Origin: Vicinamibacteria bacterium
Lineage (GTDB): Bacteria; Acidobacteriota; Vicinamibacteria; Marinacidobacterales; Marinacidobacteraceae
DNA length: 64,000 nt
Direction of reading: 5' to 3'
Assembly (NCBI GenBank): GCA_963668695.2
Contig: CAXXLQ010000001.1
Span: 69,807-133,806 of the forward strand
Part shown: positions 1 through 64,000 of the stretch, piece after piece
Layout: each line of letters starts with the position of its first letter
How positions within the stretch are numbered: position 1 is the stretch's first letter
Translations under genes and position numbers: made by a program
The notes under the pieces: generated by a model
What the model was told of the DNA's origin: nothing
The model's input: the letters and a program-made list of their open reading frames with translations, nothing else
The model's database searches: none

Positions 1-1652
1 TCTGGGGGATCAACTTCCGCCGCATCGTGCGCTGGAAGAACGAGCTTTCCTTCCTCACCCGGGTCCCCGCGGCCCTCGGACCCCGTGCCATCACCAAGAT
101 CAGTTCGGCGGGAACGCTCGTCGGCCTGGAGGCGCCCACCAGTTCCCGGACCGTCGAGGTGAAGCCCTACCTCATCGGGGACGCCGCCGGAATCCGCGCC
201 GACGCCAGCGGGCTGGAACGGGACTACGGCGGCGACTTCGGGGTGGACGCCAAGGTCGGGATCACCAGCGGCCTCATCGCCGACCTCACCTGGAACACCG
301 ACTTCGCCCAGGTGGAGGCCGATGCCCAGCAGATCAACCTTACCCGCTTCAGCCTCTTCTTTCCCGAGAAGCGGGAGTTCTTCCTCGAAGGGCAGGGGAC
401 CTTCAGCTTCGGCACTTCGAGCCGCAGCCCTCCCGCGGGATCGACGCGCAGCTTCGGCCCGCCCAGCAGCACCCCGGTGCTCTTCTTCAGCCGCCAGATC
501 GGGATCGCCGGCGGTCAGGTGGTGCCCGTCCTCGGCGGGGGACGGGTGACCGGCAAGCTCGGCGACTTCGGGGTCGGGGCGCTCGCCATCCGCACCGGAG
601 GGAACAACGCTGCGGGTGCCCCGGAGACCGACTTCTCGGTCCTGCGGCTGAAGCGGGACATCCTGAACCGCAGCACCGTGGGCGTCATGGGCACCTACCG
701 CTCCCACACCGCCAGCGGGCTGGGACGGAACTTCGCCTATGGGATGGACGCCCGCTTCGGGTTCTTCGAAAACCTCACCATCCAGTCCTACGCCGCCTGG
801 ACCCAGAACGAACTCGAGGACGGGACCGGGATGAGCTACCTGGGTCAGCTCGAATACAACGGCGACCGGTACGGGCTGAAGACGGAACGGCTCGTGGTCG
901 GAGACGGCTTCGATCCCGGCATCGGGTTCCTGCGCCGCCGGGATTTCCAGCGCAACTACGCCGAGGCGCGCTTCAGCCCCCGGCCGCATTCGATCTCCTG
1001 GCTGCGCCAGATCGGCTGGACCGGCAGTATCGACTACACCACCGACAACGAGGCGGTCCTCGAGACCCGGATCCTCCAACTTCGAACGGAGGTCGAACTC
1101 GAAAACGGGGACCGGCTGAACGTGGACGCCGCCCGGAACCACGAGGTTCTCAGCGAAGAGTTCGTCCTGGACGCTGACGAAGGGATCGGCGTGGGGGTGG
1201 GTCCTTACGACTTCGACCACCTCAGGGTCGCCTACCAGGCGGGGCCGCAGCGTCCCATCTCGGGCAACTTCGCCTACCAGCAGGGGGGCTTCTTCTCCGG
1301 GACGCGCCGCGAGGCAGTGTGGCGCGGACGGGTCGAGGTGACGACGCGCTTCTCCCTCGAGCCCACCCTTTCGATGAACTGGATTGACCTCCCGACCGGC
1401 GAGTACGACACCAACCTGATCGCGTCCCGGATCAACTACACGCTCTCGCCGCGCAGCTTTCTCGCAGCGTTCCTCCAGTACAACACCGCCGCGAACAACC
1501 TCTCGACGAACGTCCGCTTCCGTTGGGAGTACGAACCGGGCAGCGACCTCTACGTCGCCTACAACTCGCTGCGGGACACCCTGGCGCCGGGCTACCCCGA
1601 ACTGAACACCCAGTCGTTCATCGTCAAGTTCACGCGTCTCTTCCGGTTCTGA
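1..1652 (+). CDS. CBM9-like/DUF5916-type outer-membrane protein, paralog 1 (5' part outside window)
   Basis: The frame is open from the window edge (in phase with nt 3; track ORF 27..1652). It aligns position-for-position with the C-terminal ~540 aa of the ORFs ending at 4012 and 6651. It ends KFTRLFRF (terminal Phe, beta-barrel OMP-like signal). Confidence 0.8.
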   Translation, partial: WGINFRRIVRWKNELSFLTRVPAALGPRAITKISSAGTLVGLEAPTSSRTVEVKPYLIGDAAGIRADASGLERDYGGDFGVDAKVGITSGLIADLTWNTDFAQVEADAQQINLTRFSLFFPEKREFFLEGQGTFSFGTSSRSPPAGSTRSFGPPSSTPVLFFSRQIGIAGGQVVPVLGGGRVTGKLGDFGVGALAIRTGGNNAAGAPETDFSVLRLKRDILNRSTVGVMGTYRSHTASGLGRNFAYGMDARFGFFENLTIQSYAAWTQNELEDGTGMSYLGQLEYNGDRYGLKTERLVVGDGFDPGIGFLRRRDFQRNYAEARFSPRPHSISWLRQIGWTGSIDYTTDNEAVLETRILQLRTEVELENGDRLNVDAARNHEVLSEEFVLDADEGIGVGVGPYDFDHLRVAYQAGPQRPISGNFAYQQGGFFSGTRREAVWRGRVEVTTRFSLEPTLSMNWIDLPTGEYDTNLIASRINYTLSPRSFLAAFLQYNTAANNLSTNVRFRWEYEPGSDLYVAYNSLRDTLAPGYPELNTQSFIVKFTRLFRF

Positions 1653-1681
1653 CAAGCTGTCACTCGCCCGAGTTCTTTCTC

Positions 1682-4012
1682 TTGTTCCGCCCCGCATTCC
1701 GCTCTGTCCTCGCCGGCGCGGCCCTGATCGTTCCGGCCGTCGGTTGGACGCAGTCCGAGGAACTCGCTGACCGGCAGGACGCCCAGGGGTCGGAGCCGGC
1801 GCCCGCCTCCGTGGTGCGCGGCCCCGCGCCGCCCGACCTCCCCGAAATGGTCCGGCGCGACGAGGCCGGCGGCGCCACCATGCGCGCCACCCGCCTCGAG
1901 GGGCCCTTCGATCTCGACGGCCGTCTCGACGACGCCATCTACGACCGCGTGCCCGGCGTGGGCGGGTTCATCCAGGCCGTGCCCCTCGAAGGCGAGCCGG
2001 CGAGCGAGGCGACGGAAGTCTGGGTCTTCTACGACGACGACACCCTCTACGTCGCCGGCCGCTGCTGGGACAGCCAGCCGGACCGGATGGTGGCGAACGA
2101 GATGCGCCGGGACCACTTCGGCATCCACAACAACGAGAACCTGGCGGTCATCCTGGACACCTTCTACGACCGCCGGAACGCGTTCTTCTTCTACCTGAAT
2201 CCGATCGGCGGGTTCTTCGACGGCCTCATCACGAACGAGTTGAACGTGAACCGCGACTGGACCGCGGTCTGGGACTCGCGGGCGGCCCGGTTCGAAAACG
2301 GCTGGACGATGGAGATGGCGATCCCGTTCAAGACCCTGCGCTACGCCGGCGGCGGTCCCCAAGTCTGGGGGATCAACTTCCGCCGCATCGTGCGCTGGAA
2401 GAACGAGATGTCCTATCTGACCGGGGTTCCCGCCGCCCTCGGGCCCCGGGCGATCACCAAGATCAGCTCGGCGGGAACCCTGGTGGGGGTCGAAGCGCCG
2501 GCCAGTTCCCGTACTGTGGAAGTCAAGCCGTACCTTATCGGTGACGGCGCCGGTTCCCGCACCGGCAGCGGCTCGCTCGAAAGGGAGTACGGCGGCGACT
2601 ACGGGGTGGATGCCAAGGTCGGGATCACCAGCGGGCTCACCGCCGACCTCACCTGGAACACCGATTTCGCCCAGGTGGAGGCGGATGCCCAGCAAATCAA
2701 CCTCACCCGTTTCAGCCTCTTCTTCCCCGAAAAGCGGGAGTTCTTTCTGGAGGGGCAGGGGATCTTCAGCTTCGGCACCGCGTCGCGGGCGCCGCCGTCC
2801 GGATCCACGCGCTTCGGCCAGCCAAGCAGCACTCCGGTGCTCTTCTTCAGCCGTCAGGTCGGGATTGCCGGCGGCCAAGCAGTGCCGATCCTGGGTGGCG
2901 GGCGGGTGACCGGAAAGCTCGGCGACTACAGCGTCGGAGCGCTCGCGATCCGCAGCGGCGCGAGCAGCGTCGCGGGCGCCCCGGAGACCGATTTCTCGGT
3001 CCTGCGGCTGACGCGCGACATCCTGAACCGCAGCACGGTGGGCGTGATCGGGACCTACCGCTCAAACACCGCCAGCGGGCTGGGGCGGAACCTTGCCTGG
3101 GGGATGGACGCCCGGTTCGGATTCTTTGAGAATCTCGACATCCAGACCTACGCCGCCTGGACACAGAACGAACTCGAAGACAAGACCGGAATCAGCTATC
3201 TGGGCCAGCTCGACTACAACGGTGACCGGTACGGGCTCAAGGCCGAACGGCTCGCGGTCGGGGACGGATTCGATCCCGGGATCGGGTTCCTGCGCCGCCG
3301 GGACTTCCGGCGCAACTACGCCGAGGCCCGCTTCAGCCCCCGGCCGCACTCGATCTCCTGGCTCCGCAAGATCGGCTGGACCGGCAGCATCGACTACACC
3401 ACCGATAACGTAGGGAATCTCGAGACCCGGATCTTCTCGTTGCGCACCAACGTCGAACTCGAAAACGGGGACCGGTTGAATCTGAACGCCGCCCGGAACC
3501 GGGAGGTCCTGAGCGAAGAGTTCCTGCTGGATGCGGACGAAGGGATCGGCGTGGGGGTGGGCGCCTACGACTTCGACCACGTCCGCGTCAGCTACCAGGC
3601 GGGGCCGCAGCGCCGGATCTCGGGGAACTTCGCCTATCAGCAGGGGGGCTTCTTCTCCGGGACCCGCCGGGAGGCGGCGTGGCGCGGACGCGTGGAACTC
3701 ACGACGCGCTTCTCCCTCGAGCCCGCCGTTTCGCTGAACCGGATCGCGCTCCCGACGGGCGACTACAACACCGGCCTGCTCGCGTCCCGGATCAACTACA
3801 CGCTCTCGCCCCGCAGCTTCCTCGCGGCTTATTTCCAGTACAACACCGCCGCGAACAGCCTCTCGACGAACATCCGTTTCCGCTGGGAGTACGAGCCGGG
3901 GAGCGACTTCTTCGTCGTCTACAACTCGCTGCGGGACACGCTCGTGCCCGGGTATCCCGAGTTGAACACGCAGTCACTCATCGCCAAGTTCACGCGGCTC
4001 TTCCGGTTCTGA
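1682..4012 (+). CDS. CBM9-like/DUF5916-type outer-membrane protein, paralog 2
   Basis: Track ORF 1523..4012. Start set at the in-frame TTG 1682, which lies after the paralog 1 stop. There, LFRPAFRSVLAGAALIVPAVGW aligns with MARYAFRLLLAGTALIVPASGW of paralog 3, which also starts with TTG. Has a signal-peptide-like N-terminus, an N-domain motif WVFYDDDTLYVAGRCWD, a long beta-rich remainder and a C-terminal FRF. Family name is from memory of the motif pattern. Confidence 0.8.
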   Translation: MFRPAFRSVLAGAALIVPAVGWTQSEELADRQDAQGSEPAPASVVRGPAPPDLPEMVRRDEAGGATMRATRLEGPFDLDGRLDDAIYDRVPGVGGFIQAVPLEGEPASEATEVWVFYDDDTLYVAGRCWDSQPDRMVANEMRRDHFGIHNNENLAVILDTFYDRRNAFFFYLNPIGGFFDGLITNELNVNRDWTAVWDSRAARFENGWTMEMAIPFKTLRYAGGGPQVWGINFRRIVRWKNEMSYLTGVPAALGPRAITKISSAGTLVGVEAPASSRTVEVKPYLIGDGAGSRTGSGSLEREYGGDYGVDAKVGITSGLTADLTWNTDFAQVEADAQQINLTRFSLFFPEKREFFLEGQGIFSFGTASRAPPSGSTRFGQPSSTPVLFFSRQVGIAGGQAVPILGGGRVTGKLGDYSVGALAIRSGASSVAGAPETDFSVLRLTRDILNRSTVGVIGTYRSNTASGLGRNLAWGMDARFGFFENLDIQTYAAWTQNELEDKTGISYLGQLDYNGDRYGLKAERLAVGDGFDPGIGFLRRRDFRRNYAEARFSPRPHSISWLRKIGWTGSIDYTTDNVGNLETRIFSLRTNVELENGDRLNLNAARNREVLSEEFLLDADEGIGVGVGAYDFDHVRVSYQAGPQRRISGNFAYQQGGFFSGTRREAAWRGRVELTTRFSLEPAVSLNRIALPTGDYNTGLLASRINYTLSPRSFLAAYFQYNTAANSLSTNIRFRWEYEPGSDFFVVYNSLRDTLVPGYPELNTQSLIAKFTRLFRF

Positions 4013-4323
4013 AGGGCGCCGCGAAACCGCGCGTCGCCGGTGGAGAGAAAGCGCGGGGACGGCCGGGAACGCCGGTCTTCAGACCGGCACAGCGGCCCCG
4101 AGGGCCGCGGCGGTGAGGAAGCCAACCGTTGAAGTGGTTCCCGTCTCGGCACGTACCCCCAACAGTTAAGACGACCTGGCAAGACGGCCTGGCAGGCACG
4201 GGAGCCCCCACCGGGAGGACTGGGCCGACCTCCGGCCGGTTCTCCCGGTGCTCACGCCACTTTGTCCACAGGCCGCTGACGCGGATCCCGGCGTAGAGTT
4301 CCGCGACCTTCCGATTTCCCGTC

Positions 4324-6651
4324 TTGGCCCGCTACGCGTTCCGTCTTCTCCTCGCCGGCACTGCTCTGATCGTTCCGGCCTCGGGGTGGGGGCAGTCTGG
4401 AGAACTCGCGGAACGCCCGGACGGTCAGGGCTCGGCGCCGGAGCCGGCCTTCGTGGTGCGGGGTCCCGCGCCTCCCGACCTGCCCGAGATGGTGCGCCGC
4501 GACGACGCCGGCGGCGCCACCATGCGCGCCACCCGCCTGACGGAACCGCTCGAATTCGACGGCCGCCTCGACGATGCCATCTACGAACGCGTTCCGGGCG
4601 TCAGCGGCTTTATCCAGGCGCTCCCCCTTGAAGGCGAACCCGCCACCGAAGACACCGAGGTGTGGGTGTTTTTCGACGACGAAGCCGTTTACGTGGCCGG
4701 GAGGAACTGGGACAGCCAACCTGACCGGATGGTGGCCACCGAGATGCGGCGCGACAACTTCGGCATCTTCAACAACGAAAACCTCGCGGTCATTCTCGAC
4801 ACCTTCTACGATCGCCGGAACGCCTTCTTCTTCTACATGAATCCCATCGGGGGCTTCTTCGACGGCCTCATCGTGGACGAGCGGAGCGTGAACCGCGACT
4901 GGACCGCGGTCTGGGACTCGCGGGCGGCCCGGTTCGAAAACGGCTGGACGATGGAGATGCGAATCCCTTTCAAGACCCTGCGCTACGTCCGGGGCGGCCC
5001 GCAGGTCTGGGGCATCAACTTCCGCCGGGTGGTTCGCTGGAAGAACGAAATGTCGTACCTGACGCAGGTCCCGGCGGCGCTCGGGCCGCGCGGCATCACC
5101 AAGATCAGCTCGGCGGGCACCCTGGTGGGACTCGAAGCGCCGGCGAGCTCCCGGACGATTGAGGTGAAGCCGTACCTCATTGGGGACGCCGCCGGCGCCC
5201 GGATCGAGAGCGGCGCCCTCGACCGGGATTTCGGGGGCGATTTCGGGTTGGACGCGAAGGTCGGCATCACCAGCGGGCTCACCGCGGATCTGACCTACAA
5301 CACCGACTTCGCCCAGGTCGAAGCCGACGCCCAGCAGATCAACCTCACCCGGTTCAGCCTTTTCTTCCCCGAAAAACGCGAGTTCTTCCTCGAAGGGCAG
5401 GGAATCTTCGATTTCGGCACCTCAAGCCGCGGTGCGCCGCCGGGGTCGACGCGCAGCTTCGGGCCGCCGAGCAGCACGCCGGTGCTGTTCTTCAGCCGCC
5501 GGATCGGCATCGAGGCCGGGCAGGCGGTGCCCATCACGGGCGGCGCCCGGGTCACCGGGAAGCTCGGCGACTACAACGTGGGGGCGATTGCCATCCGCAG
5601 CGGCGAGAGCACCGCCGCCGGGTCTCCGGAAACTGATTTTTCGGTGTTCCGGTTGAAGCGGGACATCCTGAACCGCAGCACGGTCGGCGTGATGGGGACG
5701 TACCGCTCGCACACCGCGAGTGGCCTGGGACAGAACTTCGCCTACGGGATGGATGCCGGGTTTGGCTTCTTCGAACATCTGGACATCCGCAGCTACGCGG
5801 CCTGGACGCAGAACGAACTCGAGGACGAGACCGGGCTGAGCTATCTCGGCCAGGTGGACTACAACGGCGACCGCTACGGGCTCCAGGCCGAGCGCCTGGT
5901 GGTCGGGGACGAATTCGATCCGGGGATCGGGTTCATACGCCGCCTGGACTTCCAGCGGAACTACGCCGAGGCCCGGTTCAGTCCCCGGCCGCATTCGATC
6001 TCCTGGCTCCGCAAGGTGGGCTGGACCGGCAGCGTGGACTACACGACGGATAACGAGGGGGTGCTCGAGACCCGGATTTTCGGCTTCCGCTACGACATGG
6101 AGTTCGAGAACGGGGACAACTTCAACCTGAATGCGACGCGGAACCGCGAGGTGCTGAGCGAATCGTTTTCCCTGAGCGACGACCTCGGCGTGGCGCCCGG
6201 GACCTACGACTTCGACTACGTGCGGCTCAGCTACCAGGCCGGCCCGCAGCGCCCCATCTCGGGCAACTTCGCCTACCAGCAGGGCGGATTCTTTTCCGGG
6301 ACCCGCCGGGAGGCTGCCTGGCGCGGCCGGGTCGAAGTCATGCCTCGCGTGACGGTCGAGCCCTTGGTTTCCCTGAACTGGATCTCACTTCCCGAGGGGA
6401 ACTACGACACCAACCTGCTCGCGTCCCGGATCAACTACACCCTCTCTCCCCGGAGCTTCCTCGCGGCGTTCCTCCAGTACAACACCGCCGCGAACAGCCT
6501 TTCGACGAACGTTCGCTTCCGCTGGGAATACGAGCCGGGGAGTGACCTCTACGTCGTCTACAACTCGCTCCGCGACACCCTGGCGCCCGGCTACCCGGAA
6601 CTGAACGCCCAGTCGTTCATCGTCAAGTTCACCCGGCTATTCCGGTTCTGA
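4324..6651 (+). CDS. CBM9-like/DUF5916-type outer-membrane protein, paralog 3
   Basis: 775-aa ORF with the same architecture as paralog 2; most residues are identical by eye. Signal peptide MARYAFRLLLAGTALIVPASGWGQ; ends KFTRLFRF. Confidence 0.85.
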   Translation: MARYAFRLLLAGTALIVPASGWGQSGELAERPDGQGSAPEPAFVVRGPAPPDLPEMVRRDDAGGATMRATRLTEPLEFDGRLDDAIYERVPGVSGFIQALPLEGEPATEDTEVWVFFDDEAVYVAGRNWDSQPDRMVATEMRRDNFGIFNNENLAVILDTFYDRRNAFFFYMNPIGGFFDGLIVDERSVNRDWTAVWDSRAARFENGWTMEMRIPFKTLRYVRGGPQVWGINFRRVVRWKNEMSYLTQVPAALGPRGITKISSAGTLVGLEAPASSRTIEVKPYLIGDAAGARIESGALDRDFGGDFGLDAKVGITSGLTADLTYNTDFAQVEADAQQINLTRFSLFFPEKREFFLEGQGIFDFGTSSRGAPPGSTRSFGPPSSTPVLFFSRRIGIEAGQAVPITGGARVTGKLGDYNVGAIAIRSGESTAAGSPETDFSVFRLKRDILNRSTVGVMGTYRSHTASGLGQNFAYGMDAGFGFFEHLDIRSYAAWTQNELEDETGLSYLGQVDYNGDRYGLQAERLVVGDEFDPGIGFIRRLDFQRNYAEARFSPRPHSISWLRKVGWTGSVDYTTDNEGVLETRIFGFRYDMEFENGDNFNLNATRNREVLSESFSLSDDLGVAPGTYDFDYVRLSYQAGPQRPISGNFAYQQGGFFSGTRREAAWRGRVEVMPRVTVEPLVSLNWISLPEGNYDTNLLASRINYTLSPRSFLAAFLQYNTAANSLSTNVRFRWEYEPGSDLYVVYNSLRDTLAPGYPELNAQSFIVKFTRLFRF

Positions 6652-6686
6652 CGCGGCTGGTCCGGTTCTGACGCGGCTGGCGCGGA

Positions 6687-7100
6687 TCAGGCGCCCGCGA
6701 ACGGATTGACCACCCGGACGCCGTCGTAGTCCTGTCCGGGGTTCAGGTCCTCGGTGTACACCGTCCGGCACCCGGCAGCGCGCGCCGCTGCGAGGATGGC
6801 GGCATCCCAGTAGGCAACGCGAAACCGTTCCGTGAGATCGAGGGCGTCATGGATCACTCCCAGGGTGAGCGGCTGCACCGGGAAACGTTCGAGGCTTCGG
6901 ACGAAGGCCACGGCTTCCTCGTGGCTGAGGTTCCACGGCCTCGTCGGGCGCGTTGCCTGCCAATAGAACTCCTGAAACACCTGGACCGAAAAGGCGAGAT
7001 CGGTTGCATCGAGAAGCTCCAGCGCGCGCCTTTTCTTTCCCGTTTCTTCAGCGACGGGGCTGATTGCGTAGAGCAGAATGTTCGTGTCAACGAAGCGCAT
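6687..7100 (-). CDS. vapC: PIN-domain toxin (VapC family)
   Basis: 137 aa. N-terminus MRFVDTNILLYA carries the conserved PIN Asp, with further acidic residues downstream (YWDAAIL, YTEDL). Overlaps the upstream small RHH gene by 14 nt, the typical vapBC layout. Confidence 0.85.
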   Translation of the reverse strand: MRFVDTNILLYAISPVAEETGKKRRALELLDATDLAFSVQVFQEFYWQATRPTRPWNLSHEEAVAFVRSLERFPVQPLTLGVIHDALDLTERFRVAYWDAAILAAARAAGCRTVYTEDLNPGQDYDGVRVVNPFAGA

Positions 7101-7389
7101 CGCGCCTCAGGTGTTCTTTGTGCTCCCGACGAAGGGCGTCTCGGTCGTAGAGGGCTTCCCGAGGGAGCCTGTCGGCGGGCTTCAGCCCGCCACCGCGCGC
7201 GCGTATGGCCTCCAGCACTTCGTCCTGAAGCCGCCGCAAACGCTGGAAGCGCTCCTCGGAAGTCCGTGATTGGGCAATGATCTTCAAACACTCCCGCGTC
7301 AGAGCGGAGACCGAGGTTCCCGCCTCTGCCGCCCGGATGCGCGCCATCCGGTGGGTCTCCTCGTCCACGGATACAGTGATGTTCCTCAT
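7087..7389 (-). CDS. vapB: Ribbon-helix-helix antitoxin (VapB/CopG-like)
   Basis: Track ORF 7087..7395. MRNITVSVDEETHRMARIRAAEAGTSVSALTRECL is a typical RHH N-terminus. Start is either ATG 7389 or GTG 7395. Confidence 0.8.
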   Translation of the reverse strand: MRNITVSVDEETHRMARIRAAEAGTSVSALTRECLKIIAQSRTSEERFQRLRRLQDEVLEAIRARGGGLKPADRLPREALYDRDALRREHKEHLRRDALR

Positions 7390-7392
7390 GGG

Positions 7393-7424
7393 CACAGTCT
7401 AACAGTTTCACAGTCTCACAGTCC
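7393..7424 (-). promoter_or_regulatory. Four exact-period 8-bp direct repeats abutting the vapB start; candidate antitoxin operator
   Basis: The plus strand reads cacagtct aacagttt cacagtct cacagtcc. This is AGACTGTG-type units on the coding strand, directly 5' of the ATG at 7389. The functional assignment is inference. Confidence 0.35.
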
Positions 7425-7471
7425 CCACCAGGATCCGGTGCGGGAGGGGGCGCGGCCGCGCGGCCGGCGGT

Positions 7472-8029
7472 TTACCAGACGGAAACGTCCACCCGCGTAT
7501 CTCCGTCCCGGACCTCGATTTCGGTACCGCGCAGCACCGGGATCAGCGAGCGCGCAATCCGGCCAGGGCTGCAACGGAACGAGGTCTCTCGTTCCTCGCA
7601 GGCGTCGTGAACCGCCTCGGAAAGCGCGCGGAGCGGCGTCCTGACGAAGATGCGGACGCCGTCACCTTCCCGCACCCGGATCACGAGGTCTCCGCCCTCC
7701 TTGGCGATGAACACCTCGTTGTCCGGCTCGGTGACTCTCACGAGCACGGCGTCCTCGGCCTCCTCGAGGGCTCCAAGGAACCCACCGAGGGCGGAGAGCG
7801 CCGGACCGCCGAACTCGTCCATTTCTTCGTGCATCGCATCGTCCATCAGGTGGTCCGGCACGAAATGGAGCGCGGCGAGCGGGAGCATCAGCGGCACCGG
7901 CACCACGAAGTTCGGCCCTCCCTCGGCGACTACCGACACGACAGCGACGCCGCAGGCGGAAATGCAGGCGCCGAACAGCAGCGCGGAGATCAGCGCCGCC
8001 GCCAGCAGGATCCCAAGCAGTCGGAACAT
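7472..8029 (-). CDS. Hypothetical membrane-anchored protein (paralog of 8036..8608)
   Basis: 185-aa ORF with a hydrophobic N-terminus MFRLLGILLAAALISALLFGA. Has acidic segments and a C-terminal ...EVRDGDTRVDVSVW resembling the ...DGDDGKVRVWIEPR end of its neighbour. Confidence 0.6.
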   Translation of the reverse strand: MFRLLGILLAAALISALLFGACISACGVAVVSVVAEGGPNFVVPVPLMLPLAALHFVPDHLMDDAMHEEMDEFGGPALSALGGFLGALEEAEDAVLVRVTEPDNEVFIAKEGGDLVIRVREGDGVRIFVRTPLRALSEAVHDACEERETSFRCSPGRIARSLIPVLRGTEIEVRDGDTRVDVSVW

Positions 8030-8035
8030 GGCCGG

Positions 8036-8608
8036 TTACCGGGGTTCGATCCAGACGCGGACCTTGCCGTCGTCGCCGTCCACGGAGATGAGGACATCCT
8101 CATGGTTCGCGAGACTGCGGATCGCCGCTCCGAGGTCGGGTTTCTCCCCGCCTTCGCCAAAGAGCGCGTCTCCGAACGCGACCGGAAAGCGGATGTCGAG
8201 GGATCCATCGTCGCCCGAGCCCTCGATCCGGATTTCCTTGCCGTCCATCCGCGCGCGCAGGTTGCTCCCGTCCTCTTCATCGATGCTCACCCAGGCCCCC
8301 GGGTTCTCCCGAAGCGAGTTCCAAAACGCCCGGAGGTCTTCCGGGGCGATGTCGTTCCCCGCTTCGTGTTCCCACTCCTCGGCCATCTCATTGAGGAGGT
8401 GTTCGCCGAGGGAACCGCCCAGGGCCTCGATGGCGGCGAGCGGCAGGTTCACCTCGACCTTGGTGCCGTCGTCATCGCCCTCCACCTGGACGTGAAGCCA
8501 GGGTTTCTCCTGCCCCAGCGCGGGCAAAGCGGCAAGGGTGAGGATCAGCGCCAGCGGGATCGCCGCGGCGGCACGGGAAAGGGGTGGGATGTCTCGCAGT
8601 CTCATCAT
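8036..8608 (-). CDS. Hypothetical exported protein (paralog of 7472..8029)
   Basis: Track ORF 8036..8806, trimmed to the internal ATG at 8608. That start gives a signal-like N-terminus, MMRLRDIPPLSRAAAAIPLALILTLAALPALGQE. The upstream part overlaps the divergent CitE-like gene region. Confidence 0.6.
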   Translation of the reverse strand: MMRLRDIPPLSRAAAAIPLALILTLAALPALGQEKPWLHVQVEGDDDGTKVEVNLPLAAIEALGGSLGEHLLNEMAEEWEHEAGNDIAPEDLRAFWNSLRENPGAWVSIDEEDGSNLRARMDGKEIRIEGSGDDGSLDIRFPVAFGDALFGEGGEKPDLGAAIRSLANHEDVLISVDGDDGKVRVWIEPR

Positions 8609-8671
8609 GTCCACCCAAACGAAGACGACGGGCCATCGGTTCCTGCCAAAGAGGATGGAATACTCGCGATC

Positions 8672-9502
8672 ATGACGCCCGCGAACCCGCGCCGCCGCTC
8701 GCTCCTCTACGTCCCCGGTTCCAGCGAGCGGATGATCGCGAAGGCCGCCACCCGCGGCGCCGACATTCTCATACTCGACCTCGAGGACGGCGTCCACCTG
8801 TCCCAAAAGGACGCGGCGCGTGAGCGGCTCCGGGAGTCACGGGCCGCGGCGGCGGCCGCCGGCGCGCTGGTCGCTCTCCGGATCAACCCCCCGGCCGGCG
8901 CCTTCGGACCCGCCGATCTCGAAGCCGCCGCGGACGTCGGCTTCGACGCCGTGCTCCTCCCCAAAGCGGAGACGGCCGAAGCCGCCTCCGAAGCGCGCCG
9001 AGTTCTCGGAGAAGCGGTGCCGCTCTGGCTCATGATCGAGACTGCCATCGGCGCCGCGGCGGTTTTCGAACTCGCCCGGCTACCCGGGGTGGATGGACTG
9101 GTGTTCGGGTCGGCCGACTACCGGCTGAGCATGGGGGCCCGCATGCGGCACGATGAATCGGAACTCGATTTCGTCCGTCAGCGGATCCTGCTCGCCGCCC
9201 GGGCCGCAGGGGTCTGCGCTTGGGACGCTCCCTGGTTCGCCTTCCGCGACCTCGACGGGTTGTACCGGAGCGCTCGGCGCGCCGCGGAGTCAGGGTTCGA
9301 CGGCAAATCCGCGGTCCACCCGCAACAAATCCCCGTTATCCACCAGGCCTTCGAGCCCACCCCGGCGGAGCGCGCCTGGGCGGAACGGGTCGTTCGGACC
9401 ATGGAGGAAGCGGGAGCCCGCGGCGTCGCGGTCGTCGACCTCGACGGCGAACTGCTCGAGGAGCTCCACCTCCGCCAGGCGAGGCGCCTCCTCGCGCGGT
9501 AG
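8672..9502 (+). CDS. HpcH/HpaI aldolase / citrate lyase beta (CitE)-like lyase
   Basis: Track ORF 7607..9502, trimmed to ATG 8672. N-terminus MTPANPRRRSLLYVPGSSERMIAKAATRGADILILDLEDG and a later FDGKSAVHPQQI are CitE-like motifs. Confidence 0.8.
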   Translation: MTPANPRRRSLLYVPGSSERMIAKAATRGADILILDLEDGVHLSQKDAARERLRESRAAAAAAGALVALRINPPAGAFGPADLEAAADVGFDAVLLPKAETAEAASEARRVLGEAVPLWLMIETAIGAAAVFELARLPGVDGLVFGSADYRLSMGARMRHDESELDFVRQRILLAARAAGVCAWDAPWFAFRDLDGLYRSARRAAESGFDGKSAVHPQQIPVIHQAFEPTPAERAWAERVVRTMEEAGARGVAVVDLDGELLEELHLRQARRLLAR

Positions 9503-9503
9503 T

Positions 9504-10754
9504 TCAGCGCGTCACCGCTGACGTTCCGGAGCCGGATGATTGCGGCATCGGTTTTTCGACCGCGAACGTGCAGCCTTCCCACCGCGCTACGACGGCTGGC
9601 GCGGCGCAGTGGCTCGCGACGTTCACGCTCGTCCGGATCGGATCAATCAGCGCGTCGATCCCGAGCAGGATGCCCAGTCCCTCCATTGGCAGGCCATGCC
9701 CCTCGAACACGGCCGCGAGGACCACGAAGTTGGCGCGCGGAACGCCCGCCACACCCTTGCTCGTCACCTTCAGCGTCAGCAGGATGACCGCCTGCTGCTC
9801 CCACGAGAGTTCGATCCCGGCCGCCTGCGCGATGAACAGGGTTGCCATCCCCAGGTGAATCGTGCTGCCGTTCAGATTCAGGCTCAGGCTCAGCGGCGTT
9901 ACCACTCCGAGGATGCGTCGCGGCACCCCGAATCGCTGCAGGTTCTCGAGCGTCTGGGGCAAGGCGGCGGCGCTCGATGTAGTCGCGAAGCCCACGAGGA
10001 ACGGCTCGCGTGCGAAATGCGCGAACCTCCGCATCGGAATGCCGCACAGAAACAGCCCTGCCGCCAGCACTGCCCCGAGGAAGAATCCCTGCGCAAGCCA
10101 GGCGAGGGCCGCGAACTCGGCCAGGCCCTCCAGGGCGGCGGAACCGCCTCCGGAGACCGCGTTGGCGGCGGCTGCAAACACTGCCAGGGGCGCCAGGTAC
10201 ATGACGTAGTCGGTGTAGCGGAACGCGACTTCCGCAAGCGCGTCGGCGAAAGCCACTACCGGCCGAGCCCGGCTGCCGACGGAGAGGCACGCAATCCCGA
10301 ACACGAAGCAGAACACGACAATCTGCAGCACGTCGCCCCTTGCCAGGGCGTCCACGATGCTCGTCGGAACGGCGCTCTCAAGCGCTTCGACGAAGCCGGC
10401 GGTTTCCGGGAGTTCCATGCCGGGTGCCGCACCCAGGGACAGGCTGTCGCCCGGCCTGGCCAGCATCACACTGAACCAGCCGAGCAGCAGAGCGATGGTC
10501 GTGGCGAATTCGAAGCAGACCACCGACTTCCAACCCAGCCGCCCCAGCGCGCCCATGGACCCGGCGCCGGCGATCGCCCGGATCAACACGCCCACCAGCA
10601 CGGGGGCGATGATCGACCGGATCAGCCGCAGGAACAGGGTGCTCAGGAACTCGATCCGCTCGGCCCAGTGCGGTGCCGAGAGGCCGAGGCACACGCCCGC
10701 AACCATCCCGACGAGGATCCACCAGGCAAGCGAGACTCTGGGGAGGCGGGGCAC
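9504..10754 (-). CDS. Dicarboxylate/amino acid:cation symporter (DAACS family)
   Basis: 416 aa, polytopic. Motifs GVPRANFVVLA and IDALIDPIRTSVNV are typical of GltP/DctA-type carriers. Confidence 0.85.
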   Translation of the reverse strand: MPRLPRVSLAWWILVGMVAGVCLGLSAPHWAERIEFLSTLFLRLIRSIIAPVLVGVLIRAIAGAGSMGALGRLGWKSVVCFEFATTIALLLGWFSVMLARPGDSLSLGAAPGMELPETAGFVEALESAVPTSIVDALARGDVLQIVVFCFVFGIACLSVGSRARPVVAFADALAEVAFRYTDYVMYLAPLAVFAAAANAVSGGGSAALEGLAEFAALAWLAQGFFLGAVLAAGLFLCGIPMRRFAHFAREPFLVGFATTSSAAALPQTLENLQRFGVPRRILGVVTPLSLSLNLNGSTIHLGMATLFIAQAAGIELSWEQQAVILLTLKVTSKGVAGVPRANFVVLAAVFEGHGLPMEGLGILLGIDALIDPIRTSVNVASHCAAPAVVARWEGCTFAVEKPMPQSSGSGTSAVTR

Positions 10755-10803
10755 CGAAGCGAGACGGGCGTTCCAGCCTACCAGCGGTGACTCCCCGGTG
10801 GCC

Positions 10804-11045
10804 CTAGCAGCCTGTGGTGGAACCCGGGTGAGCGCCGAGGCCGGCCAGTCCTCCCGGTGGGGGCGAGGCCCAGTTCTCCCGGTGGGGCCAGTCCTCCCGG
10901 TGGGGGCCCGGCTGACAAGGCGCGTGAGGGAGGAGTACCGGGTGTATTTCGACCGAAACGCAATGCAGAACGAAGCGAAGCGGAGTGGTTCAGCCGGGAT
11001 GCATCGCCGGGCGAACGCCGCCTGGGTTCCACCACAGGCTGCTAG
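10804..11045. mobile_element. MITE-like repeat element, family A, complete copy
   Basis: Perfect 22-nt terminal inverted repeats: ctagcagcctgtggtggaaccc (10804-10825) and gggttccaccacaggctgctag (11024-11045). Interior carries ccagt(c/t)ctcccggtgggg x3, ggctgacaaggcgcgtgagggagg and gtatttcgaccgaaacgcaatg modules shared with the other copies. No coding capacity. Confidence 0.7.
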
Positions 11046-11056
11046 GCGCGTTTAGC

Positions 11057-12256
11057 TCAGCGGAGCGTCGCCACTACCTTTCCGAGGGCCGTCAGGGAGA
11101 GCTCCGACAGGTTCAGCTCGTCGCCGCCCACGTTCCGGAGCAGAATCACCGCGGCGTCGGTCCCGGGCTCGATCCAGGCAGCCCCCCGGTATCCGGCCAC
11201 GCTGCCCCCGTGGCCATAGGCCGTGAAACTGTTGCCGTCGCTGTCGTCCGCGCGCCGCGCCATGAAGCCGAAGCCATAGCCACTCGAAAGATCTCCGGTC
11301 GCGAACGCCTTGGTCAGGTTGTCCTGCCGGACATCTGCGGGAATGACCCCGTCGAAAGGGGTCCCGGGGGCTCCGGTCAGGAACCGCAGGAACACCCCCA
11401 GGTCCTCGACCGTCGAATAGAGGGCGCCGTTCGGCACCTTGTAGCCGCGCCCCGCGTGTTCCCTCGCCGGCGTTTCGGCGTCGAGGCTTCCGTCGTCCTC
11501 TACGGTGAGTCCTTCCGCGATGCGGTCCTCAAGACTCGGTGTGGGGAAAAAGGTGCTCGAGTCCATCCCGAGCGGAGCCAGGAGGTTCTCCGCCACGTGC
11601 GCCATGAACGGCTCGCCGGCGGCCCGCTCCACGGCGGCGCCGAGCATCGCGTAGCCGATGTTCGAATACTGGTAGCGGGTACCGGGTTCGTACTCGAAGG
11701 AGGTCGCCTCGAGCGCCCGGAAGGCGGTATCGAGCCAATCTTCGGGGGCCCCCACCAGGTAGCGCGGGAGGTCCTGCGGTTCGCGGGCGAGCCCGCTGGT
11801 CATGGTTCCGAGCTGGAAAATGCTTGGTCCGGGGGTCCACGCATAGGGGTTGTCGACCTGCTCGAGTTCCGGCACCAGAATGGCGACCGGATCCCCCAGG
11901 CGCGCCTTCCCCTGGTGGACGAGCCGCAGCAGCGCCATGGCGGTGAACGGCTTCGTGATCGACCCGATGCGGAACAGGTGATCGGCCCGGGCAGGAATCT
12001 CGCCCTCGGTGTCCGCGAACCCGAATCCTTCCGCGAACAGCATTTCTCCGCCGACGAAGACCCCGAAGGCGGCGCCGCCGCGTCCGTCATCCTCGATGAC
12101 GCGGCGGATCTGTTCGGCGGCCGCAGCGGCGGCCTCCGGCAGCGACTGCGCCACCTCCGGTTCGGATCCAGGCCCACAGGTGAGGGTGGCGATCCCGAGT
12201 AGCAGGGAAGCCGCCAGCGGGCGGCTCGTGAGCGGAAAACGAACGTGGTGACGCAT
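11057..12256 (-). CDS. Serine hydrolase, beta-lactamase/transpeptidase-like (class C type)
   Basis: Track ORF 11057..12337, trimmed to ATG 12256 (MRHHVRFPLTSRPLAASLLLGIATLTC, signal/lipobox-like). Has the SxxK motif (GSITKPF) and YxN motif (YQYSNIGY). Confidence 0.85.
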   Translation of the reverse strand: MRHHVRFPLTSRPLAASLLLGIATLTCGPGSEPEVAQSLPEAAAAAAEQIRRVIEDDGRGGAAFGVFVGGEMLFAEGFGFADTEGEIPARADHLFRIGSITKPFTAMALLRLVHQGKARLGDPVAILVPELEQVDNPYAWTPGPSIFQLGTMTSGLAREPQDLPRYLVGAPEDWLDTAFRALEATSFEYEPGTRYQYSNIGYAMLGAAVERAAGEPFMAHVAENLLAPLGMDSSTFFPTPSLEDRIAEGLTVEDDGSLDAETPAREHAGRGYKVPNGALYSTVEDLGVFLRFLTGAPGTPFDGVIPADVRQDNLTKAFATGDLSSGYGFGFMARRADDSDGNSFTAYGHGGSVAGYRGAAWIEPGTDAAVILLRNVGGDELNLSELSLTALGKVVATLR

Positions 12257-12450
12257 GTCGAAGGGAACGATACCCGGAGGCCGGGGACGGCGTATTGGGC
12301 GTTTCGCCCCAGGTGGGCTCGGTTGACAACGGGTCATTCAGGGAGCGGCGAAGGGAGTTCGCTGCGCTGGCGCGCAGCGATGCCGGTCTGGAGACCGGCG
12401 GTCCCTGAACCGCGTCCCGTCCGGCCGCAGGGCGTTCCCCGGCGCGCTGA

Positions 12451-12735
12451 TAGCAGCCTGTAGTGAAACCCGCGCGGCCCAGTTCTCCCGGTGGGGGCTC
12501 GGCCGGCGATCCATCCCGGCCAAACAACCGGCAGTGAAACCCACGCGGCCCAGTTCTCCCGGTGGGGGCTCGGCCGGCGATCCATCCCGGCCAAACAGCC
12601 GGTGATGAAACCCACGCGGCCCAGTTCTCCCGGTGGGGGCTCGGCCGGCGATCCATCCCGGCCAAACAGCCGGTGATGAAACCCGCGCGGCCCAGTTCTC
12701 CCGGTGGGGGCTCGGCCGGCGATCCATGACCGGCT
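12451..12735. repeat. Tandem array, 4 x 71 bp (family A left-end module)
   Basis: cagttctcccggtggggg recurs at 12480, 12551, 12622 and 12693 (period 71). The unit is roughly cagccggtgatgaaacccacgcggcccagttctcccggtgggggctcggccggcgatccatcccggccaaa. Confidence 0.85.
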
Positions 12736-13229
12736 GTTCACCGCGTCGCTACGCGCCGCTCATCGTTGCGTTTCGGTCGGAATACACTCGGTATTCCTCC
12801 CTCACGCGCCTTGTCAGCCGGGCCCCCACCGGGAGGACTGGCCCCACCGGGAGAACTGGGCCTCGCCCCCACCGGGAGAACTGGCCAGCCTCGGCGCTCA
12901 CGTGGGTTCCACCACCGGCTGTTCACCGCGTCGCTACGCGCCGCTCATCGTTGCGTTTCGGTCGGAATACACCCGGTATTCCTTCCTCACGCGCCTTGTC
13001 AGCCGGGCGCCTCGCCCCCACCGGGAGAACTGGGCCTCGCCCCCACCGGGAGAACTGGCCGGCCTCGGCGCTCACGTGGGTTCCACCACCGGCTGTTCAC
13101 CGCGTCGCTACGCGCCGCTCATCGTTGCGTTTCGGTCGAAATACGCCAGGTATTCCTCCCTCACGCGCCTTGTCAGCCGGGCTCCTCGCCGGCCTCGGCG
13201 CTCACCCGGGCTCCACCACAGACTGCTAG
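12730..13229. repeat. Tandem array, 3 x ~175-185 bp (family A body plus right-end module)
   Basis: ccggctgttcaccgcgtcgctacgcgccgctcatcgttgcgtttcggtcg starts at 12730, 12915 and 13089. The last unit ends ...ccaccacagactgctag at 13229, 11 nt before the start codon at 13241. Confidence 0.85.
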
Positions 13230-13240
13230 GATCGTCGCCG

Positions 13241-16200
13241 ATGCGTCGGCTTTCGCTCCCCTTGCTGTTGATGGGCGTCGCCGCCCTCGCCAGTGGGCAG
13301 GACACCGGGGAGCGGTTGGTTCGGGTGACCGAGGGCACGAACTTCGCCGTCGCGGCGTCCCCGGACGGCGAGCGGCTCGTCCTGGATCTGCAGGGCACGC
13401 TGTGGTTGCTGCCGGCGACCGGGGGTTCGGCTGCGGCGCTCACCGATGGCCTGGGAGACGACCGGTTGCCCGACTTCCACCCCGAAGGCGACCGGGTGGC
13501 CTACCAGTCGTTCCGGGGTGGAACCTGGGACATCTGGCAGTTGGCCCTCCCCGGAGGGGAGCCCGAGCAGCTCACCGATAGCGAGTTCGACGACCGGGAA
13601 CCCACCTGGTCTCCCGACGGTAGCCGGATCGCCTTTTCCTCGGACCGCTCGGGGAGCTACGACATCTGGATTCTGGATGTCGCAACGGGTGACACGAGTC
13701 CGGTTACGAGCAGCCTCGGCAACGAATCGCAACCGGCATGGACCCCGGACGGCGACGGCGTCGTCTTCGTGGCCACTGCCGAGGGCGATGCGGACAGCAC
13801 CCTCCAGTGGCTCTCTCTCGCGCCGGACGGCGATTCCTCGGTGATTCCGGGGTCGGCGGGGAACATCGCGGCCCCGGCGGTCAACCCGGAGGGGACTCAG
13901 GTCGTCTTTCGGCGTCTCCAGTACGAGGGACTCACCCAGATGGGTACCCGTTTCGACATCGGGACCGCGAGCGAGTGGGTGCTGGTGCCCCTTTCCGAAG
14001 AAACGGACGCCTCCGACGGAAGTGAAGGTGCGACCGCGCCGCGAGTCCTCGCGGGAGCGGGGGAGGATCTGTTCCCCTTCCGGCCCCAGTGGCTCGACGC
14101 CCGGACCCTGCTCTATACCGCCGACGGTGGACTCCGGCGACTCGACGTGGGGTCTTCGCCGAGCGATGCCGAAGCGGAGCCTGCCGCTTCCGCGGAGACG
14201 GCCGCCGAGGTCATACCCATGTCCGCCGAGTTGGGCGTTCGCCGGCCTCCCGAACGTCGCGGCCGGATCCGTACCGATTCGGAAGGGGCGCTCCCGGTGC
14301 GGGGCATCATCCGTCCGAGCGTCAGTCCGGACGGGACGCGGCTCCTCTACGCCGCGCTCGGCGACATCTGGACCGCCCCGCTTGACGGTTCGGAGGCCCC
14401 CCTGCCGGTAACCCGCGACACCTGGCTCGACACCGACCCGGTGTGGTTGCCCGATGGGGAGAGCGTCCTCTTCGCGAGCGACCGCGGCGGGACGATGGAC
14501 CTCTGGGAGAAACGGTTGGACTCGGGACCCGGCGCCGGGCTTGTCCAGCTCACCACCCGGCTCGGGGCCGAGGTGAGTCCGGCCGTGACCCGCGATGGCT
14601 CCCGGATCGCCTGGCTGGACGAACGCGGAAACCTGCGGGTCACGAGCCGGGACCTTGATTCCGGTCCGGACTCCGAGCGGGAGGAGGAAACCGTCTATAC
14701 GGCGCGGCGGGGCGCCGGCATGCCGAGTTGGTCCGCGGACGGCGAAACGGTCGCGCTCGCCAGCCTGGTGCCGTACTCCTCACGCTACCGGGAGGGGCGG
14801 AACCGGATCGCGCTGATCGCCGCGACAACCGGAGAAGCACGGCTCCTCGAAGAACCGGCGGGCAGCTTCGGGACGCGCGATTCGGATGGCCCGGTGTTCT
14901 CGCCGGACGGAGGACGGCTGGCGTTCGCGCTGGGGGGAGGACTCGCGATCCTGCGGCTCAGCGCCGACGGCGTCCCCGAGGGGCCACCCGAGACCGTCTT
15001 CGAGGGGCCCGTGGACTTTCCCTCCTGGACTCCCGACGGGACGGCGATCGTCGCTCTTTCGGGTGCGTCGCTGCTGCGTATCGAGGCCGACGGCAGCGGT
15101 TCCGAGACCATCAGGTTGCGGCACGAGTTCCCGCTCGCGGCTCGTGCGGGAACGCTGCTCATTCATGACGTCGGAGTGCTCGATGTCGAAGCGGGCGAGG
15201 TTCTGGCAGGGCAGGATGTCCTGATCGAGGCCGGCCGCATCGTTTCGGTAACCCCGGTCGGCGAGCCGCCGCCCGAAGAGATGCGGGTCGTCAACGGTGA
15301 AGGGGCAACCCTGATCCCCGGGCTCATCGAGATGCACACCCATCCGATGACTCCGGCCTTCGGCAACCGCTTCGGGCGCGCGCATCTCGCCTACGGCGTG
15401 ACGTCGGTCCGGATTCCCGCTGCCGCTACCTACCGGGTTCTGGAGGAGCGGGAGTCCATTCTGGCCGGACTCCGGGTAGGTCCCCGGATCTTCCTGACGG
15501 GCCTCACCCTCGACGGAAGCCGCATCTACTACCCCGGCGCCGCCGCGCTCTCGAGCGGGCAGGGAATGGACGCGGCGCTGCAGCTCGCGCGGGAACTGGA
15601 CTACGACGTCGTCAAGACGTATGTCCGGCTCGACGACGAGTCCCAGCGGCAGGCCATCCGCCGCGCCCAGCGTCTCGGCGCCTTCGTGACTTCCCACGAG
15701 TTGTATCCGGCGGTCCGGTATGGGGTGAACGGGCTGGAGCACGTCAAGGGCACCTCGCGCCGGGGCTTTTCGCCGAAGATGACGGACCTCGGCCGCTCTT
15801 ACCAGGATGTCCGGACCCTGATTACCGAATCGGGAGTGTTCTTCACCCCGACCATGCTCATCTACGGCGGGTGGGAATTGGCGCTCGCCCGCGAACCCGA
15901 TCTCGTCTCGTCCGACCGCCGCATCCAGGCGTTCCCGGCGTGGCTCGCTTCCTCGCTTACCGCCCCGCGGGAACCGAGCGGGAACCGCGAGGCGCAGATT
16001 TCACGCAACCTCGCGCTGATGCGTCCCATGTGGGAGACCGTCAGTTCCATCGCGGCCGCCGGAGGCCGCGTCATCGCCGGAACCGATACGCCGATCGTGC
16101 CTTACGGACTCGGCCTCATCGTGGAGATCGAACAGTTGGCAGAGGCGGGACTTGGCCCTGCCGGAGCTCTTCGGGCGGCCACCCTCACGGCCGCCGCAGC

Positions 16201-16363
16201 CCTCGGGCTGGAAGGGGAACTGGGCGTCATTGCGCCGGGGGCCCTCGCCGATCTGGTGCTGCTCGACGGCAATCCCCTCGATGACATCTCGAACCTCCGC
16301 CGCGTGCGCGCCGTGCTCGCAAACGGGCGGTTGGCGACGCTGGATCAGCTTCTCAGCTTCTGA
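13241..16363 (+). CDS. TolB-like beta-propeller (PD40 repeats) fused to an amidohydrolase domain
   Basis: Track ORF 12704..16363, trimmed to ATG 13241 (MRRLSLPLLLMGVAALASGQ signal peptide); the upstream part is repeat translation. Has PD40-like repeats (DREPTWSPDGSRIAFSSDRSGSYDIW). The C-terminal domain carries the metal-binding HxH motif (LIEMHTHP). Confidence 0.85.
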   Translation: MRRLSLPLLLMGVAALASGQDTGERLVRVTEGTNFAVAASPDGERLVLDLQGTLWLLPATGGSAAALTDGLGDDRLPDFHPEGDRVAYQSFRGGTWDIWQLALPGGEPEQLTDSEFDDREPTWSPDGSRIAFSSDRSGSYDIWILDVATGDTSPVTSSLGNESQPAWTPDGDGVVFVATAEGDADSTLQWLSLAPDGDSSVIPGSAGNIAAPAVNPEGTQVVFRRLQYEGLTQMGTRFDIGTASEWVLVPLSEETDASDGSEGATAPRVLAGAGEDLFPFRPQWLDARTLLYTADGGLRRLDVGSSPSDAEAEPAASAETAAEVIPMSAELGVRRPPERRGRIRTDSEGALPVRGIIRPSVSPDGTRLLYAALGDIWTAPLDGSEAPLPVTRDTWLDTDPVWLPDGESVLFASDRGGTMDLWEKRLDSGPGAGLVQLTTRLGAEVSPAVTRDGSRIAWLDERGNLRVTSRDLDSGPDSEREEETVYTARRGAGMPSWSADGETVALASLVPYSSRYREGRNRIALIAATTGEARLLEEPAGSFGTRDSDGPVFSPDGGRLAFALGGGLAILRLSADGVPEGPPETVFEGPVDFPSWTPDGTAIVALSGASLLRIEADGSGSETIRLRHEFPLAARAGTLLIHDVGVLDVEAGEVLAGQDVLIEAGRIVSVTPVGEPPPEEMRVVNGEGATLIPGLIEMHTHPMTPAFGNRFGRAHLAYGVTSVRIPAAATYRVLEERESILAGLRVGPRIFLTGLTLDGSRIYYPGAAALSSGQGMDAALQLARELDYDVVKTYVRLDDESQRQAIRRAQRLGAFVTSHELYPAVRYGVNGLEHVKGTSRRGFSPKMTDLGRSYQDVRTLITESGVFFTPTMLIYGGWELALAREPDLVSSDRRIQAFPAWLASSLTAPREPSGNREAQISRNLALMRPMWETVSSIAAAGGRVIAGTDTPIVPYGLGLIVEIEQLAEAGLGPAGALRAATLTAAAALGLEGELGVIAPGALADLVLLDGNPLDDISNLRRVRAVLANGRLATLDQLLSF

Positions 16364-16519
16364 CCGTTAGCACAAGAAAGCCGTTGGGAGTGCACATATT
16401 TTTGGGGTATCGCGTTGGATCCCTGTGATACATTGCCGTCCCTCGCGCACCGTGTTCTCCGGGACTTAGTGGCCCACCGCGCCACACCGCCTGGACCAAA
16501 GAAAGGAATCAGATCGAGC

Positions 16520-16795
16520 ATGACCAAGGTGGAACTCGTAACGACATTGTCAGAGTTTGCTGGAATCAGTCGTCGCGAAACCGCCGCGGTTCTCGACGGA
16601 CTGCGTGACCTGGCGATTGAGGAACTCAAGGCTGGCAACGGCTTCATGCTTCCGGGAATCGCCAAGTTTTCGGTTGCGCACCGGGAAGCGAGAATGGGCC
16701 GCAACGTCCGCACGGGGGAAGCCATTGAGATCCCGGCGCGGAATGTGGTGAAATGTAAAGTTTCACGCCCCTTCCAATCCGACTCCTGCGACTAG
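16520..16795 (+). CDS. HU-family nucleoid-associated DNA-binding protein
   Basis: Track ORF 16415..16795, trimmed to ATG 16520. MTKVELVTTLSEFAGISRRETAAVLDGL...GRNVRTGEAIEIPARNVVKCKVS is the HU/IHF fold signature. Its stop TAG (16793-16795) lies inside the CTAG end of the adjacent repeat element. Confidence 0.85.
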   Translation: MTKVELVTTLSEFAGISRRETAAVLDGLRDLAIEELKAGNGFMLPGIAKFSVAHREARMGRNVRTGEAIEIPARNVVKCKVSRPFQSDSCD

Positions 16796-16977
16796 CAGCC
16801 CGTAGACAAAGTCGCGCGGCGTTCGACCGGCGATGCATCCCGGCTGAACCGCGCCGCTACGCGTCGCTCATCGTTGCGCTTGGTCGAAATACACTCGGTA
16901 TTCCTCCCTCGCGCGCCTTGTCAGCCGGGCGCCTCACCGCTCTCGGCGCTCGTGCCACTTTATCCACGAGCTGCTAG
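16792..16977. mobile_element. MITE-like repeat element, family A (short copy)
   Basis: Ends are ctagcagcccgtagacaaagt... and ...actttatccacgagctgctag. Interior has cgctcatcgttgcgcttggtcgaaatacactcggtattcctccctcgcgcgccttgtcagccggg. Confidence 0.65.
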
Positions 16978-17122
16978 CCTCCCGTTCGGAGGCCCGCCGC
17001 CGCGGTGGACCCGGCGCCACTTTGCCGAGGTCCCGAAGCGCCCAATCCGAAGCGCCCAATCCGAAGCGCCCGGTTGCGCGGATTCCCCTGAAACGGATAT
17101 GCCTTAGCGGTTCACTTCATCT

Positions 17123-18760
17123 GTGGATTGCCAAAGGGAGGGCTTCGATTCGTTGACCACCGGCCGGGCTGAGCGCGTATCCGGGGCGTCGCCCCCGCTT
17201 TATCCGGCGACCGACCTTTCGGGGTATCGGGACGATGCGGCGCTCTGGCGCAGCGTGCCGATGGAGTTGGTGCGGCGCCACCGTTTCGTTCCGCTGGCTG
17301 AAGACGGCGAGCGGCTCTCCATCGTGGTGGTGCCTCCGGTAGTCGAATCCGAGGTGGACCGGCTCGAGTTGCTGCTCCGGCGTCCGGTCGTCGTACATGT
17401 GGGGGATCCGGCACAGATCGATGCGATCATCGACCGGAACACCAACTCCAGCTTCCTGCTGGACCGGGCGTCCGAGGATCTGCGGATCGAGAGGCTCGAA
17501 CGCGGCGACGGAGGTTCCGGCCCGCCGGTCATTTCACTCGACACGCTGGAAGACGGTCAGACCGGTAGCCCCGTGGTCCGACTGGTGGATTCGCTGCTCG
17601 TGAACGCCATCGAGCGGCGCGCCACCGACATCCACATCGAGACCAAGTCCGGGGAGGTCGTTCTGAAGTATCGGGTGGACGGCATTCTCTATCCGGCGAT
17701 GGAGCCGGTGGACCGGGCGCACCATCAGACGATCGTGGCCCGGCTCAAGGTGATGGCGGAACTCGACGTCGCCGAGCGCCGGGTACCGCAGGATGGACGG
17801 TTCCGGGCGGCGCTTTCCGGCGGAGGCGATCGCGATCCCCGCACCGTGGACTTCCGGGTTTCGGTCATGCCGAGCGTGCACGGTGAAGACGTCGTGATCC
17901 GGGTGCTCGACAAGCGCAGTCTCGGGAGCCGCTTCGAGGCGCTTTCGCTGGAAGCGCTCGGGTTTTCGGGCCGGGAGCTCGGGCTCCTCCGCGAACACGC
18001 GCGTCGACCCTTCGGGATGCTGCTCGCCACGGGCCCCACCGGAAGCGGCAAGACGACGACCCTCTACGCCGTGCTCTCCGAGATCGCGACCCCGGAGGAA
18101 AAGATCGTGACCGTCGAGGATCCCGTCGAGTACGAGATCGCGGGAGTCACCCAGGTTCCGGTGAACGAGAAGAAGGGCCTCACTTTCGCTCGCGGCCTAC
18201 GGTCCATCCTGCGGCACGACCCGGACACGATCATGGTGGGCGAGGTTCGCGATCCGGAGACGGCCTCGATCGCGGTCCAGGCAGCGCTGACCGGGCATCT
18301 GGTCCTCACCACGGTGCACGCCAACCACGCGCTCGACGTGGTGGGGCGCTTCCTGCACATGGGGGCGGACCCTCACAATTTCGTTTCCGCGCTGAACTGC
18401 ATCGTCGCTCAGCGGCTGGTCCGAGTGCTGTGCCCGGCCTGCCGCCAGCCGGGGCAACCCGATGCGGCCGAGCGGGAGGCTCTGATGGATCTCGCATCGC
18501 GACCGGACCGGCTCTTCCGGCCGCGGGGCTGCCGGAAATGCGACGGAGCGGGGTACCGGGGACGAACGGTGGTAGCCGAGATTCTGTCGCTCAGCTCTCG
18601 GGTTCGGGAACTCATCCTGGCGCGGCAGGGAGGTCCCGCGATCCGGGCGCAGGCCGAAGGGGAAGGGATGGTTTCGCTGCGCCGGAATGCTCTCGAACTC
18701 GTAGCGCGCGGAGTGACGACTCTCTCCGAGGTCGATCGGGTAACGGCCCGTGAGACCTGA
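17123..18760 (+). CDS. GspE/PilB-family secretion ATPase (type II/IV secretion, type IV pilus assembly class)
   Basis: 545 aa. Walker A GPTGSGKTTTL, Walker B IMVGEVRD, His box LVLTTVHAN, tetracysteine CPAC...CRKCDGAGYRGR, and an N-terminal T2SSE_N-like segment. The start (GTG 17123) is uncertain. Confidence 0.85.
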   Translation: MDCQREGFDSLTTGRAERVSGASPPLYPATDLSGYRDDAALWRSVPMELVRRHRFVPLAEDGERLSIVVVPPVVESEVDRLELLLRRPVVVHVGDPAQIDAIIDRNTNSSFLLDRASEDLRIERLERGDGGSGPPVISLDTLEDGQTGSPVVRLVDSLLVNAIERRATDIHIETKSGEVVLKYRVDGILYPAMEPVDRAHHQTIVARLKVMAELDVAERRVPQDGRFRAALSGGGDRDPRTVDFRVSVMPSVHGEDVVIRVLDKRSLGSRFEALSLEALGFSGRELGLLREHARRPFGMLLATGPTGSGKTTTLYAVLSEIATPEEKIVTVEDPVEYEIAGVTQVPVNEKKGLTFARGLRSILRHDPDTIMVGEVRDPETASIAVQAALTGHLVLTTVHANHALDVVGRFLHMGADPHNFVSALNCIVAQRLVRVLCPACRQPGQPDAAEREALMDLASRPDRLFRPRGCRKCDGAGYRGRTVVAEILSLSSRVRELILARQGGPAIRAQAEGEGMVSLRRNALELVARGVTTLSEVDRVTARET

Positions 18761-18787
18761 CACGCCTGCCGGACCGGGAGGTCACGG

Positions 18788-19630
18788 GTGACCCTTTCCA
18801 GCGACTCCCTCGCCCGGCCGGACCCACCGCCGCGGGCGGATCTCGCCGCGCGGCTCCTGGCCCGGGACCAACTCTCTCCCGATGCCCAGCTGCTCCGCTT
18901 CGAAAGTGAGGCGCCGCTTCGGGCTCTGCCGGGCCAGTTCACGATGGTGCGGGTCGAAGGCGGAGGGCTGCTGCGGCGGCCCTATTCCTTCTGCGACCTG
19001 CTGGAGGACGGTGCGTTCACCCTGCTGGTCAAGGAAGTCGGGATCGGGACCCGCGCGCTCATGAAGATGCCGGTCGGCGGAGCCATATCCAGTCTGGGCC
19101 CGCTCGGGACCACGTTCGATCCGCCCCCTCCGGACCTGACGCCGGTCATCGTCGCCGGCGGGGTGGGAATCGCGCCCTTCGTGCTCTTTTGCCGCCGCCT
19201 GGCCGAAACCGGGCGCCGCGGGATTGTGCTGCTCGGGGGCCGGCGTCGTCCCGACCTCTATCTCCGGGACACCTTCGAGGGTTTCGGGATGGACGTGCGG
19301 GTTGCGAGCGAGGACGGAAGCGCCGGCCACCATGGGCGCGTGACGGAGTTGCTCGACGCCGCCCTCGCGGACGCGGGTCGGCCGCAGCTCTACTCCTGTG
19401 GTCCGACCGGAATGCTGCTTCGCGTCGCGGAGGCCGGGGCCGACGCCGGCGTTCCTCATCAGGTCTCGATCGAGCGCCGGATGGGCTGCGGGATGGGATG
19501 CTGTTTGGGCTGCGTCGTCTGGGCCCGGCCGCCTTCCGGCGGCCCGGAGGAATACCTTCGGAGTTGCACCGAAGGACCGGTGTTCGACGCCGGAACAATC
19601 GCTTGGGACCAGGATCCCCACCCTCTCTAG
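18788..19630 (+). CDS. pyrK: Dihydroorotate dehydrogenase B electron-transfer subunit
   Basis: 280 aa. FAD/NAD-binding-like core with a C-terminal 2Fe-2S Cys cluster (MGCGMGCCLGCV...C), upstream of pyrD/pyrF. Its stop TAG (19628-19630) lies in a CTAGCAGCC repeat end. Confidence 0.8.
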   Translation: MTLSSDSLARPDPPPRADLAARLLARDQLSPDAQLLRFESEAPLRALPGQFTMVRVEGGGLLRRPYSFCDLLEDGAFTLLVKEVGIGTRALMKMPVGGAISSLGPLGTTFDPPPPDLTPVIVAGGVGIAPFVLFCRRLAETGRRGIVLLGGRRRPDLYLRDTFEGFGMDVRVASEDGSAGHHGRVTELLDAALADAGRPQLYSCGPTGMLLRVAEAGADAGVPHQVSIERRMGCGMGCCLGCVVWARPPSGGPEEYLRSCTEGPVFDAGTIAWDQDPHPL

Positions 19631-20305
19631 CAGCCCATGGAAGAAGCACCCCGGATGGCCGCCGCCGCGCGAGACGCGCGAAATCTACGGATTTCTCCGA
19701 ATGCGGAGCGCTTTTCCCTCGGGCGAGCAGCCTGTGGACAAAGTCACGCGGCATTCCCGAGCCAAGAGGGATGGGAGCCGGGTATCCCCGTCCCCCATCC
19801 CTCTCGCTCCGGGGTCTCCGCGGTGCTGGCGCCCCGCTCCGGAAGCCCGAGCCAGAAGGGATGGGGGTCGGGTGGCCCCGCCCCCCGTCCCTTCCGCTCC
19901 GGGGTCTCCGCGGTGCTTGCGCCCCGCTCCGGAAGCCCGAGCCAGAAGGGATGGGGGTCGGGTGGCCCCGCCCCCCGTCCCTTCCGCTCCGGGGTCTCCG
20001 CGGTGCTGGCGCCCCGCTCCGGAAGCCCGAGCCAGAAGGGATGGGGGTCGGGTGGCCCCGCCCCCCGTCCCTTCCGCTCCGGGGTCTCCGCGGTGCTGGC
20101 GCCCCGCTCCGGAAGCGAGCGGCGATGCACCCCGACTGGCCCCCACCGGGAGAACTGGCCGCCCCGCTTCGCGTGGCTCATCGTTGCGCTTCGGTCGAAA
20201 TACACTCGGGCCAGTTCTCCCGGTGGGGGCTCCTCCCTCGCGCGCCTTGTCAGCCGGGCGCCTCACCACTCTCGGTGCTCACGTCACTTTGTTTACAGGC
20301 TGCCT
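19627..20305. repeat. Composite family A repeat insert between pyrK and pyrD
   Basis: Starts ctagcagcccatgg, with a second end-like gagcagcctgtggacaaagtcacgcgg near 19723. Contains the 90-bp array and then the A body (cgtggctcatcgttgcgcttcggtcgaaatacactcgggccagttctcccggtggggg...ccttgtcagccggg). Ends cactttgtttacaggctgcc. Confidence 0.75.
19759..20116. repeat. Tandem array, ~4 x 90 bp (module B)
   Basis: atgggggtcg recurs at 19861, 19951 and 20041 (period 90). The units are near-identical over their whole length, so there are no unique spacers. The first unit is diverged and the last is truncated. Confidence 0.9.
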
Positions 20306-20433
20306 GCGGCGCGAATCGCTACGCGATTCACACCACGGTTTTTCGTGGGCAGGGGAAACCCCTCCCTATACCCCGCCCCTGCGGCGCTCCGCGCCGCTGG
20401 TTCACGATGGGCGACTTTCGCCACCGGTCTTCG

Positions 20434-21384
20434 ATGACTCCCGTCGCCTTGCCGTCCGTCGATATGGGAGTGGAAATCGCTGGTCTGAAGTTGCCCACGC
20501 CCCTGATTGCCGCCAGTGGAACCTTCGGCTACGGCGACGAGTACCAGCAGGTGGCGGACTACGACTGCATCGGAGCGATCTCGGTCAAGGGGCTGTACCT
20601 CGAACCCCGAAAGGGATGTCCGCCTCCGCGAATCTGGGAGACGCCGTCCGGTATGCTGAACGCCATCGGACTTCAGGAGGTCGGAATCCGGCGTTTCCTG
20701 GCCGAGAAGCTTCCGGTCGTCCGGGCCCTCGGCAAGATCGTCATTGCCAACATCTGCGGCAGTTCGCTCGCCGAGTACGGCGAGTTGGCCAGGATCCTCG
20801 ACCAGGCGGAGGGGGTTGCCGGCATCGAAGTGAACATTTCGTGTCCCAACGTTGCCGAGGGAGGGATCGAGTTCGGATGTGACCCGGACATGGCGGCGCG
20901 CGCCACTGAGGTGGTGCGCCGGGGGACCCGACTGCCGGTGATTCCGAAACTCAGTCCCAGCGCCAGCGACCTGGCCGCGGTGGCTCGCCGGGTTGCGGAG
21001 GCAGGAGCCGATGCGGTGTCCCTCATCAACACCATCCCCGCGATGGCAGTGGATGTGGAGACGCGCCGGCCGCGGCTCGCCAACGTAGTGGGGGGGTTGT
21101 CGGGCCCTGCGATTCGTCCGATTGCAGTCCGCATGGTGTGGGAGGTGGCGCGGGGCAGCCGGCTGCCGGTGATCGGCATGGGCGGAATCGCGAACGCCGA
21201 GGACGCCCTTGAATTCCTGCTCGTCGGGGCCGCGGCGGTGCAGATCGGCACCATGAACTTCGTGGACCCCGGGGTCTGGCGGCGCACTCTCGACGGCCTT
21301 GCCGCGTACTGCCGGCGGCACGAGGTTCCGGCGGTGCGCACGCTGACCGGCGCGATGCTCCCGGCTGCGGGGTCTCGGGCGTGA
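20434..21384 (+). CDS. pyrD: Dihydroorotate dehydrogenase, class 1B catalytic subunit
   Basis: Track ORF 19189..21384, trimmed to ATG 20434 (alternative ATG 20407). LKLPTPLIAASGTFGYGDEY, NAIGLQ, EVNISCPN and GIANAEDALEF are DHOD motifs. The upstream part of the ORF is repeat translation. Confidence 0.9.
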   Translation: MTPVALPSVDMGVEIAGLKLPTPLIAASGTFGYGDEYQQVADYDCIGAISVKGLYLEPRKGCPPPRIWETPSGMLNAIGLQEVGIRRFLAEKLPVVRALGKIVIANICGSSLAEYGELARILDQAEGVAGIEVNISCPNVAEGGIEFGCDPDMAARATEVVRRGTRLPVIPKLSPSASDLAAVARRVAEAGADAVSLINTIPAMAVDVETRRPRLANVVGGLSGPAIRPIAVRMVWEVARGSRLPVIGMGGIANAEDALEFLLVGAAAVQIGTMNFVDPGVWRRTLDGLAAYCRRHEVPAVRTLTGAMLPAAGSRA

Positions 21385-22142
21385 CGGTTTCTTCCGCCCC
21401 GGGCTCTGGCTCCGCCCCCCCCGCAATACCCGGATGGGTGGCTCCTCCCGGCGCCGGGGAGCTGGTGGTTGCCGTCGACACCGCGTCCCTCGACGAGGCG
21501 ATGCGTCTTCGGGACACCCTGGCGGGCGCCGCCTCGTTCTACAAGGTGGGGAAGGAACTCTTCACCGCGGCCGGACCGCGCGCGGTCTCCGAGTTTGCCT
21601 CGGCAGGGCGCGTGTTCCTGGACCTCAAGTTCCACGACATTCCGGCAACGGTCGCGGGCGCGGTGCGAGCGTCGGCGGGGTTGGGAGCCAGCATCGTGGA
21701 TGTCCATGCCTCCGGGGGAAGGCCGATGCTCGAGGCGGCTGTCCGAGCCGCCTGGTCCACCCCGGCGCCGCCCCTGCTGCTCGGAGTAACCGTGCTGACC
21801 CACTTCGACCGGGAGAGCGCCGCTGAGGTCTATCCCGGGATTTCCATTGCGGACCAGGTTCTGAATCTCGCCCGGCTCACCCGGGCGGCCGGGCTGGGGG
21901 GAGTGGTCGCGTCCGCCTCGGAGGCGGAAGAACTTCGCAGCACTTTCGGCGACGATTTCGTGCTGCTCGTGCCGGGAGTCCGTCCCCGCTGGGCGGCCGA
22001 AGCGCACGACCAGCGCCGGGTCGCCACCCCGGGCGAGGCAGCGCGGCGAGGGGCGAACTACATCGTCGTCGGCCGGGCCATCACCAGGCACGCCGACCCC
22101 CGGACGGCGGCGCTTCGGATCGTCGAAGAAATCCGCGGCTGA
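21381..22142 (+). CDS. pyrF: Orotidine 5'-phosphate decarboxylase
   Basis: 253 aa. Has LVVAVDT and FLDLKFHDIPATV motifs. Its GTG overlaps the pyrD stop (GTGA). Confidence 0.9.
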   Translation: MTVSSAPGSGSAPPAIPGWVAPPGAGELVVAVDTASLDEAMRLRDTLAGAASFYKVGKELFTAAGPRAVSEFASAGRVFLDLKFHDIPATVAGAVRASAGLGASIVDVHASGGRPMLEAAVRAAWSTPAPPLLLGVTVLTHFDRESAAEVYPGISIADQVLNLARLTRAAGLGGVVASASEAEELRSTFGDDFVLLVPGVRPRWAAEAHDQRRVATPGEAARRGANYIVVGRAITRHADPRTAALRIVEEIRG

Positions 22143-22199
22143 CAGGCGTCTGGTGCGATCCGAAATAGCCAGCGCGGACCGAAAATCGCAGGTCTAACG

Positions 22200-22228
22200 T
22201 TGACTCGCAGAGAGCGTTCCGATAGCCT
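22200..22228 (+). promoter_or_regulatory. Sigma70-like promoter upstream of pal (TTGACT-17 nt-TAGCCT)
   Basis: ttgact at 22200-22205, a 17-nt spacer, then tagcct at 22223-22228. Followed by GGAGG (22257-22261) 8 nt before GTG 22270. Sequence match only. Confidence 0.45.
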
Positions 22229-22269
22229 CCCAAGTGGCTGTTATTTCGCTGTCCCCGGAGGTTTTCCTT

Positions 22270-22836
22270 GTGAGAAAAGCTATCGCCACCTTGCTGTTGC
22301 TCTCTCTCGCGACGGTTGCTCTTGGGTTCGCCTTGTCCGCGTGCTCCAAGGCGCCTCCGCCTCCGCCTCCGCCGCCGGAGGAGCCGCCTCCTCCGCCGCC
22401 TCCGCCACCGCCGCCTCCGCCACCGCCACCACCACCGCCGCCACCGCCGCCGACGGAGCGGGACATGTATCTGGACACCGACATGATGGAGCTCCAGAGG
22501 AACCTCTCGGACGTTCACTTCGCCTATGACGAGTCGGAGTTGACCGATGCCTCGCGAAGCGCGCTTCAAGCCAACTCGGCTTGGTTGCAGCAGCCCTATG
22601 TCTCGGCGCAGATCCAGATCGAGGGCCATTGCGACGAGCGCGGCACCGTGGAATACAACCAGGCGCTCGGTGAGCGGCGGGGGCGCGCAGCCTACGACTA
22701 CCTCGTTTCGCTGGGGGTGCCGGACAGCCGGATCGAGATGGTGAGCTACGGGAAGGAGCGCCCGCAGTGCACCGAGAGCGACGAAGACTGCTGGCAGCGG
22801 AACCGTCGCGCCCACTTCAAGATCACGACCAAGTAG
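22270..22836 (+). CDS. pal: Peptidoglycan-associated lipoprotein (OmpA-family C-domain) with polyproline linker
   Basis: Track ORF 22234..22836; start moved to GTG 22270, which follows a GGAGG RBS. Lipobox LSAC, then SKAPPPPPPPPEEPPPP...PPPTE. The OmpA-like domain has HFAYDESEL, IEGHCDERGTVEYNQALGERR and NRRAHF. Confidence 0.85.
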   Translation: MRKAIATLLLLSLATVALGFALSACSKAPPPPPPPPEEPPPPPPPPPPPPPPPPPPPPPPPTERDMYLDTDMMELQRNLSDVHFAYDESELTDASRSALQANSAWLQQPYVSAQIQIEGHCDERGTVEYNQALGERRGRAAYDYLVSLGVPDSRIEMVSYGKERPQCTESDEDCWQRNRRAHFKITTK

Positions 22837-22850
22837 CGACTTCCGCTTCC

Positions 22851-22890
22851 GAAAGCGCTCCGGTCGAAAGACCGGGGCGCTTTCTTCTTT
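22851..22890 (+). terminator. Rho-independent terminator after pal
   Basis: Hairpin gaaagcgctccggtc-gaaa-gaccggggcgctttc followed by ttcttt. Confidence 0.7.
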
Positions 22891-22994
22891 GTGCCCGGAT
22901 TTGTGCCCGGACGCGGTCCGAAGCCTCTTCCGGGCCCGCGCCCGGCCACGACACGGCCCGCGAGAGGATCAGCCGGGCATCAACCCCGTTTGGG

Positions 22995-24431
22995 TTACGC
23001 GCTTCCGACCCGACGTCGCGCGGTTTCGGGTAGTTCGGGATCCCTCATGGGCTTTTGCAAAATCCCGTGACGTTTCATTTTTTCGTGGAGCGTCGTGGGG
23101 TTCATCTGCAGTGCCTGAGCGGCGCGTTTCTGGTTACCCCGGGTCCGCCGGAGCGCCCGCTCGATGAGCGTCTTCTCGATTTCGGCGATCACTTCCTTGA
23201 GAGGGCGGGAACCGATGTTCTCGGCGCGCGGCGCCGGCCCCTCCGGCGGCGAGCAGAGCGCTTCGGGCAGGACGGTGCCGGAGAACCGGGACACCCGGGC
23301 GGTTGCCACCGCGCGCTCCACCCACATGCGGAGTTCCGCGGTGTTGCCGGGCCAGTGGTACCCGCCGTAAGCCTCGACCGTGGCTCCGGAGACCCCGAAA
23401 GGAGGCTCTCCGGAGGTCTTGCAAGCCTGCTTCAGGAAATGCAGGAGGAGGGCCGGGATGTCCTCCCGGCGCTGTCGTAGCGGGGGGATCCGGATGGTGG
23501 CCGTCTCCAGACGTTTGAACAGTGTTCGCGAGAACGCGCCGGACTGCACTCTGGCTCGGAGGTCGGGGGTAGCGGAAACGAGCAGCCGGAATGGGGGCGG
23601 CCGGCGAACGGCGTCGTCGAGAGTGGCCTGATCTCCAGCGTGGAGGTGCTCCACGCCACTCAGATAGAGACTCCCCGGCCGGTAGAGACCCTCCGCCCGG
23701 GTCTGGAGACTCCTCGATCCGGATTCCCGGTCGTCTCGTCTCAGCCTCGCGAGGATCGTTCCCAGTCCTCCCGCCGGAAGGCTCGCCGCTTGAAGCGGGA
23801 GGAACGGCAGCGACGACTGGCGGCCGAGTCGATGAACGAGTTCAGCGGCCAGACGCCGGCCACTACCCGGTTCGCCGACGACCAGCACGGGCCCGTCCGA
23901 GAAGGCGGTCGTGGTGATGGCGCTGCGGATCTCCGCGGCCTCGTCCGAGCAGCCGATCCAGTCTTCAAGCCGGGTCGCGGAGCGGAGCTCGTCCCGCAGA
24001 ATCCGGTTCTCTCGCAGCAGGCTCCGATATCCGAGTTCGGCCTCCAGGGAGGTGAGCAACGCTTCCCGGCGGACTGGAGCGGGCACGAGCCGCGGGCGTC
24101 CGGGTCCGAGTCCGGCGAAATCCGGCTTGGCCGTCTCAGCGTCGGCGAGCACGATGGTCGCCGCTTCGGGGCAGATCGCGTGCAAGCGATCCAGCGTTGC
24201 ACGCACGGGCACCGGACTCGCCGTCGCGTCCACGACCACTACCGAGGCTCGATGGAGCCGCTCCTCCGCCGTTTCGTCCAGTACCGAAGGGTACCGTTCC
24301 ACCTGCCACGACTCCTCGGTAAGGAACTGGACGGCGTCGCGCGCTGGCCGGCTGTCCCCGACCACGACAGCGACGCGGTCGGTGGCGGCGATTGGCGCCT
24401 TCGGGATGAGAGCGGGCGCGGCGAGGGACAT
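22995..24431 (-). CDS. NtrC-family (sigma54-activator-like) regulator with degenerate AAA+ motifs and a Fis-type HTH
   Basis: Track ORF 22995..24695, trimmed to ATG 24431; upstream is repeat translation. Has a receiver-like N-terminus, an AAA+ core (PVLVVGEPGSGRRLAAELVH; IPPLRQRREDIP) and a C-terminal HTH (GNQKRAAQALQMNPTTLHEKMKRHGI). Walker A Lys, Walker B DE and GAFTGA are not recognisable. Confidence 0.75.
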   Translation of the reverse strand: MSLAAPALIPKAPIAATDRVAVVVGDSRPARDAVQFLTEESWQVERYPSVLDETAEERLHRASVVVVDATASPVPVRATLDRLHAICPEAATIVLADAETAKPDFAGLGPGRPRLVPAPVRREALLTSLEAELGYRSLLRENRILRDELRSATRLEDWIGCSDEAAEIRSAITTTAFSDGPVLVVGEPGSGRRLAAELVHRLGRQSSLPFLPLQAASLPAGGLGTILARLRRDDRESGSRSLQTRAEGLYRPGSLYLSGVEHLHAGDQATLDDAVRRPPPFRLLVSATPDLRARVQSGAFSRTLFKRLETATIRIPPLRQRREDIPALLLHFLKQACKTSGEPPFGVSGATVEAYGGYHWPGNTAELRMWVERAVATARVSRFSGTVLPEALCSPPEGPAPRAENIGSRPLKEVIAEIEKTLIERALRRTRGNQKRAAQALQMNPTTLHEKMKRHGILQKPMRDPELPETARRRVGSA

Positions 24432-24546
24432 GGATAGGCGAGGGGAGCCCGGGCCTCCTCCCTTCACGATTCCCTCGCCCGCTGGAATTCCGAAGCTCGG
24501 AGAGGTTCCGAACAAAGAGAACGATGTCAGCGGGGAATGGTTCCGC

Positions 24547-24709
24547 CTAACAGCCGGTGGTGGAACCCGCGTGAGCGCCGAGGCCGGCCAGTTCTCCCGG
24601 TGGGGGCGAGGCCCAGTTCTCCCGGTGGGGGTCCGGCTGACAAGGCGCGTGAGGGAGGAGCCCCCACCGGGAGAACTGGGCCGTGTGGGTTCCACTACCG
24701 GCTGTTGAG
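24547..24709. mobile_element. MITE-like repeat element, family A (163-bp short copy)
   Basis: Ends are ctaacagccggtggtggaaccc and gggttccactaccggctgttgag. Interior has ccagttctcccggtggggg x2, ggctgacaaggcgcgtgagggagg and ccaccgggagaactgg. Confidence 0.65.
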
Positions 24710-24745
24710 CTCCCCGATCCGGAGATTACCGGGGATTACCGGGGA

Positions 24746-25375
24746 TTACCGGGATTGCCGGATCTGGGCCGCAACTTCCAGGAAATAGGCATGGATGCGC
24801 GTATCGGTCGTCAGTTCCGGATGAAAGGTTGTCGCAAGCACCCGCCCTTCCCGGACGAAAGCCGACTGCCCGCGCCATTTCGCGAGCACGTGCACGTCCG
24901 CACCGGCGGCGCTGATGATTGGGGCGCGGATCATCACCAGAGGCAGGTCCGGCTCACCCAGCTCGGGACAGGGCGTCGCCCCGAGGTGGCTCTCCAACTG
25001 CCGGCCGTAACCGTTTCGCTGGATCTCGATGTCAAGCAGTGCAAGCGACTGCTGCGCCGGATTCTGGACGGCGCGGGCCAGGAGAATGGCTCCGGCGCAG
25101 GTCCCGTAGAGTGCGCCTCCCCGTTGATGGAAGGTTCTGAGGGGCTCGAAGAGTTCCTCCTCGAGGAGAAACTTCAGCATCGTCGAGCTTTCTCCGCCGG
25201 GGATGATGAGTCCATCGAGCCCGTCGAGGGCCGGAGTCCTGCGGACCTCTACCGCTTCGATGCCGAGTCGCTGCAGTATGGCCGTGTGCAGAGCGAAGCT
25301 CCCCTGAAGTGCGAGCACCCCGATGCGCGGCGAGGAAGGGGACCGGACAGGCTCCAACCGGGTCGGCGCTGTCAT
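24746..25375 (-). CDS. pdxT: Pyridoxal 5'-phosphate synthase glutaminase subunit
   Basis: 209 aa. IGVLALQGSF, IIPGGESSTM and GTCAGAILLA (catalytic Cys) motifs. Lies downstream of pdxS. Confidence 0.9.
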   Translation of the reverse strand: MTAPTRLEPVRSPSSPRIGVLALQGSFALHTAILQRLGIEAVEVRRTPALDGLDGLIIPGGESSTMLKFLLEEELFEPLRTFHQRGGALYGTCAGAILLARAVQNPAQQSLALLDIEIQRNGYGRQLESHLGATPCPELGEPDLPLVMIRAPIISAAGADVHVLAKWRGQSAFVREGRVLATTFHPELTTDTRIHAYFLEVAAQIRQSR

Positions 25376-25521
25376 CTTTGGCGAATCTCTCCCATCTTCA
25401 CGTAAGCACGGCGTTTCGAGGCTCCGTCCTGCCGAACTGCGCCTGCGGCGGACGAACCTCCGGAAGCGGAACGCTGAGAAGCGTCACCACGGACCCGGGA
25501 CCCCACCCCGGCTAGTAGCGT

Positions 25522-26400
25522 TTAGTTGCCGCGCGTCTGCAGCAACTCCGCCTCTGGGATCGAGGCGATGTCCAGGCCTCGCATCGGTTCGCCGAGGCCC
25601 ATGGAAACCTCGACCAGCATGGCCGGGTCGCGGTAGTGGGTCACCGCTTTCACGATGGCCTTGGCCCGCTGTGCCGGATCCGTCGACTTGAAGATCCCGG
25701 ACCCGACGAAAACCGATTCCGCCCCGAGTTGCATGCACAGCGCCGCGTCGGCCGGGGTTGCTACCCCTCCCGCCGCGAAGTTGGGTACGGGCAAGCGCCC
25801 GTCGCGCGCCACGATCCGCACCAGTTCGTAGGGGGCGCGGAGTTCCTTGGCGGCGGACATCAGTTCGTCATCGGTAAGGATCGTGAGGCGGCGGAGCGCG
25901 TTTCCGATATGGCGCAAGTGCCGGACAGCTTCCACGATGTTGCCGGAACCGGCTTCGCCCTTGGTACGAATGAGCGCCGCCCCTTCCCCAATCCGGCGGA
26001 GCGCCTCCCCGAGGTTGCGGCAGCCGCACACGAAAGGCACCTCGAAGGCGTGCTTGTCGATGTGGTTTTCTTCGTCGGCCGGTGTCAGCACTTCACTCTC
26101 GTCAACGAAGTCCACCCCCATCTCCTGAAGAATCTGGGCCTCGACGAAGTGGCCGATGCGCACCTTGGCCATCACCGGGATGCTTACCGTTTCAATGATT
26201 TCCCGGATCTTCTCCGGGGAGGACATCCGGGCCACCCCGCCGTCCCTGCGGATATCGGCCGGCACCCGCTCGAGAGCCATCACGCTCACCGCGCCGGCGT
26301 CTTCGGCAATGCGCGCCTGTTCGGCGTTGGTGACGTCCATGATCGCGCCGCCCTTCAGCATGTCGGCAAGACCTGTCTTCAGTCGGAATTCCGTGCTCAT
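25522..26400 (-). CDS. pdxS: Pyridoxal 5'-phosphate synthase lyase subunit
   Basis: 292 aa. The highly conserved [46 protein letters not shown] is present. Confidence 0.95.
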
Positions 26401-26469
26401 TGCATTCTCCTGAACGGACTTGCTGTCCGTCGCAACCGGCGTGGGCCGAACTCTTCGTTGACGGCCTGC

Positions 26470-27408
26470 TCAGGCCGTCGCCCGACCCGGAACTCTACTC
26501 GCCCACGCCGGGTGTATGCGGGCGAAAGCTATCCCCGCGATGATCAGAATTGCCCCGCCGATCTGGGCGGCCTCCAGAGCCTCTCCGAGCCACAGCCAGG
26601 AGATCAGTATTGACGGTATGGGAAGGACACTCGAATAGACGCCCGTGAGCGTGGGCCCCACCCGCGCGGTCGCGTACATCCACAGCATGTTCCCCAGACC
26701 GATCGCGGTAATCCCGGACAAGAGTGCGGCAGCCCACCACTCCACGGGGGGGCGCCCGAAGTCGGAGAGCGTGAGGAGGAAGGGGCTGGGCAACAGCAGC
26801 AGGACCGATGCGACCGCCGAACTCCACGCCGTTACCCGCAGGGCGCCGTACTTGTGGACGAGGGACTTTCCCCGGACGGTGTACACGGCCCACCCGATCA
26901 TCGCGGCGAAGAGCGCGAGATTGCCGAGGTGCGCGGTCAGGCTGGATTCCGCCGCGGAGATGAAGACGATCCCGACCATCGCGAGAATGAGCCCGATAGC
27001 GGCGGGTTGGCAGAAGCGCTCGACCCGGGTCACCCAGGCCAGGACCGCGATGGCCACCGGGGTCAGAGCCAGGATGAGGGCCGAACTGGTCGCCGACGAC
27101 GCATGGGTTCCGTGAATGAATCCGACCTGGAAGACGACATGCCCGGCGACGCCCAACACGAAAACAGACCAGGCGTCGCGCCACTCGAACTTCCTGAGAG
27201 CCGGGGTCCTCGCCACGGCGAAGAGGAGGACCAGGGACGCCGGGACGAGGCGCGCGAGGTTGAAGGCGTAGGGATTTCCCATGTCCACCCCATACTTGAC
27301 CATGCTCGGGCTCGCCGCCCAGACGAGAACGACGATCGCGAGCGCCGCCTCCGCCCGTCGCGCGGTCCGGGCGCGGGGGGATGCCGCGGGAACGGGCTGG
27401 ATCACCAC
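26470..27408 (-). CDS. DMT-superfamily (EamA-like) transporter
   Basis: Track ORF 26470..27639, trimmed to GTG 27408; the N-terminal 77 aa of the track ORF are repeat translation. About 10 hydrophobic segments with two EamA-like halves. The start is uncertain. Confidence 0.75.
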   Translation of the reverse strand: MVIQPVPAASPRARTARRAEAALAIVVLVWAASPSMVKYGVDMGNPYAFNLARLVPASLVLLFAVARTPALRKFEWRDAWSVFVLGVAGHVVFQVGFIHGTHASSATSSALILALTPVAIAVLAWVTRVERFCQPAAIGLILAMVGIVFISAAESSLTAHLGNLALFAAMIGWAVYTVRGKSLVHKYGALRVTAWSSAVASVLLLLPSPFLLTLSDFGRPPVEWWAAALLSGITAIGLGNMLWMYATARVGPTLTGVYSSVLPIPSILISWLWLGEALEAAQIGGAILIIAGIAFARIHPAWASRVPGRATA

Positions 27409-27422
27409 GGGTACTGAATTCG

Positions 27423-27728
27423 GCCCCCCGCGCCCGAACCGCGCGGCGCTGCGCGCCGGGCTTCCGAAGTGCGGCGGGAGCCGCACGGAGACCCCGGAGC
27501 GGGAGGGGGTGGGGTCGGGAGACCCGACTCCCAGGCTCGGGCTTCCGAAGTGCGGCGGGAGCCGCACGGAGACCCCGGAGCGGGAGGGGGTGGGGTCGGG
27601 AGACCCGACTCCCAGCCGCTCCTGGCTCGGGAATCGCAACTCCCTTGCCCGCTGTTGGCGGGCGGCGGCGAGTTTCGATTCACGTTGTCTTCTTGTGAAA
27701 GGGGAGGGCCCCTTTCACACTTTCCCCC
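27423..27728 (+). repeat. Family D mosaic repeat: leader, 2 x 81-bp module B, spacer module, terminal hairpin
   Basis: cttccgaagt recurs at 27461 and 27542 (period 81). Then ctcgggaatcgcaactcccttgcccgc...gagtttcgatt. The hairpin tgtgaaaggggagggcccctttcaca plus ctttccccc spans 27694-27728. Confidence 0.8.
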
Positions 27729-27877
27729 GAACTGACGACTGCGAGCCATGTTCGCCGTCGTCAGTGCGTCGCCCGGTCCGGGGGAGCGCCGCCGGAACGG
27801 TCCGGATTACGGCGGGTACGGTATTGGGCCGCGGCATCGGGTCGGTGGGTGCGGCGCGCCGGCCCCGCACGCCACGC

Positions 27878-28774
27878 CTACATCATCCGCTGGACGATGC
27901 GGTCCCGCTGCTCTTGGGTGATGGCTTCCGAAACGTGGGAAACCGGCAGCGCCCCGCCGTCCAGAATCGGCTCGAGCGCGTGCAGCGGCGGGACCGCCTG
28001 ATCCTGATAGAAGAGCCCGGTGTAGATCTTCTCGTCCCACTCCATTGCCCGTTCGCACGCGGTTTTCCAATCCGAGGGATCGTGGTTCTCATCCTCGAGC
28101 AGTGAGATCCGCTGGCGGAAGAAGTCGTAGGTGTTGTCGCGGTTGAAGGTGACACACGGACTGAAGACATCAATCACCGCGAATCCCCGATGCTCGATGG
28201 CGCCCTTGATCAGCCGGACCAGCTGCTTCATGTTGCCGGAGAACCCGCGCGCCACATAGGTGGCTCCGTTCATGATGGCCGAGGTGATCGGATTCACCGG
28301 TCGCTCGATGTTCCCGAACGGCGTGCTCTTGGTCTTCATTCCCAGGCTGCTGCTCGGGGAGATCTGTCCGGTGGTGAGCCCGTAGATCTGATTGTTCATC
28401 ACCAGGTAAGTGAGATCCACGTTGCGGCGGGCCGTGTGGGTGAAGTGGTTGCCGCCGATGCCATAGCCGTCTCCATCGCCGCCGGTGACCAGGACGGTGA
28501 GCGTCTGGTTGGCCATCTTCACCCCGGTGGCTACCGCGAGCGACCGCCCGTGGAGGGTGTGCATACCGTAGGAGTTGAAGTAACCGGGGAAGTTCGAGGA
28601 ACAACCGATCCCGCTCACGCACACGATCTGGTGCGGGGAAAGGCCCAGATCGGCCACGGACACCTGGGTGGCCCGCAACAGAGCGAAGTCGCCGCAGCCT
28701 GGACACCAGTCCGGGTCGACCTTCCCCTTGAAGTCTTTGGCGGTCAGTGGCTTTTCCCTGAGTTCGATAGTCAT
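27878..28774 (-). CDS. korB: 2-oxoacid:ferredoxin oxidoreductase, beta (TPP-binding) subunit
   Basis: 298 aa. Has WCPGCGDFALL and GGDGDGYGIGGNHF motifs. Sits directly downstream of the alpha subunit. Confidence 0.9.
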   Translation of the reverse strand: MTIELREKPLTAKDFKGKVDPDWCPGCGDFALLRATQVSVADLGLSPHQIVCVSGIGCSSNFPGYFNSYGMHTLHGRSLAVATGVKMANQTLTVLVTGGDGDGYGIGGNHFTHTARRNVDLTYLVMNNQIYGLTTGQISPSSSLGMKTKSTPFGNIERPVNPITSAIMNGATYVARGFSGNMKQLVRLIKGAIEHRGFAVIDVFSPCVTFNRDNTYDFFRQRISLLEDENHDPSDWKTACERAMEWDEKIYTGLFYQDQAVPPLHALEPILDGGALPVSHVSEAITQEQRDRIVQRMM

Positions 28775-28826
28775 TGGGTCTCCTGTTGGTGTCTCCGGCG
28801 GGGTGGGGGTGCTAAACGATCATTTC

Positions 28827-30614
28827 CTAGACAATTATTTCCTGGTCCGGCACGAACACGCCGCCGGGGACTGCGTCTTCGAGATGCGCCCGGACACCGT
28901 CGGCGATGTGATGCGGCATGAACGGCTCGCCATCGTACTTGCGGATGTGTCCGTCGGCGGTAATACCCGTCTCACTCCGCAGGAACCGGTGGAACTGTCC
29001 CGAGTAGTTGTTTTCGATGATGAGCGTCTTCCGAGCACCGGAGAGCGCCTTGATGATGGCTTCGGCGTGGAAAGGCAGAATCCACTTCACGGCGACCCGG
29101 TTTACCTTCACTCCGTCCGCTTGGAGCTGTTCCATCGCTTCGCTGATGACTCCGGCCGTGGAACCCCAGCCCACCAGAGTGACCTCCGCGTCCTTCTCCC
29201 CTTCGAGTTCGGGGGCGGGAACGCGTGAGAGGTAGTCGTCCATCTTCCGAGCCCGCTTCTCCACCATCTGGCGGCGCTTGATCGGGTTCGTGAACTCGTC
29301 CGAAATGAGGATGCCTTCCTCGTCGTGTTCGTCGGTGGCGACCACATGGACATGGCCCGGAACCCCGGGTACGGCCCGCGGGGAGATACCGTCGCTGGTA
29401 TCCAGGTAGCGGTTGTAGGGCCCCGCAGCACCATTCGCCTCGCGGATCAGCTGCCCGCGATCGATGGGCGGGAACATGTCGATGTCGCCCGGCGGAACGC
29501 TGAAGGTTCCTTCGGAAATGAGCAGATCGGAGAGGACGATGGCCGGACACTGGTAGCGATCGATGAGGTTGAACACCTCACCGATCGTGGTGAAAGCATC
29601 GTGAGCACTCTGGGGCGCCACCACAATCCGTTCGAAGTCGCCCTGGCTGGCTCCCAGCGCCTGCCAGAGATCTCCCTGCTCGGTCTTCGTGGGAACTCCG
29701 GTCGAAGGCCCGGCGCGCATTACGTTGATGAAGACCACCGGGATCTCCATCATGGCCGCCGATCCGATGGCTTCGGTCATGAGCGCGAAACCGCCGCCCG
29801 AGGTGGCGCACATCGTGCGGGCGCCGGTATGGGCGGCGCCTATCGCCATGTTGGCGACTCCGATCTCGTCCTCGACCTGGCGCACCATGATCCCGAGCTC
29901 GCGGGCGTTCTTGGCCATCCAGTGGAGCACTCCGGTCGCGGGGCTCATGGGATAGGCGCAATAGAACTTGACCCCCGCGGCCGCCCCTCCCATCGCCAGG
30001 GCGTCGTTCCCGGTCCACACCGCGAGCGGCTCCGGGTTCTTGGGCAGGGGGTTCGCCAGCGCCGTGAAGTGGGCGCTCGCGTACTCGTAACCGGCGCGGG
30101 CTACGGCGACGTTCGAAGAAACCACCGCCTCGCCTTTTCTCGCGAACTGAAGGACGAGCGCGCCCTCGAGCACCTCGAAATCGAGTCCGAGCACATGGGC
30201 CATTACGCCCAGCGCGGCAGTGTTCTGCGCCAGCTTGTTCTTGGCGTCCCCGGTGAACTCGCTCACCGGCATGCCACAGAGATGAACGCCGGCCTGGTGC
30301 TCTCCGGGGGTGATGGTGTCGGCGTTGTACACCGCGTGGGCACCGGGGCCCAGATGGCGCAGATGGCGCGTCATGGTGTCCTGGTTCAGGCAAAGGAGCA
30401 GGTCGATCCGATCACCGTGCGAGAGCGCCTCCTGTTCCCGAACCCGCATGGTCAGGAGAATGTGTCCACCCCGGATGATGGACTGATACGCGTTGTAAGC
30501 GTTCAGGTGGAGCCCCCGGCGAACGAACATCCGGGCAAGGATGTTGCCGGGCGTGGCAATTCCCTGCCCGGCAGCACCTCCAATGGCGATGGCGAAATCG
30601 AAACCTTGTGACAT
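28827..30614 (-). CDS. korA: 2-oxoacid:ferredoxin oxidoreductase, alpha subunit (gamma-alpha fused type)
   Basis: Track ORF 28827..30836, trimmed to ATG 30614. MSQGFDFAIAIGGAAGQGIATPGNILA is a gamma-domain start, followed by the alpha-domain core (YPMSPATG). Confidence 0.9.
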   Translation of the reverse strand: MSQGFDFAIAIGGAAGQGIATPGNILARMFVRRGLHLNAYNAYQSIIRGGHILLTMRVREQEALSHGDRIDLLLCLNQDTMTRHLRHLGPGAHAVYNADTITPGEHQAGVHLCGMPVSEFTGDAKNKLAQNTAALGVMAHVLGLDFEVLEGALVLQFARKGEAVVSSNVAVARAGYEYASAHFTALANPLPKNPEPLAVWTGNDALAMGGAAAGVKFYCAYPMSPATGVLHWMAKNARELGIMVRQVEDEIGVANMAIGAAHTGARTMCATSGGGFALMTEAIGSAAMMEIPVVFINVMRAGPSTGVPTKTEQGDLWQALGASQGDFERIVVAPQSAHDAFTTIGEVFNLIDRYQCPAIVLSDLLISEGTFSVPPGDIDMFPPIDRGQLIREANGAAGPYNRYLDTSDGISPRAVPGVPGHVHVVATDEHDEEGILISDEFTNPIKRRQMVEKRARKMDDYLSRVPAPELEGEKDAEVTLVGWGSTAGVISEAMEQLQADGVKVNRVAVKWILPFHAEAIIKALSGARKTLIIENNYSGQFHRFLRSETGITADGHIRKYDGEPFMPHHIADGVRAHLEDAVPGGVFVPDQEIIV

Positions 30615-30855
30615 GTGCGAGTGCGTGACCTTCTTTGACGGATGAACCCTGACGGAGTTCCTTGACCGGACGCGCCGGTCCTGCGGAGTCCGCTCTTTCC
30701 CAAAAGCGAGCGGGCGACGCAAAGTAAGCCGGAAAATTCTATCACCCGGGGAAAGTCGGCCTCCGGACGGAAAACCGGAGGCGGAGTGCCGTGCGCCCCC
30801 GCGCTCGCCCGGTAGTGTCTTTTCAAAGCGAGACACTACCCCTCGCCCCGCTCCG

Positions 30856-30885
30856 TTGACAAGCGGTCGTGTGCGCGCCTACTAT
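30856..30885 (+). promoter_or_regulatory. Sigma70-like promoter upstream of rpsA (TTGACA-18 nt-TACTAT)
   Basis: ttgaca at 30856-30861, an 18-nt spacer, then tactat at 30880-30885. This would give a ~140-nt leader before ATG 31033. Sequence match only. Confidence 0.5.
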
Positions 30886-31032
30886 GGGCGACTCCCCGCG
30901 TCACTACGGCGTTCGCCGCCGGGCCTGAAGGTTCATGGAGAGTGTCTGAGCGGGGTAAGAGGGGTCTTCGGCGCGGATGGGTTCCCCCGTACGCCCGAAC
31001 TCCCCCGCTTAACCAAGAGGTTTTTTTGTTCA

Positions 31033-32907
31033 ATGAGAGAGGGTATGCCCGAAACGGATGAGGGAGCGGCCGCCGTGGCGGTCGGTAGTGAGTTGGCCGG
31101 GGAGCAGACTCCCGCGGCTATCGCCGGGGACGCGACGGAATCCCTGGCTGAAGAGGCGGTTGCGGGCCCCGAAGCGGTAGCCGAGGTTGCGGAATCCGCG
31201 AACTCGACGGGAAACGGCTCCGCCCCTGCTCAGGATGGCGCCCCATCGGTGGTGTCAGTGGAGGAGGCTGCCGAATTCGAGGCCTTCCTGGACCAGTACC
31301 AAACCCACATGGTGGAAGGAGACATCGTCACGGGCACGGTCCTCCACATGACGGATTCGGACGTGATCGTGGATGTCGGCTACAAGTCGGAGGGCATCAT
31401 CTCGCTTGACGAATTCCGGGATGTCGATGGAAATGTCCGGATTCGCGAAGGGGACGAGATCGATGTGCTCGTCCAGCGGGCCGACAACCGTCGCGGCCAC
31501 CTCGTGCTTTCCCATCGGAAAGCCGAGAAGATGAAGGTCTGGAACCAGATCGAGGACGCCTTCGAGAAGCAGACGCCGGTGCGGGGGCGGGTCGTTGACC
31601 GGATCCGGGGCGGACTGGAGGTCGATATCGGGGAAATCGGGGTGCGCGGCTTTCTCCCCGGTTCGCAGGTGGATCTGCGTCCCGTACGGAACCTCGGCAG
31701 CTACAAGGGTCGCGAACTCGAACTGCGCGTCATCAAGCTGAACAAGCGTCGCGGCAACATCGTGCTCTCGCGCCGGGTGGTTCTCGAAGAGGAAAAGACG
31801 AAGACCCTCGCGGCGCTCGAAGTCGGGCGGGTGTTCCGGGGCGAAGTGCGCGATCTCACCGAGTACGGAGCGTTTGTGGACATCGGTGGCATTTGCGGCC
31901 TTCTCCACATTCGGGAGATGTCCTTCCGCCGGCTTGAGCATCCTTCGGAGCTCATGAAGGTGGGTGACCAGATCGAGGTGGTCATCCTCCGGTTCGATGC
32001 GGAGGCGGAGCGGGTCTCCCTCGGCTACAAGCAGCTCAACGTGGATCCCTGGACGACCGCCCACGAGCGCTATGCGGTGGGAACCCGGGTCCGTGGGAAG
32101 GTAGTCAGCATCACCGACTACGGCGCTTTCATCGAGATGGAGCCCGGAGTTGAGGGACTCATCCATGTGAGCGAGATGAGCTGGAGCAGCCGGACCAAAC
32201 ATCCTTCCAAGCTGCTTGCCAAGGGCGACTTCGTCGAAGCCATGGTGCTCCGGGTCGACTTCAAGTCCCGGCGGATCAGCCTCGGTCTCAAGCAGGTGGA
32301 ACCGAATCCGTGGCCGCGGCTTGCCGAGCAGTACCCCATCGGTTCGCGGCTCACCGGGACGGTACGAAAGTTCACTGACTTCGGCGCCTTCGTCGAAGTG
32401 GACAGCTCAATTGATGGCCTGATACACATTTCCGACCTCAGTTGGAACAAGCGGGTGAACCATCCTTCCGAAGTCCTCAACGTCGGCGACGAGGTGGAGA
32501 CCGTGGTGCTGAGCATCGATCCCGAGAACCGCCGCCTGTCGCTCGGACTCAAGCAGCTTTCGGATGATGCCTGGGAGGGCTTCTTCACCCGGCATCAGGA
32601 AGGCGATCTGGTGGACGGGACCGTGATCCGCTTCGCGGATTTCGGAGCCTTCGTCCAGATCGAGGAAGGGATCGAAGGCCTGTTGCGCCTGAACGACATT
32701 GACGAGCCACCGCCATCCAAGGCGGAGGAACGGCTGCACCTGGGGCAGCCGCTCAAGTTGCGGATCGTGCGGCTCAGCCGTGATGATCGTAAAGTGGGAC
32801 TCTCGCTCAGGGCTGCCGAGGAGGGATATTCCGGACACGGCGATTCCGGACACGGCGAATCGGGTGGTGAGGTGTCCGTCAAGATCGGAGACGTTTGGAA
32901 GAGGTGA
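31033..32907 (+). CDS. rpsA: 30S ribosomal protein S1 (six S1 domains) with an acidic/Ala-rich N-terminal extension
   Basis: Track ORF 30856..32907, trimmed to ATG 31033. Has repeated S1 motifs (G.V...T.YGAF(V/I)..., GL(I/L)H(I/V)S(E/D)). Confidence 0.9.
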   Translation: MREGMPETDEGAAAVAVGSELAGEQTPAAIAGDATESLAEEAVAGPEAVAEVAESANSTGNGSAPAQDGAPSVVSVEEAAEFEAFLDQYQTHMVEGDIVTGTVLHMTDSDVIVDVGYKSEGIISLDEFRDVDGNVRIREGDEIDVLVQRADNRRGHLVLSHRKAEKMKVWNQIEDAFEKQTPVRGRVVDRIRGGLEVDIGEIGVRGFLPGSQVDLRPVRNLGSYKGRELELRVIKLNKRRGNIVLSRRVVLEEEKTKTLAALEVGRVFRGEVRDLTEYGAFVDIGGICGLLHIREMSFRRLEHPSELMKVGDQIEVVILRFDAEAERVSLGYKQLNVDPWTTAHERYAVGTRVRGKVVSITDYGAFIEMEPGVEGLIHVSEMSWSSRTKHPSKLLAKGDFVEAMVLRVDFKSRRISLGLKQVEPNPWPRLAEQYPIGSRLTGTVRKFTDFGAFVEVDSSIDGLIHISDLSWNKRVNHPSEVLNVGDEVETVVLSIDPENRRLSLGLKQLSDDAWEGFFTRHQEGDLVDGTVIRFADFGAFVQIEEGIEGLLRLNDIDEPPPSKAEERLHLGQPLKLRIVRLSRDDRKVGLSLRAAEEGYSGHGDSGHGESGGEVSVKIGDVWKR

Positions 32908-33224
32908 ACGACACAGCGATCACCCGCGCCCGCCTGGCTGCGGAGGTGTCGGAGGCCACGGGGATTACGCGTCGCGAAGCTGACCTCATCGTGGAGGCGG
33001 TTTTCGGCGCGATCGCCGGGGCTCTTCGTTCCGGAGACGAGGTGGAGATTCGCGGATTCGGCAGTTTCCGTTTACGAAGCCGAAAGGCGCGCCTCACGCG
33101 CAATCCGCGAACGGGTGAACAGATTACGGTGCCTCCGAAACGGGTGCCGTTCTTTCGAGCCGGAAAGGCTCTCCGCGACCGCCTCAATCGGGAGCCGAGC
33201 GAAGAGCCGTTGGGGGCGACCTAG
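32895..33224 (+). CDS. IHF/HU-family DNA-binding protein (IHF-beta-like)
   Basis: RGFGSFRLRSRKARLTRNPRTGEQITVPPKRVPFFRAGKALRDRLN. Start is TTG 32895 or GTG 32904, the latter overlapping the rpsA stop. Its stop TAG (33222-33224) lies in the CTAG end of the next repeat element. Confidence 0.85.
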   Translation: MEEVNDTAITRARLAAEVSEATGITRREADLIVEAVFGAIAGALRSGDEVEIRGFGSFRLRSRKARLTRNPRTGEQITVPPKRVPFFRAGKALRDRLNREPSEEPLGAT

Positions 33225-33479
33225 CAGCCCGTGGCAAAACCCACGCGGCCCAGTTCTCCCGGTGGGGGCTCGGCTGGCGATCCATCCCGCCCGAACCACT
33301 CCGCTTCGCTCCGTTCTTCGTTGCGTTTCGGTCGGAATACACCCGGGCCAGTTCTCCCGGTGGGGGCTCCTCCCTCACGCGCCTTGTCGGCCGGGCCCCC
33401 ACCGGGAGGACTGGCCCCACCGGGAGAACTGGGCCTCACCGACCTCGGCGCTCACGTGGGTTTCACCACAGGCTGCTAG
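33221..33479. mobile_element. MITE-like repeat element, family A, complete copy
   Basis: Ends are ctagcagcccgtggcaaaacccacgcgg and cacgtgggtttcaccacaggctgctag. All the internal A modules are present. Confidence 0.7.
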
Positions 33480-33598
33480 CCCGCTGCGGTTCGTGGCCTC
33501 CGGGCCGGTGGGAGAAGGCCGCGGCCTCGGCTGGAGTGCTACGGTCCGGTAAGCGCCGTTTCCAGCCGTCATCGCGGCGCGGCAGTGCTATTGGAAAC

Positions 33599-33858
33599 TG
33601 AACAGCCCGTGAATGAAGTCAAGTGGCCCGGTTCTCCCGGTGGGGGCTCGGCCGGCGATGCATCCCGGCTGAACCGCCCCCCCACCGGGAGAACTGGCGC
33701 TTCGCGTCGCTCATCGTTGCGCTTCAGTCGAAATACGCTGGGTATTCCTCCTTCGCGCGCCCTGTCAGCCGGGCCCCCACCGGGAGGACTGGCCCCACCG
33801 GGAGAACTGGGCCTCCCCGGTCTCGGCCCTCACATCACTCCATCCACGGGCTGTTGAG
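33599..33858. mobile_element. MITE-like repeat element, family A variant (CAGCCCGTG...CACGGGCTG ends)
   Basis: Ends are gaacagcccgtgaatgaagtcaagtgg and ccatccacgggctgttgag. Internal A modules are present. It ends at the nucleotide before the first possible icmF start codon. Confidence 0.65.
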
Positions 33859-36800
33859 TTGAGCACGTCCGTCACCCTGTCCCCGGCCGGATCTCCGGCC
33901 TCCCGGGCCCCTTTCGATCCGCTCGCCGAGCTTCCGCTCCGCTTCATCACGGGGACCGCGCTGTTTGACGGTCACGATGCCTCGATCCATGTATTCCGAC
34001 GGTTGTTGCAGCGGAGTGGCGCCGAGGTCGTTCATCTTGGGCACAACCGAGCCGCCGGGGAGATAGCCGCCGCGGCGCTCGAGGAGGACGCGGACGCCAT
34101 CGCCGTGTCCTCCTACCAGGGGGGGCACAACGAGTTCTTCCGCTATCTGGTTGATCTGTTGCGGGAGGCGGGACGAGGCAACATCCGGGTCTTCGGTGGC
34201 GGCGGAGGAGTGATCCGCCCCGAAGAAGCGGCTGCCCTCGAGGCGTACGGGGTGGCGCGGATCTACTCGCCTGGGGACGATCGGGTGGACGGCATCGAAG
34301 GCATCGTGGCCGACATGTTGGGAGACGCCGGCGAGGCCCGTGCCGCCCGTCCGCGGGCCTCCTTCGCTTCGCTCAGCGAGGATCTCGCGGGTGAGGATCC
34401 GCTTCGCCGGAACGGCGCGGCTGCCCGGCTGATCAGTTTGGCGGAAAGTGAGGGGCTTGACGCCGCCGACCGAGCCGCGCTCCCGGGGCACATTCGGTCG
34501 TCCGCTCCCGTACTGGGGATCACCGGTACGGGAGGCGCGGGAAAGAGTTCGGTCCTCGACGAATTACTCGTCAGATTCCGGACTGAACGACCGGATCTGG
34601 GATCGGGGTCGGTGAGCCGGATCGGCGTGCTCGCGGTCGACCCTTCGAAGCGGCGAACCGGCGGTGCATTACTGGGAGACCGCATTCGGCTCAACGCGAT
34701 CGGGGGTACGGAGGTGTTCGTCCGGAGTCTGGCCACCCGCCACTCGGGGACGGAACTCGCCACCGTCGTGGACGACGCGCTGCTGATTCTGCGGGCTGCG
34801 GGCTGCGGTCTGCTGGTCGTGGAAACCGGGGGAATCGGGCAGGGCGATTCGCGAATCGTGGATATCAGCGATTTCTCCCTCTACGTGATGACCTCCGACT
34901 ACGGCGCCGAGAGTCAGCTCGAAAAGATCGACATGCTGGACCTGGCGGACGCGGTGGCGCTGAACAAGGCCGATCATCCGGGCGCCGAGGATGCGCTCTT
35001 CGCGGTGCGGCGCGCCTTCCAGCGGGCTCGCTCACTTCCGCGCCACGCCCCGGCGCCCGTTCTGGCGACGGTGGCGAGCCGGTTTGCGGACCCGGGTCTC
35101 GACCGGCTCTACGCCGTCGTCCGGGAGGGACTGGCCGGAAGGGATACGGCGCTGCCGTCTCACGTCAGTGATCGTCCCGACGATCTGCTCGCCGACGTGC
35201 GCCTCATCCCTCCGGCGCGGGCCGGCTACCTGGCCGAGATTGCCGATACGCTGCGAGGCGAGAGGGACCGGGTTGCCGCCGAGGCGGATCGGGCTGCGAG
35301 AATCGAGCACCTCGAGGCGGCACTCGATGAACTGCGCGCCGGCGGCGGCGCCGAGGAGGCCGTGCCGGCTTTGGAGGCACGCCTGCGGGAGGTCCGCGCC
35401 GAACTCGACCCCGAGAGCCGGGAGCTGCTGGCCGGGTGGTCCGATCTGGCGGCTCGCTATCGGGCGCCCCGCTACCGAACTCAGGTTCGGGACCGGGTGC
35501 GCGAGTTCGGTACCCACCGGGAAACTCTCTCCGGAACCCGGCTTCCGCGGGTCGCTCTTCCGGGCTTTACGGGCAATCGGGACAGGTTGCGCTTCCTTCT
35601 CGAAGAGAACCTGCCGGGCCACTACCCGTTTACCGCCGGAGTCTTCCCGTTCCGAAGAGAGGAAGAGAGTCCGCGGCGTCAATTCGCCGGGGAAGGCGGC
35701 CCGGGGCGCACCAACCGGAGGTTCCACCTGCTGGCCGATTCCGAAGCGGCGACGCGGCTCTCGGTCGCCTTCGACAGCGTGACCCTCTACGGAGACGATC
35801 CTGCCCGGCGGCCGGACATCTTCGGAAAAATCGGCGAAGGGGGCGTGTCGATCGCCACCCTCGACGACATGTGCGAACTGTTCCGGGGGTTCCGCCTCAC
35901 CGATCCGGCGACCAGCGTTTCCATGACCATCAACGGTCCGGCTCCGCTGATCCTCGCAATGTTCCTGAACGCCGCGGTACGGCAGGAGCTTCAGGCCTTC
36001 GAGGACGAGCACGAACGCCCGCCTTCCGCGGACGAGTCCGCAGAACTGAAAGCCGCGACCCTGAAGACGGTGCGCGGGACGGTGCAGGCCGACATCCTCA
36101 AGGAGGACCAGGCTCAGAACACCTGCATCTTTTCCACCGGCTTCGCGCTTCGGCTGATGGGCGACGTCCAGGAGTTCTTCATCCGGAACGAGGTCCGCAA
36201 CTTCTATTCGGTTTCCATTTCCGGGTACCACATCGCCGAGGCGGGGGCGAATCCCATCACGCAGCTCGCCTTCACCCTGGCCAACGGCTTCACCTACGTC
36301 GAGTACTACCTCGCCCGGGGTCTGCCGATCGACGCCTTCGCGCCGAACCTTTCCTTCTTCTTCAGCAACGGTCTCGATGCCGAGTACGCCGTCATGGCCC
36401 GCGTGGCCCGGCGGATCTGGGCGCGCGCCATGAAGCTCCGCTACCGCGCCGGAGAGCGGAGCCAGAAATTCAAGGTCCACATCCAGACTTCGGGCCGTTC
36501 GCTCCACGCCCAGGAGGTGCAGTTCAACGACATCCGGACGACGCTTCAGGCGCTCGTCGCGACGAATGACAACTGCAACTCGCTCCATACCAACGCCTAC
36601 GACGAGGCCATCACCACTCCCACTCCGGAATCGGTGCGGCGGGCGGTGGCCATCCAGAAAATCATCCGCAACGAGTTCGGTATGGCCTGGAACGAGAATC
36701 CCTTGTCGGGTTCGTTCGTCGTCGCTCAGCTCACGGATCTCGTGGAGGAAGCGGTACTCGCGGAATTCGATCGTCTCAATGCCCGTGGCGGAGTGCTGGC

Positions 36801-37173
36801 GGCGATGGAGCGCCAGTACCAGCGAAACCGGATCCAGGAAGAGTCGCTCTTGTACGAGACCCGGAAAGACTCCGGCGAGATTCCGATCATCGGAGTGAAC
36901 ACCTTCCTGGCGGAGCCGGATTCCGGGTCTCCCGAACAGGTTCCGCTCGCGCGCTCCACACCGGAGGAGAAAGAGGACCAGGTGGCGCGGGTGGAGGCGT
37001 TTCGGCGACGCCACGGGGCGGCGGCGCCGGAAGCGCTCCGGAGGCTCAAGGAAGTGGCGCGTACCGGCGGCGATGTCTTCGCTGAACTGATGGAGACCGT
37101 ACAGGTCACGAGCCTGGGTCAGATCACACAAGCGCTTTACGAGGTCGGCGGTCGCTACCGCCGGGCGATGTGA
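33859..37173 (+). CDS. icmF: Fused isobutyryl-CoA mutase (B12-binding domain, MeaB-like GTPase, mutase domain)
   Basis: 1104 aa. N-terminal B12 domain ([24 protein letters not shown]), P-loop [12 protein letters not shown] plus NKAD, and a C-terminal acyl-CoA mutase TIM-barrel region. The TTG start is uncertain. Confidence 0.85.
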
Positions 37174-37640
37174 GCGGCGTCTCGGGGCGTTCCACCGGTG
37201 GTACGGCGGCCAACCCGCCGTACCGGATTCTGGTGGCGAAACCAGGCCTCGACGGGCACGACCGGGGTGCGCTGGTGGTCGCGAGGGCGCTCCGCGACGC
37301 GGGCTTTGAGGTCATCTACACCGGGCTGCGGAGAACACCCGAAGAAATTGTCGAAGCCGCGCTTCAGGAAGATGTGGAGGCGGTCGGTGTCTCCATTCTC
37401 TCGGGTGCTCATCGCCCGCTGGTCCGTCGGATCCTCGAGGGACTCGCGCAGCACGGACTCGCGGACGTACCGGTCTTCGTCGGCGGCCTCATTCCGGATC
37501 GCGACGTGGCATATCTCCGCGAGATCGGAGTCGCGGAGGTGTTCGGACCCGATACCCCGACTTCCGAGGCGGCCCGGGCCCTCGGTTTGCGGCTCGCCGA
37601 GCTTCGCCTCCGTCGGGCCGTGCCGGGCTCCGATTCCTGA
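37170..37640 (+). CDS. Stand-alone cobalamin (B12)-binding domain protein (methylmalonyl-CoA mutase C-terminal-domain type)
   Basis: 156 aa. [35 protein letters not shown] carries the DxHxxG motif. Its GTG overlaps the icmF stop. Confidence 0.85.
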
Positions 37641-37659
37641 CGGCCCGTTGCCCACCGGA

Positions 37660-38604
37660 GTGACCGAGCCCGCTTCCGCAGTGTCGAAACCGACCGCCGC
37701 GTCCTTTCCTTCAGAAGTCACACCCAAACGGTGGCGGGAAGCCATCCTTGACGCCACGGGAAGGCGGCCGGCGCCGTTTTTGGGCATCTGGCGGCGCGCT
37801 TCGTCCACGAACGAGCTCGCAAAGGCGGTGGCCCTCGACGCCGGAGCGGTTCGCTGTGCCGGGAGCGTGCTGATCGCCGAATCGCAGACCCACGGGAAGG
37901 GACGTTTTGGCCGAACCTGGGTGTCGCCACCCGGCGGGCTCTATCTGAGCGTACTCGTCGAGCCCCCCGTTCTTTCGGGCGGGGATCCGGCGTACCCGCT
38001 GACCTTGCTGCCGCTCGCGGCCGGAGTCGCGCTGGCGCAGGCGGTGCGGCGGGTTGCGGGAGTCTCCGCCGCGCTTCGGTGGCCGAATGATCTGGATTGG
38101 AAGGACAGGAAGGTCGCCGGGGTCCTCGCCGAGGTCGGCTTCCGGCGGGACTGCCCGCACCTTGCGGTCATCGGTTTCGGGGTCAATCTGACTCCGGTCT
38201 CGCTTTCCGAGTCCGGGGACCGGAAAGTCGCGCGCCCGGCCCCCCGGTCCGCAGCCCGACCTCCGGGTTGGCTTCCCGAAGGTGTGGATAAGGTGGAGCT
38301 GGCCCACGCTCTGGTGACCTCATTGCGACACAGCATCAACGTGCTCGAGGAGGATCCGGGGTCGCTCCGGGCGGCCTGGGAGTCGCTCAGCCCGACCGCG
38401 AGGGGGTGCCGCTGTGAGGTTCGGCTCGGTGGTCCCCGAGGCGTGCTGGGGGAGACAGACGGGCTGGCCCCGGAAGGAGGTCTGCGGGTCAGGACCGACG
38501 GCGGGGCTGTCCGGGTGGTAACCGCGAGCGAAGCGCTCCGGATCCTCCATGGCCCCTCAGGCGGTTCGTGCCGCGAATCCCAACTTCCCACGTCCGGCTG
38601 CTGA
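37660..38604 (+). CDS. birA: Biotin--[acetyl-CoA-carboxylase] ligase
   Basis: Track ORF 37198..38604. The 5' part overlaps the B12-domain gene, so the start is set at the first in-frame GTG after it (37660; alternative 37681). Has GKGRFGRTWVSPPGGLYLSV and WPNDL motifs. Confidence 0.8.
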   Translation: MTEPASAVSKPTAASFPSEVTPKRWREAILDATGRRPAPFLGIWRRASSTNELAKAVALDAGAVRCAGSVLIAESQTHGKGRFGRTWVSPPGGLYLSVLVEPPVLSGGDPAYPLTLLPLAAGVALAQAVRRVAGVSAALRWPNDLDWKDRKVAGVLAEVGFRRDCPHLAVIGFGVNLTPVSLSESGDRKVARPAPRSAARPPGWLPEGVDKVELAHALVTSLRHSINVLEEDPGSLRAAWESLSPTARGCRCEVRLGGPRGVLGETDGLAPEGGLRVRTDGGAVRVVTASEALRILHGPSGGSCRESQLPTSGC

Positions 38605-38605
38605 A

Positions 38606-39286
38606 GTGACCCCGCGGGCCTCTCCCGACTACTTTCGGGCCGTCGAACGAACTTTCCTCGACCATAAAGGAGGCGGGATGTTCATCGCCCCGGCCGATTG
38701 GGATGTCGTGCGCGGCTGGGAAGAGCGGGGGATTCCCCTGGATGTCGTGCTCTTGGGGATCCGCACCGCGTTTTCGGGGTGGACTCGCGCGCCTTCCCGG
38801 ATGTCGCTCGGGGAGTGCTCCGCGGCCGTAGAGGCCGGGTTTGACGCGCTGCGCATGCGGCGCTCCGGCGCTGGCAGCCGCTCCCGGGAGGACAACACCG
38901 AGGTCCGGCATCGCCTCGCGCAACTCGCGGATCAGCTTCGGAAATGGTCTCCCGCGCCAGGGGCCCTCCCGGATGAGAAGACCGCCGCCGAACTGGTCGC
39001 CGCGGCTTGCGAAGCCGCGGCGGAACTCGATCGTCTCGGGAGGGACGAGGGCGCTTCGGCCGGAGCCGAGCGAGCGCTCGACGGGATTCAAGACGCTCTT
39101 CTGATCCGGCTGCAGGCGGCGCTTCCGGACGCCACCCTCGGGGAGATCGAGAGCGCGGTGCGCAACAAACTCGAGCCGTATCGGAGACGCATGCCGGAAT
39201 CCACCTGGCGGGAGACTTACGAACAGGCGGTCCGTCGACGGGTGGGACAGGTCTTGGGCTTCGGACCGCTGACCCTCTTCGAATAG
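38606..39286 (+). CDS. Hypothetical protein
   Basis: Track ORF 38549..39286; start set at GTG 38606, just after the birA stop. The N-terminal segment (FIAPADWDVVRGWEERGIPLDVVLLGI) is faintly DnaD-like. No firm family call. Confidence 0.55.
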   Translation: MTPRASPDYFRAVERTFLDHKGGGMFIAPADWDVVRGWEERGIPLDVVLLGIRTAFSGWTRAPSRMSLGECSAAVEAGFDALRMRRSGAGSRSREDNTEVRHRLAQLADQLRKWSPAPGALPDEKTAAELVAAACEAAAELDRLGRDEGASAGAERALDGIQDALLIRLQAALPDATLGEIESAVRNKLEPYRRRMPESTWRETYEQAVRRRVGQVLGFGPLTLFE

Positions 39287-39300
39287 GGGACGGGCGTCCG

Positions 39301-41865
39301 GTGGAGATCAGCAATCCCCACCTTCCCGAAACCCGGACCGAACCCCCGGCCGGCCCTTCCGAGGGAGCGCCCACCGCCCGAACCGCGCCCACCGCCCGAA
39401 CCGCGCCTGCCCCGCTGCTCCTGCTGGCCGCCTCTTTCTGGGCAGGGGTCGCTGCTTCTGCGGTGATGCCCGGACCGCCGGTGTGGCCGCGATTCCTGCT
39501 GGGCGCACTGTTTGTGCTCGGGGCCGGCCTGCTCGCCCCGAGTCTGCTGGCTGAGAACCCACTTCGGCGGCGCCGGGGAGGCCGGCTCTCCGGGGCCCCC
39601 GCCGGCATCAAGACGGGGCTCCTGCTGGTAGCGGCATTTGTGGCTGGCGCCCTCAATCGTCCCGCTCCCGGAGCGGTGTCGCCCCTCGCCGAGACCGTCC
39701 GCGCTCTGGGTGCCGAACGCCTGGCACGCCCCGTCCGGCTCGAGGGAGTCCTGCTGTACGACGCGGAAGATTCCGGTCGTCGCACCTCGATCGCTCTGAA
39801 GGTGGATCGGCTGGCCGCCAACCGCCAGGAATGGCCGGTGCGCGGGGAGGCGCGGATCACCGTGGACGGCAATCACCGGGAGCACCTCCGAAGGCTTTCC
39901 CGAGGCACGCGAATCTCCATCTGGTCGCGGGTTTCCGAACCGCGCCCGCGGGGAAACCCGGGGGGGCGCGAGATTCGGGGGCCGGTCGCCCTCTTCGGCT
40001 CCACCAAGAGCGGAGTGCTGGTCCGGGAAGTCGCACCGGGGCCGGCGCCCTGGCGAGCATTGCAGGTTCTCAGAGCCCGGAGCCGGGAGCGCCTCCAGAG
40101 TGGAGGCTTCCCCGACGACGTGCTGGCGGTCGTGGCAGCGATGCTCATCGGAGATCGCACCCTGGCTCCGCCGGAGACGGAGCGGGCCTTCCGGGACGCG
40201 GGAACGCTTCACCTGATGGCGGTCAGCGGGCTCCACGTGGGACTGCTCAGCCTGCTGATCTATGGAATGGCGGTACTGGTCGGCGTACCGCGCCGGAAGG
40301 CGCTCGCGATTCTGTTGTTCGCGCTTCCGCTCTACGCCGCGCTCTGCGGAGCGCGCCCTTCGGTGGTGCGCGCTGTCCTGATGGCGACGGTCGTGATCCT
40401 GGGGTTGCGCCGCGGACTCTTTGGAGAGGCCATGAACGGGCTGGGGCTGGCCGCCTTGGTTTTGCTCGCCTGGTCGCCGTGGAACGCACTCGACGCGGGG
40501 TTCCAGCTCAGCTTCGCCGCCACCCTGGGGATCATCGCCGCCTTCCGTCCGGAAGACCCCGCCGAAGTCTCGTGGGAACGCCCGGGCCGCTGGCGCGCCT
40601 GGATTCTGGTTCCGTTGGGTGTCACGGTCGCGGCGCAGCTCGCTACCTTCCCCATCCTCGCCTGGCATTTCGGCCGGGTCGTGTTCGGCGGGCTGCTGAT
40701 CGCCGTTCCGGCCGGTCTGTTGGCGGGACCGGTTCTCGGTCTTGGGTTCGCCTGGCTGGCGCTTGCCGGGACCGGACTTCCGGCGGACGCCGTGGGCGCG
40801 CTTCTCACGATTGCCACCGAGGCTCTCATCGGGCTGAGCGAATGGGGCGCCGGGCTTTCGTTCGGCGCCTTTCCCGTGGCCCGCCCGGCGTTTATCTGGC
40901 TCCTGGCATGGCTGGGAACGGCGATCGTCGTCCTGACGCTCCGCGGTAGGCGAAGAATCCTGCCGGCCGCGCTCATCGTTCTCCTTGGTCTGGCCACGCT
41001 GCCGCTCTCGGAGCCTGCGGACGGGACACTTCGGCTCACCGCGCTGGATGTGGGGATGGGTGACGCGCTGGTTCTTGGCCTCCCCGCCGGCGGTGCGGTA
41101 CTCCTCGACGCGGGTACTGCATTCGATGGATGGAGCGCCGGCGAGGCGATCGTTACTCCGTTCCTGGCCGAAATGGGCTACCGGCGTCTCCGGGCCGCCG
41201 TTCCCACCCACGGGGATCTGGATCACGTTGGTGGTTTCCCGGCAGTGTTCCGCAACTTCAGAGTGGACGAACTCTGGGAAGGCGGAGGGACCGTGGAGGA
41301 TCGTCGCACCGCGGTCGGGCAGATACACCGCGAGCGGGTGCGGCGGGGGATTCCGCTGCGGCGCCTTAGAGCCGGGGAGCGTTTCGAGTTGGGCGGCGCC
41401 CGGTTCTCGGTGCTTGCCTCCGGCGACCACCGGCCCGGGCCGCGAGAGCGGTCCAACGAGCGCTCGGTCGTGCTGGCCGTGGACTACGCCGGAAAGCGGC
41501 TTCTTCTCACCGGCGACGCCGGGGAGGCAACCGAGCGGGTTTTGCTGGACCGCTATGGCGCGGCTCTGCGTTCGGATGTGCTCAAGGTCGGTCATCACGG
41601 CAGCCGCTCTTCCACGACGCCGGAGTTCCTCGCCGCGGTAGCCCCCCAGGTGGCGCTCGTTTCGGTCCGCGCCGATCCCAGACGGCGTCTTCCGGATGAC
41701 GGCGTGCTGGAGCGCCTCAGCAGAAGCGGCGCCCAGATCTACCGGACCGATCTATCCGGTGCGGTGACCGTCGCCATCGGCGCGGACGGCCGCATTTCCG
41801 TGAGCACGTTCCGTCCCGAAGGAGCGCCAGGAGCGCCGGTCCGCAGACCGGCATCGCGGCCGTAG
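39301..41865 (+). CDS. comEC: DNA internalization-related competence protein ComEC/Rec2 with C-terminal metallo-beta-lactamase domain
   Basis: Track ORF 39007..41865, trimmed to GTG 39301. Polytopic core with FRDAGTLHLMAVSGLHVG. MBL motifs LTALDVGMGDA and THGDLDHVGG. Confidence 0.85.
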   Translation: MEISNPHLPETRTEPPAGPSEGAPTARTAPTARTAPAPLLLLAASFWAGVAASAVMPGPPVWPRFLLGALFVLGAGLLAPSLLAENPLRRRRGGRLSGAPAGIKTGLLLVAAFVAGALNRPAPGAVSPLAETVRALGAERLARPVRLEGVLLYDAEDSGRRTSIALKVDRLAANRQEWPVRGEARITVDGNHREHLRRLSRGTRISIWSRVSEPRPRGNPGGREIRGPVALFGSTKSGVLVREVAPGPAPWRALQVLRARSRERLQSGGFPDDVLAVVAAMLIGDRTLAPPETERAFRDAGTLHLMAVSGLHVGLLSLLIYGMAVLVGVPRRKALAILLFALPLYAALCGARPSVVRAVLMATVVILGLRRGLFGEAMNGLGLAALVLLAWSPWNALDAGFQLSFAATLGIIAAFRPEDPAEVSWERPGRWRAWILVPLGVTVAAQLATFPILAWHFGRVVFGGLLIAVPAGLLAGPVLGLGFAWLALAGTGLPADAVGALLTIATEALIGLSEWGAGLSFGAFPVARPAFIWLLAWLGTAIVVLTLRGRRRILPAALIVLLGLATLPLSEPADGTLRLTALDVGMGDALVLGLPAGGAVLLDAGTAFDGWSAGEAIVTPFLAEMGYRRLRAAVPTHGDLDHVGGFPAVFRNFRVDELWEGGGTVEDRRTAVGQIHRERVRRGIPLRRLRAGERFELGGARFSVLASGDHRPGPRERSNERSVVLAVDYAGKRLLLTGDAGEATERVLLDRYGAALRSDVLKVGHHGSRSSTTPEFLAAVAPQVALVSVRADPRRRLPDDGVLERLSRSGAQIYRTDLSGAVTVAIGADGRISVSTFRPEGAPGAPVRRPASRP

Positions 41866-42029
41866 GCCGCGAGACTCACACCACCACCCTCGCCCATTGC
41901 CCGGATCCGTCCGGGGACGGCGAAGCGAACCCCGTGTTTCCTCCCGGTGGGGGCTCCTCCCTCGCCGTTGCCAGCGGGACGCCTCGCCCCCACCGGGAGA
42001 ACTGGCCGCTGATGTCACATTGTCCACCC

Positions 42030-42734
42030 TCAGGGCATGCGGCGAACCGCGTTCCGGAGAGCCGATTCGGGATCCAATCCATCCTGCCGGGCTCCCCGCG
42101 CGACCGCCAGCAGGAGGTCGCCGAGGGCCGTCTCGACTGCGTCTCGATCTTCGGCCCGCCGCGCGGCCTTCATCTTCGTGAGTGCGGCGAGAATGGCGTC
42201 CTGGTCCGGCCCGTCCCCCTGGCTGGAGGCCGCTGTGCGTTCGATGGCCTTCATAGCAAGCAACAGCGCCGGAAGACCCCGGGGCAGGGGACCTCGTTCC
42301 GCGGGGCGTCCGGACTTTTCGGAGGCCTTGATCGCTTCCCAGCTCGCGAGTGCTTCGTCCGCATTCGAGGCGCGCTCCTGCCCTCCGAAGACGTGGGGGT
42401 GGCGGCGGATCAACTTGCGCGTGATCCCGCGGGCCACCTCCGCCATGCCGAAACGGCCCTCCTCATGGGCGATCTGAGCCATGAAGACCACCTCGAGCAG
42501 CAGGTCACCACACTCCTCGAGGACGGCAGACGGATCCTCGCGGTCCACGGCGTCCACCAATTCGTGTGCTTCCTCAAGCACATAGCGGCGCAGGGATTGC
42601 CAGGTCTGCTCCCGGTCCCAGGGGCAGCCCTCCTGGGCCCGCAGCTTCGCCATCACTTCGATCAGGCCGGCAACCTCGGCGGCGCCGGCGGCTGCGGGTT
42701 CAGGGACTCGGGAGATGTCTCTTGGATTCTTCAT
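42030..42734 (-). CDS. mazG: Nucleoside triphosphate pyrophosphohydrolase
   Basis: Track ORF 42030..42779, trimmed to ATG 42734. Has LRAQEGCPWDREQTWQSLRRYVLEEAHELVDAV and a second EEGRF...RRHPHVF half. Confidence 0.85.
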   Translation of the reverse strand: MKNPRDISRVPEPAAAGAAEVAGLIEVMAKLRAQEGCPWDREQTWQSLRRYVLEEAHELVDAVDREDPSAVLEECGDLLLEVVFMAQIAHEEGRFGMAEVARGITRKLIRRHPHVFGGQERASNADEALASWEAIKASEKSGRPAERGPLPRGLPALLLAMKAIERTAASSQGDGPDQDAILAALTKMKAARRAEDRDAVETALGDLLLAVARGARQDGLDPESALRNAVRRMP

Positions 42735-42746
42735 GAGGGGGCCCGA

Positions 42747-43037
42747 GTGTATTGCGAGCGAAGCGCAACGATGAGCCACGCGAAGCCGGGCGGTTCAGCC
42801 GGGATGCATCGCCGCTCGGGCTTCCGTAGCGGGGCGCGAGCACCGCGGAGACCCCGGAGCGGAAGGGACGGGTGGCGGGGCTACCCGACCCCCATCCCTT
42901 CTGGCTCGGGCTTCCGTAGCGGGGCGCGAGCACCGCGGAGACCCCGGAGCGAGAGGGATGGGGGACGGGGACACCCGGCCCCGATCCCTCTTGACTCGGG
43001 AATGCCGCCGGACTTTGTTCACCGGCTGTTCACCGCC
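42747..43037. repeat. Composite family A fragment carrying 2 x 90-bp module B
   Basis: gtgtattgcgagcgaagcgcaacgatgagc...ggttcagccgggatgcatcgcc. gctcgggcttccgtagc then recurs at 42814 and 42904 (period 90). Ends gactttgttcaccggctgttcac. Confidence 0.75.
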
Positions 43038-43133
43038 AACTGCCGTTTCAAGACGGCAATCGGCTCGCAGACCGCGTGACGGGACTAGGATTCCCGTAGG
43101 CGAGCCGCTTTTTCACCGCGGCCCCGACACCGG

Positions 43134-43610
43134 ATGAGTGAAGAGGAGAGATCTCCGCGAATTGTTGTCAGGGACCGCCGTGCCTTTGCGCCCGACGGTT
43201 CCCGCCGCGCGGATGCGGATCCGCGGAACGAGACGCCTGCTTCCACCCCCTTGCTTGGGGCTCAACCGGGCGCCTCGACCGGGCCTCCCTCCGGGCCCGC
43301 CGGGTCGGCTGCGGACCCGGGTCCCGCACCCGAGGAAGACCCTCGGTTCAAACAACTCATATCCCTGCTCTTTTCCCAGGCCGCGGTGCTTCTGGAGGAG
43401 ACTTCCGGGGCAGGCGGCAAGTCCGGATCGGCGACCGGCCCGCAGCAAGCCGAAGCGCTGCAGGGACTCCAGGCGGTGATCGGCCTGCTGGAGGTACTCG
43501 AAGAAAAAACCAGAGGTCGCCTCGCTCCCGGTGACGCCCGTCTGGTTTCTCAGGCCCTCTACCAGTTGCGGATCGCCTACATGGAACGCGCGAAGGCGCC
43601 CGGCGCATGA
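43134..43610 (+). CDS. DUF1844-like protein
   Basis: 158 aa. Has a disordered N-terminus, then FKQLISLLFSQAAVLLEE...LQAVIGLLEVLEEKTRGRL...LYQLRIAY, which matches my memory of the DUF1844 pattern. Confidence 0.6.
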   Translation: MSEEERSPRIVVRDRRAFAPDGSRRADADPRNETPASTPLLGAQPGASTGPPSGPAGSAADPGPAPEEDPRFKQLISLLFSQAAVLLEETSGAGGKSGSATGPQQAEALQGLQAVIGLLEVLEEKTRGRLAPGDARLVSQALYQLRIAYMERAKAPGA

Positions 43611-44608
43611 GAATCGAGCGGCTTCACGAACTGCCAACTGCGTCTCGTCACTCCAGTGAGGGCAGGGGCGGCGGTGCGGCGGGATCAGCGGTGGTTACCG
43701 TTGGGAACTTTGACGGAGTCCACCGCGGTCACCAGGCGGGCCTTGACCTGGCCCGACAGGAAGCGCGGAGACACCGCGCCGAGTGCGTCGCGGTTACTTT
43801 CGATCCTCATCCTGCTCGCCTGCTGCGGCCAGACCGGGCGCCCAGAACAATCACCAGTCTTCCCCTGAAGGCCGAGCGGCTGGCCGCCGCCGGCGTCGAA
43901 CGTCTGGTGGTGCTCGAGTTCGGCGAGGCGATGGCGCGGACGTCGCCCGCCGACTTCGTAAATCGACTTCTGATCGGCCGGCTCGGAGCCGCCGCCGTGG
44001 TCCAGGGGGCGAACTTCCGGTTCGGCCGCGGCCGGACCGGGAGTCTGGAGACGCTTCGTGACCTTGGTGAGCGCCACGGCTTCTCGGTGATCGAAGCGCC
44101 GTCGGTGACGTGGGAAAGGGAGATCGTTTCGTCGACCAGGATTCGTCGGGCGCTTACTGCCGGTGAGCTCGATTTGGCGACGAACCTCCTGGGTTGGTCG
44201 TATGAGATCGAGGGCTCGGTGGTTCCGGGACGGGGGCGGGGTCGCGGCCTCGGTTTCCCGACCGCGAACATTTCCGCCGACAGCGACGTGCTGCTGCCTC
44301 ACGGGGTGTACGCCGCGGATGCCGTAACCGCTCCCGAGGGGCATCTCTTCCGGGCGGTGGTCCACTACGGCCCGCGGCCCACCTTCGACGATTCTCCTTC
44401 GCTGGAGGTGCACATGATGGGATTCTCCGGTGGGGTGTCCCGCCTCCGGGTGCGCTTCCTGTCCCATCTGCGAGAGGTCCGGGGTTTCGCCGGGCCGGAA
44501 GCCCTGCGGAGACAACTTGAACGCGATGTGGCGCGAGCTCGTGATCTGGTCGCGTTGCCTGCGCCCGAGGCGTTGCCTCGGGCTGCGGAGGCGGTACTTG
44601 CCGGGTAG
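43607..44608 (+). CDS. ribF: Bifunctional riboflavin kinase / FAD synthetase
   Basis: 333 aa. VVTVGNFDGVHRGHQ, and a C-terminal kinase domain (GRGRGLGFPTANI...EVHMMGF). Confidence 0.9.
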   Translation: MRIERLHELPTASRHSSEGRGGGAAGSAVVTVGNFDGVHRGHQAGLDLARQEARRHRAECVAVTFDPHPARLLRPDRAPRTITSLPLKAERLAAAGVERLVVLEFGEAMARTSPADFVNRLLIGRLGAAAVVQGANFRFGRGRTGSLETLRDLGERHGFSVIEAPSVTWEREIVSSTRIRRALTAGELDLATNLLGWSYEIEGSVVPGRGRGRGLGFPTANISADSDVLLPHGVYAADAVTAPEGHLFRAVVHYGPRPTFDDSPSLEVHMMGFSGGVSRLRVRFLSHLREVRGFAGPEALRRQLERDVARARDLVALPAPEALPRAAEAVLAG

Positions 44609-44637
44609 ACGCGCCCCTGCGTCGGAGATGCTTTCCC

Positions 44638-44988
44638 ATGCCTGATCTGAAAGTCGCCACCCGCCGCGCCGCCGAGGCGGTCGTGGTGGAGCCGCGGGGC
44701 TTCATCAATGCGCACACCGTGGCCGAGTTCGAAAGGGTGCTGAACGCGCTCGTCGAGGCCGGGGACGTGCGGATCGTGATCAGTGGCGCCCATCTTTCTT
44801 ATGTGGCCAGTGCCGGCTTCGGGGCGATCATGGGCCTCATCGAAGAAGCCCGGGCGGGTGGCGGAGACATCCGCGTGGCCGCGCTTACCGAGACCGTCGC
44901 CCATATTTTCCGGGTGCTGGGCTTCGACCGCCTGTGCCGTACCTTCGAGACCGAGGAGGAAGCGGTTCTCAGCTTTGGAGGCTACTGA
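44638..44988 (+). CDS. STAS-domain anti-sigma-factor antagonist (RsbV/SpoIIAA-like)
   Basis: 116 aa. GFINAHTVAEFERVL...LSYVASAGFGAIMGL...FRVLGFDRL is a typical STAS layout, with a candidate phospho-Ser in YVASAG. Confidence 0.8.
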   Translation: MPDLKVATRRAAEAVVVEPRGFINAHTVAEFERVLNALVEAGDVRIVISGAHLSYVASAGFGAIMGLIEEARAGGGDIRVAALTETVAHIFRVLGFDRLCRTFETEEEAVLSFGGY

Positions 44989-45463
44989 GCTGTCGAACGG
45001 GGAAAGGGCGCCGCTCCAGATCGACGTTCCGGCAACCTGCGAGTGCCTGAGCCTGGTGCACGAGGCGACGCGGCGGATGGCGATTGCTGAAGGTTTCGAT
45101 CCGGCTGCCGCGGAGGAGATCGCGGTGGCGGTCGGAGAGGCGATGACCAACGTCGTCAAACATGCATACCGCGGCAAACCGGGTCATGCGATTCGGCTGC
45201 GCTTTCTGCCGAGGCCCGAGACGCTGCGGATCGAACTGGAACACCGCGGCGATGCGCCACGGCGCCTTCCGACCGGGGTGGATCTCGGACGGTTGGCGCG
45301 CGAGCGGCGCCGGGGCGGGTTGGGGGTTCATCTCATGCGTCGGCTCATGGACCGCGTGGTTCACGAACAGCTGGGAGCTGGTCTCGGATGCTGGGTGCTC
45401 GAACGCAATCGGCGCGATTCTGGTTGCGGTTCATCGGGTCCCACGTCCGGGCGGGAGTCCTGA
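44975..45463 (+). CDS. Anti-sigma regulatory Ser/Thr kinase (RsbW/SpoIIAB-like, HATPase_c)
   Basis: Track ORF 44783..45463; the 5' part overlaps the STAS gene. Start placed at in-frame TTG 44975 (uncertain). Has the N-box AVGEAMTNVVKHAY and the G-box GGLGVHLMRRLMD. Confidence 0.7.
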   Translation: MEATELSNGERAPLQIDVPATCECLSLVHEATRRMAIAEGFDPAAAEEIAVAVGEAMTNVVKHAYRGKPGHAIRLRFLPRPETLRIELEHRGDAPRRLPTGVDLGRLARERRRGGLGVHLMRRLMDRVVHEQLGAGLGCWVLERNRRDSGCGSSGPTSGRES

Positions 45464-45547
45464 TCCGGTGAAGACGGGCCCAGACTGCCGCTCCCGCTGG
45501 TCCGTATCGGCGCGATCTCCTCTACCGCACGGGACGACGCTGCGGGC

Positions 45548-47371
45548 GTGCCCCTTATGACCACGCGTACCGCTCGCAGGATCGAACCGGACCGGCCTTC
45601 GTCCTCCGGGGCGCGATACCAGCGGTTGTTCGCGCAGCATCTCGGGGAGATGAACCCCGCGGTGGAACGCCGGGTGTCGGAACTGCTGGCCCTCACCGAC
45701 TTCACGGCGGCGGCCTTCGAGCGGTTGAACGCAGCTGAGGTGGCGTCTCTCATTGTGCTGGTGGCGCTCGGCGAGACCGGAGCCCGCTGGGCAGGCATGC
45801 TGTTGCCCGATGAGGCAGGACAGTTGTGTCCGGCAGGCCGCCGGGGTGCCGGAACCCCTGGCTGGGAAGATCTGAGACTGGAAGTGCCCGACCGCCTCCC
45901 GGAATCCCTCGTACTTCGGGCCGGCGGCGAGCATGCGGAAGAGGAACCTGCCGCTGCTCCTTTTCGCCAGCTGATGCGCGACGCGGGGGCGTCATCCGCG
46001 ACGCTTCTTCAGACCCGGGACGGCCTCCGCGGAGTACTTCTGCTGGGCGCGCCCCATCCCGAGTTGGCGGGGTCGCAGAGCGATTTCCTCGAGGTGTTTG
46101 CGGCTTCCGCGGCGGCCGCGCTTGAAAAATGCCGCCGGGACGAGGAACTGCGGGTGGCGAACCGCCGACTCTCGCTTCATGTCTACCAGCTTCGTTCGCT
46201 GATGGACCTGACTGCCGGGCTGCATCGGGCTCGTGATGAGGCGGCGGTTTGGGATCTGCTGCTCCACGGTGCGATGGGTCATGTGTTGGCCAGCCGGGCG
46301 GCCGTAGTGGTCGGCGGGAGGGTTGCCGCTGCCAAGGGGCCGAGACGTCCCGACGAGGACGGGGCTCCGCTCGTGCGCGCCGCCGAGATCCTGGCCGGCG
46401 AGCACAAGATTCGTCCGACCGCTGATATTTCCCACTGGAGCACGTCCTGCGAATTGGCGAGACTGGAGATCGGCTGGATTGTGCCGTTCAGCTCCGGAGC
46501 GGTGCAGGGGACATTGTTCCTGGGCGCGGCCGGGTTCGGTCGGGAACTCTCGTCGGCGGACCGGGCCTTCCTGACGTCTCTCGCCGGACAGGCGTCAGCC
46601 GCGGTCGAAAGCCTGCGCCTCACCCGCGCCTCCATTCAGAAAGAGAAGGAACTCGAGGTGGCGCGCCAGATTCAGACCCGCTTTCTGCCAGCGGAGGCTC
46701 CGGAATATCCCGGGTGGGATCTGTGGGGGATCAACATTCCCTGTCTTGCCGTCGGGGGTGACTACTACGATTACCTCACCCTGGATGGAGCCATATTCGT
46801 CACGATCGCTGACGTGTCGGGGAAGGGAGCCGGGCCGGCTCTCATCATGGCTTCGGTTCAGGCGTCGCTGCGCGCTTTCTTCCGGCACGGTCGGTCCGGA
46901 ATCGCCAGCGCCGCGGAAGAACTGAATCACCATCTGCACCGGAACACGGAAGACAACCGCTACATGACCGCCATCCTGGCCCGGCTCGAACCCTCGACCG
47001 GCCGGCTCGACTACCTGAACGCCGGGCATGTCCATCCGGTGTTGGTCCGGGCCGACGGTTCGGTCGAGCGTCTTGATCGGGGTTCGACGGTGCTCGGCCT
47101 GTTTCCCGACATCGACACCGAAGTCGGCACCTGCGAACTTGCTCCCGGGGATCTGGTCGCCATGTTCACCGACGGACTCAGCGAGGCTGAGGATCCGGCG
47201 GGCGGCCTCTTCGATGACGCCCGCATCGTGGACGCGTTGATCGCCGCTCGCTCGCTGAGTGCGCGCGACATTTGCGGGGACCTGCTTTCGCGGGCTCGGG
47301 CCTTCTCCGGACCAAACCCGCTCCGCGATGACCTCACCCTGGTCGTCCTGAAGCGTGGTCCACGCGAGTAG
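45548..47371 (+). CDS. PP2C-family (SpoIIE/RsbU-like) phosphatase with N-terminal GAF-like sensor region
   Basis: 607 aa. The C-terminal domain has GGDYYDY, IADVSGKGAGPALIMA, LNAGH and FTDGLSEA motifs. The start is uncertain. Confidence 0.85.
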   Translation: MPLMTTRTARRIEPDRPSSSGARYQRLFAQHLGEMNPAVERRVSELLALTDFTAAAFERLNAAEVASLIVLVALGETGARWAGMLLPDEAGQLCPAGRRGAGTPGWEDLRLEVPDRLPESLVLRAGGEHAEEEPAAAPFRQLMRDAGASSATLLQTRDGLRGVLLLGAPHPELAGSQSDFLEVFAASAAAALEKCRRDEELRVANRRLSLHVYQLRSLMDLTAGLHRARDEAAVWDLLLHGAMGHVLASRAAVVVGGRVAAAKGPRRPDEDGAPLVRAAEILAGEHKIRPTADISHWSTSCELARLEIGWIVPFSSGAVQGTLFLGAAGFGRELSSADRAFLTSLAGQASAAVESLRLTRASIQKEKELEVARQIQTRFLPAEAPEYPGWDLWGINIPCLAVGGDYYDYLTLDGAIFVTIADVSGKGAGPALIMASVQASLRAFFRHGRSGIASAAEELNHHLHRNTEDNRYMTAILARLEPSTGRLDYLNAGHVHPVLVRADGSVERLDRGSTVLGLFPDIDTEVGTCELAPGDLVAMFTDGLSEAEDPAGGLFDDARIVDALIAARSLSARDICGDLLSRARAFSGPNPLRDDLTLVVLKRGPRE

Positions 47372-47384
47372 TCACGAGTAGTCG

Positions 47385-48842
47385 ATGTCCGGGAAAAGCA
47401 CCTTCCGGCTCCGCAACACCCTCGGCGGCCGCATTCAGCCCTTCCAGCCGAAACGTACGGACGAGGTCCGGATGTACACGTGCGGACTCACGGTGTACGC
47501 CCGGGGACATATCGGGAACTTCCGTACCTTTGTGGCCCAGGACGTCCTTCGCCGCTTCCTTCGTTTCAAGGGCTACCGGGTCCTTCAGGCGATGAACTTC
47601 ACGGACGTCGATGACAAGACCATCCGGGGTGCGGGGGAGGCGGGCGAGCCGCTGCGCGATTACACGACCCGCTACATCGAAGAGTTCTTCGACGATGCCG
47701 ACGCTCTGGGCATCGAGCGCGCCGAGCACTATCCGCGAGCCACCGACCCCGAGTACATCAAGGCGATGATTCGGCTGGTGACGCAACTACTGGAGGGCGG
47801 GGTCGCCTACGAGTCCGACGGCTCCATCTATTTCCGGGTTGCGAGCTTCCCCCGCTACGGGCAGCTCTCCGGCGCGGCGGCCTCCGACCGCCTCGCCGGC
47901 GCCCGCGTGGACTCCGACGAGTACGACAAGGAAGACGCGCAGGACTTCGTCCTCTGGAAGGTGGCGAAACCGGGTGACCCGGTCTGGGATGCGCCTTTCG
48001 GCGCCGGCCGTCCGGGTTGGCATCTGGAATGTTCAGCAATGGGATTGGAACTTCTCGGCTCGGGTTTCGACCTGCACTGCGGCGGCGTGGATCTCGTGTT
48101 CCCGCACCACGAGAACGAGATCGCCCAGAGCGAGGCCGCGACCGGGAGCCCCTTCGTTCGTCACTGGTTCCACTGCGAACACCTGCTGGTGGACGGCCGG
48201 AAAATGTCCAAATCGCTCGGCAATCAATTCACCGTGCGCGAGTTGATCGACGAGGGTTTTGCGCCAGCCACGATCCGTCACCTGCTGGCCGGGGTGCACT
48301 ACCGCCAGCAACTGAACTTCACGAAGGGCGGCCTCCGGCAGGCGGAAGTCGCTATCGGCCGGGTCAACGAGTTCCTGCGCCGTTCGGACGAGGCGGCCCG
48401 CCGCGAGGGAGACCCCGCGAATGAGGGCACGGCGTCTCCCGGCGGCGCCGCGACCAGGGTTGCCGAAGCCCTTGTTCGTTTCGAGGCAGCTCTGGATGAC
48501 GATCTGAACACGTCGAAGGCGCTCAGCGAGGTGTTCACCGCTCTGAGGGAAGGGAACCGGGCGCTCCATGCACCCGGAGGAGCCTCCGAGGCGGGAGTCT
48601 GGGCAGCGGCGATCCGCAGGATGAACACGGTCTTCGGCAGCTTCGAGATGGCCCCCGACTCGGAGACCGGCGAGCGCGTCGACGAGCCAGCCGACCTGGT
48701 CGAGTTGATCCGTGAGCGACGGGAGGCGCGCCAACGAAGGGACTTCGCTCGCGCCGATGAGATCCGGGACGATTTGGCCGCTCGCGGGATCCTTCTCGAG
48801 GATTCTTCGTCGGGCACCATTTGGCGGCGGCGCGAGGACTGA
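47385..48842 (+). CDS. cysS: Cysteine--tRNA ligase
   Basis: 485 aa. MYTCGLTVYARGHIGNFRTF (HIGH-type motif), WHLECSAM and KMSKSLGN. Confidence 0.95.
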   Translation: MSGKSTFRLRNTLGGRIQPFQPKRTDEVRMYTCGLTVYARGHIGNFRTFVAQDVLRRFLRFKGYRVLQAMNFTDVDDKTIRGAGEAGEPLRDYTTRYIEEFFDDADALGIERAEHYPRATDPEYIKAMIRLVTQLLEGGVAYESDGSIYFRVASFPRYGQLSGAAASDRLAGARVDSDEYDKEDAQDFVLWKVAKPGDPVWDAPFGAGRPGWHLECSAMGLELLGSGFDLHCGGVDLVFPHHENEIAQSEAATGSPFVRHWFHCEHLLVDGRKMSKSLGNQFTVRELIDEGFAPATIRHLLAGVHYRQQLNFTKGGLRQAEVAIGRVNEFLRRSDEAARREGDPANEGTASPGGAATRVAEALVRFEAALDDDLNTSKALSEVFTALREGNRALHAPGGASEAGVWAAAIRRMNTVFGSFEMAPDSETGERVDEPADLVELIRERREARQRRDFARADEIRDDLAARGILLEDSSSGTIWRRRED

Positions 48843-48856
48843 GCGCCCGAGCGGCC

Positions 48857-49315
48857 ATGGTCCGGCGGTGCGTTGCTTGCTGGCCATTCCGGCGACGAGC
48901 GCCACATTTGAGGCTCGGAGCCCGTGGCGAGCGGATCGCCGCCCGGGTTCTTCGCCGGTCCGGGTACCGGGTAGTGGCGAGGAACTATCGTCCCGGCCGC
49001 CGGCGAAGCGATGCGGAACTGGACATCGTGGCATGGGAGGGAGACACCCTCGCCGTCGTCGAGGTCAAGACCCGTCGGGGCGGCTTCGGAGATCCGGCGG
49101 AGCGCGTCGACCGCGAAAAGCGCCGCCGGATCCGGCGCTCTGCAGCGCGGATGTGGCGGCGGGAAACGTCCCGAAAAAGGATCCCCCCGGGATCGCACCT
49201 CCGCATGGATGTGGTGGAAGTCTGGTTTCCTGCTACGCGGCCCCGGCGCCTCCTGGCTCGCCTCCGGGAGGTGTTTCGCCGCCCCACCGTACGGATCCGG
49301 CGCGGCGCGTTCTGA
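48857..49315 (+). CDS. YraN-family (UPF0102) endonuclease-like protein
   Basis: Track ORF 48821..49315, trimmed to ATG 48857. GERIAARVLRRSGYRVVARNYR...ELDIVAWEGDTLAVVEVKTRRG. Confidence 0.75.
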   Translation: MVRRCVACWPFRRRAPHLRLGARGERIAARVLRRSGYRVVARNYRPGRRRSDAELDIVAWEGDTLAVVEVKTRRGGFGDPAERVDREKRRRIRRSAARMWRRETSRKRIPPGSHLRMDVVEVWFPATRPRRLLARLREVFRRPTVRIRRGAF

Positions 49316-49369
49316 GCCGGGTCGGGCTCGGACGGGGCGGTATACTCGCTCGCCTTTCTCCAAGGCCGG

Positions 49370-49444
<75 letters not shown>

Positions 49445-49460
49445 GTTATGGGTAGGTCAG

Positions 49461-49533
49461 GGCGGCGTAGCCAAGTGGCCAAGGCGGAGGTCTGCAAAAC
49501 CTCTATTCGGCGGTTCGAATCCGCCCGCCGCCT
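49461..49533 (+). tRNA. tRNA-Cys (anticodon GCA)
   Basis: Acceptor ggcggcg/cgccgcc, anticodon arm gaggt-ctGCAaa-acctc, T arm ggcgg-ttcgaat-ccgcc. No encoded CCA. Confidence 0.9.
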
Positions 49534-49625
49534 CCGCCACTTATCCTGACCGGATGCGCCGCTGACGGCGTGTCCGGTGCGTGTATCCGTCTTTGCGGCG
49601 ATGGGAATCGCCGCCAGACAGGCCG

Positions 49626-49711
49626 GCCGGGATGGCGAAATCGGCAGACGCGGGAGACTTAAAATCTCTTGTCCCCAACGGGACGTGCGGGTTCGAGCCC
49701 CGCTCCCGGCA
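49626..49711 (+). tRNA. tRNA-Leu (anticodon TAA), class II with long variable arm
   Basis: Acceptor gccggga/tcccggc, anticodon loop ctTAAaa, variable arm gtcccc-aac-ggggac-like, T arm gcggg-ttcgagc-cccgc. Confidence 0.85.
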
Positions 49712-49780
49712 GGCCGAAGCGGACGGGGCGGGGGGCGCACTTGATCGGGGTGGTAGCGAGCGGTGAAGTTGTTGGGAATC

Positions 49781-49921
49781 GCGCCCCCCGTCCCGTCCGC
49801 CCCGGCGCTTCGCGCCGGCAATCGAAACTTCCTTGCTCGCCTCCGGCGGGCTGCGGCAAGTTCCGATTGGTCGTTACTGATTGTGAAAGGGGGGGGTGCC
49901 CCCCTTTCACACTTTCCCCCC
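49781..49921 (+). repeat. Family D mosaic repeat (copy without module B) ending in the conserved hairpin
   Basis: gcgccccccgtcccgtccgccccggcgcttcgcgccggc | aatcgaaacttccttgctcgcc...ggcaagttccgattggtcgt | tgtgaaaggggggggtgcccccctttcaca ctttcccccc (hairpin at 49882-49921). Confidence 0.75.
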
Positions 49922-50177
49922 GGAGCCGCGTTCGGCTGCGCCGTGCGGATCCCCCATCCCATCCTGTTCTTGCCGCTCGGGATCCGCCTAGAGCGCCGCG
50001 GCGACGCGCCCCGGTTCCGCATCGCCATGATCGAGTCAGTGGTGCGATCCGTGTCCTGCTAGGTCGTCCACGCGTCCTTGCCGTTTTCTGTTCGCCGCGA
50101 GCTCATGCCATCGCGGACTGGGTAACGAAACACGACCGTGCGGCATTACCCAGCGAGTTCCGATCCCCGACCTTCGG

Positions 50178-50291
50178 TCCGGCCAAGAACGCGGCCCACT
50201 GCTCCATGAGCGCCCGCCGCCGACAACCAGGTCGGTGCGCCGGGAGGGCACCTCGATTCTGTGTGTTCGCATGGGCCAGCGCCAGCTCCCA
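50178..50291 (-). pseudogene. Tyrosine-recombinase (phage-type integrase) C-terminal fragment 1
   Basis: The minus-strand frame reads WELALAHANTQNRGALPAHRPGCRRRALMEQWAAFLAG. This resembles the ...LAH...AAY...DLFERRR.LM..WA.FL tail of P4-type integrases. There is no upstream catalytic domain. Confidence 0.5.
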
Positions 50292-50348
50292 GACCGCCCT
50301 GAGAGTGACCACCAAACCTCCCGGCATCGCTTTCAACGGGGAGTTGAG

Positions 50349-50642
50349 TCATCTGCCCGGCGAATCGCACCCAATTGATCTCGTGGGCTCGTAGCGACCT
50401 CGCCCCGTTCTGGAAACGCGCCCCGCCCTAACGAGTCTCGCCAAGATTCCGGTAGTAATGCTGTCGTAGATCGCTTTGTCCTTGCCGAATCCAACGTCCC
50501 GATCGATTCCAGCGCGTCTGCTGATTTCGGCGGGGCCGAGAACTTCCCCTACCTGATGAGCGTTGACGATTACCGCCATCACGGCCTCGTCCAAACAGTG
50601 CATTCCAATGCGAGCGAGTACGGCTGCTAGTTGGTGGGCCAT
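50349..50642 (-). CDS. Small hypothetical protein, possibly winged-helix DNA-binding
   Basis: Internal ATG of track ORF 50349..50888: MAHQLAAVLARIGMHCLDEAVMAVIVNAHQVGEVLGPAEISRRAGI...ITTGILARLVRAGRVSRTG. It lies in a patch of visibly lower G+C between the two integrase fragments. Weak call. Confidence 0.3.
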   Translation of the reverse strand: MAHQLAAVLARIGMHCLDEAVMAVIVNAHQVGEVLGPAEISRRAGIDRDVGFGKDKAIYDSITTGILARLVRAGRVSRTGRGRYEPTRSIGCDSPGR

Positions 50643-50763
50643 GAGCGCTGCTTTCCTGTGGGTTGATTTGAGACTGATGGGGCCAGCTTCGGGCGGACAT
50701 TGTCCATCACCCTCCCCGCCGCGACCGACCGGCGGGCGAACCCGGATCCCGCGCTCCCTGTCC

Positions 50764-50930
50764 TGATCAGGAACGCGGCCCACTGCTCCATGAGCGCCCG
50801 GCCGCCGCTCGAACAGGTCTTTCTGTCGGTACGCGGCCTCGATACGGTTCGTGTTCACGTGCGCCGGGGCCAGCTCTCGGTCGCGCACGCTGGGCGCGGT
50901 TGCAGAAAGCTCGGCCCGGCCCGCTACTCG
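50764..50930 (-). pseudogene. Tyrosine-recombinase C-terminal fragment 2 (frameshifted)
   Basis: The minus strand reads ...RDRELAPAHVNTNRIEAAYRQKDLFERR and then, in another frame, ALMEQWAAFLI. This is the same integrase tail as fragment 1, interrupted by a frameshift and lacking the catalytic core. Confidence 0.55.
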
Positions 50931-51865
50931 TTTAGTGCGTCAATGTTCCCGCGCAGGCTGAAAACTGCCTGCAAGACGCCATCCGCGCGGGGGGCCGCGC
51001 CGGGGGCCAGCGCAGCGGATCGATTCCCGGAAACGCAAGGGAGTCAACGGGTTTCGGGTGCGACGGTGGCGGACCTCCTTTCACACTTTCCCCCCGGACA
51101 CGCTGGCGTCAAACCCTGCGGGTTCGCCGCCGTGAGTTTTTCCTCGTTTGGCGCACCGCAGTCTCACGCCGCCATCCATCCGGCAGGTCGAACGAACCCC
51201 GGAGGGGGTCGTCCGGCGCTTCGCGCCGGGCTTCCGAAGTGCGGCGAGATCCGCGCGGAGACCCCGGAGCAGGAGGGATTGGGGTCGGGGGCGCGACGCG
51301 CAGCGAGATCGCGCATCGCCGACCGCGAAGAAGCGCGGGGACGGCTTGGAACGCCGGTTTCCGACCGGCATCGCGCGGGAGCGCGAAACCAGCGCCGATG
51401 ACGCTGCGCTGTGCCAACGTGAGGGCCGCACCACCTTTGAGTCCCGGAGGGCGCGACCGATCGCTGCTCCCGCTACCCGGGACGCGCCGTTTTCATGACG
51501 CGCGAGGGTGTGGAGGAGGACCCGATCGTGAGGGTTTCTCCCGGTGGGGGCCGGCACCGCCAGCCGGAGGCTGGTGAAGGTTGTGCTACCGAACGCCGGG
51601 GGGTTTACAATCCGAAATGAACCCGAGTGGTCCACTGCGCTCCGGCTTATGGAACCGAACGGGAGTCACCACTGCCGGGTGGGACGCGCCTCCCGCGAGC
51701 GGCGCCAATCGGCGCCGGGCGGGAAGCCCGAGCCTGGCACGCGACGCCCACCTACGACATCGTAGGACGGAACCAGAGGACCGCCGGGTTCACCTTCGGG
51801 TCGAGCGGTCCGGAAGGGGGGCTGCCCAGTTCGGATAGTGATGCGTAGTCGGTTTGCTACCGGTT

Positions 51866-52096
51866 GCGCCCCCCTTCCGAACCGCCCGGCGCTTCGCGCC
51901 GGCCTTCCGAAGTGCGGCGGGAGCCGCACGGAGACCCCGGAGCAGGAGGGGCTGGGGTCGGGAGACCCGACTCCCAGCCGCTCCTGGCTCGGGAATCGAA
52001 ACTTCCTTGCCCGCTTCGGGCGGGCTACGGCAAGTTCCGATTGGTCGTAGTCAATTTGTGAAAGGGGGAGGTGCCCCCCTTTCACACTTTCCCCCC
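51866..52096 (+). repeat. Family D mosaic repeat (one module B copy) ending in the conserved hairpin
   Basis: gcgccccccttccgaaccgcccggcgcttcgcgccgg | cttccgaagtgcggcgggagccgcacggagaccccggagcagg... | ctcgggaatcgaaacttccttgcccgc...ggcaagttccgattggtcgt | tgtgaaagggggaggtgcccccctttcaca ctttcccccc (hairpin at 52057-52096). Confidence 0.8.
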
Positions 52097-52240
52097 TCGG
52101 GTCGAGCGGTCAGGGAGGGGGGGTGTCAGGCGCCAGAAAAGAGGGGAGCCCTCCGCGTTTCGTCGCGCTCGCGCGCGACGAGGCCGGTCGGAGGCCGGAG
52201 GCCCCTATAGGGCGCTATCCGGCGGGTGAGCGGAGAGTCG

Positions 52241-53383
52241 TCATCCCAGGGCTTGGTCCAGATCGGCGATCAGATCGGCCGGATGCTCCAATCCGACGGA
52301 CACCCGAATGAGATCGCGGGGGGTCTTGGTGTCCGGTCCCTCGACGAGCGCGCGGTGCTCTACCAGGCTTTCGACGCCGCCCAGGCTCGTTGCCCGCGTG
52401 AAGAGTTTGATGCGCGAGAGCACGCCCTTCGCGTGATCCTCTCCTCCGAGGGCCCGGAAGGAGAGCATGGCGCCGTAACCGTCTCCCTGGCGGGTCTGGA
52501 CTGCGTGTCCGGGATCCGAAGCGAGCCCCGGATAGAAAGTCGCCGCCACGCGGGGATGGCCGCTCAGGAACTCCGCGAGCTTTCCCGCCGTCTCCGACTG
52601 GGCCCGGATCCGGACGGGCAGGGTTCTCATCCCTCGGCGGAGCAGCCAGGCGTCGAACGGAGATGGCACCGGGCCGGTCTCGGTTTGCACGAAACGCAGC
52701 CGTGAGGCGAGTTCGAGACCTTCCCGCAGCACGACCGCTCCGCCGGTTACGTCGCTGTGCCCGCCGAAGTACTTCGTGGTGGCGTGGATCACGATGTCCG
52801 CGCCGAGAGCCAGTGGCCGCTGAAGAACCGGTGTCATCCAGGTGTTGTCCACGGCGACCAGCGCTCCCACGGCGCGGCAGCGGGCGGCGACGGCCGCGAT
52901 GTCGGTGATTCGCAGGGTGGGGTTCGAGGGGGTCTCCAGGATGGCGAGCGCGGGCCGTTCGTCAAGGCCGGCGGTTACGTCCTCCGGGTCCAGGAAATCG
53001 GTGAAGCGGGTCCGGAGCCCCCAGCGAGCGAGAGACTCCTTCGCGAGGCGCACGGTCCCGTGATAGGCGTCCTGCGGCGCCAGGACGAGATCTCCGGGCG
53101 AGAGGGTCAGGAGAAGCGAATGAACGGCGGCGAGTCCCGAGGCAAAGCTCACGCACTCCGCGCCTCCCTCCAGGTCGGCGACCGCCTGCTCGAGCGCCGT
53201 CCGATCCGGATTGCCGCTGCGTCCGTAGATGAAGTCCGAAGCGAGGTTCCCCTCGGGATCTCGCCGGAACGTGGTCGAGAGGTGGATCGGCGGCGCCACG
53301 GCCCCCGCCAGGTTCTCGGAGGAGCCGGCGTGCACGCTCCGGGTCTCGATCCGGTAATTCTTCTTGTCGTCCATGCGGCGCAT
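52241..53383 (-). CDS. Cys/Met-metabolism PLP-dependent enzyme (cystathionine gamma-synthase/lyase family)
   Basis: Track ORF 52241..53734, trimmed to ATG 53383 (alternative 53374); upstream is repeat translation. Has YGRSGNPDRTALE, VDNTWMTP and HATTKYFGGHSD (PLP Lys). Confidence 0.85.
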   Translation of the reverse strand: MRRMDDKKNYRIETRSVHAGSSENLAGAVAPPIHLSTTFRRDPEGNLASDFIYGRSGNPDRTALEQAVADLEGGAECVSFASGLAAVHSLLLTLSPGDLVLAPQDAYHGTVRLAKESLARWGLRTRFTDFLDPEDVTAGLDERPALAILETPSNPTLRITDIAAVAARCRAVGALVAVDNTWMTPVLQRPLALGADIVIHATTKYFGGHSDVTGGAVVLREGLELASRLRFVQTETGPVPSPFDAWLLRRGMRTLPVRIRAQSETAGKLAEFLSGHPRVAATFYPGLASDPGHAVQTRQGDGYGAMLSFRALGGEDHAKGVLSRIKLFTRATSLGGVESLVEHRALVEGPDTKTPRDLIRVSVGLEHPADLIADLDQALG

Positions 53384-53420
53384 TATGCGGTTCGGACCCG
53401 GCCACGGCGTCCACCGGAGC

Positions 53421-53644
53421 ACTAGCAGCCTGTGGATAAAGTGGCGTGAGCGCCGAGAGTGGCGAGGCGCCCGGCTGACAAGGCGCGCGAGGGAGGAGCC
53501 CCCACCGGGAGAACTGGCCCGAGTGTATTTCGACCGAAGCGCAACGATGAGCGAGGCGAAGCGCCAGTTCTCCCGGTGGGGGGGCGGTTCAGCCGGGATG
53601 GATCGCCGGTCGAACGCCGCGTGACTTTGTTCACAGGCTGCTAG
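53421..53644. mobile_element. MITE-like repeat element, family A, complete copy
   Basis: Ends are ctagcagcctgtggataaagtgg and gactttgttcacaggctgctag, with internal A modules. It sits between the divergent PLP-enzyme and ECF sigma genes. Confidence 0.7.
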
Positions 53645-53658
53645 GCTGCCGCCCACTG

Positions 53659-54303
53659 TTGCGCGACGCGAACAAACGGGCAGGTCCAGTGCGTCTTTCT
53701 TCCGAGGAGTCGAAGGATGCGCCGGTTGATCCACTTCGGGAGGAACGAGCCCTGGAGGATGCAGAGGAGCGCCGCCTGTTTCAAAGGTTTCGGGAGGCGG
53801 GAGACCTGTCCGCCTTCGACGAACTCGTTCGCCGCACCGAGAGTCGAGTTCGTTCGGTGGCCCTCGCCATCCTCCGGGATCGGGCCGAGGCCGAAGACGC
53901 GGCCCAGGAGGCCTTTCTCCGGGCCTTCAGGCGCGCTTCCAGCTATCGGGGAGAGGGGCCGGTGGGCGCCTGGCTGTGCCGGATCGCGGTCCGTTCGGCC
54001 CACGACGCGCTCCGGCGGGCCGGCAGGCAGCGGCGACTCATCGAAGTGGCGAAGCAGCCCGGAGATGTGCAGGCGGAAGCCGGAAGCGTTGATCCGGAGG
54101 AAGAACTGCACCGCCGCACGGAGGTGGAGTCAGCGCTTCGGACGCTGCCCGCAGACGAGCGCGAGGCGCTGGTGCTGAAGGAAGTAGCAGGAATGACCTA
54201 CCGGGAAATCTCCGAGTCGTGCGGCGTTCCGCTCGGGACCGTACAGTCCCGGATTCATCGGGCGCGCCAGCGCCTGGCCGACGCCCTTCGTCCGAGGGCT
54301 TGA
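53659..54303 (+). CDS. ECF-type RNA polymerase sigma factor (sigma-70 family group IV)
   Basis: Region 2 is FDELVRRTESRVRSVALAILRDRAEAEDAAQEAFLRAF. Region 4 is EREALVLKEVAGMTYREISESCGVPLGTVQSRIHRARQRL. Start is TTG 53659 or GTG 53689, uncertain. Confidence 0.85.
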   Translation: MRDANKRAGPVRLSSEESKDAPVDPLREERALEDAEERRLFQRFREAGDLSAFDELVRRTESRVRSVALAILRDRAEAEDAAQEAFLRAFRRASSYRGEGPVGAWLCRIAVRSAHDALRRAGRQRRLIEVAKQPGDVQAEAGSVDPEEELHRRTEVESALRTLPADEREALVLKEVAGMTYREISESCGVPLGTVQSRIHRARQRLADALRPRA

Positions 54304-54347
54304 ACCGAGGGCTTGATCCGAGGGGTTGAACCGCGGAGCCGAACGAA

Positions 54348-54893
54348 ATGACCGATCAAGAAGTTCTCTCGGCGTATCTGGACGGCGAGCTCCCGCCGGC
54401 CGTGGCCCGGCGAGTCGAGGAGCGCCTCGACACCGATCCGGGGCTCCGCCCGGGGCTCAGGCAGGAGTACCACCGTCTCCAGCAGGTTTCCGCAGTCCTC
54501 CAGGTCCGCTGCGAGGCCGATCCCGGATTCCTCGTTCGGCATCGTCAGCGGCGTGATGATCTGTCACCGATCCGGCAATGGACCTGGAGGCAGTTGGGAT
54601 ACCGGCTGACCGGGGTGGCCGCCGGAATGTTGATTGCCGCCGGTCTCAGCGTCTGGCAGGCCGAATGGCAGGCAGTGGACACGCCCGCGAACGCCACTGC
54701 GGAAGCCGAGGAGCTGGATTTGCTCGACTTCGAGGGCCAGATCCTGGCCGCGCCGGATTTCGGATCTCCGGATTTCGGATCCCCGGATTTCGAATCCCCG
54801 GTTTTCGAATCCCTGGCCATGGAAGGCCCGACTGACGAGCCGGTACTCCTGATTGTGCTTGGGGCCGGTTTTTCGCCGTCCGGGGAACGCTGA
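54348..54893 (+). CDS. Anti-sigma factor (single-pass membrane)
   Basis: N-terminus MTDQEVLSAYLDGELPPAVARRVEERL is typical of ECF anti-sigma factors. One TM segment (LTGVAAGMLIAAGLSVW). The periplasmic tail carries PDFGS PDFGS PDFES PVFES repeats. Confidence 0.8.
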   Translation: MTDQEVLSAYLDGELPPAVARRVEERLDTDPGLRPGLRQEYHRLQQVSAVLQVRCEADPGFLVRHRQRRDDLSPIRQWTWRQLGYRLTGVAAGMLIAAGLSVWQAEWQAVDTPANATAEAEELDLLDFEGQILAAPDFGSPDFGSPDFESPVFESLAMEGPTDEPVLLIVLGAGFSPSGER

Positions 54894-55456
54894 TGCCCGA
54901 AGCGAACCTGACCCCGCCGTCCGAGTCGGCGAACCGACGCTGGAAGCGGTTGATGCCGCTGCTCCTGGTGCTTGTCGGCTTCGGCGCCGGAGTGCTGGCG
55001 AGCCACCTCGCGCCGTCCGTCAGAAGGCATCGGGGCGCGGGCGGCGAGCATCGCATGGGCCATTTGAACGACTCCGACTCCCGGTCGGGGCGGCGCGCCG
55101 GCGAGGGGGCCGAACGAGGCCGTTCCCGCAGCCGCGAGGCTCGGGAAGGCGAGGAGCGAAGTCGCCGGTTCCGCGAACAACTCGCCCGCCGCCTCGGTCT
55201 CGACGAGGACCAACAGGCGCGGATGGAAGCCTTCATCGAGTTGAACCGCGCCGAAGCCAGTGAATTTTGGGATGACACCTACGCTCGCTACCGCGAACTG
55301 CGGCTGCGGTTCCGCGAGCAGATCCGCGAGATCCTCAATGAGTCGCAGCGTCAGACCTTCGACGCCTGGATGCGCGAGAGAGGACGAAACGACGGGTCCC
55401 CCGATTCCGTAGAGGATTCCGCGGAAGGGGCGACCCCCGGAGGGAGAGCACGATGA
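54893..55456 (+). CDS. Periplasmic Spy/CpxP/ZraP-like (LTXXQ-type) protein
   Basis: 187 aa. N-terminal TM/signal anchor, basic linker, then helical LGLDEDQQARMEAFIE and ILNESQRQTFDAWM (LxxxQ motifs). Its ATG overlaps the anti-sigma stop. Confidence 0.65.
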   Translation: MPEANLTPPSESANRRWKRLMPLLLVLVGFGAGVLASHLAPSVRRHRGAGGEHRMGHLNDSDSRSGRRAGEGAERGRSRSREAREGEERSRRFREQLARRLGLDEDQQARMEAFIELNRAEASEFWDDTYARYRELRLRFREQIREILNESQRQTFDAWMRERGRNDGSPDSVEDSAEGATPGGRAR

Positions 55457-55487
55457 CGGGAGAGAGCACGATGACGGGAGAAAGAAG

Positions 55488-58400
55488 ATGAGCGCGCCGG
55501 ACCAGCACCGACACTCACACAGTCAGGAAGAGGTCAAGGAACGCGGCAACGCGCTGGCGCGCTTCGCCGTGGATCGCCGGGTCACGATCAGCATGATCGC
55601 CGTGGGGCTGATCGTGCTCGGATACGTCTCGCTCACCCGGCTCCCCCTCGAATTCCTCCCCTCGTTCGGGGCCAACAGCCTCTGGGTGAGTGTCGATTAC
55701 GAGTCCTCCTCCCCCGAGGAAACGGAGCGGCTGGTGGTTCGGCCGCTTGAGGAGAGTCTCGGGACCATCCCGGGCATCACCGTCCTCACCGCCACCGCGA
55801 ACGCCAACAGCGGCAACGTGAGTATCGAGTTCAACGAAGCGGCGGACATGGATCTGATGGTCGTGGAGGCCCGCGACCGGGTGGACCGGGTCCGTCATCT
55901 CCTTCCCGACGACATCGAACGCATCAACATCCGGCGCTTCCAGAGCAGCGACATCCCCATCCTCCAGTTCCACCTGGGGGCTCCCTGGGAACGGGAACGC
56001 CTCTTCGACTTCGCCGAAGACTTCGTGCAGCCCCGGCTCGAGCGCCTTGAAGGCGTGGCCAGCGTGGACGTACGGGGCGTCCGCCGACGGGAATTGCGGG
56101 TGAGCATGGATCAGCGGCGGATGGCGGCGCTGAACGTGGATGTCCGGGATATTTCGACGGTTCTGTCCCAGAACAACGTCAATGTTTCCGGCGGCACCAT
56201 CATCGACGGATCCCGAAAGTTCATCGTCAGGACGGTCGGAGAGTTCCGCCGCCCGGAGGAGATCCGCGAAACCCCGATCGGCGATAGCGGACTGCGGCTG
56301 AGCGACGTCGCCGACGTCACCTATGAGTTCCCCACCCAGACTTCGTTCGACTATCTGAACGGCGAAGAAGCGGTCACCTTCCGCGTCTACAAGGCGTCCA
56401 ACGCCAACGTGCTCGATGTCGCCGACGGCGTCAAGGCGGAGATGGCGGAGATCGCGTCGATATCCCGGTACGAGGATATCGACGTCCGGTACATCCATGA
56501 CTCTTCGGTCGACGTTCGCGGGGGGCTGTCGCAGCTCGCCCTTGCCGGGCTCTTTGGCGGAGGGCTCGCCATCCTCATCCTGCTCCTGTTCCTGCAGAAG
56601 GTCCGGACCACCCTGCTGGTCGCGGTGGCGATCCCGCTCTCGATCATCACCACGTTCGTGATCATGTACCTGGGCCGGCAGACGGGCCTCGTCGACACCA
56701 CCCTGAACGTGATCAGCCTCTTCGGGTTGATGGTGGCCGTCGGCATGCTCGCCGATCCCGCGATCGTGGTCATCGACTCGATCTCGCGCCACTTCACCGA
56801 ATACCAGGAAGACTCCCGCACGGCGGCGATCCGCGGCGTCTCCGCCGTGACCATGCCGATCGTCGCCGGTGCGGCGACCACCATGTGCGTGTTCCTTCCG
56901 CTCGTTTTCCTCGGGGCGACGATGGGGGGCTTCTTCCGCATCTTCACCGACTTCGGGTTCACCCTGAGCGTGGTGATCGTGGCTTCCCTGCTCGTGGCGC
57001 TCACGGTCGTGCCCATGATGGCGGGCGTTGTCCTCCGCAACGAGCGGCGTGTCTATTCCCGGACGATGCGCCTCCTCGGCCGTCTCCACGGAAGGATCGT
57101 CCGGCGCACGCTCCAGCATCGGTTCGTTTCGCTCGGCGTCGCGATCGGTCTGTTGGGACTGGCCTGGATCCTCTACCAGAACACCGAGCGGTCCAGCTTC
57201 AGTTCGACGGTGGAACGACAGGTGACCGTCAACGTGGATGTGCCCCGGGCCTACTCGATTGACGAAACCCGCGAGGTGATGGAGTCGGTAGCGGCGCTTA
57301 TCGAAGAGCGGCGCGATGAACTCGAGATCACCGACGTGGTTTACGAGTTCCGCCGCGGCGGCGGACGGTCGCGGGGCGGCTACGGCGGCGGCGGCCGTCG
57401 GTTCGAGCTCTACCTGGTGGATGAAATGGAGTCCGAGCGGAGCGTCCAGGAGATCACGGACGAGATCCGGGAGATGCTCCCGACGGTCGCCGGGGTTGAC
57501 TTCCGGATCGCCGAGAGCCGGGGGCACGGTCCCGGTGGGGGCAGCGGAATCCGGCTGGACCTGAAGGGCGACGACATGGACGTGCTCGAACTGATTTCGG
57601 GCCGCGTGGTTGAACGGCTCGCGTCGCTTCCCTGGATCCGGGATGTGGACACTTCGCTCGAGAGCGGAACCGAAGAGCTCCATATCACCCCGCACGCGGA
57701 ACGGGCGCTCGCTTCCGGTTCCGGGACCAATGCGGTGGCCCAGACCGTTCGCAGTGCATTGACTTCGCGACCGGTGGGGACCATCGAGAGCGACCAACGG
57801 GAAGTGGACATCGTGGTTCAGTTCCCCGAGGAACAGCGCGAGCGGCTTGATCACCTCCGCAGCATGCCGGTCTTCGTGGCCGGCGCCCGGGTGCCCGTGG
57901 GGGCGATGGCCGACTTCGAGGTGGTGAGCGGGCCGCGCAGCATCGAGCGCGAAGATCGCCGTCCCAAGCTGACCATCAGCGCCAACACCACGGTTCCGGG
58001 AGCTTCTTTCCGGCTCATGGGGCAGGTGCGGGAACAGCTCGCCGACATCGCGCTACCGCCGGGTTACGAGTGGAGCTTCGACCGGTGGAGCCGCATGGGC
58101 CAGGCGGATTTCTCCGCCGCGGGGTTCGCCTTCGCCTTCGCACTTCTCCTGATCTACCTGATCATGGTGGCGCTTTTCGAGAGCTTCCTCCATCCGGCGG
58201 TGATCATGTTCTCGATCCCGTTCTCTTTCATCGGAGTGGCGGTAACGCTCAAGCTCACCGGACAGACGCTCGGCAACACCGCGATGCTGGGTCTGGTACT
58301 GCTCGCCGGGATCGTCGTGAACAACGCCATCGTGTTGATCGCGCACGTCAACACCCTCCGCCGCGAGGGCATGTCCCGGGACGAGGCGCTCGTTCTTGGG

Positions 58401-58721
58401 AGCGAGCACCGGCTACGGCCGGTCATGATGACCGCCCTGACTACCTTCTGCGGCCTGATGCCGCTCGCGGCGCCCTACTTCCTGCCGGGGCTCTTCGGGT
58501 CGGTGGATGGGCGCGCCGGACAATGGGCGCCGATCGGCCTCGTGCTGGCCGGAGGACTGCCTGCCTCCACCCTGCTCACCCTGCTTCTCGTTCCCACGAT
58601 CTATGCCGTGACCGACGACCTCAAGCGGCTGGTCTGGCCCTACACCACCGCCCCGGAGGTCCGTGCGGCGATTGAGCCCGCAGCGACCGGTGCGCCGGCT
58701 CTGAACCCAGTCACGCAGTGA
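55488..58721 (+). CDS. RND-family efflux transporter permease, copy 1
   Basis: 1077 aa with the 12-TM/2-loop RND layout. Has FAVDRRVTISM and the conserved TM4-region GMLADPAIVVIDS, plus a C-terminal half repeat. Confidence 0.9.
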   Translation: MSAPDQHRHSHSQEEVKERGNALARFAVDRRVTISMIAVGLIVLGYVSLTRLPLEFLPSFGANSLWVSVDYESSSPEETERLVVRPLEESLGTIPGITVLTATANANSGNVSIEFNEAADMDLMVVEARDRVDRVRHLLPDDIERINIRRFQSSDIPILQFHLGAPWERERLFDFAEDFVQPRLERLEGVASVDVRGVRRRELRVSMDQRRMAALNVDVRDISTVLSQNNVNVSGGTIIDGSRKFIVRTVGEFRRPEEIRETPIGDSGLRLSDVADVTYEFPTQTSFDYLNGEEAVTFRVYKASNANVLDVADGVKAEMAEIASISRYEDIDVRYIHDSSVDVRGGLSQLALAGLFGGGLAILILLLFLQKVRTTLLVAVAIPLSIITTFVIMYLGRQTGLVDTTLNVISLFGLMVAVGMLADPAIVVIDSISRHFTEYQEDSRTAAIRGVSAVTMPIVAGAATTMCVFLPLVFLGATMGGFFRIFTDFGFTLSVVIVASLLVALTVVPMMAGVVLRNERRVYSRTMRLLGRLHGRIVRRTLQHRFVSLGVAIGLLGLAWILYQNTERSSFSSTVERQVTVNVDVPRAYSIDETREVMESVAALIEERRDELEITDVVYEFRRGGGRSRGGYGGGGRRFELYLVDEMESERSVQEITDEIREMLPTVAGVDFRIAESRGHGPGGGSGIRLDLKGDDMDVLELISGRVVERLASLPWIRDVDTSLESGTEELHITPHAERALASGSGTNAVAQTVRSALTSRPVGTIESDQREVDIVVQFPEEQRERLDHLRSMPVFVAGARVPVGAMADFEVVSGPRSIEREDRRPKLTISANTTVPGASFRLMGQVREQLADIALPPGYEWSFDRWSRMGQADFSAAGFAFAFALLLIYLIMVALFESFLHPAVIMFSIPFSFIGVAVTLKLTGQTLGNTAMLGLVLLAGIVVNNAIVLIAHVNTLRREGMSRDEALVLGSEHRLRPVMMTALTTFCGLMPLAAPYFLPGLFGSVDGRAGQWAPIGLVLAGGLPASTLLTLLLVPTIYAVTDDLKRLVWPYTTAPEVRAAIEPAATGAPALNPVTQ

Positions 58722-60703
58722 GGGAATTCGTGCCCCAGACAAAGACAACGACACGCTCGCCGCGGGGCTGGAAAATCCCCGGACGAAAGCTTCTCCAGGC
58801 GCTGATCCTGGTCGGTTTGGCCGGCGCCTTGGCGTGCGGATCCTCCGAAGAGGAAGGGGCTGCTCCGGGCCGTTCCGGCGGGGGCGGCGGCGGCAGGCCG
58901 GGAGGTGGTCCACCGGGCGGATTCGGCGGGGGAGAGAGTGCGGGCACGGAAGTACCCGTCGAAGTCGTCGAAATCCTGCCCGGCGAGATCTCGGCGTTCA
59001 TCGAGACGAACGGCACCCTGGAAGCGGAGCGCGAGGTGGACATCGTGGCCCGCGCCGGCGGCCCGCTGGTGGCTCTCAATACCGAAGAGGGAATGCAGGT
59101 GAAGGCGGGCGAGTTGCTTGCCCAGATTGATGAAGCTGAGGCGCGCGCGCAGGTGGAGATCGCCAAGGTAGCGCTGCAGGACGCGGAACTTGTCCACAAC
59201 CGGGCGAAGGCGTCGCTCGAGAATGCGGTCGTGAGCCAGGAGGTGTACGACAGCGCGCGCTCTGGTCTGGAATCGGCGCGGGCGCAGTTGGTCGGAAACG
59301 AGATCCAGCTGAGTTATACCCAAATCGCGGCGCCCTTCGACGGGCTGATCATCCAGCGCGCCGTGAAGTTTGGGGAAACAGTGGCGGTGGGGCAGCAACT
59401 CTTCCGCATCTCCGACTTCGATCCACTCCTCTGCACCATCGGAGTGCCCGAGCGGGACCTGACCCGGCTCTCGATCGGCCAGCCGGCGATTCTGGAAGTG
59501 GAAGCTTTTCCGGGCGAGCTGTTCCGGGGCCGGGTGCTGCGAATCAGCCCGGTGGTGGACTCCGCGACCGGGACGATCCGGGTGACCCTGGAAGTGGACC
59601 GGCGCGGACGGCTCAGCCCCGGGATGTTCGCCGGAGTGCGGCTCGTGACCGACGTGCGCCAGAACGCGCTGATCATGCCCAAACGCGCCCTCTCCCTGGA
59701 GAGCCTCGCCGACTCGGTCTTCGTCGTGGAGGACGGGGTTGCCTACCGCCGCAACGTGACCCTCGGCTATGAAGAGGATGATCGGGTTGAGGTGACCGCC
59801 GGGCTCAGCGCGAACGACCGGGTGATCGTGGTCGGCCAGGACGGTTTGACCGATGCCACCCCGGTTCAGATCCTCGTCGGCCCGGGGGCGGAGGAGCCCA
59901 GGAGCCGCACGGCGGACGCCGGGAGCCCGCCGGGTGGATCCGGAATGTCCGAGGAGCGTCGCGCTGCGATGCGCGAGCGGATGCGTGAGCGCGGTATGAC
60001 CGACGAGCAAATCGACACCCGGCTCGCGGCCATGGAAACGGGCGGAGGCCCTCCGGGGGGAGGCGTCCCGTCGCGTGGTGCCCAATCGCGTGGCGGAGGG
60101 GCGCCTACCGCTTCCCCGGCCGAAGAGCGGCCGGCAGCGGACCAAACCCCGGCGGACCAAACGTCCCGGGAAGCTCCCGCAACACCGCCGGGTTCGACCA
60201 CCCCGGACCGAGCCCCGAGGGCAACTCCCGCTCCGGCAGACAGCGAGGAGCCCTCGGCACCGGCGGCGCCCGCTCCGGCGGCCGCGCCGGTGACTGCGGC
60301 GGAACCGCCAGGATCGCCAGGACCGCCGGGATCGCCAGGATCGGGCGCGGCGTCCACCTCACCGCGGCGGACGGGTCGTGCTGCCGGTTCACGGGCCGGG
60401 CGCGCCGGGACCGCGACGGCCGCCGGGCCGGGAGAAGGCACTGCACCGGATTCCTTCGAGAGCCTCCCGCCCGAAACGCAGGAAGCGATTCGCGCTCGCC
60501 TGCGTTCCATGGGCTTGACCGACGAACAGATCGAGGAGCGGGTCCGCCGCGGTTGGGGGTTGCCCTCAGCTGAGGGAGCGTCCCGGGACGCGGAACCAAC
60601 ACCCGAGCAGCTTGAAGCTTTGCGCGAACAACTCCGTAGCCGGGGAATGACGGAAGAACAGATCGAGGAGATCATCGCCCGGCGCCGCCGTCCGCCGCGT
60701 TAG
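58718..60703 (+). CDS. RND efflux periplasmic adaptor (MFP) with Gly-rich N-linker and ~270-aa low-complexity C-terminal tail
   Basis: Lipoprotein-like LAGALACGSS. The MFP core has QIDEAEARAQVE, YTQIAAPFDGLI and RISPVVDSATGTIRV. The Pro/Ala/Gly-rich tail carries three RGMT(D/E)EQI(D/E)-type motifs. Its GTG overlaps the RND1 stop. Confidence 0.85.
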   Translation: MREFVPQTKTTTRSPRGWKIPGRKLLQALILVGLAGALACGSSEEEGAAPGRSGGGGGGRPGGGPPGGFGGGESAGTEVPVEVVEILPGEISAFIETNGTLEAEREVDIVARAGGPLVALNTEEGMQVKAGELLAQIDEAEARAQVEIAKVALQDAELVHNRAKASLENAVVSQEVYDSARSGLESARAQLVGNEIQLSYTQIAAPFDGLIIQRAVKFGETVAVGQQLFRISDFDPLLCTIGVPERDLTRLSIGQPAILEVEAFPGELFRGRVLRISPVVDSATGTIRVTLEVDRRGRLSPGMFAGVRLVTDVRQNALIMPKRALSLESLADSVFVVEDGVAYRRNVTLGYEEDDRVEVTAGLSANDRVIVVGQDGLTDATPVQILVGPGAEEPRSRTADAGSPPGGSGMSEERRAAMRERMRERGMTDEQIDTRLAAMETGGGPPGGGVPSRGAQSRGGGAPTASPAEERPAADQTPADQTSREAPATPPGSTTPDRAPRATPAPADSEEPSAPAAPAPAAAPVTAAEPPGSPGPPGSPGSGAASTSPRRTGRAAGSRAGRAGTATAAGPGEGTAPDSFESLPPETQEAIRARLRSMGLTDEQIEERVRRGWGLPSAEGASRDAEPTPEQLEALREQLRSRGMTEEQIEEIIARRRRPPR

Positions 60704-60737
60704 CCCAGCCGCACCTCCTCACGGACAGCCCCGACCG

Positions 60738-63700
60738 ATGCGCATCGTCGACTTTTCCATCCGGCGGCCCGTCACCGTCGTGGTGCTGTTCATCGCCATC
60801 GTGGTGTTCGGGGTGGTCGGTTTCGACCGCCTGTCCGTGGATCTGCTGCCGGACATTACCTACCCGTCGCTGAACGTCCGCACCGAGTACGAGGGCGCCG
60901 CGCCCAGCGAGATCGAAAACCTGATCACCAGGCCCATCGAAAACGCGGTCGGGGTGGTCAACAACGTGAATCGGGTCGTTTCTTCCTCCCGGCCCGACGT
61001 CAGCGAAGTCACTTTGGAGTTCGGTTGGGGAACGGACATGGACATGGCCGCGCTGGACGTGCGCGAACGGCTCGACGTGGTGCGGCTCCCGCTTGACGCG
61101 CCGCGACCGACGCTCCTGCGTTTCGATCCTTCGCTGGACCCGATCCTCCGCTTCGGGCTGACCGGAAGCGAGGACCTCGTCCGACTCAGGCTCATTGCGG
61201 AACAGGAGATCCAGCGCAACCTCGAGCGCGTCGAAGGGGTGGCGGCGGTGCTCGTCAGCGGCGGCCTGGAAGAGGAAATCCACGTCGAAATCGACGAGCG
61301 GAAGGTGGCGAGCCTCGGGCTCTCGATTCCCGCAGTGGTGAACCGGCTCGCTCAGGAGAATGTCAACCTGACCGCCGGGCGCCTGCTCGACGGTGGAACC
61401 GAGTACCTGGTCCGAACGATCAACGAATTCGAGCGTCCCGAGGACATGCGGGACATCGTGGTGGATGCCGAGCGCACCGTGATCCGGCTCGACGACATAG
61501 CCACCATTAGCCGGGGCGCCAAGGAACGGGAGGTCATCACCCGCATCGACGGCCTCGAATCGATCGAGATCGCCGTGTACAAGGAGGGGGGGACGAACAC
61601 CGTCACCGTGGCGGACGACGTCATGGCCCGCGTCGAAGAACTTCAGGAGCGCCTGGGCCGGGTGGGCGAGGATCTCGCGCTGACCCTGGTCACCGACCAG
61701 GCGCGCTACATCCGCCAGTCGGTGTCCGAGGTGCTCCAGACCGCGGTGTTCGGGGGCATTCTCGCGATCCTGGTACTGATCCTCTTCCTCGGGGAACTGC
61801 GGTCTACTGCGATCATCGGGATCTCCATTCCGATTTCGGTCATCGGAACCTTCTTCCTGATGTATGTGTCGGGCGTCTCGCTCAACATCATGTCGCTCGG
61901 CGGCATCACCCTGGGCATCGGGCTGCTGGTGGACAACTCGATCGTGGTGCTCGAAGCGATCAAGCGGAAACGGCATGAGGGACTTGGTCTCGTCGAGGCT
62001 TCCCGGGCCGGAACCGGCGAGGTCGGACAGGCGGTGATCGCCAGCACGATGACGACGGTCTGCGTTTTCGTGCCGATCGTGTTCGTCGAGGGGATCGCGG
62101 GGCAGTTGTTCGGAGACCAGGCGCTCACGGTGACCTTCTCGCTCGCGGTTTCGCTGCTCGTCGCGCTCACGCTGATCCCGATGCTCGCCTCGCGCGAATT
62201 CCGTCCGGCCCCCGCGACGGAAGCCGCGATTTTCAGGACCGCGGCCGGCCGCCTTTTCGGGCGGGTCGTTTCAGCGGTGAGCCGGGGTGTGATGTGGGTC
62301 GTCTTCGGGATCTTCAAGGGTGTCGATCTCGTCATCAAGGGGATCCTCTGGCTGCCGAGCCGGCTCTTCCAGTTGGCGTACAACGGCGTCGTCCGCGCCT
62401 ATCCGCCGGTTCTGAACGGGGCCCTCAATCATCCGTTCCGGGTGGGAACCCCTGCCATCGTGCTCTTCGCCGGGGCGCTCTACGTGGTCCCTTCGCTCGG
62501 GACGGAACTCGTGCCCGAGTTGGTCCAGGGAGAGTTCTTCGTGGACACCGAGCTTCCCGCCGGCACCCACCTGGATCTCAATTCCCGGCGCCTTATGCAT
62601 CTTGAGCAAGCGGCCCGTGAGATCCCCGGAGTACGCACGGTCTACGCAACGGTGGGGACCAGCAGCCAGCAGGGCGGGGCAGCCGGAGAACTCCGGGAGA
62701 ACATCGGCCAGATTACCGTGGTGCTGGATCCTCCGGTGGACCGCGACCGGGAAGAGGCGGCGATTGCGGAGCTCCGCCCGCAGCTCGAGGCAGACCCGGA
62801 TTTGCTCTACATCTTCGGGCGGCCGTCCTACTTCAGCTTCCGAACCCCGGTGGAACTCGAGATCCGCGGCTTCAACCTCACTCAGCTGGAACGGACCGCC
62901 GACGAGGCGGTCGCCGGCCTCCGGCAGATTCCGGGGCTCGTGGACGTCAAGTCGTCCACCGAGGGTGGGAACCCCGAACTACAGATCCGGTTCCACCGCG
63001 ACCGGGTGGCGTCGCTTGGATACAACGTGAACCAGCTCGGCAACCTCATCCGCACCAAGGTGCTTGGCGATGTAGCCACCGACATCCAGCGGGACGACCG
63101 TTCCATCGACATCCGTCTCCGCAGCGACGAATCCTTCCGCGACAGCATTGAGGATCTGCGGAATCTGAACATCTCCGACGATGCCGCCGCCACGATCCCG
63201 CTTTCGAGCGTGGCCGATGTGGACGAAGTGATCGGCCCCGCGGAAATCCGCCGCGCCGACGGCGAGCGGGTGGCCACGATCACCGCGAACATCCTCGGGC
63301 GGGATCTCGGAAGCGTGGCCACCGACATCGAGGCCCTGATGGCGGGCATTGGGATGCCCGCCAGCTTCAGTTGGCGGCTCGGCGGCCAGCAGGAGGAGAT
63401 GGAGACCTCCTTTGCGAGCATGCAGTTCGCGATCCTGCTCGCGGTGTTCATGGTCTACCTGGTGATGGCCTCGCAGTTCGAGTCGCTGCTCCATCCGTTC
63501 GTGATCCTTTTCTCCGTTCCGTTTTCCCTCGTCGGGGTGATCTTCGCCCTCAAGCTGTTCTCGGTGACGGTGAGTGTGGTGGTGCTGATCGGGGTCATCA
63601 TGCTGGCGGGCATCGTGGTGAACAACGCCATCCTGCTGCTCGACACCACCAACCGCCTCCGTCGCGGCGGCATGGCGAAGTTGGACGCGCTGCGGGAGGC

Positions 63701-63896
63701 GGGGAAGGTCCGACTCCGACCGATCCTGATGACCACCTCGACCACCGTCCTGGGTCTTCTTCCCATGGCTATCGGCCTCGGGGAGGGCAGCGAGCTGCGG
63801 ACTCCGATGGCGATCGCGGTGATCGGCGGCCTGGTCCTTTCCACCGCTCTGACCCTGCTCGTTATCCCGGCCGTCTATCGCGTCATCGGAAGGTAG
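60738..63896 (+). CDS. RND-family efflux transporter permease, copy 2
   Basis: 1052 aa. MRIVDFSIRRPVTVVVLFIAIVVFG and GLLVDNSIVVLEA. It is a divergent paralog of copy 1 (clearly alignable but mostly non-identical by eye). Confidence 0.9.
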   Translation: MRIVDFSIRRPVTVVVLFIAIVVFGVVGFDRLSVDLLPDITYPSLNVRTEYEGAAPSEIENLITRPIENAVGVVNNVNRVVSSSRPDVSEVTLEFGWGTDMDMAALDVRERLDVVRLPLDAPRPTLLRFDPSLDPILRFGLTGSEDLVRLRLIAEQEIQRNLERVEGVAAVLVSGGLEEEIHVEIDERKVASLGLSIPAVVNRLAQENVNLTAGRLLDGGTEYLVRTINEFERPEDMRDIVVDAERTVIRLDDIATISRGAKEREVITRIDGLESIEIAVYKEGGTNTVTVADDVMARVEELQERLGRVGEDLALTLVTDQARYIRQSVSEVLQTAVFGGILAILVLILFLGELRSTAIIGISIPISVIGTFFLMYVSGVSLNIMSLGGITLGIGLLVDNSIVVLEAIKRKRHEGLGLVEASRAGTGEVGQAVIASTMTTVCVFVPIVFVEGIAGQLFGDQALTVTFSLAVSLLVALTLIPMLASREFRPAPATEAAIFRTAAGRLFGRVVSAVSRGVMWVVFGIFKGVDLVIKGILWLPSRLFQLAYNGVVRAYPPVLNGALNHPFRVGTPAIVLFAGALYVVPSLGTELVPELVQGEFFVDTELPAGTHLDLNSRRLMHLEQAAREIPGVRTVYATVGTSSQQGGAAGELRENIGQITVVLDPPVDRDREEAAIAELRPQLEADPDLLYIFGRPSYFSFRTPVELEIRGFNLTQLERTADEAVAGLRQIPGLVDVKSSTEGGNPELQIRFHRDRVASLGYNVNQLGNLIRTKVLGDVATDIQRDDRSIDIRLRSDESFRDSIEDLRNLNISDDAAATIPLSSVADVDEVIGPAEIRRADGERVATITANILGRDLGSVATDIEALMAGIGMPASFSWRLGGQQEEMETSFASMQFAILLAVFMVYLVMASQFESLLHPFVILFSVPFSLVGVIFALKLFSVTVSVVVLIGVIMLAGIVVNNAILLLDTTNRLRRGGMAKLDALREAGKVRLRPILMTTSTTVLGLLPMAIGLGEGSELRTPMAIAVIGGLVLSTALTLLVIPAVYRVIGR

Positions 63897-64000
63897 TCCC
63901 GCTCGGGGAACGCAGCTCGCGGAGCGCGGCGCGGCAGGACAGGGAACGCTGGCATCCGGCCGGCATCGCGGCGCGAGAGGACAGCGAGAGGGACGATGCT

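Follow-up and report, generated by a model that had tools for sequence, protein, structure and literature searches.

Small non-coding mobile elements with hairpin-forming inverted ends and changeable internal units in uncultured marine Acidobacteria

What occupies the intergenic gaps of this Vicinamibacteria genome, and does it move? The window (the whole 64-kb stretch that was analysed) comes from a host near 'Candidatus Marinacidobacterium' with a genomic G+C content of 67%. An earlier note had listed related repeats across it and had ascribed to them, together with a family D, roughly 4 kb of the 64 kb. Every listed interval was recovered by self-BLAST of the window, and the main family and family D sum to 3,694 nt (5.8%). 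Stand-alone family-D pieces were added by the same comparison: an array of two 81-nt units (27457-27634) that are relatives of the 90-nt units inside main-family elements and vary in copy number between strains, and single units at 51198-51290 and 51900-51996. The statement that the repeats fill most intergenic gaps was slightly generous: by the author's count from public gene calls, of some 14 gaps exceeding 250 nt, nine contain main-family sequence and two further ones family D only, whereas shorter gaps are mostly empty. Many dispersed copies, polymorphic in position between strains, were found in the window and in related genomes. The repeats constitute a genuine family of small, mobile, non-coding elements in uncultured marine Acidobacteria.

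The basic copy is 185 nt long (181 nt flanked at both ends by the duplicated TA). Its inverted ends begin RCAGCCYGTGG, and its two arms are alike over ~60 nt. The shared ends described earlier are borne out: TARCAGCCBGTGG (at most one mismatch) matches the window 16 times vs 0.25 expected, a count reached in 0 of 100 shuffles. These ends are kept in at least eight related genomes, and 116 elements from related genomes have common ends, each with one A-type and one B-type arm. The mean G+C of 125 elements is 0.67, equal to that of the genome. The complete element at 10804-11045 (242 nt, plus strand; three 18-nt units at 10845-10905) carries the perfect 22-nt terminal inverted repeats (TIRs) reported for it, with CTAGCAGCCTGTGGTGGAACCC on both sides; its neighbours on both sides are minus-strand genes, one of which, of the beta-lactamase family (11057-12256), has its stop 11 nt away. 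Other small families with different insides carry identical 13-nt ends, a pattern to be expected when several passengers depend on a single transposase. Such a case had been hidden in the interval 19627-20305, previously read as one element, which is in fact two things: a short piece (~95 nt; 19627-19722, plus strand; also found in strain L104) of a different small family, which shares the 13-nt end TAGCAGCCCATGGAAGAAGCACCCC..., and a main-family element (19719-20305, minus strand) with 4.0 tandem 90-nt units (19756-20116), absent from L104 and located between pyrK-like and pyrD genes.

The note had read the repeats as MITE-like with a TA (or CTAG) target duplication, and had named presence/absence polymorphism with a consistent flanking duplication as the test of mobility. 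Three orthologous filled/empty pairs were found, all with duplicated TA. The empty site GCGAC-TA-GCCTCC of L104 corresponds to GCGAC-TA-[GCAGCC...GCTGC]-TA-GCCTCC in the window, where a canonical 185-nt element without 18-nt unit is inserted (16792-16977, minus strand). The empty site GCCT-TA-GCGG of the window (~17105) corresponds to GCCT-TA-[ACAGCC...GGCTGT]-TA-GCGG, an extra copy in L104. The empty site CGACC-TA-GCCCGC (L108, L111, L113, L114) corresponds to CGACC-TA-[GCAGCC...GGCTGC]-TA-GCCCGC at 33221-33479 (minus strand), a complete 259-nt element with four 18-nt units, present in the window and in L112. In the related genomes, TA directly precedes 112 of 156 ends (vs a TA background of 1%), and the base ahead of it is C or T at 143 of the 156, giving a Y-TA-R context. 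More presence/absence cases were seen between species; in L111, a second element is inserted in tandem into a flanking TA, and in one spacer the window and L104 carry copies that belong to different subfamilies and occupy different positions. The same element junctions recur in independent assemblies from several samples. Some polymorphic sites are unclean, such as 19719-20305 compared with L104 (flanks other than TA) and a ribF-STAS site, 5 nt off a simple empty site. Degenerate flanks, with TG or TGA replacing one TA, are found at 24545-24709 and 33599-33858. The family consists of recently active mobile elements in the host lineage. Its members are most probably non-autonomous DNA transposons (MITEs) that duplicate TA and whose ends are served by a transposase encoded elsewhere. 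This enzyme would recognise the ends and either excise or copy the element; insertion would occur at TA in a Y-TA-R context, with duplication of TA.

The flanks also bear on another reading, in which the same kind of element is moved by an IS5/PIF-Harbinger-type transposase and the element proper is CAGCC...GGCTG. Enzymes of this type use a YTAR target and generate a 3- or 4-bp duplication. The Y-TA-R context of most copies agrees with this, as do the commonest flank combinations (CTAG...CTAG and TTAA...TTAA), and two of the three clean sites (CTAG) are equally compatible with a 4-bp duplication. In addition, the flank base outside TA correlates with the first element base, the adjacent 'terminal' base in this reading (odds ratio 3.3, p 0.003), which a plain 2-bp duplication does not predict. 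However, the third clean site (TTAA...TTAG over an empty TTAG) requires an extra mutation under the 4-bp model and none under TA duplication. Among 58 oriented elements, only 22 have identical flanking tetranucleotides and 33-38 identical trinucleotides, while the bases adjoining TA are complementary in 49, as for terminal bases of inverted repeats. An IS5/PIF-Harbinger-type enzyme is thus considered unlikely, and a TA-duplicating MITE is preferred. Enzymes of the IS630/Tc1-mariner group characteristically duplicate a 2-bp TA; this is the single feature that points to this group as the putative source of the transposase.

The absence of a transposase from the window, stated earlier, holds for the called genes, none of which has a transposase domain between ~1077 and 60015. 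The autonomous partner with the same TIRs that the note had envisaged was sought by scanning first 837 kb and later 1.5 Mb of related DNA for ends that face each other at a spacing of 0.5-3 kb; neither the window nor the 1.5 Mb yielded one. The sole candidate (L053, 1243-2470) encloses a tRNA and small ordinary genes and was rejected. The gene next to a solo end in L119 encodes a 689-aa membrane protein, not a transposase, and a 2.28-kb insertion in L111 with an IS1-type DDE gene has ends unrelated to the MITE family. A 56-aa frame inside the element, preceded by a Shine-Dalgarno-like GGGAGGA and GTG, was discarded, as its search gave only short spurious ORFs; among 5.8 billion proteins, the internal reading frame matches only spurious ORFs of 40-95 aa. 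The canonical element has no match in the plasmid database.

Owing to the ~60 nt over which the two arms are similar, one strand by itself folds into a single long hairpin, end to end in the basic element (fold z-scores -8.7 and -10.3). Its consensus structure comprises 62 pairs, 19 of which show two-sided changes (one of them, a central pair, is U-A in 13 and C-G in 11 copies). Such changes could indicate a structured RNA (or single-strand DNA) that is retained because it serves the host, e.g. in processing or stabilising operon transcripts, with mobility being secondary. Several copies sit inside operons and must therefore be transcribed, and the six co-directional copies of the window all face one way (author's reading). 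Across related genomes, however, the orientation bias relative to transcription is not significant (12 vs 5, p 0.14). A search of the whole window with Rfam 15 at gathering score gave three tRNAs only and no match to the elements (below threshold, only chance microRNA-hairpin matches on the 90-nt units), and a scan for promoter or terminator consensus found none inside the elements. Copies are dispensable between near-identical strains. Two-sided changes can arise without selection in related copies and are also expected of inverted ends bound by one protein. A host function as the primary reason for the hairpins is very unlikely, and they are attributed here to MITEs.

The insides of these MITEs change rapidly. 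The 18-nt unit CCAGTYCTCCCGGTGGGG reported as a shared module occurs 29 times in the window vs 0 expected, and the modules GGCTGACAAGGCGCGTGAGGGAGG and GTATTTCGACCGAAACGCAACGATGAGC are visible as well. Element lengths form a ladder in 18-nt steps (185/203/221/239/257), longer copies also differ by tandem 71-, 90- and 174-nt units, and unit copy numbers change between strains that are at least 97% identical. The composite array at 12451-13229 (minus strand; B-type end on the left, A-type end on the right) contains 3.9 copies of the 71-nt unit (12454-12727) followed by ~174-185-nt units; only its last ~150 nt are present in L104. The left-truncated element abutting the mazG start (42735-43037, plus strand) has 2.1 tandem 90-nt units (42814-43000), for 1 copy in L101 and 18 copies in L109. 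In the complete element at 33599-33858 (minus strand), the 18-nt run at 33775-33810 has 2 copies in the window and 2-4 in other strains. The internally deleted element at 24545-24709 (165 nt, plus strand) is replaced in L105 (99.6% identical) by a ~485-nt composite, a difference that traces to recombination between 18-nt units. In the complete element of a divergent promoter region (53421-53644, 224 nt, plus strand; present in all 3 strains compared), two 18-nt units in inverted orientation to each other extend the stem of the hairpin. Two fragments were also found: a degenerate A-type end with 18-nt units between two DUF5916 paralogues (4195-4280), and one 18-nt unit with a CTCCTCCCTCGC module, without recognisable ends, between comEC and mazG (41925-42030; also in L101 and L102). 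Two other identities were rejected: a CRISPR array for 12454-12727, where the whole 71-nt unit repeats at 95% identity without unique spacers, and integron attC sites, as some ends read GCCTAAC...GTTGAGC by eye but most lack AAC/GTT and the neighbours are housekeeping genes, not cassettes.

After insertion, tandem 18-, 71-, 90- and 174-nt units would gain or lose copies, and recombination between 18-nt units would delete or join segments; both processes would lead to the mosaic look of the elements. Mosaic composition is also a property of REP/BIME-like sequences, i.e. short palindromic units dispersed by recombination or a RAYT (Y1) transposase, the 18-nt unit being the 'REP'. The unit is indeed found single, in tandem and in inverted pairs, and also outside the elements, in another hairpin repeat. 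It is nevertheless non-palindromic, the defined inverted ends and TA duplication seen here are lacking in REPs, and the gene tables of the locus contain no Y1 transposase domain; a REP/BIME-like origin is hardly credible, and the units are regarded as parts of a MITE. There is an outside chance that the 18-nt unit propagates on its own, instead of arising by slippage alone, and colonises fixed sites both in the MITE and in the second, unrelated hairpin repeat. Its spread might then involve a process with sequence specificity, e.g. a recombinase or nuclease site, templated repair, or a selected uptake or binding signal. Two isolated matches to the unit were found in viral contigs.

The first base after TA is always G or A. 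Insertion into a stop codon hence restores TAG or TAA, and the upstream gene keeps a stop. With a G+C content of 67%, the genome has few TA dinucleotides, and many usable targets are provided by TAG/TAA stops. The in-frame stop of a coding-like ORF (at least 80 codons) is formed by 25 of 142 TAR ends. Examples in the window are the stops at 16795, 33224 and 19630. At 16795, element 16792-16977 has inserted into the TA within the TAG that ends an HU gene (16520-16795); at 33224, 33221-33479 is inserted likewise in an HU/IHF-family gene (32895-33224); and at 19630, the TAG of 19627-19722 terminates the PyrK-like gene (18788-19630). There is an outside chance that the G or A first base is an adaptation for living in stop codons, and the elements may affect the genes that flank them. 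Public annotation contains false protein calls derived from the repeats: 260 aa for the element at 19719-20305 (called at 19637-20437) and 534 aa in L109.

Judged by the features listed for MITEs in a review (PMC2229807), the elements resemble bacterial ones in being small and non-coding, with TIRs, TA duplication, dispersed polymorphic copies and a stem-loop fold. They are not A+T-rich (67% G+C), a property of 'most' bacterial MITEs and not a requirement (PMC2229807). RUP (repeat unit of pneumococcus), the best-argued bacterial MITE served by an IS630-family transposase, thought to be that of IS630-Spn1, is likewise a small non-coding intergenic element with inverted ends inserted at TA (PMC2229807). 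It differs in being 107 bp long and A+T-rich (vs at least 185 nt and 67% G+C here) and in having ends that match a known insertion sequence of the same genome, none being found here in 1.5 Mb. Correia/NEMIS elements of Neisseria (100-160 bp), without known transposase, are also abundant, with inverted ends, terminal TA on either side, transcripts that form a long stem-loop, and size classes due to an internal segment (PMC2229807). They are unrelated in sequence and host phylum, and their two size classes contrast with the 18-nt steps and nested tandem units seen here. Correia elements also have an IHF site and promoter functions. ERIC/IRU, YPAL and Rickettsia palindromic elements (RPEs) are dispersed, 100-170 bp long and form long hairpins, and the evidence for their mobility also comes from filled/empty sites between related strains (PMC2229807). 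YPAL elements lack TA ends and have 3-26-bp duplications; RPEs lie in frame within genes, whereas the elements described here lie outside coding sequence, yet use the stop codon itself. By description, the small non-coding repeats (SNRs) of Deinococcus radiodurans are comparable, as mosaic families of intergenic repeats (60-215 bp) in a genome of ~67% G+C. They belong to another phylum, and TA duplication is not known for them. Mycobacterial MIRU-VNTRs are intergenic repeats within operons with a strain-variable number of tandem units, and pneumococcal BOX elements have end modules and a variable number of internal modules. Neither is a TA-duplicating inverted-repeat transposon, whereas the variable units are here nested inside a MITE.

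A hairpin-forming MITE that inserts at TA is a well-known kind of element and implies no new class of mechanism; what is new is this family, with its unusually changeable insides. The literature search found no paper naming this genus and none describing MITEs in sponge Acidobacteria. Uncultured marine and sponge-associated Vicinamibacteria thereby gain a documented, recently active family of mobile elements. As unit copy numbers vary between near-identical strains, the elements lend themselves directly to use as strain markers and give rise to assembly errors, besides creating false protein calls. If the 18-nt unit propagates separately, the MITE would be a platform for nested short mobile units. 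Targeting of stop codons with regeneration of the stop illustrates how a TA-specific element persists in a genome that is rich in G+C and densely packed with genes.

Every copy of the dispersed family of small non-coding repeats that the earlier note had placed in the window was recovered by self-BLAST, which added three stand-alone pieces of family D (related units of ~81/90 nt, also found nested inside copies of the main family). The family and the D pieces cover 3,694 nt, i.e. 5.8% of the window (64 kb, G+C ~67%). The end motif TARCAGCCBGTGG has 16 matches in the window with at most one mismatch (0.25 expected), and there are 29 copies of the internal 18-nt unit, CCAGTYCTCCCGGTGGGG (0 expected). 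The perfect 22-nt inverted ends noticed at 10804-11045 are real. At gathering score, Rfam gives three tRNAs only (49370-49711); below threshold, the 90-nt units give chance microRNA-hairpin matches and nothing else.

Among 116 elements from related genomes, all complete copies have two inward ends reading (Y)TA-RCAGCCTGTGG. A end: the arm runs on as ...CGTGAGCGCCGAG. B end: the arm runs on as ...CACGCGGC, then as one of three alternatives. The end subtypes are GTGRAACCC and AYAAAGTSR, and both ends of a copy share one subtype. With both TAs counted, the most frequent length is 185 nt; 24 canonical copies of this length, from several species, give a nearly gapless alignment with >90% conservation in most columns. 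Length is quantised (185, 203, 221, 239, 257 nt). The extra length above 185 nt is provided by the 18-nt unit, which has about five slots in the consensus (near 40, 57, 75-84, 115-123 and 157) and is oriented at each to allow pairing between units of the two arms. In some copies, 90-nt units resembling family D are nested at consensus position ~153. As a single strand, the canonical copy is predicted to fold into one end-to-end hairpin (-110 kcal/mol, z -8.7), as is the 224-nt copy at 53421-53644 (z -10.3), where two inverted 18-nt units form a 19-bp stem extension. Two-sided changes are found at 19 of the 62 consensus pairs among the 24 canonical copies; as the copies are related to one another, these counts alone are no proof that structure is under selection. 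At one central pair, 13 copies have U-A and 11 have C-G, and the stem of a small internal hairpin is rewritten in some.

The earlier reading of the family as MITEs is supported by filled and empty sites with TA at both termini, and the proposed duplication of a TA target is borne out at three of them. Two clean cases come from L104 (ERZ25067264), a strain locus ~95% identical to the window. The copy at 16792-16977 is missing there (empty, GCGAC-TA-GCCTCC; filled, GCGAC-TA-[GCAGCC...GCTGC]-TA-GCCTCC), and a 185-nt copy found in L104 only corresponds to window site ~17105 (empty, GCCT-TA-GCGG; filled, GCCT-TA-[ACAGCC...GGCTGT]-TA-GCGG). Ten strains were retrieved through look-up of one small conserved protein. 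The copy at 33221-33479 is carried by the window and L112 and is missing from L108, L111, L113 and L114, whose flanks are almost identical to those of the window; the empty site is CGACC-TA-GCCCGC, and the filled allele has TA on either side of the element. In L111, a second element lies within the TA flanking a first (...GGCTGT-TA-ACAGCC...). The segment 19719-20305 is also absent from L104, but without TA flanks. In the ribF-STAS spacer, L107-L110 carry a copy and the window has none; the site is 5 nt off a simple empty one, a hint that excision footprints may exist. Several presence/absence cases are found between species at 85-94% identity, and the window and L104 carry copies of different subfamilies at different points of one shared spacer. 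Between the window and the 99.4-99.7% strain, no presence/absence difference is found, only internal length changes.

TA directly precedes 112 of 156 ends (background, 1%). C or T stands ahead of TA in 143 of the 156, and the first element base is G or A in 151. Of 58 oriented elements bearing TA on both sides, 49 have complementary TA-adjacent bases, as inverted-repeat termini do; trinucleotide flanks are identical in 33-38 and tetranucleotide flanks in 22. The L104 copy has TTAA...TTAG over an empty TTAG, so that a 2-bp duplication needs no extra change and a 4-bp one does not fit. Given the flank counts and this site, we take the duplication to be TA and the preferred context to be Y-TA-R. 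The base outside TA and the one that opens the element are correlated (odds ratio 3.3, p 0.003), which the TA model leaves unaccounted for.

Three element ends of the window supply TA+G as the TAG stop codon of real genes: an HU gene (16520-16795), an HU/IHF-family gene (32895-33224; Pfam PF00216, 1e-30) and a PyrK-like gene (18788-19630). The empty alleles show that the TAG stop was the insertion target. A screen of related genomes, crude and liable to false negatives as well as false positives, puts 25 of 142 TAR ends at the in-frame stop of coding-like ORFs with 80 codons or more. Because the element starts with G or A, TA plus its first base always gives TAG or TAA; this first base may be an adaptation rather than survivorship. 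Of the three insertion sites with clean documentation, two are TAG stops of HU/IHF-family genes (16520-16795, 32895-33224). This double hit may be chance, both genes ending in CTAG, or a hint of targeting.

The window had been said to lack a transposase, and no transposase domain is found in the called genes of ~1077-60015. No transposase-sized pair of ends is found in 1.5 Mb of related DNA, including 43 JGI metagenome loci, and the reading frame inside the element gives no match above 95 aa. Apparent candidates for an autonomous element turned out to be ordinary genes. Only the TA duplication, established for the IS630/Tc1-mariner superfamily (PMC2229807), points to the derivation from it that had been suggested; the 1.5 Mb holds no autonomous partner with these ends. 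Several other small families with unlike insides have identical 13-nt ends (19627-19722; L064 396-610; L012 1099-1313; L028 6613-6709; L125 1606-; L-numbers are related strain, metagenome or MAG loci). An example starts with TAGCAGCCCGTGGAAGAAGCACCCC..., and some are present or absent between species. Since these families share their ends, they fit one transposase serving several passenger families. L111 alone carries, at 1617-3896, a 2.28-kb insertion sequence that encodes an IS1-type DDE ORF (PF03400, 1e-6). It interrupts the loop of a hairpin, GGTAGTGTC...GACACTACC, in the spacer separating POR from S1 (window ~30800-30830); it was rejected as a partner, its ends being unrelated to those of the MITE.

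When the window is compared with 16 strain loci, most indels of at least 9 nt consist of whole repeat units. According to the strain, the run of 18-nt units at 33775-33810 has 2, 3 or 4 copies and the 90-nt unit at 42814-43000 has 1, 2 or 18.1, the last being an array in L109 with 99% identity over 1.6 kb. Copy number differs among strains for the 81-nt family-D unit at 27457 too. The element at 24545-24709 is 165 nt long in the window vs ~485 nt in a 99.6% strain, with the junction within an 18-nt unit. The mosaic structure thus arises largely in place, through slippage and through recombination among the short internal repeats. Neither of two public gene calls lying wholly on tandem 90-nt units (260 aa, 19637-20437; 534 aa, L109 15708-17312) has a Pfam match, and both are almost certainly false. 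Solo 18-nt units are found in 51 contexts (L005-L104), mostly within a different repeat, a hairpin of ~33 nt (GTGCCGGyCkGrAGrCCGGCGTTCCAAGCC; window copy, ~12380-12400) that often holds one at one of two positions. At the orthologous site ~12395, L104 has a solo unit and the window none. Some variants of the ~33-nt hairpin read TTCAGACCGGCAT, by eye like the Neisseria uptake sequence; this likeness is probably a coincidence.

Proteins of the window are present on ENA metagenome contigs, including the 2.05-Mb ERZ28669063:ctg66711 (99.4-99.7% identity to the window over the compared parts). The 18-nt unit was searched in one genome per species. Among the matches listed, nearly all are in MAGs labelled Acidobacteriota, Vicinamibacteria or 'Candidatus Marinacidobacterium', some bins bearing sponge-study names; each of the few others listed (Georgenia, Pseudarthrobacter, a gammaproteobacterial MAG) is a lone match inside coding sequence. 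'Candidatus Marinacidobacterium' is placed in Vicinamibacteria; a literature search found no paper naming this genus.

The window has other variable features. Three tandem DUF5916 paralogues (1-6651; ~80-86% nucleotide identity to one another) have a single counterpart at the syntenic place in the related MAG L042; between the second and the third paralogue is a MITE fragment (4195-4280). Just downstream of the tRNA-Gly/Cys/Leu cluster, a 1.15-kb segment (49925-51075) bounded by direct repeats of ~22 nt (CCTTTCACACTTTCCCCCCGGA) is missing from a 99.4% strain (L101). A weak AbiEi_4 hit is the only Pfam match among its ORFs, and the segment looks like a small integrated remnant. In-gene tandem repeats whose copies vary among strains have units of 18 nt (comEC, 39367-39407), 15 nt (end of the S1 gene, 32828-32858) and 9 nt (near the end of comEC, 41820-41841). 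Intergenic stretches also hold short tandem repeats, with units of 10, 15 and 20 nt (24719-24761, 54753-54813, 6641-6680), that differ between the window and its closest strains.

REP/BIME, CRISPR, attC and Rfam families were considered; none fits. RUP and Correia elements work similarly and are unrelated to the family in sequence and host. By the criteria of PMC2229807, the family is a bacterial MITE, because it is small and non-coding, with inverted ends, TA-duplicated termini, a long stem-loop and sites found both filled and empty. Features that set it apart from most described MITEs are the G+C richness, the length ladder in 18-nt steps and the variable tandem units nested inside it. The family is relevant mainly to specialists of mobile DNA and to those assembling or typing these uncultured Acidobacteria.

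Follow-up and report, generated by a model that had tools for sequence, protein, structure and literature searches.

Positions 53659-63896 of the window, the 64,000-nt stretch of Vicinamibacteria DNA analysed here, hold six co-transcribed genes, in which an ECF sigma/anti-sigma/LTXXQ trio directly precedes two RND permease genes and the adaptor gene lying between them. With a probability of roughly 60%, we read the whole as a single six-gene unit in which stress control by the ECF sigma factor, the anti-sigma factor and the LTXXQ protein is joined to an HAE-type pump with a likely heterotrimeric RND1/RND2 permease.

Layout of the operon

The sequence-only reading from which this analysis started had named the genes, in order, as ECF sigma, anti-sigma, LTXXQ protein, RND1, adaptor and RND2. 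All six ORFs are present on the + strand where it had put them, and family searches of all six products agreed with its labels. It was also right about the junctions (a TGATG overlap between the anti-sigma and LTXXQ genes, a GTGA overlap of 4 nt between the RND1 stop and the adaptor start, and gaps of 44, 31 and 34 nt elsewhere), about the permease-adaptor-permease order with two divergent paralogs (RND1 and RND2 are 31-34% identical), and about the window ending 104 nt past RND2. One correction concerns the adaptor, which is 661 aa long, approximately 266 aa of these forming a C-terminal tail outside the canonical core. The features are as follows.

53670-53695, +: ECF-type promoter-like motif GAACAA-N16-CGTC, conserved upstream of codon 47 of the sigma gene
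53659-54303, +: ECF sigma factor with sigma-2 and sigma-4 regions (Pfam, NCBIfam); start at TTG 53659 or GTG 53689
54348-54893, +: single-pass anti-sigma factor, whose N-terminal anti-sigma domain is joined by one TM helix to an acidic tail in the periplasm
54753-54812, +: in-frame tandem repeat of 4 x 15 bp (PDFGS-like units) in the anti-sigma periplasmic tail, variable in copy number between strains
54893-55456, +: predicted membrane-anchored periplasmic protein of the Spy/CpxP/ZraP (LTXXQ) family (orthologue alignment, profile matches)
55488-58721, +: RND permease 1, the faster-evolving paralog (ACR_tran, 683 bits)
58718-59902, +: MFP-type core of the periplasmic adaptor, with a lipoprotein-type signal and a linker rich in Gly (TIGR01730, HlyD_D23); the whole ORF is 58718-60703
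59903-60703, +: adaptor C-terminal tail, a Pro/Ala/Gly-rich linker and three copies of a helical module (module comparison across relatives)
60738-63896, +: RND permease 2, the slower-evolving paralog (ACR_tran, 837 bits)

Transcription and promoter

RNA contigs from four sponge metatranscriptomes, which carry no strand information and may include DNA carry-over, together bridged five of the five gene junctions. Contigs of run X8 covered 53699-55385, 55385-58273, 58246-58745, 58738-59689 and 60550-61220, to which run X25 added 54836-55894 and run X27 added 58236-60022. Because these contigs cross every junction, the six genes are co-transcribed as a single transcription unit. Separate transcription units, the outcome that the sequence-only reading had named as contradicting it, were not borne out: besides the bridged junctions, the divergent upstream gene, read at 52800-53173, had a depth of 0, 0, 0.6 and 0 in the four RNA runs, and the ECF-type promoter-like motif occurs as a single copy within the cluster. 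RNA depth along the operon dropped from approximately 8 to approximately 3-5.

The motif, in the general form RAAC(A/T)A-N14-17-CGTC(C/T), was found consistently spaced, -121 to -200 nt ahead of sigma codon 47, in 16 of 23 loci, including loci whose sigma orthologues are only 40% identical. In the lineage of the window, it spans codons 4-13 of the ORF beginning at TTG 53659 and overlaps the only conserved start codon. For this reason, although the sigma gene itself is present at 53659-54303 as first proposed, its start codon (TTG 53659 or GTG 53689) is uncertain. TTG or GTG is kept at the position equivalent to 53659 in the eight closest relatives, and the ATG at 53717, which has a strong Shine-Dalgarno sequence, does not share the reading frame of the sigma ORF. 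The 5' ends of the RNA contigs were at 53685 and 53699, inside or just past the putative promoter; therefore, the motif is probably not the promoter used in the sampled sponges.

The regulatory genes

The first gene product matched Sigma70_r2 (61 bits) and Sigma70_r4_2 (68 bits) in Pfam, and scored 109.2 bits against the NCBIfam model TIGR02937 (sigma70-ECF; cut-off 42.9), which places it among the ECF (group 4 sigma-70) factors. The match of the second product to Pfam zf-HC2 was borderline (22.4 bits against a cut-off of 22.2), with weak anti-sigmaE matches in NCBIfam. In the window, this protein is without HxxxCxxC, having neither Cys nor His in that segment, and thus falls outside the ZAS type; the motif is kept in its orthologues at loci L015 (HVDGCAGC) and L020 (HVDSCDGC). 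The anti-sigma gene stays at +1 after the sigma gene in approximately 35 loci. Its tandem repeat has one unit fewer in L013, and an X8 RNA contig is shorter by 15 nt at 54753; in L001, a 20-nt deletion in the repeat shifts the frame.

The third gene product can be placed, by its sequence, in the Spy/CpxP/ZraP (LTXXQ, PF07813) family. Its own Pfam LTXXQ score (21.9 bits) was under the cut-off of 24.3. Among its 36 aligned orthologues, 28 matched LTXXQ (best E-value 9e-15) and 20 matched Metal_resist, and the sole invariant residues, L103, Q107, L148 and Q152, make up two LxxxQ motifs. A profile of the family found Spy (E 1e-7) and CpxP (E 1e-4) among PDB sequences. AlphaFold gave a confident helical region at residues 80-165; a Foldseek search returned no PDB match.

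As the sequence-only reading had described, the ECF sigma/anti-sigma pair and the Spy/CpxP-like gene stand directly ahead of the efflux genes. This trio is directly upstream of the pump in approximately 35 of 79 loci, also where the pump gene order differs, as in the Gemmatimonadota/Latescibacterota-type loci of order M-R2-R1 (M, adaptor; R1 and R2, RND1-type and RND2-type permeases). Since approximately half of the related loci are without the sigma trio, the coupling of trio and pump is frequent, not obligatory.

The adaptor and the outer-membrane factor

The adaptor scored 248.3 bits against TIGR01730 (RND_mfp; cut-off 94.9), with residues 81-385 aligned to model positions 1-321 of 322, and 106 bits against HlyD_D23; it is an MFP-family protein. 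Its N-terminus reads ...LAGALAC and then GSSEEE. The tail in the window carries three copies of a module, ...PEQLExLRxxLRxRGMT(D/E)EQIE.... In pumps of this type, almost all Acidobacteriota adaptors terminate in one copy (consensus TPEQLExxKxRMRxRGMSEEQIE), and the module has been triplicated in the lineage of the window. Comparison of the module with the LTXXQ protein by hhalign gave a probability of 10%, so homology between the two is not supported.

A search of the ORFs agreed that the 64-kb window has no outer-membrane factor gene. The sequence-only reading had suggested looking further downstream for a TolC-like gene, and none was found in the next 10 kb, as read from the 99.6%-identical contig L001; an AbiEi/AbiEii pair lies downstream of RND2 on this contig. 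Likewise, no outer-membrane factor gene lies within 10 kb of the pump in approximately 55 Acidobacteriota loci. An OEP-family gene adjoins the pump in the relatives L074 (212 bits), L072 and L069.

The two permeases and their joint inheritance

Both permeases belong to the RND superfamily: ACR_tran (PF00873; cut-off 28) matched residues 24-1041 of RND1 with 683 bits and residues 3-1050 of RND2 with 837.5 bits. Residues equivalent to AcrB D407, N941, R971 and T978 are invariant in both permease clades. RND1 is uniformly less conserved than RND2, by approximately 20% in every domain, and domain-specific decay is absent. Judged from these alignments, both permeases look functional and neither looks degenerate. 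TM4 has a single Asp (D-N/P) in RND1 and RND2, and TM10 has Asn at the Lys940 position.

Of the 79 loci retrieved through RND1 homologues, 70 contained both RND1-type and RND2-type genes, with one adaptor gene in all the untruncated ones, and loci chosen through RND2 homologues showed ACR_tran-MFP-ACR_tran in four of four. The idea that each permease normally works alone with an adaptor of its own, which the sequence-only reading had set against a shared pump, did not hold in either set. Four pump gene orders occur (R1-M-R2, M-R2-R1, R2-R1-M and M-R1-R2), and a 4-nt overlap is frequent between the two permease genes. Two lone RND1-type genes only were seen, in L056 and L075, and L045 carries a second RND1-type gene (order R1-R1-M-R2); RND1-type genes can therefore occur outside a strict 1:1 pair. 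The pairwise-identity matrices of RND1 and RND2 from 31 loci were correlated with r = 0.94, a value reached in none of 2000 permutations.

In a phylogenetic tree obtained by a quick search with only five outgroup sequences, in which AcrB with MdtB/MdtC was flagged for long branches, the RND1-type and RND2-type clades each had an SH-aLRT of 100 and were sisters at 98. Each clade covers Acidobacteriota, Gemmatimonadota, Latescibacterota, Verrucomicrobiota, Spirochaetota and Bacteroidota. Because MdtB and MdtC of E. coli form a group of their own (at 100) outside both clades, RND1/RND2 are placed by this tree as a paralog pair independent of the MdtB/MdtC duplication. Neither protein can be called an MdtB/MuxB or MdtC orthologue: in addition to this placement, RND1 scored 334 and 375 and RND2 417 and 453 against MdtB and MdtC, respectively, far from the NCBIfam equivalog cut-offs of 1584 and 1774.

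At the gene level, the operon has the make-up of a two-permease RND pump, two permeases and one adaptor that are co-inherited. The most parsimonious reading of this co-inheritance is that RND1 and RND2 would form one heterotrimeric permease. A more far-reaching proposal, to which we give somewhat less than an even chance, is that the heterotrimer is obligate and evolved independently of MdtB2C, that its coupling to an ECF sigma factor and a Spy-like protein is convergent with the E. coli Bae regulon, and that the adaptor tail module is a new element contacting the LTXXQ protein or one permease. If so, heteromeric RND pumps would have arisen at least twice, the second lineage occurring in Acidobacteriota, Gemmatimonadota, Latescibacterota, Spirochaetota, Verrucomicrobiota and Bacteroidota.

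Alternative explanations

RND1 and RND2 might instead each form a homotrimer and use the single adaptor alternately, in the AcrB/AcrD-AcrA manner, giving two pumps with two substrate ranges from one operon. AcrA is the common adaptor of the homotrimeric pumps AcrB and AcrD, and co-inheritance would also be expected of two homotrimers that are both needed and share an adaptor. Because the relay residues are all kept and purifying selection acts in every domain of RND1 and RND2, each could be a competent pump, and the lone RND1-type genes and the RND1 duplication described above fit two homotrimers as well. Such an arrangement, however, should lose one partner frequently, which was observed in only 2 of approximately 72 informative loci, and the 1:1 pairing holds over at least six phyla and four gene orders, with frequent start/stop overlap between the permease genes and tightly correlated divergence of the two. 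This pairing pattern is that of MdtBC, the one pair known to be heteromeric. We consider two homotrimers possible although rather unlikely, and prefer the heterotrimer.

Heavy-metal efflux, in which the LTXXQ/Metal_resist protein would sense periplasmic metal in the manner of ZraP or CnrX and the pump would export cations, seems improbable. The Metal_resist matches of 20 of the 36 small-protein orthologues point that way, as do the ECF281 and ECF290 contexts tied to heavy-metal stress by Casas-Pastor et al. (PMC7826278) and the partial matches of both permeases to the CusA/CzcA model TIGR00914, but the name Metal_resist is an annotation only, and the TIGR00914 scores (305 bits for RND1 and 480 for RND2) are under both the cut-off of 701 and the scores of the multidrug model NF033617. 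The metal-motif check proposed with the sequence-only reading gave a similar answer. TM4 is GMLADPAIVVID in RND1 and GLLVDNSIVVLE in RND2, following G(M/L)L(V/A)D(N/P)(A/S)IVV, unlike the HME signature DFG-DGA-VEN. The CusA Met573/623/672 triad and the E939/K984 positions are unconserved in both clades, the triad being N/G/E in RND1 and D/I/R in RND2, with Asn at 939 and Val or Ile at 984. As the TM4 motif, the Met triad and the E939/K984 relay are all absent, the HME family was rejected, and the pump is classed from these motifs as an HAE-type RND. It is also conceivable that the sigma/anti-sigma/LTXXQ module and the pump are separately regulated neighbours whose adjacency is incidental, as the loci without the trio and the unstranded RNA data would allow. 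We regard this as very improbable, since the LTXXQ/RND1 junction is crossed by contigs of two runs (X8, 55385-58273; X25, 54836-55894), neither a promoter-like nor a terminator-like site was found in the 31-nt gap, and the trio stands ahead of the pump in lineages with differing pump gene orders.

Proposed mechanism

We infer control of the operon by its own sigma factor, together with the roles of the LTXXQ protein and the adaptor tail. The host is a Vicinamibacteria (Ca. Marinacidobacterium-like) sponge symbiont, in which the single-pass anti-sigma factor would hold the ECF sigma factor. In the periplasm, the LTXXQ protein may assist the anti-sigma factor in sensing, in the way that CpxP does for CpxA, or may be a chaperone co-produced with the pump. 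Under envelope or chemical stress, sigma would be released and would then transcribe its own operon, pump genes included. One lipoprotein adaptor would serve RND1 and RND2, most likely as one heterotrimeric inner-membrane unit of a stoichiometry presumed to be like that of MdtB2C in E. coli, and the outer-membrane channel would be encoded elsewhere in the genome.

Comparison with known systems

MdtBC is a B2C heterotrimer (PMC7015380), and tandem permease genes were limited to the MdtBC clade in a published survey (PMC10872679). The window operon resembles the heteromeric RND pumps of MdtB2C stoichiometry, MdtABC of E. coli, MuxABC-OpmB of P. aeruginosa and SmeIJK of S. maltophilia, in having two paralogous RND genes and one adaptor per operon; old, co-inherited paralog clades, an outer-membrane factor often encoded elsewhere and, putatively, envelope-stress control are further likenesses. 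In non-acidobacterial relatives, the order M-R2-R1 mirrors mdtA-mdtB-mdtC. The Acidobacteriota loci have the adaptor gene placed between the permease genes. MdtB and MdtC are 50% identical to each other, compared with 31-34% for RND1 and RND2, and only 24-28% identical to the latter. They also differ in TM4 (D-D instead of D-N/P) and TM10 (Lys940 instead of Asn), and MdtABC is regulated by the BaeSR two-component system instead of, as presumed here, an ECF sigma factor. The permease pair, conserved over several phyla, would thus have arisen apart from MdtBC, so far the sole two-permease pump known.

The core Bae regulon consists of spy, mdtA and acrD (PMC3160322). Like the E. coli Bae regulon (spy, mdtABCD, acrD; PMC3160322), the window combines a Spy-family LTXXQ protein and a two-permease RND pump in one envelope-stress system, a likeness that we take as functional analogy. 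Unlike in that regulon, the parts are in one operon, regulation would fall to an ECF sigma/anti-sigma pair, and the LTXXQ protein is membrane-anchored.

Compared by gene context alone, the trio is like that of ECF281 (from original group ECF20), where position +1 encodes a zinc-finger anti-sigma factor and position +2 a PF13801 'heavy-metal resistance' (LTXXQ) protein (PMC7826278); the anti-sigma factor of the window differs in having lost HxxxCxxC. An efflux operon beside the sigma gene is described for ECF291 (CnrH), and none is mentioned for ECF281 (PMC7826278). The LTXXQ protein shares with CpxP, Spy and ZraP a helical make-up with two LxxxQ motifs, and Spy and CpxP are recovered by the family profile. 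It differs from all three in its N-terminal membrane anchor, its long charged linker and its degenerate motifs, LDEDQ and LNESQ.

A six-gene operon expressed in sponge symbionts

The sequence-only reading had described an envelope-stress-coupled efflux operon of six same-strand genes with two divergent RND permeases and one adaptor. All six ORFs were present at the following positions, and the overlaps it reported were found on direct reading of the junctions. The observation is confirmed and its interpretation is supported by the results below.

Features of the cluster (window positions)
53659–54303, + strand, ECF sigma factor: ORF with sigma-2 and sigma-4 domains (Pfam); TIGR02937 at 109 bits versus 42.9 (NCBIfam); candidate start codons at 53659 and 53689
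53670–53695, ECF-type promoter-like motif, single copy in the cluster
54348–54893, + strand, anti-sigma factor: ORF with a borderline zf-HC2 match (Pfam)
54893–55456, + strand, LTXXQ protein: ORF with a sub-threshold LTXXQ match (Pfam)
55488–58721, + strand, RND1: full-length ACR_tran, 683 bits
58718–60703, + strand, adaptor (MFP): RND_mfp match, 248 bits; 661 aa
60738–63896, + strand, RND2: full-length ACR_tran, 837 bits

The anti-sigma and LTXXQ genes overlap at TGATG and the RND1 and adaptor genes at GTGA, and the remaining gaps are 44, 31, and 34 nt. RND1 and RND2 share 31–34% identity. Short tandem duplications lie over two stop codons, with three CCGAGGGCTTGA-like units at the sigma stop and following spacer (54292–54335) and two copies of GAGAGCACGATGACGGGAGA at the LTXXQ stop (55446–55483); at both places the stop-codon region appears to have been copied into the intergenic spacer.

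Sponge metagenomes and metatranscriptomes are the source of the DNA and RNA runs containing the stretch, and the nearest named relatives are Ca. Marinacidobacterium MAGs (Acidobacteriota, Vicinamibacteria). The cluster was found in four metatranscriptomic runs (X8, X25, X26, and X27). In run X8, one contig spans the sigma, anti-sigma, and LTXXQ genes (53699–55385), the next runs from LTXXQ into RND1 (55385–58273), a third crosses the RND1/adaptor junction (58246–58745), and two more cover 58738–59689 and 60550–61220, the latter over the adaptor/RND2 junction, with further pieces extending to 63913. Together with the contigs of X25 (54836–55894) and X27 (58236–60022), every operon junction is bridged by RNA-derived contigs, in agreement with a single operon rather than separate transcription units. 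The contigs are strandless and the depth figures approximate only, with values declining from ~8 to ~3–5 along the operon. The four runs gave depths of 0, 0, 0.6, and 0 over the divergent upstream gene (sampled at 52800–53173), which argues against DNA carry-over. The operon is expressed in sponge symbionts in situ.

An old, co-inherited permease pair

We retrieved 79 loci from one-genome-per-species contigs via an alignment of RND1 orthologues, and the pump gene orders were set by tblastn with the six window proteins.

Pump gene orders among the retrieved loci
RND1-adaptor-RND2: all untruncated Vicinamibacteria, Thermoanaerobaculia, and Holophagae loci, and most other Acidobacteriota loci
adaptor-RND2-RND1: Latescibacterota, Gemmatimonadota, Opitutales, and two unclassified Acidobacteriota loci (L068, L079)
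RND2-RND1-adaptor: Spirochaetia
adaptor-RND1-RND2: one Cytophagia MAG

Both permease types were present in 70 of the 79 loci, and five of the other nine are truncated by contig ends; genuine lone RND1-type genes occurred only in L056 and L075. Many non-acidobacterial loci show a 4-nt overlap between the two permease genes. In the reciprocal check, all four loci picked via RND2 homologues read ACR_tran-MFP-ACR_tran. That each RND normally works alone with its own adaptor, the arrangement that the sequence-only reading had set against its proposal, is not borne out by this near-constant pairing. One Thermoanaerobaculia genome carries extra copies: in locus L045 (6816–17885; order RND1-RND1-adaptor-RND2, sigma trio upstream) the RND1-type gene is tandemly duplicated, and L056 (9977–13108) holds a third, lone RND1-type copy with no adaptor, beside genes for an Nramp protein and an ion channel.

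In a maximum-likelihood tree of 70 proteins, RND1-type (34 rows) and RND2-type (31 rows) sequences each formed a clade with SH-aLRT 100, all six phyla being represented in each. The two clades were sisters (support 98); E. coli MdtB and MdtC were sisters of each other (100) and, with AcrB, lay outside them. The pairwise-identity matrices of RND1 and RND2 were correlated at r = 0.94 over 31 loci, a value reached in 0 of 2000 permutations. RND1 and RND2 are an old, co-inherited pair, conserved across these loci and independent of MdtBC.

The heteromeric RND pumps described so far are MdtB2C, MuxBC, and SmeJK only, traced to one duplication within Proteobacteria (PMC7015380), and in a 2024 survey covering 6205 RND proteins, tandem permease genes were confined to the MdtBC/MuxBC/SmeJK clade (PMC10872679). 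The window pair falls outside that clade. A second pair, duplicated independently and widely conserved, would offer a natural replicate for asking what makes two kinds of subunit necessary in some RND pumps, and how interfaces and functions become split between them.

A degenerate, non-catalytic subunit would be marked by lost relay residues or by decay of particular domains, and neither was found. RND1 evolves ~20% faster than RND2, uniformly across domains, and the relay residues are kept: equivalents of AcrB D407, N941, R971, and T978 are invariant in both clades. Position 408 is occupied by N, P, or S in both, and position 940 by Asn. Neither RND1 nor RND2 looks like a dead subunit. In line with the analogy to MdtABC drawn in the sequence-only reading, we infer that RND1 and RND2 form a heterotrimer, with a probability of about 0.55–0.6. 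Neither protein carries metal-pump (HME) signatures, as the DFG-DGA-VEN motif, the CusA Met triad, and the E939/K984 relay are all missing; the top NCBIfam model for each is the multidrug-type RND_permease_2.

Two further features concern RND1. Its clade carries a conserved TM11-TM12 insertion, ...PLAAPYFLPGLFGSVDGRAGQWAP... (residues ~992–1016; window ~58460–58540), which is missing from the RND2 clade, AcrB, MdtB, MdtC, and CusA. On a 46 kb metagenome contig, the predicted protein P0037 (1681 aa) shares 75% identity with RND1 and has MFP (adaptor) domains as well, reflecting either a genuine fusion of RND1 and adaptor or a frameshift at the 4-nt overlap.

A conserved, putative envelope-stress module upstream of the pump

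The module that had been proposed to precede the pump is borne out by comparison: iterated profiles and direct reading placed sigma, anti-sigma, and LTXXQ genes directly upstream on the same strand in ~35 of 79 loci, including the Gemmatimonadota/Latescibacterota-type loci L057–L064 with the pump order adaptor-RND2-RND1. Six more loci keep the LTXXQ gene alone of the trio. Among 36 aligned LTXXQ proteins, only L103, Q107, L148, and Q152 are invariant, corresponding to two LxxxQ motifs; 28 of the 36 match Pfam LTXXQ and 20 match Metal_resist, and the family profile found Spy (1e-7) and CpxP (1e-4) among PDB sequences. The AlphaFold model has confident helices at about residues 74–168, and a Foldseek search with it against PDB gave no match, so the family assignment stands on the sequence profiles.

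The window anti-sigma factor has lost HxxxCxxC, a motif kept in orthologues. Its tail contains a 15-bp in-frame repeat (54753–54812; four units), the copy number of which varies among close strains, with one unit fewer in L013 and in the X8 RNA contig. In L001, a near-identical ENA contig, a 20-nt deletion (~4040–4100) puts the C-terminus of the anti-sigma factor out of frame.

In 16 of 23 loci, a motif of the kind usual in ECF promoters, RAAC(A/T)A-N14-17-CGTC(C/T), stands at a fixed distance upstream of the sigma gene, among them loci with sigma orthologues at 40% identity and loci with in-frame stop codons between the motif and the start codon. In the window lineage, the motif covers codons 4–13 of the ORF starting at TTG 53659, the sole start codon position conserved across the eight closest relatives, and no canonical in-frame sigma start was found 3' of it. 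A strong Shine-Dalgarno GAGGAG, followed 7 nt on by ATG 53717 (53704–53719), stands just past the motif, and this ATG is out of frame (+1 relative to the sigma ORF). Its equivalent is in frame in the related locus L010, and L012 and L003 have no in-frame start codon 3' of the motif. The first RNA contigs set in at 53685 (X26) and 53699 (X8), indicating that the transcription unit begins near there; these ends misfit a start 3' of CGTC, and the motif may not be the promoter in use here. A consensus scan for sigma-70 promoters and intrinsic terminators gave nothing above chance.

The trio has the gene neighbourhood described for ECF281, in which position +1 is taken by a zinc-finger anti-sigma factor and position +2 by a PF13801 protein (PMC7826278). 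The core Bae regulon of E. coli consists of spy, mdtA, and acrD (PMC3160322), and its grouping of an envelope-stress regulator with a Spy-family protein and a two-permease RND pump recurs in the window, here in the form of an operon in which the regulator is an ECF sigma factor. Our literature search found no described LTXXQ/ECF/RND operon. To our knowledge, almost no regulatory circuits have been characterised in Acidobacteriota. We infer that the operon is controlled by its ECF sigma factor, with putative roles for both the LTXXQ protein and the tail of the adaptor. The conserved coupling of the pump to an ECF sigma factor and a Spy/CpxP-like protein provides a model, open to testing, of how envelope stress could control efflux in this phylum.

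A family-specific adaptor tail

At 661 aa, the adaptor is unusually long; the core stops near residue 395. The tail is Pro/Ala/Gly-rich, and a helical module, ...PEQLExLRxxLRxRGMT(D/E)EQIE..., occurs in it three times. In almost every Acidobacteriota locus, the adaptor finishes with one copy (consensus TPEQLExxKxRMRxRGMSEEQIE) after a Gly/Pro-rich linker, and triplication is found in the window lineage; non-acidobacterial adaptors have another conserved C-terminal helical module. As a homologue of LTXXQ, the tail scored a hhalign probability of 10% (E = 0.003, not significant), indicating that its motifs merely resemble LTXXQ, and its Pfam matches to cwf21 and HlyD_D4 look compositional. The tail is a family-specific feature that may make contact with the LTXXQ protein or one permease.

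Outer-membrane factor and surroundings

L001 (2.05 Mb) served as a stand-in for the sequence 3' of the window end; its RND2 is identical to that of the window and the shared stretch is 99.6% identical, with a 6-bp in-frame indel inside the adaptor gene (window 58718–60703; L001 7987–9966). A profile iterated from E. coli CusC matched none of the window ORFs, agreeing with the earlier remark that the window holds no outer-membrane factor gene, and the TolC-like (OEP-family) gene looked for past 64000 was not found within 10 kb downstream of RND2 in L001. An OEP gene adjoins the pump in L072, L074, and L069, indicating that pumps of this family act as tripartite systems; those of Acidobacteriota must draw their channel from another place in the genome. 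RND2 is followed in L001 by AbiEi-like antitoxin and AbiEii nucleotidyltransferase toxin genes (13339–14783, directly past the window end; type IV toxin-antitoxin/abortive infection) and then by a pyridine-nucleotide-disulphide oxidoreductase gene; a small IS110-like transposase fragment lies at 16539–16865.

Between the divergent Cys/Met-metabolism gene and the sigma gene, a ~220-bp element with a long perfect hairpin occupies 53430–53650 (RNA fold of 53480–53600, -60.8 kcal/mol). It is missing from the same site in the related loci L012, L013, and L004, and is one member of a dispersed repeat family, of which the window contains at least 10 copies, full or partial, e.g., at 20116–20298, 16792–16967, and 33648–33777. 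RNA contig depth over the element was 170–460, compared with ~8 for the operon.
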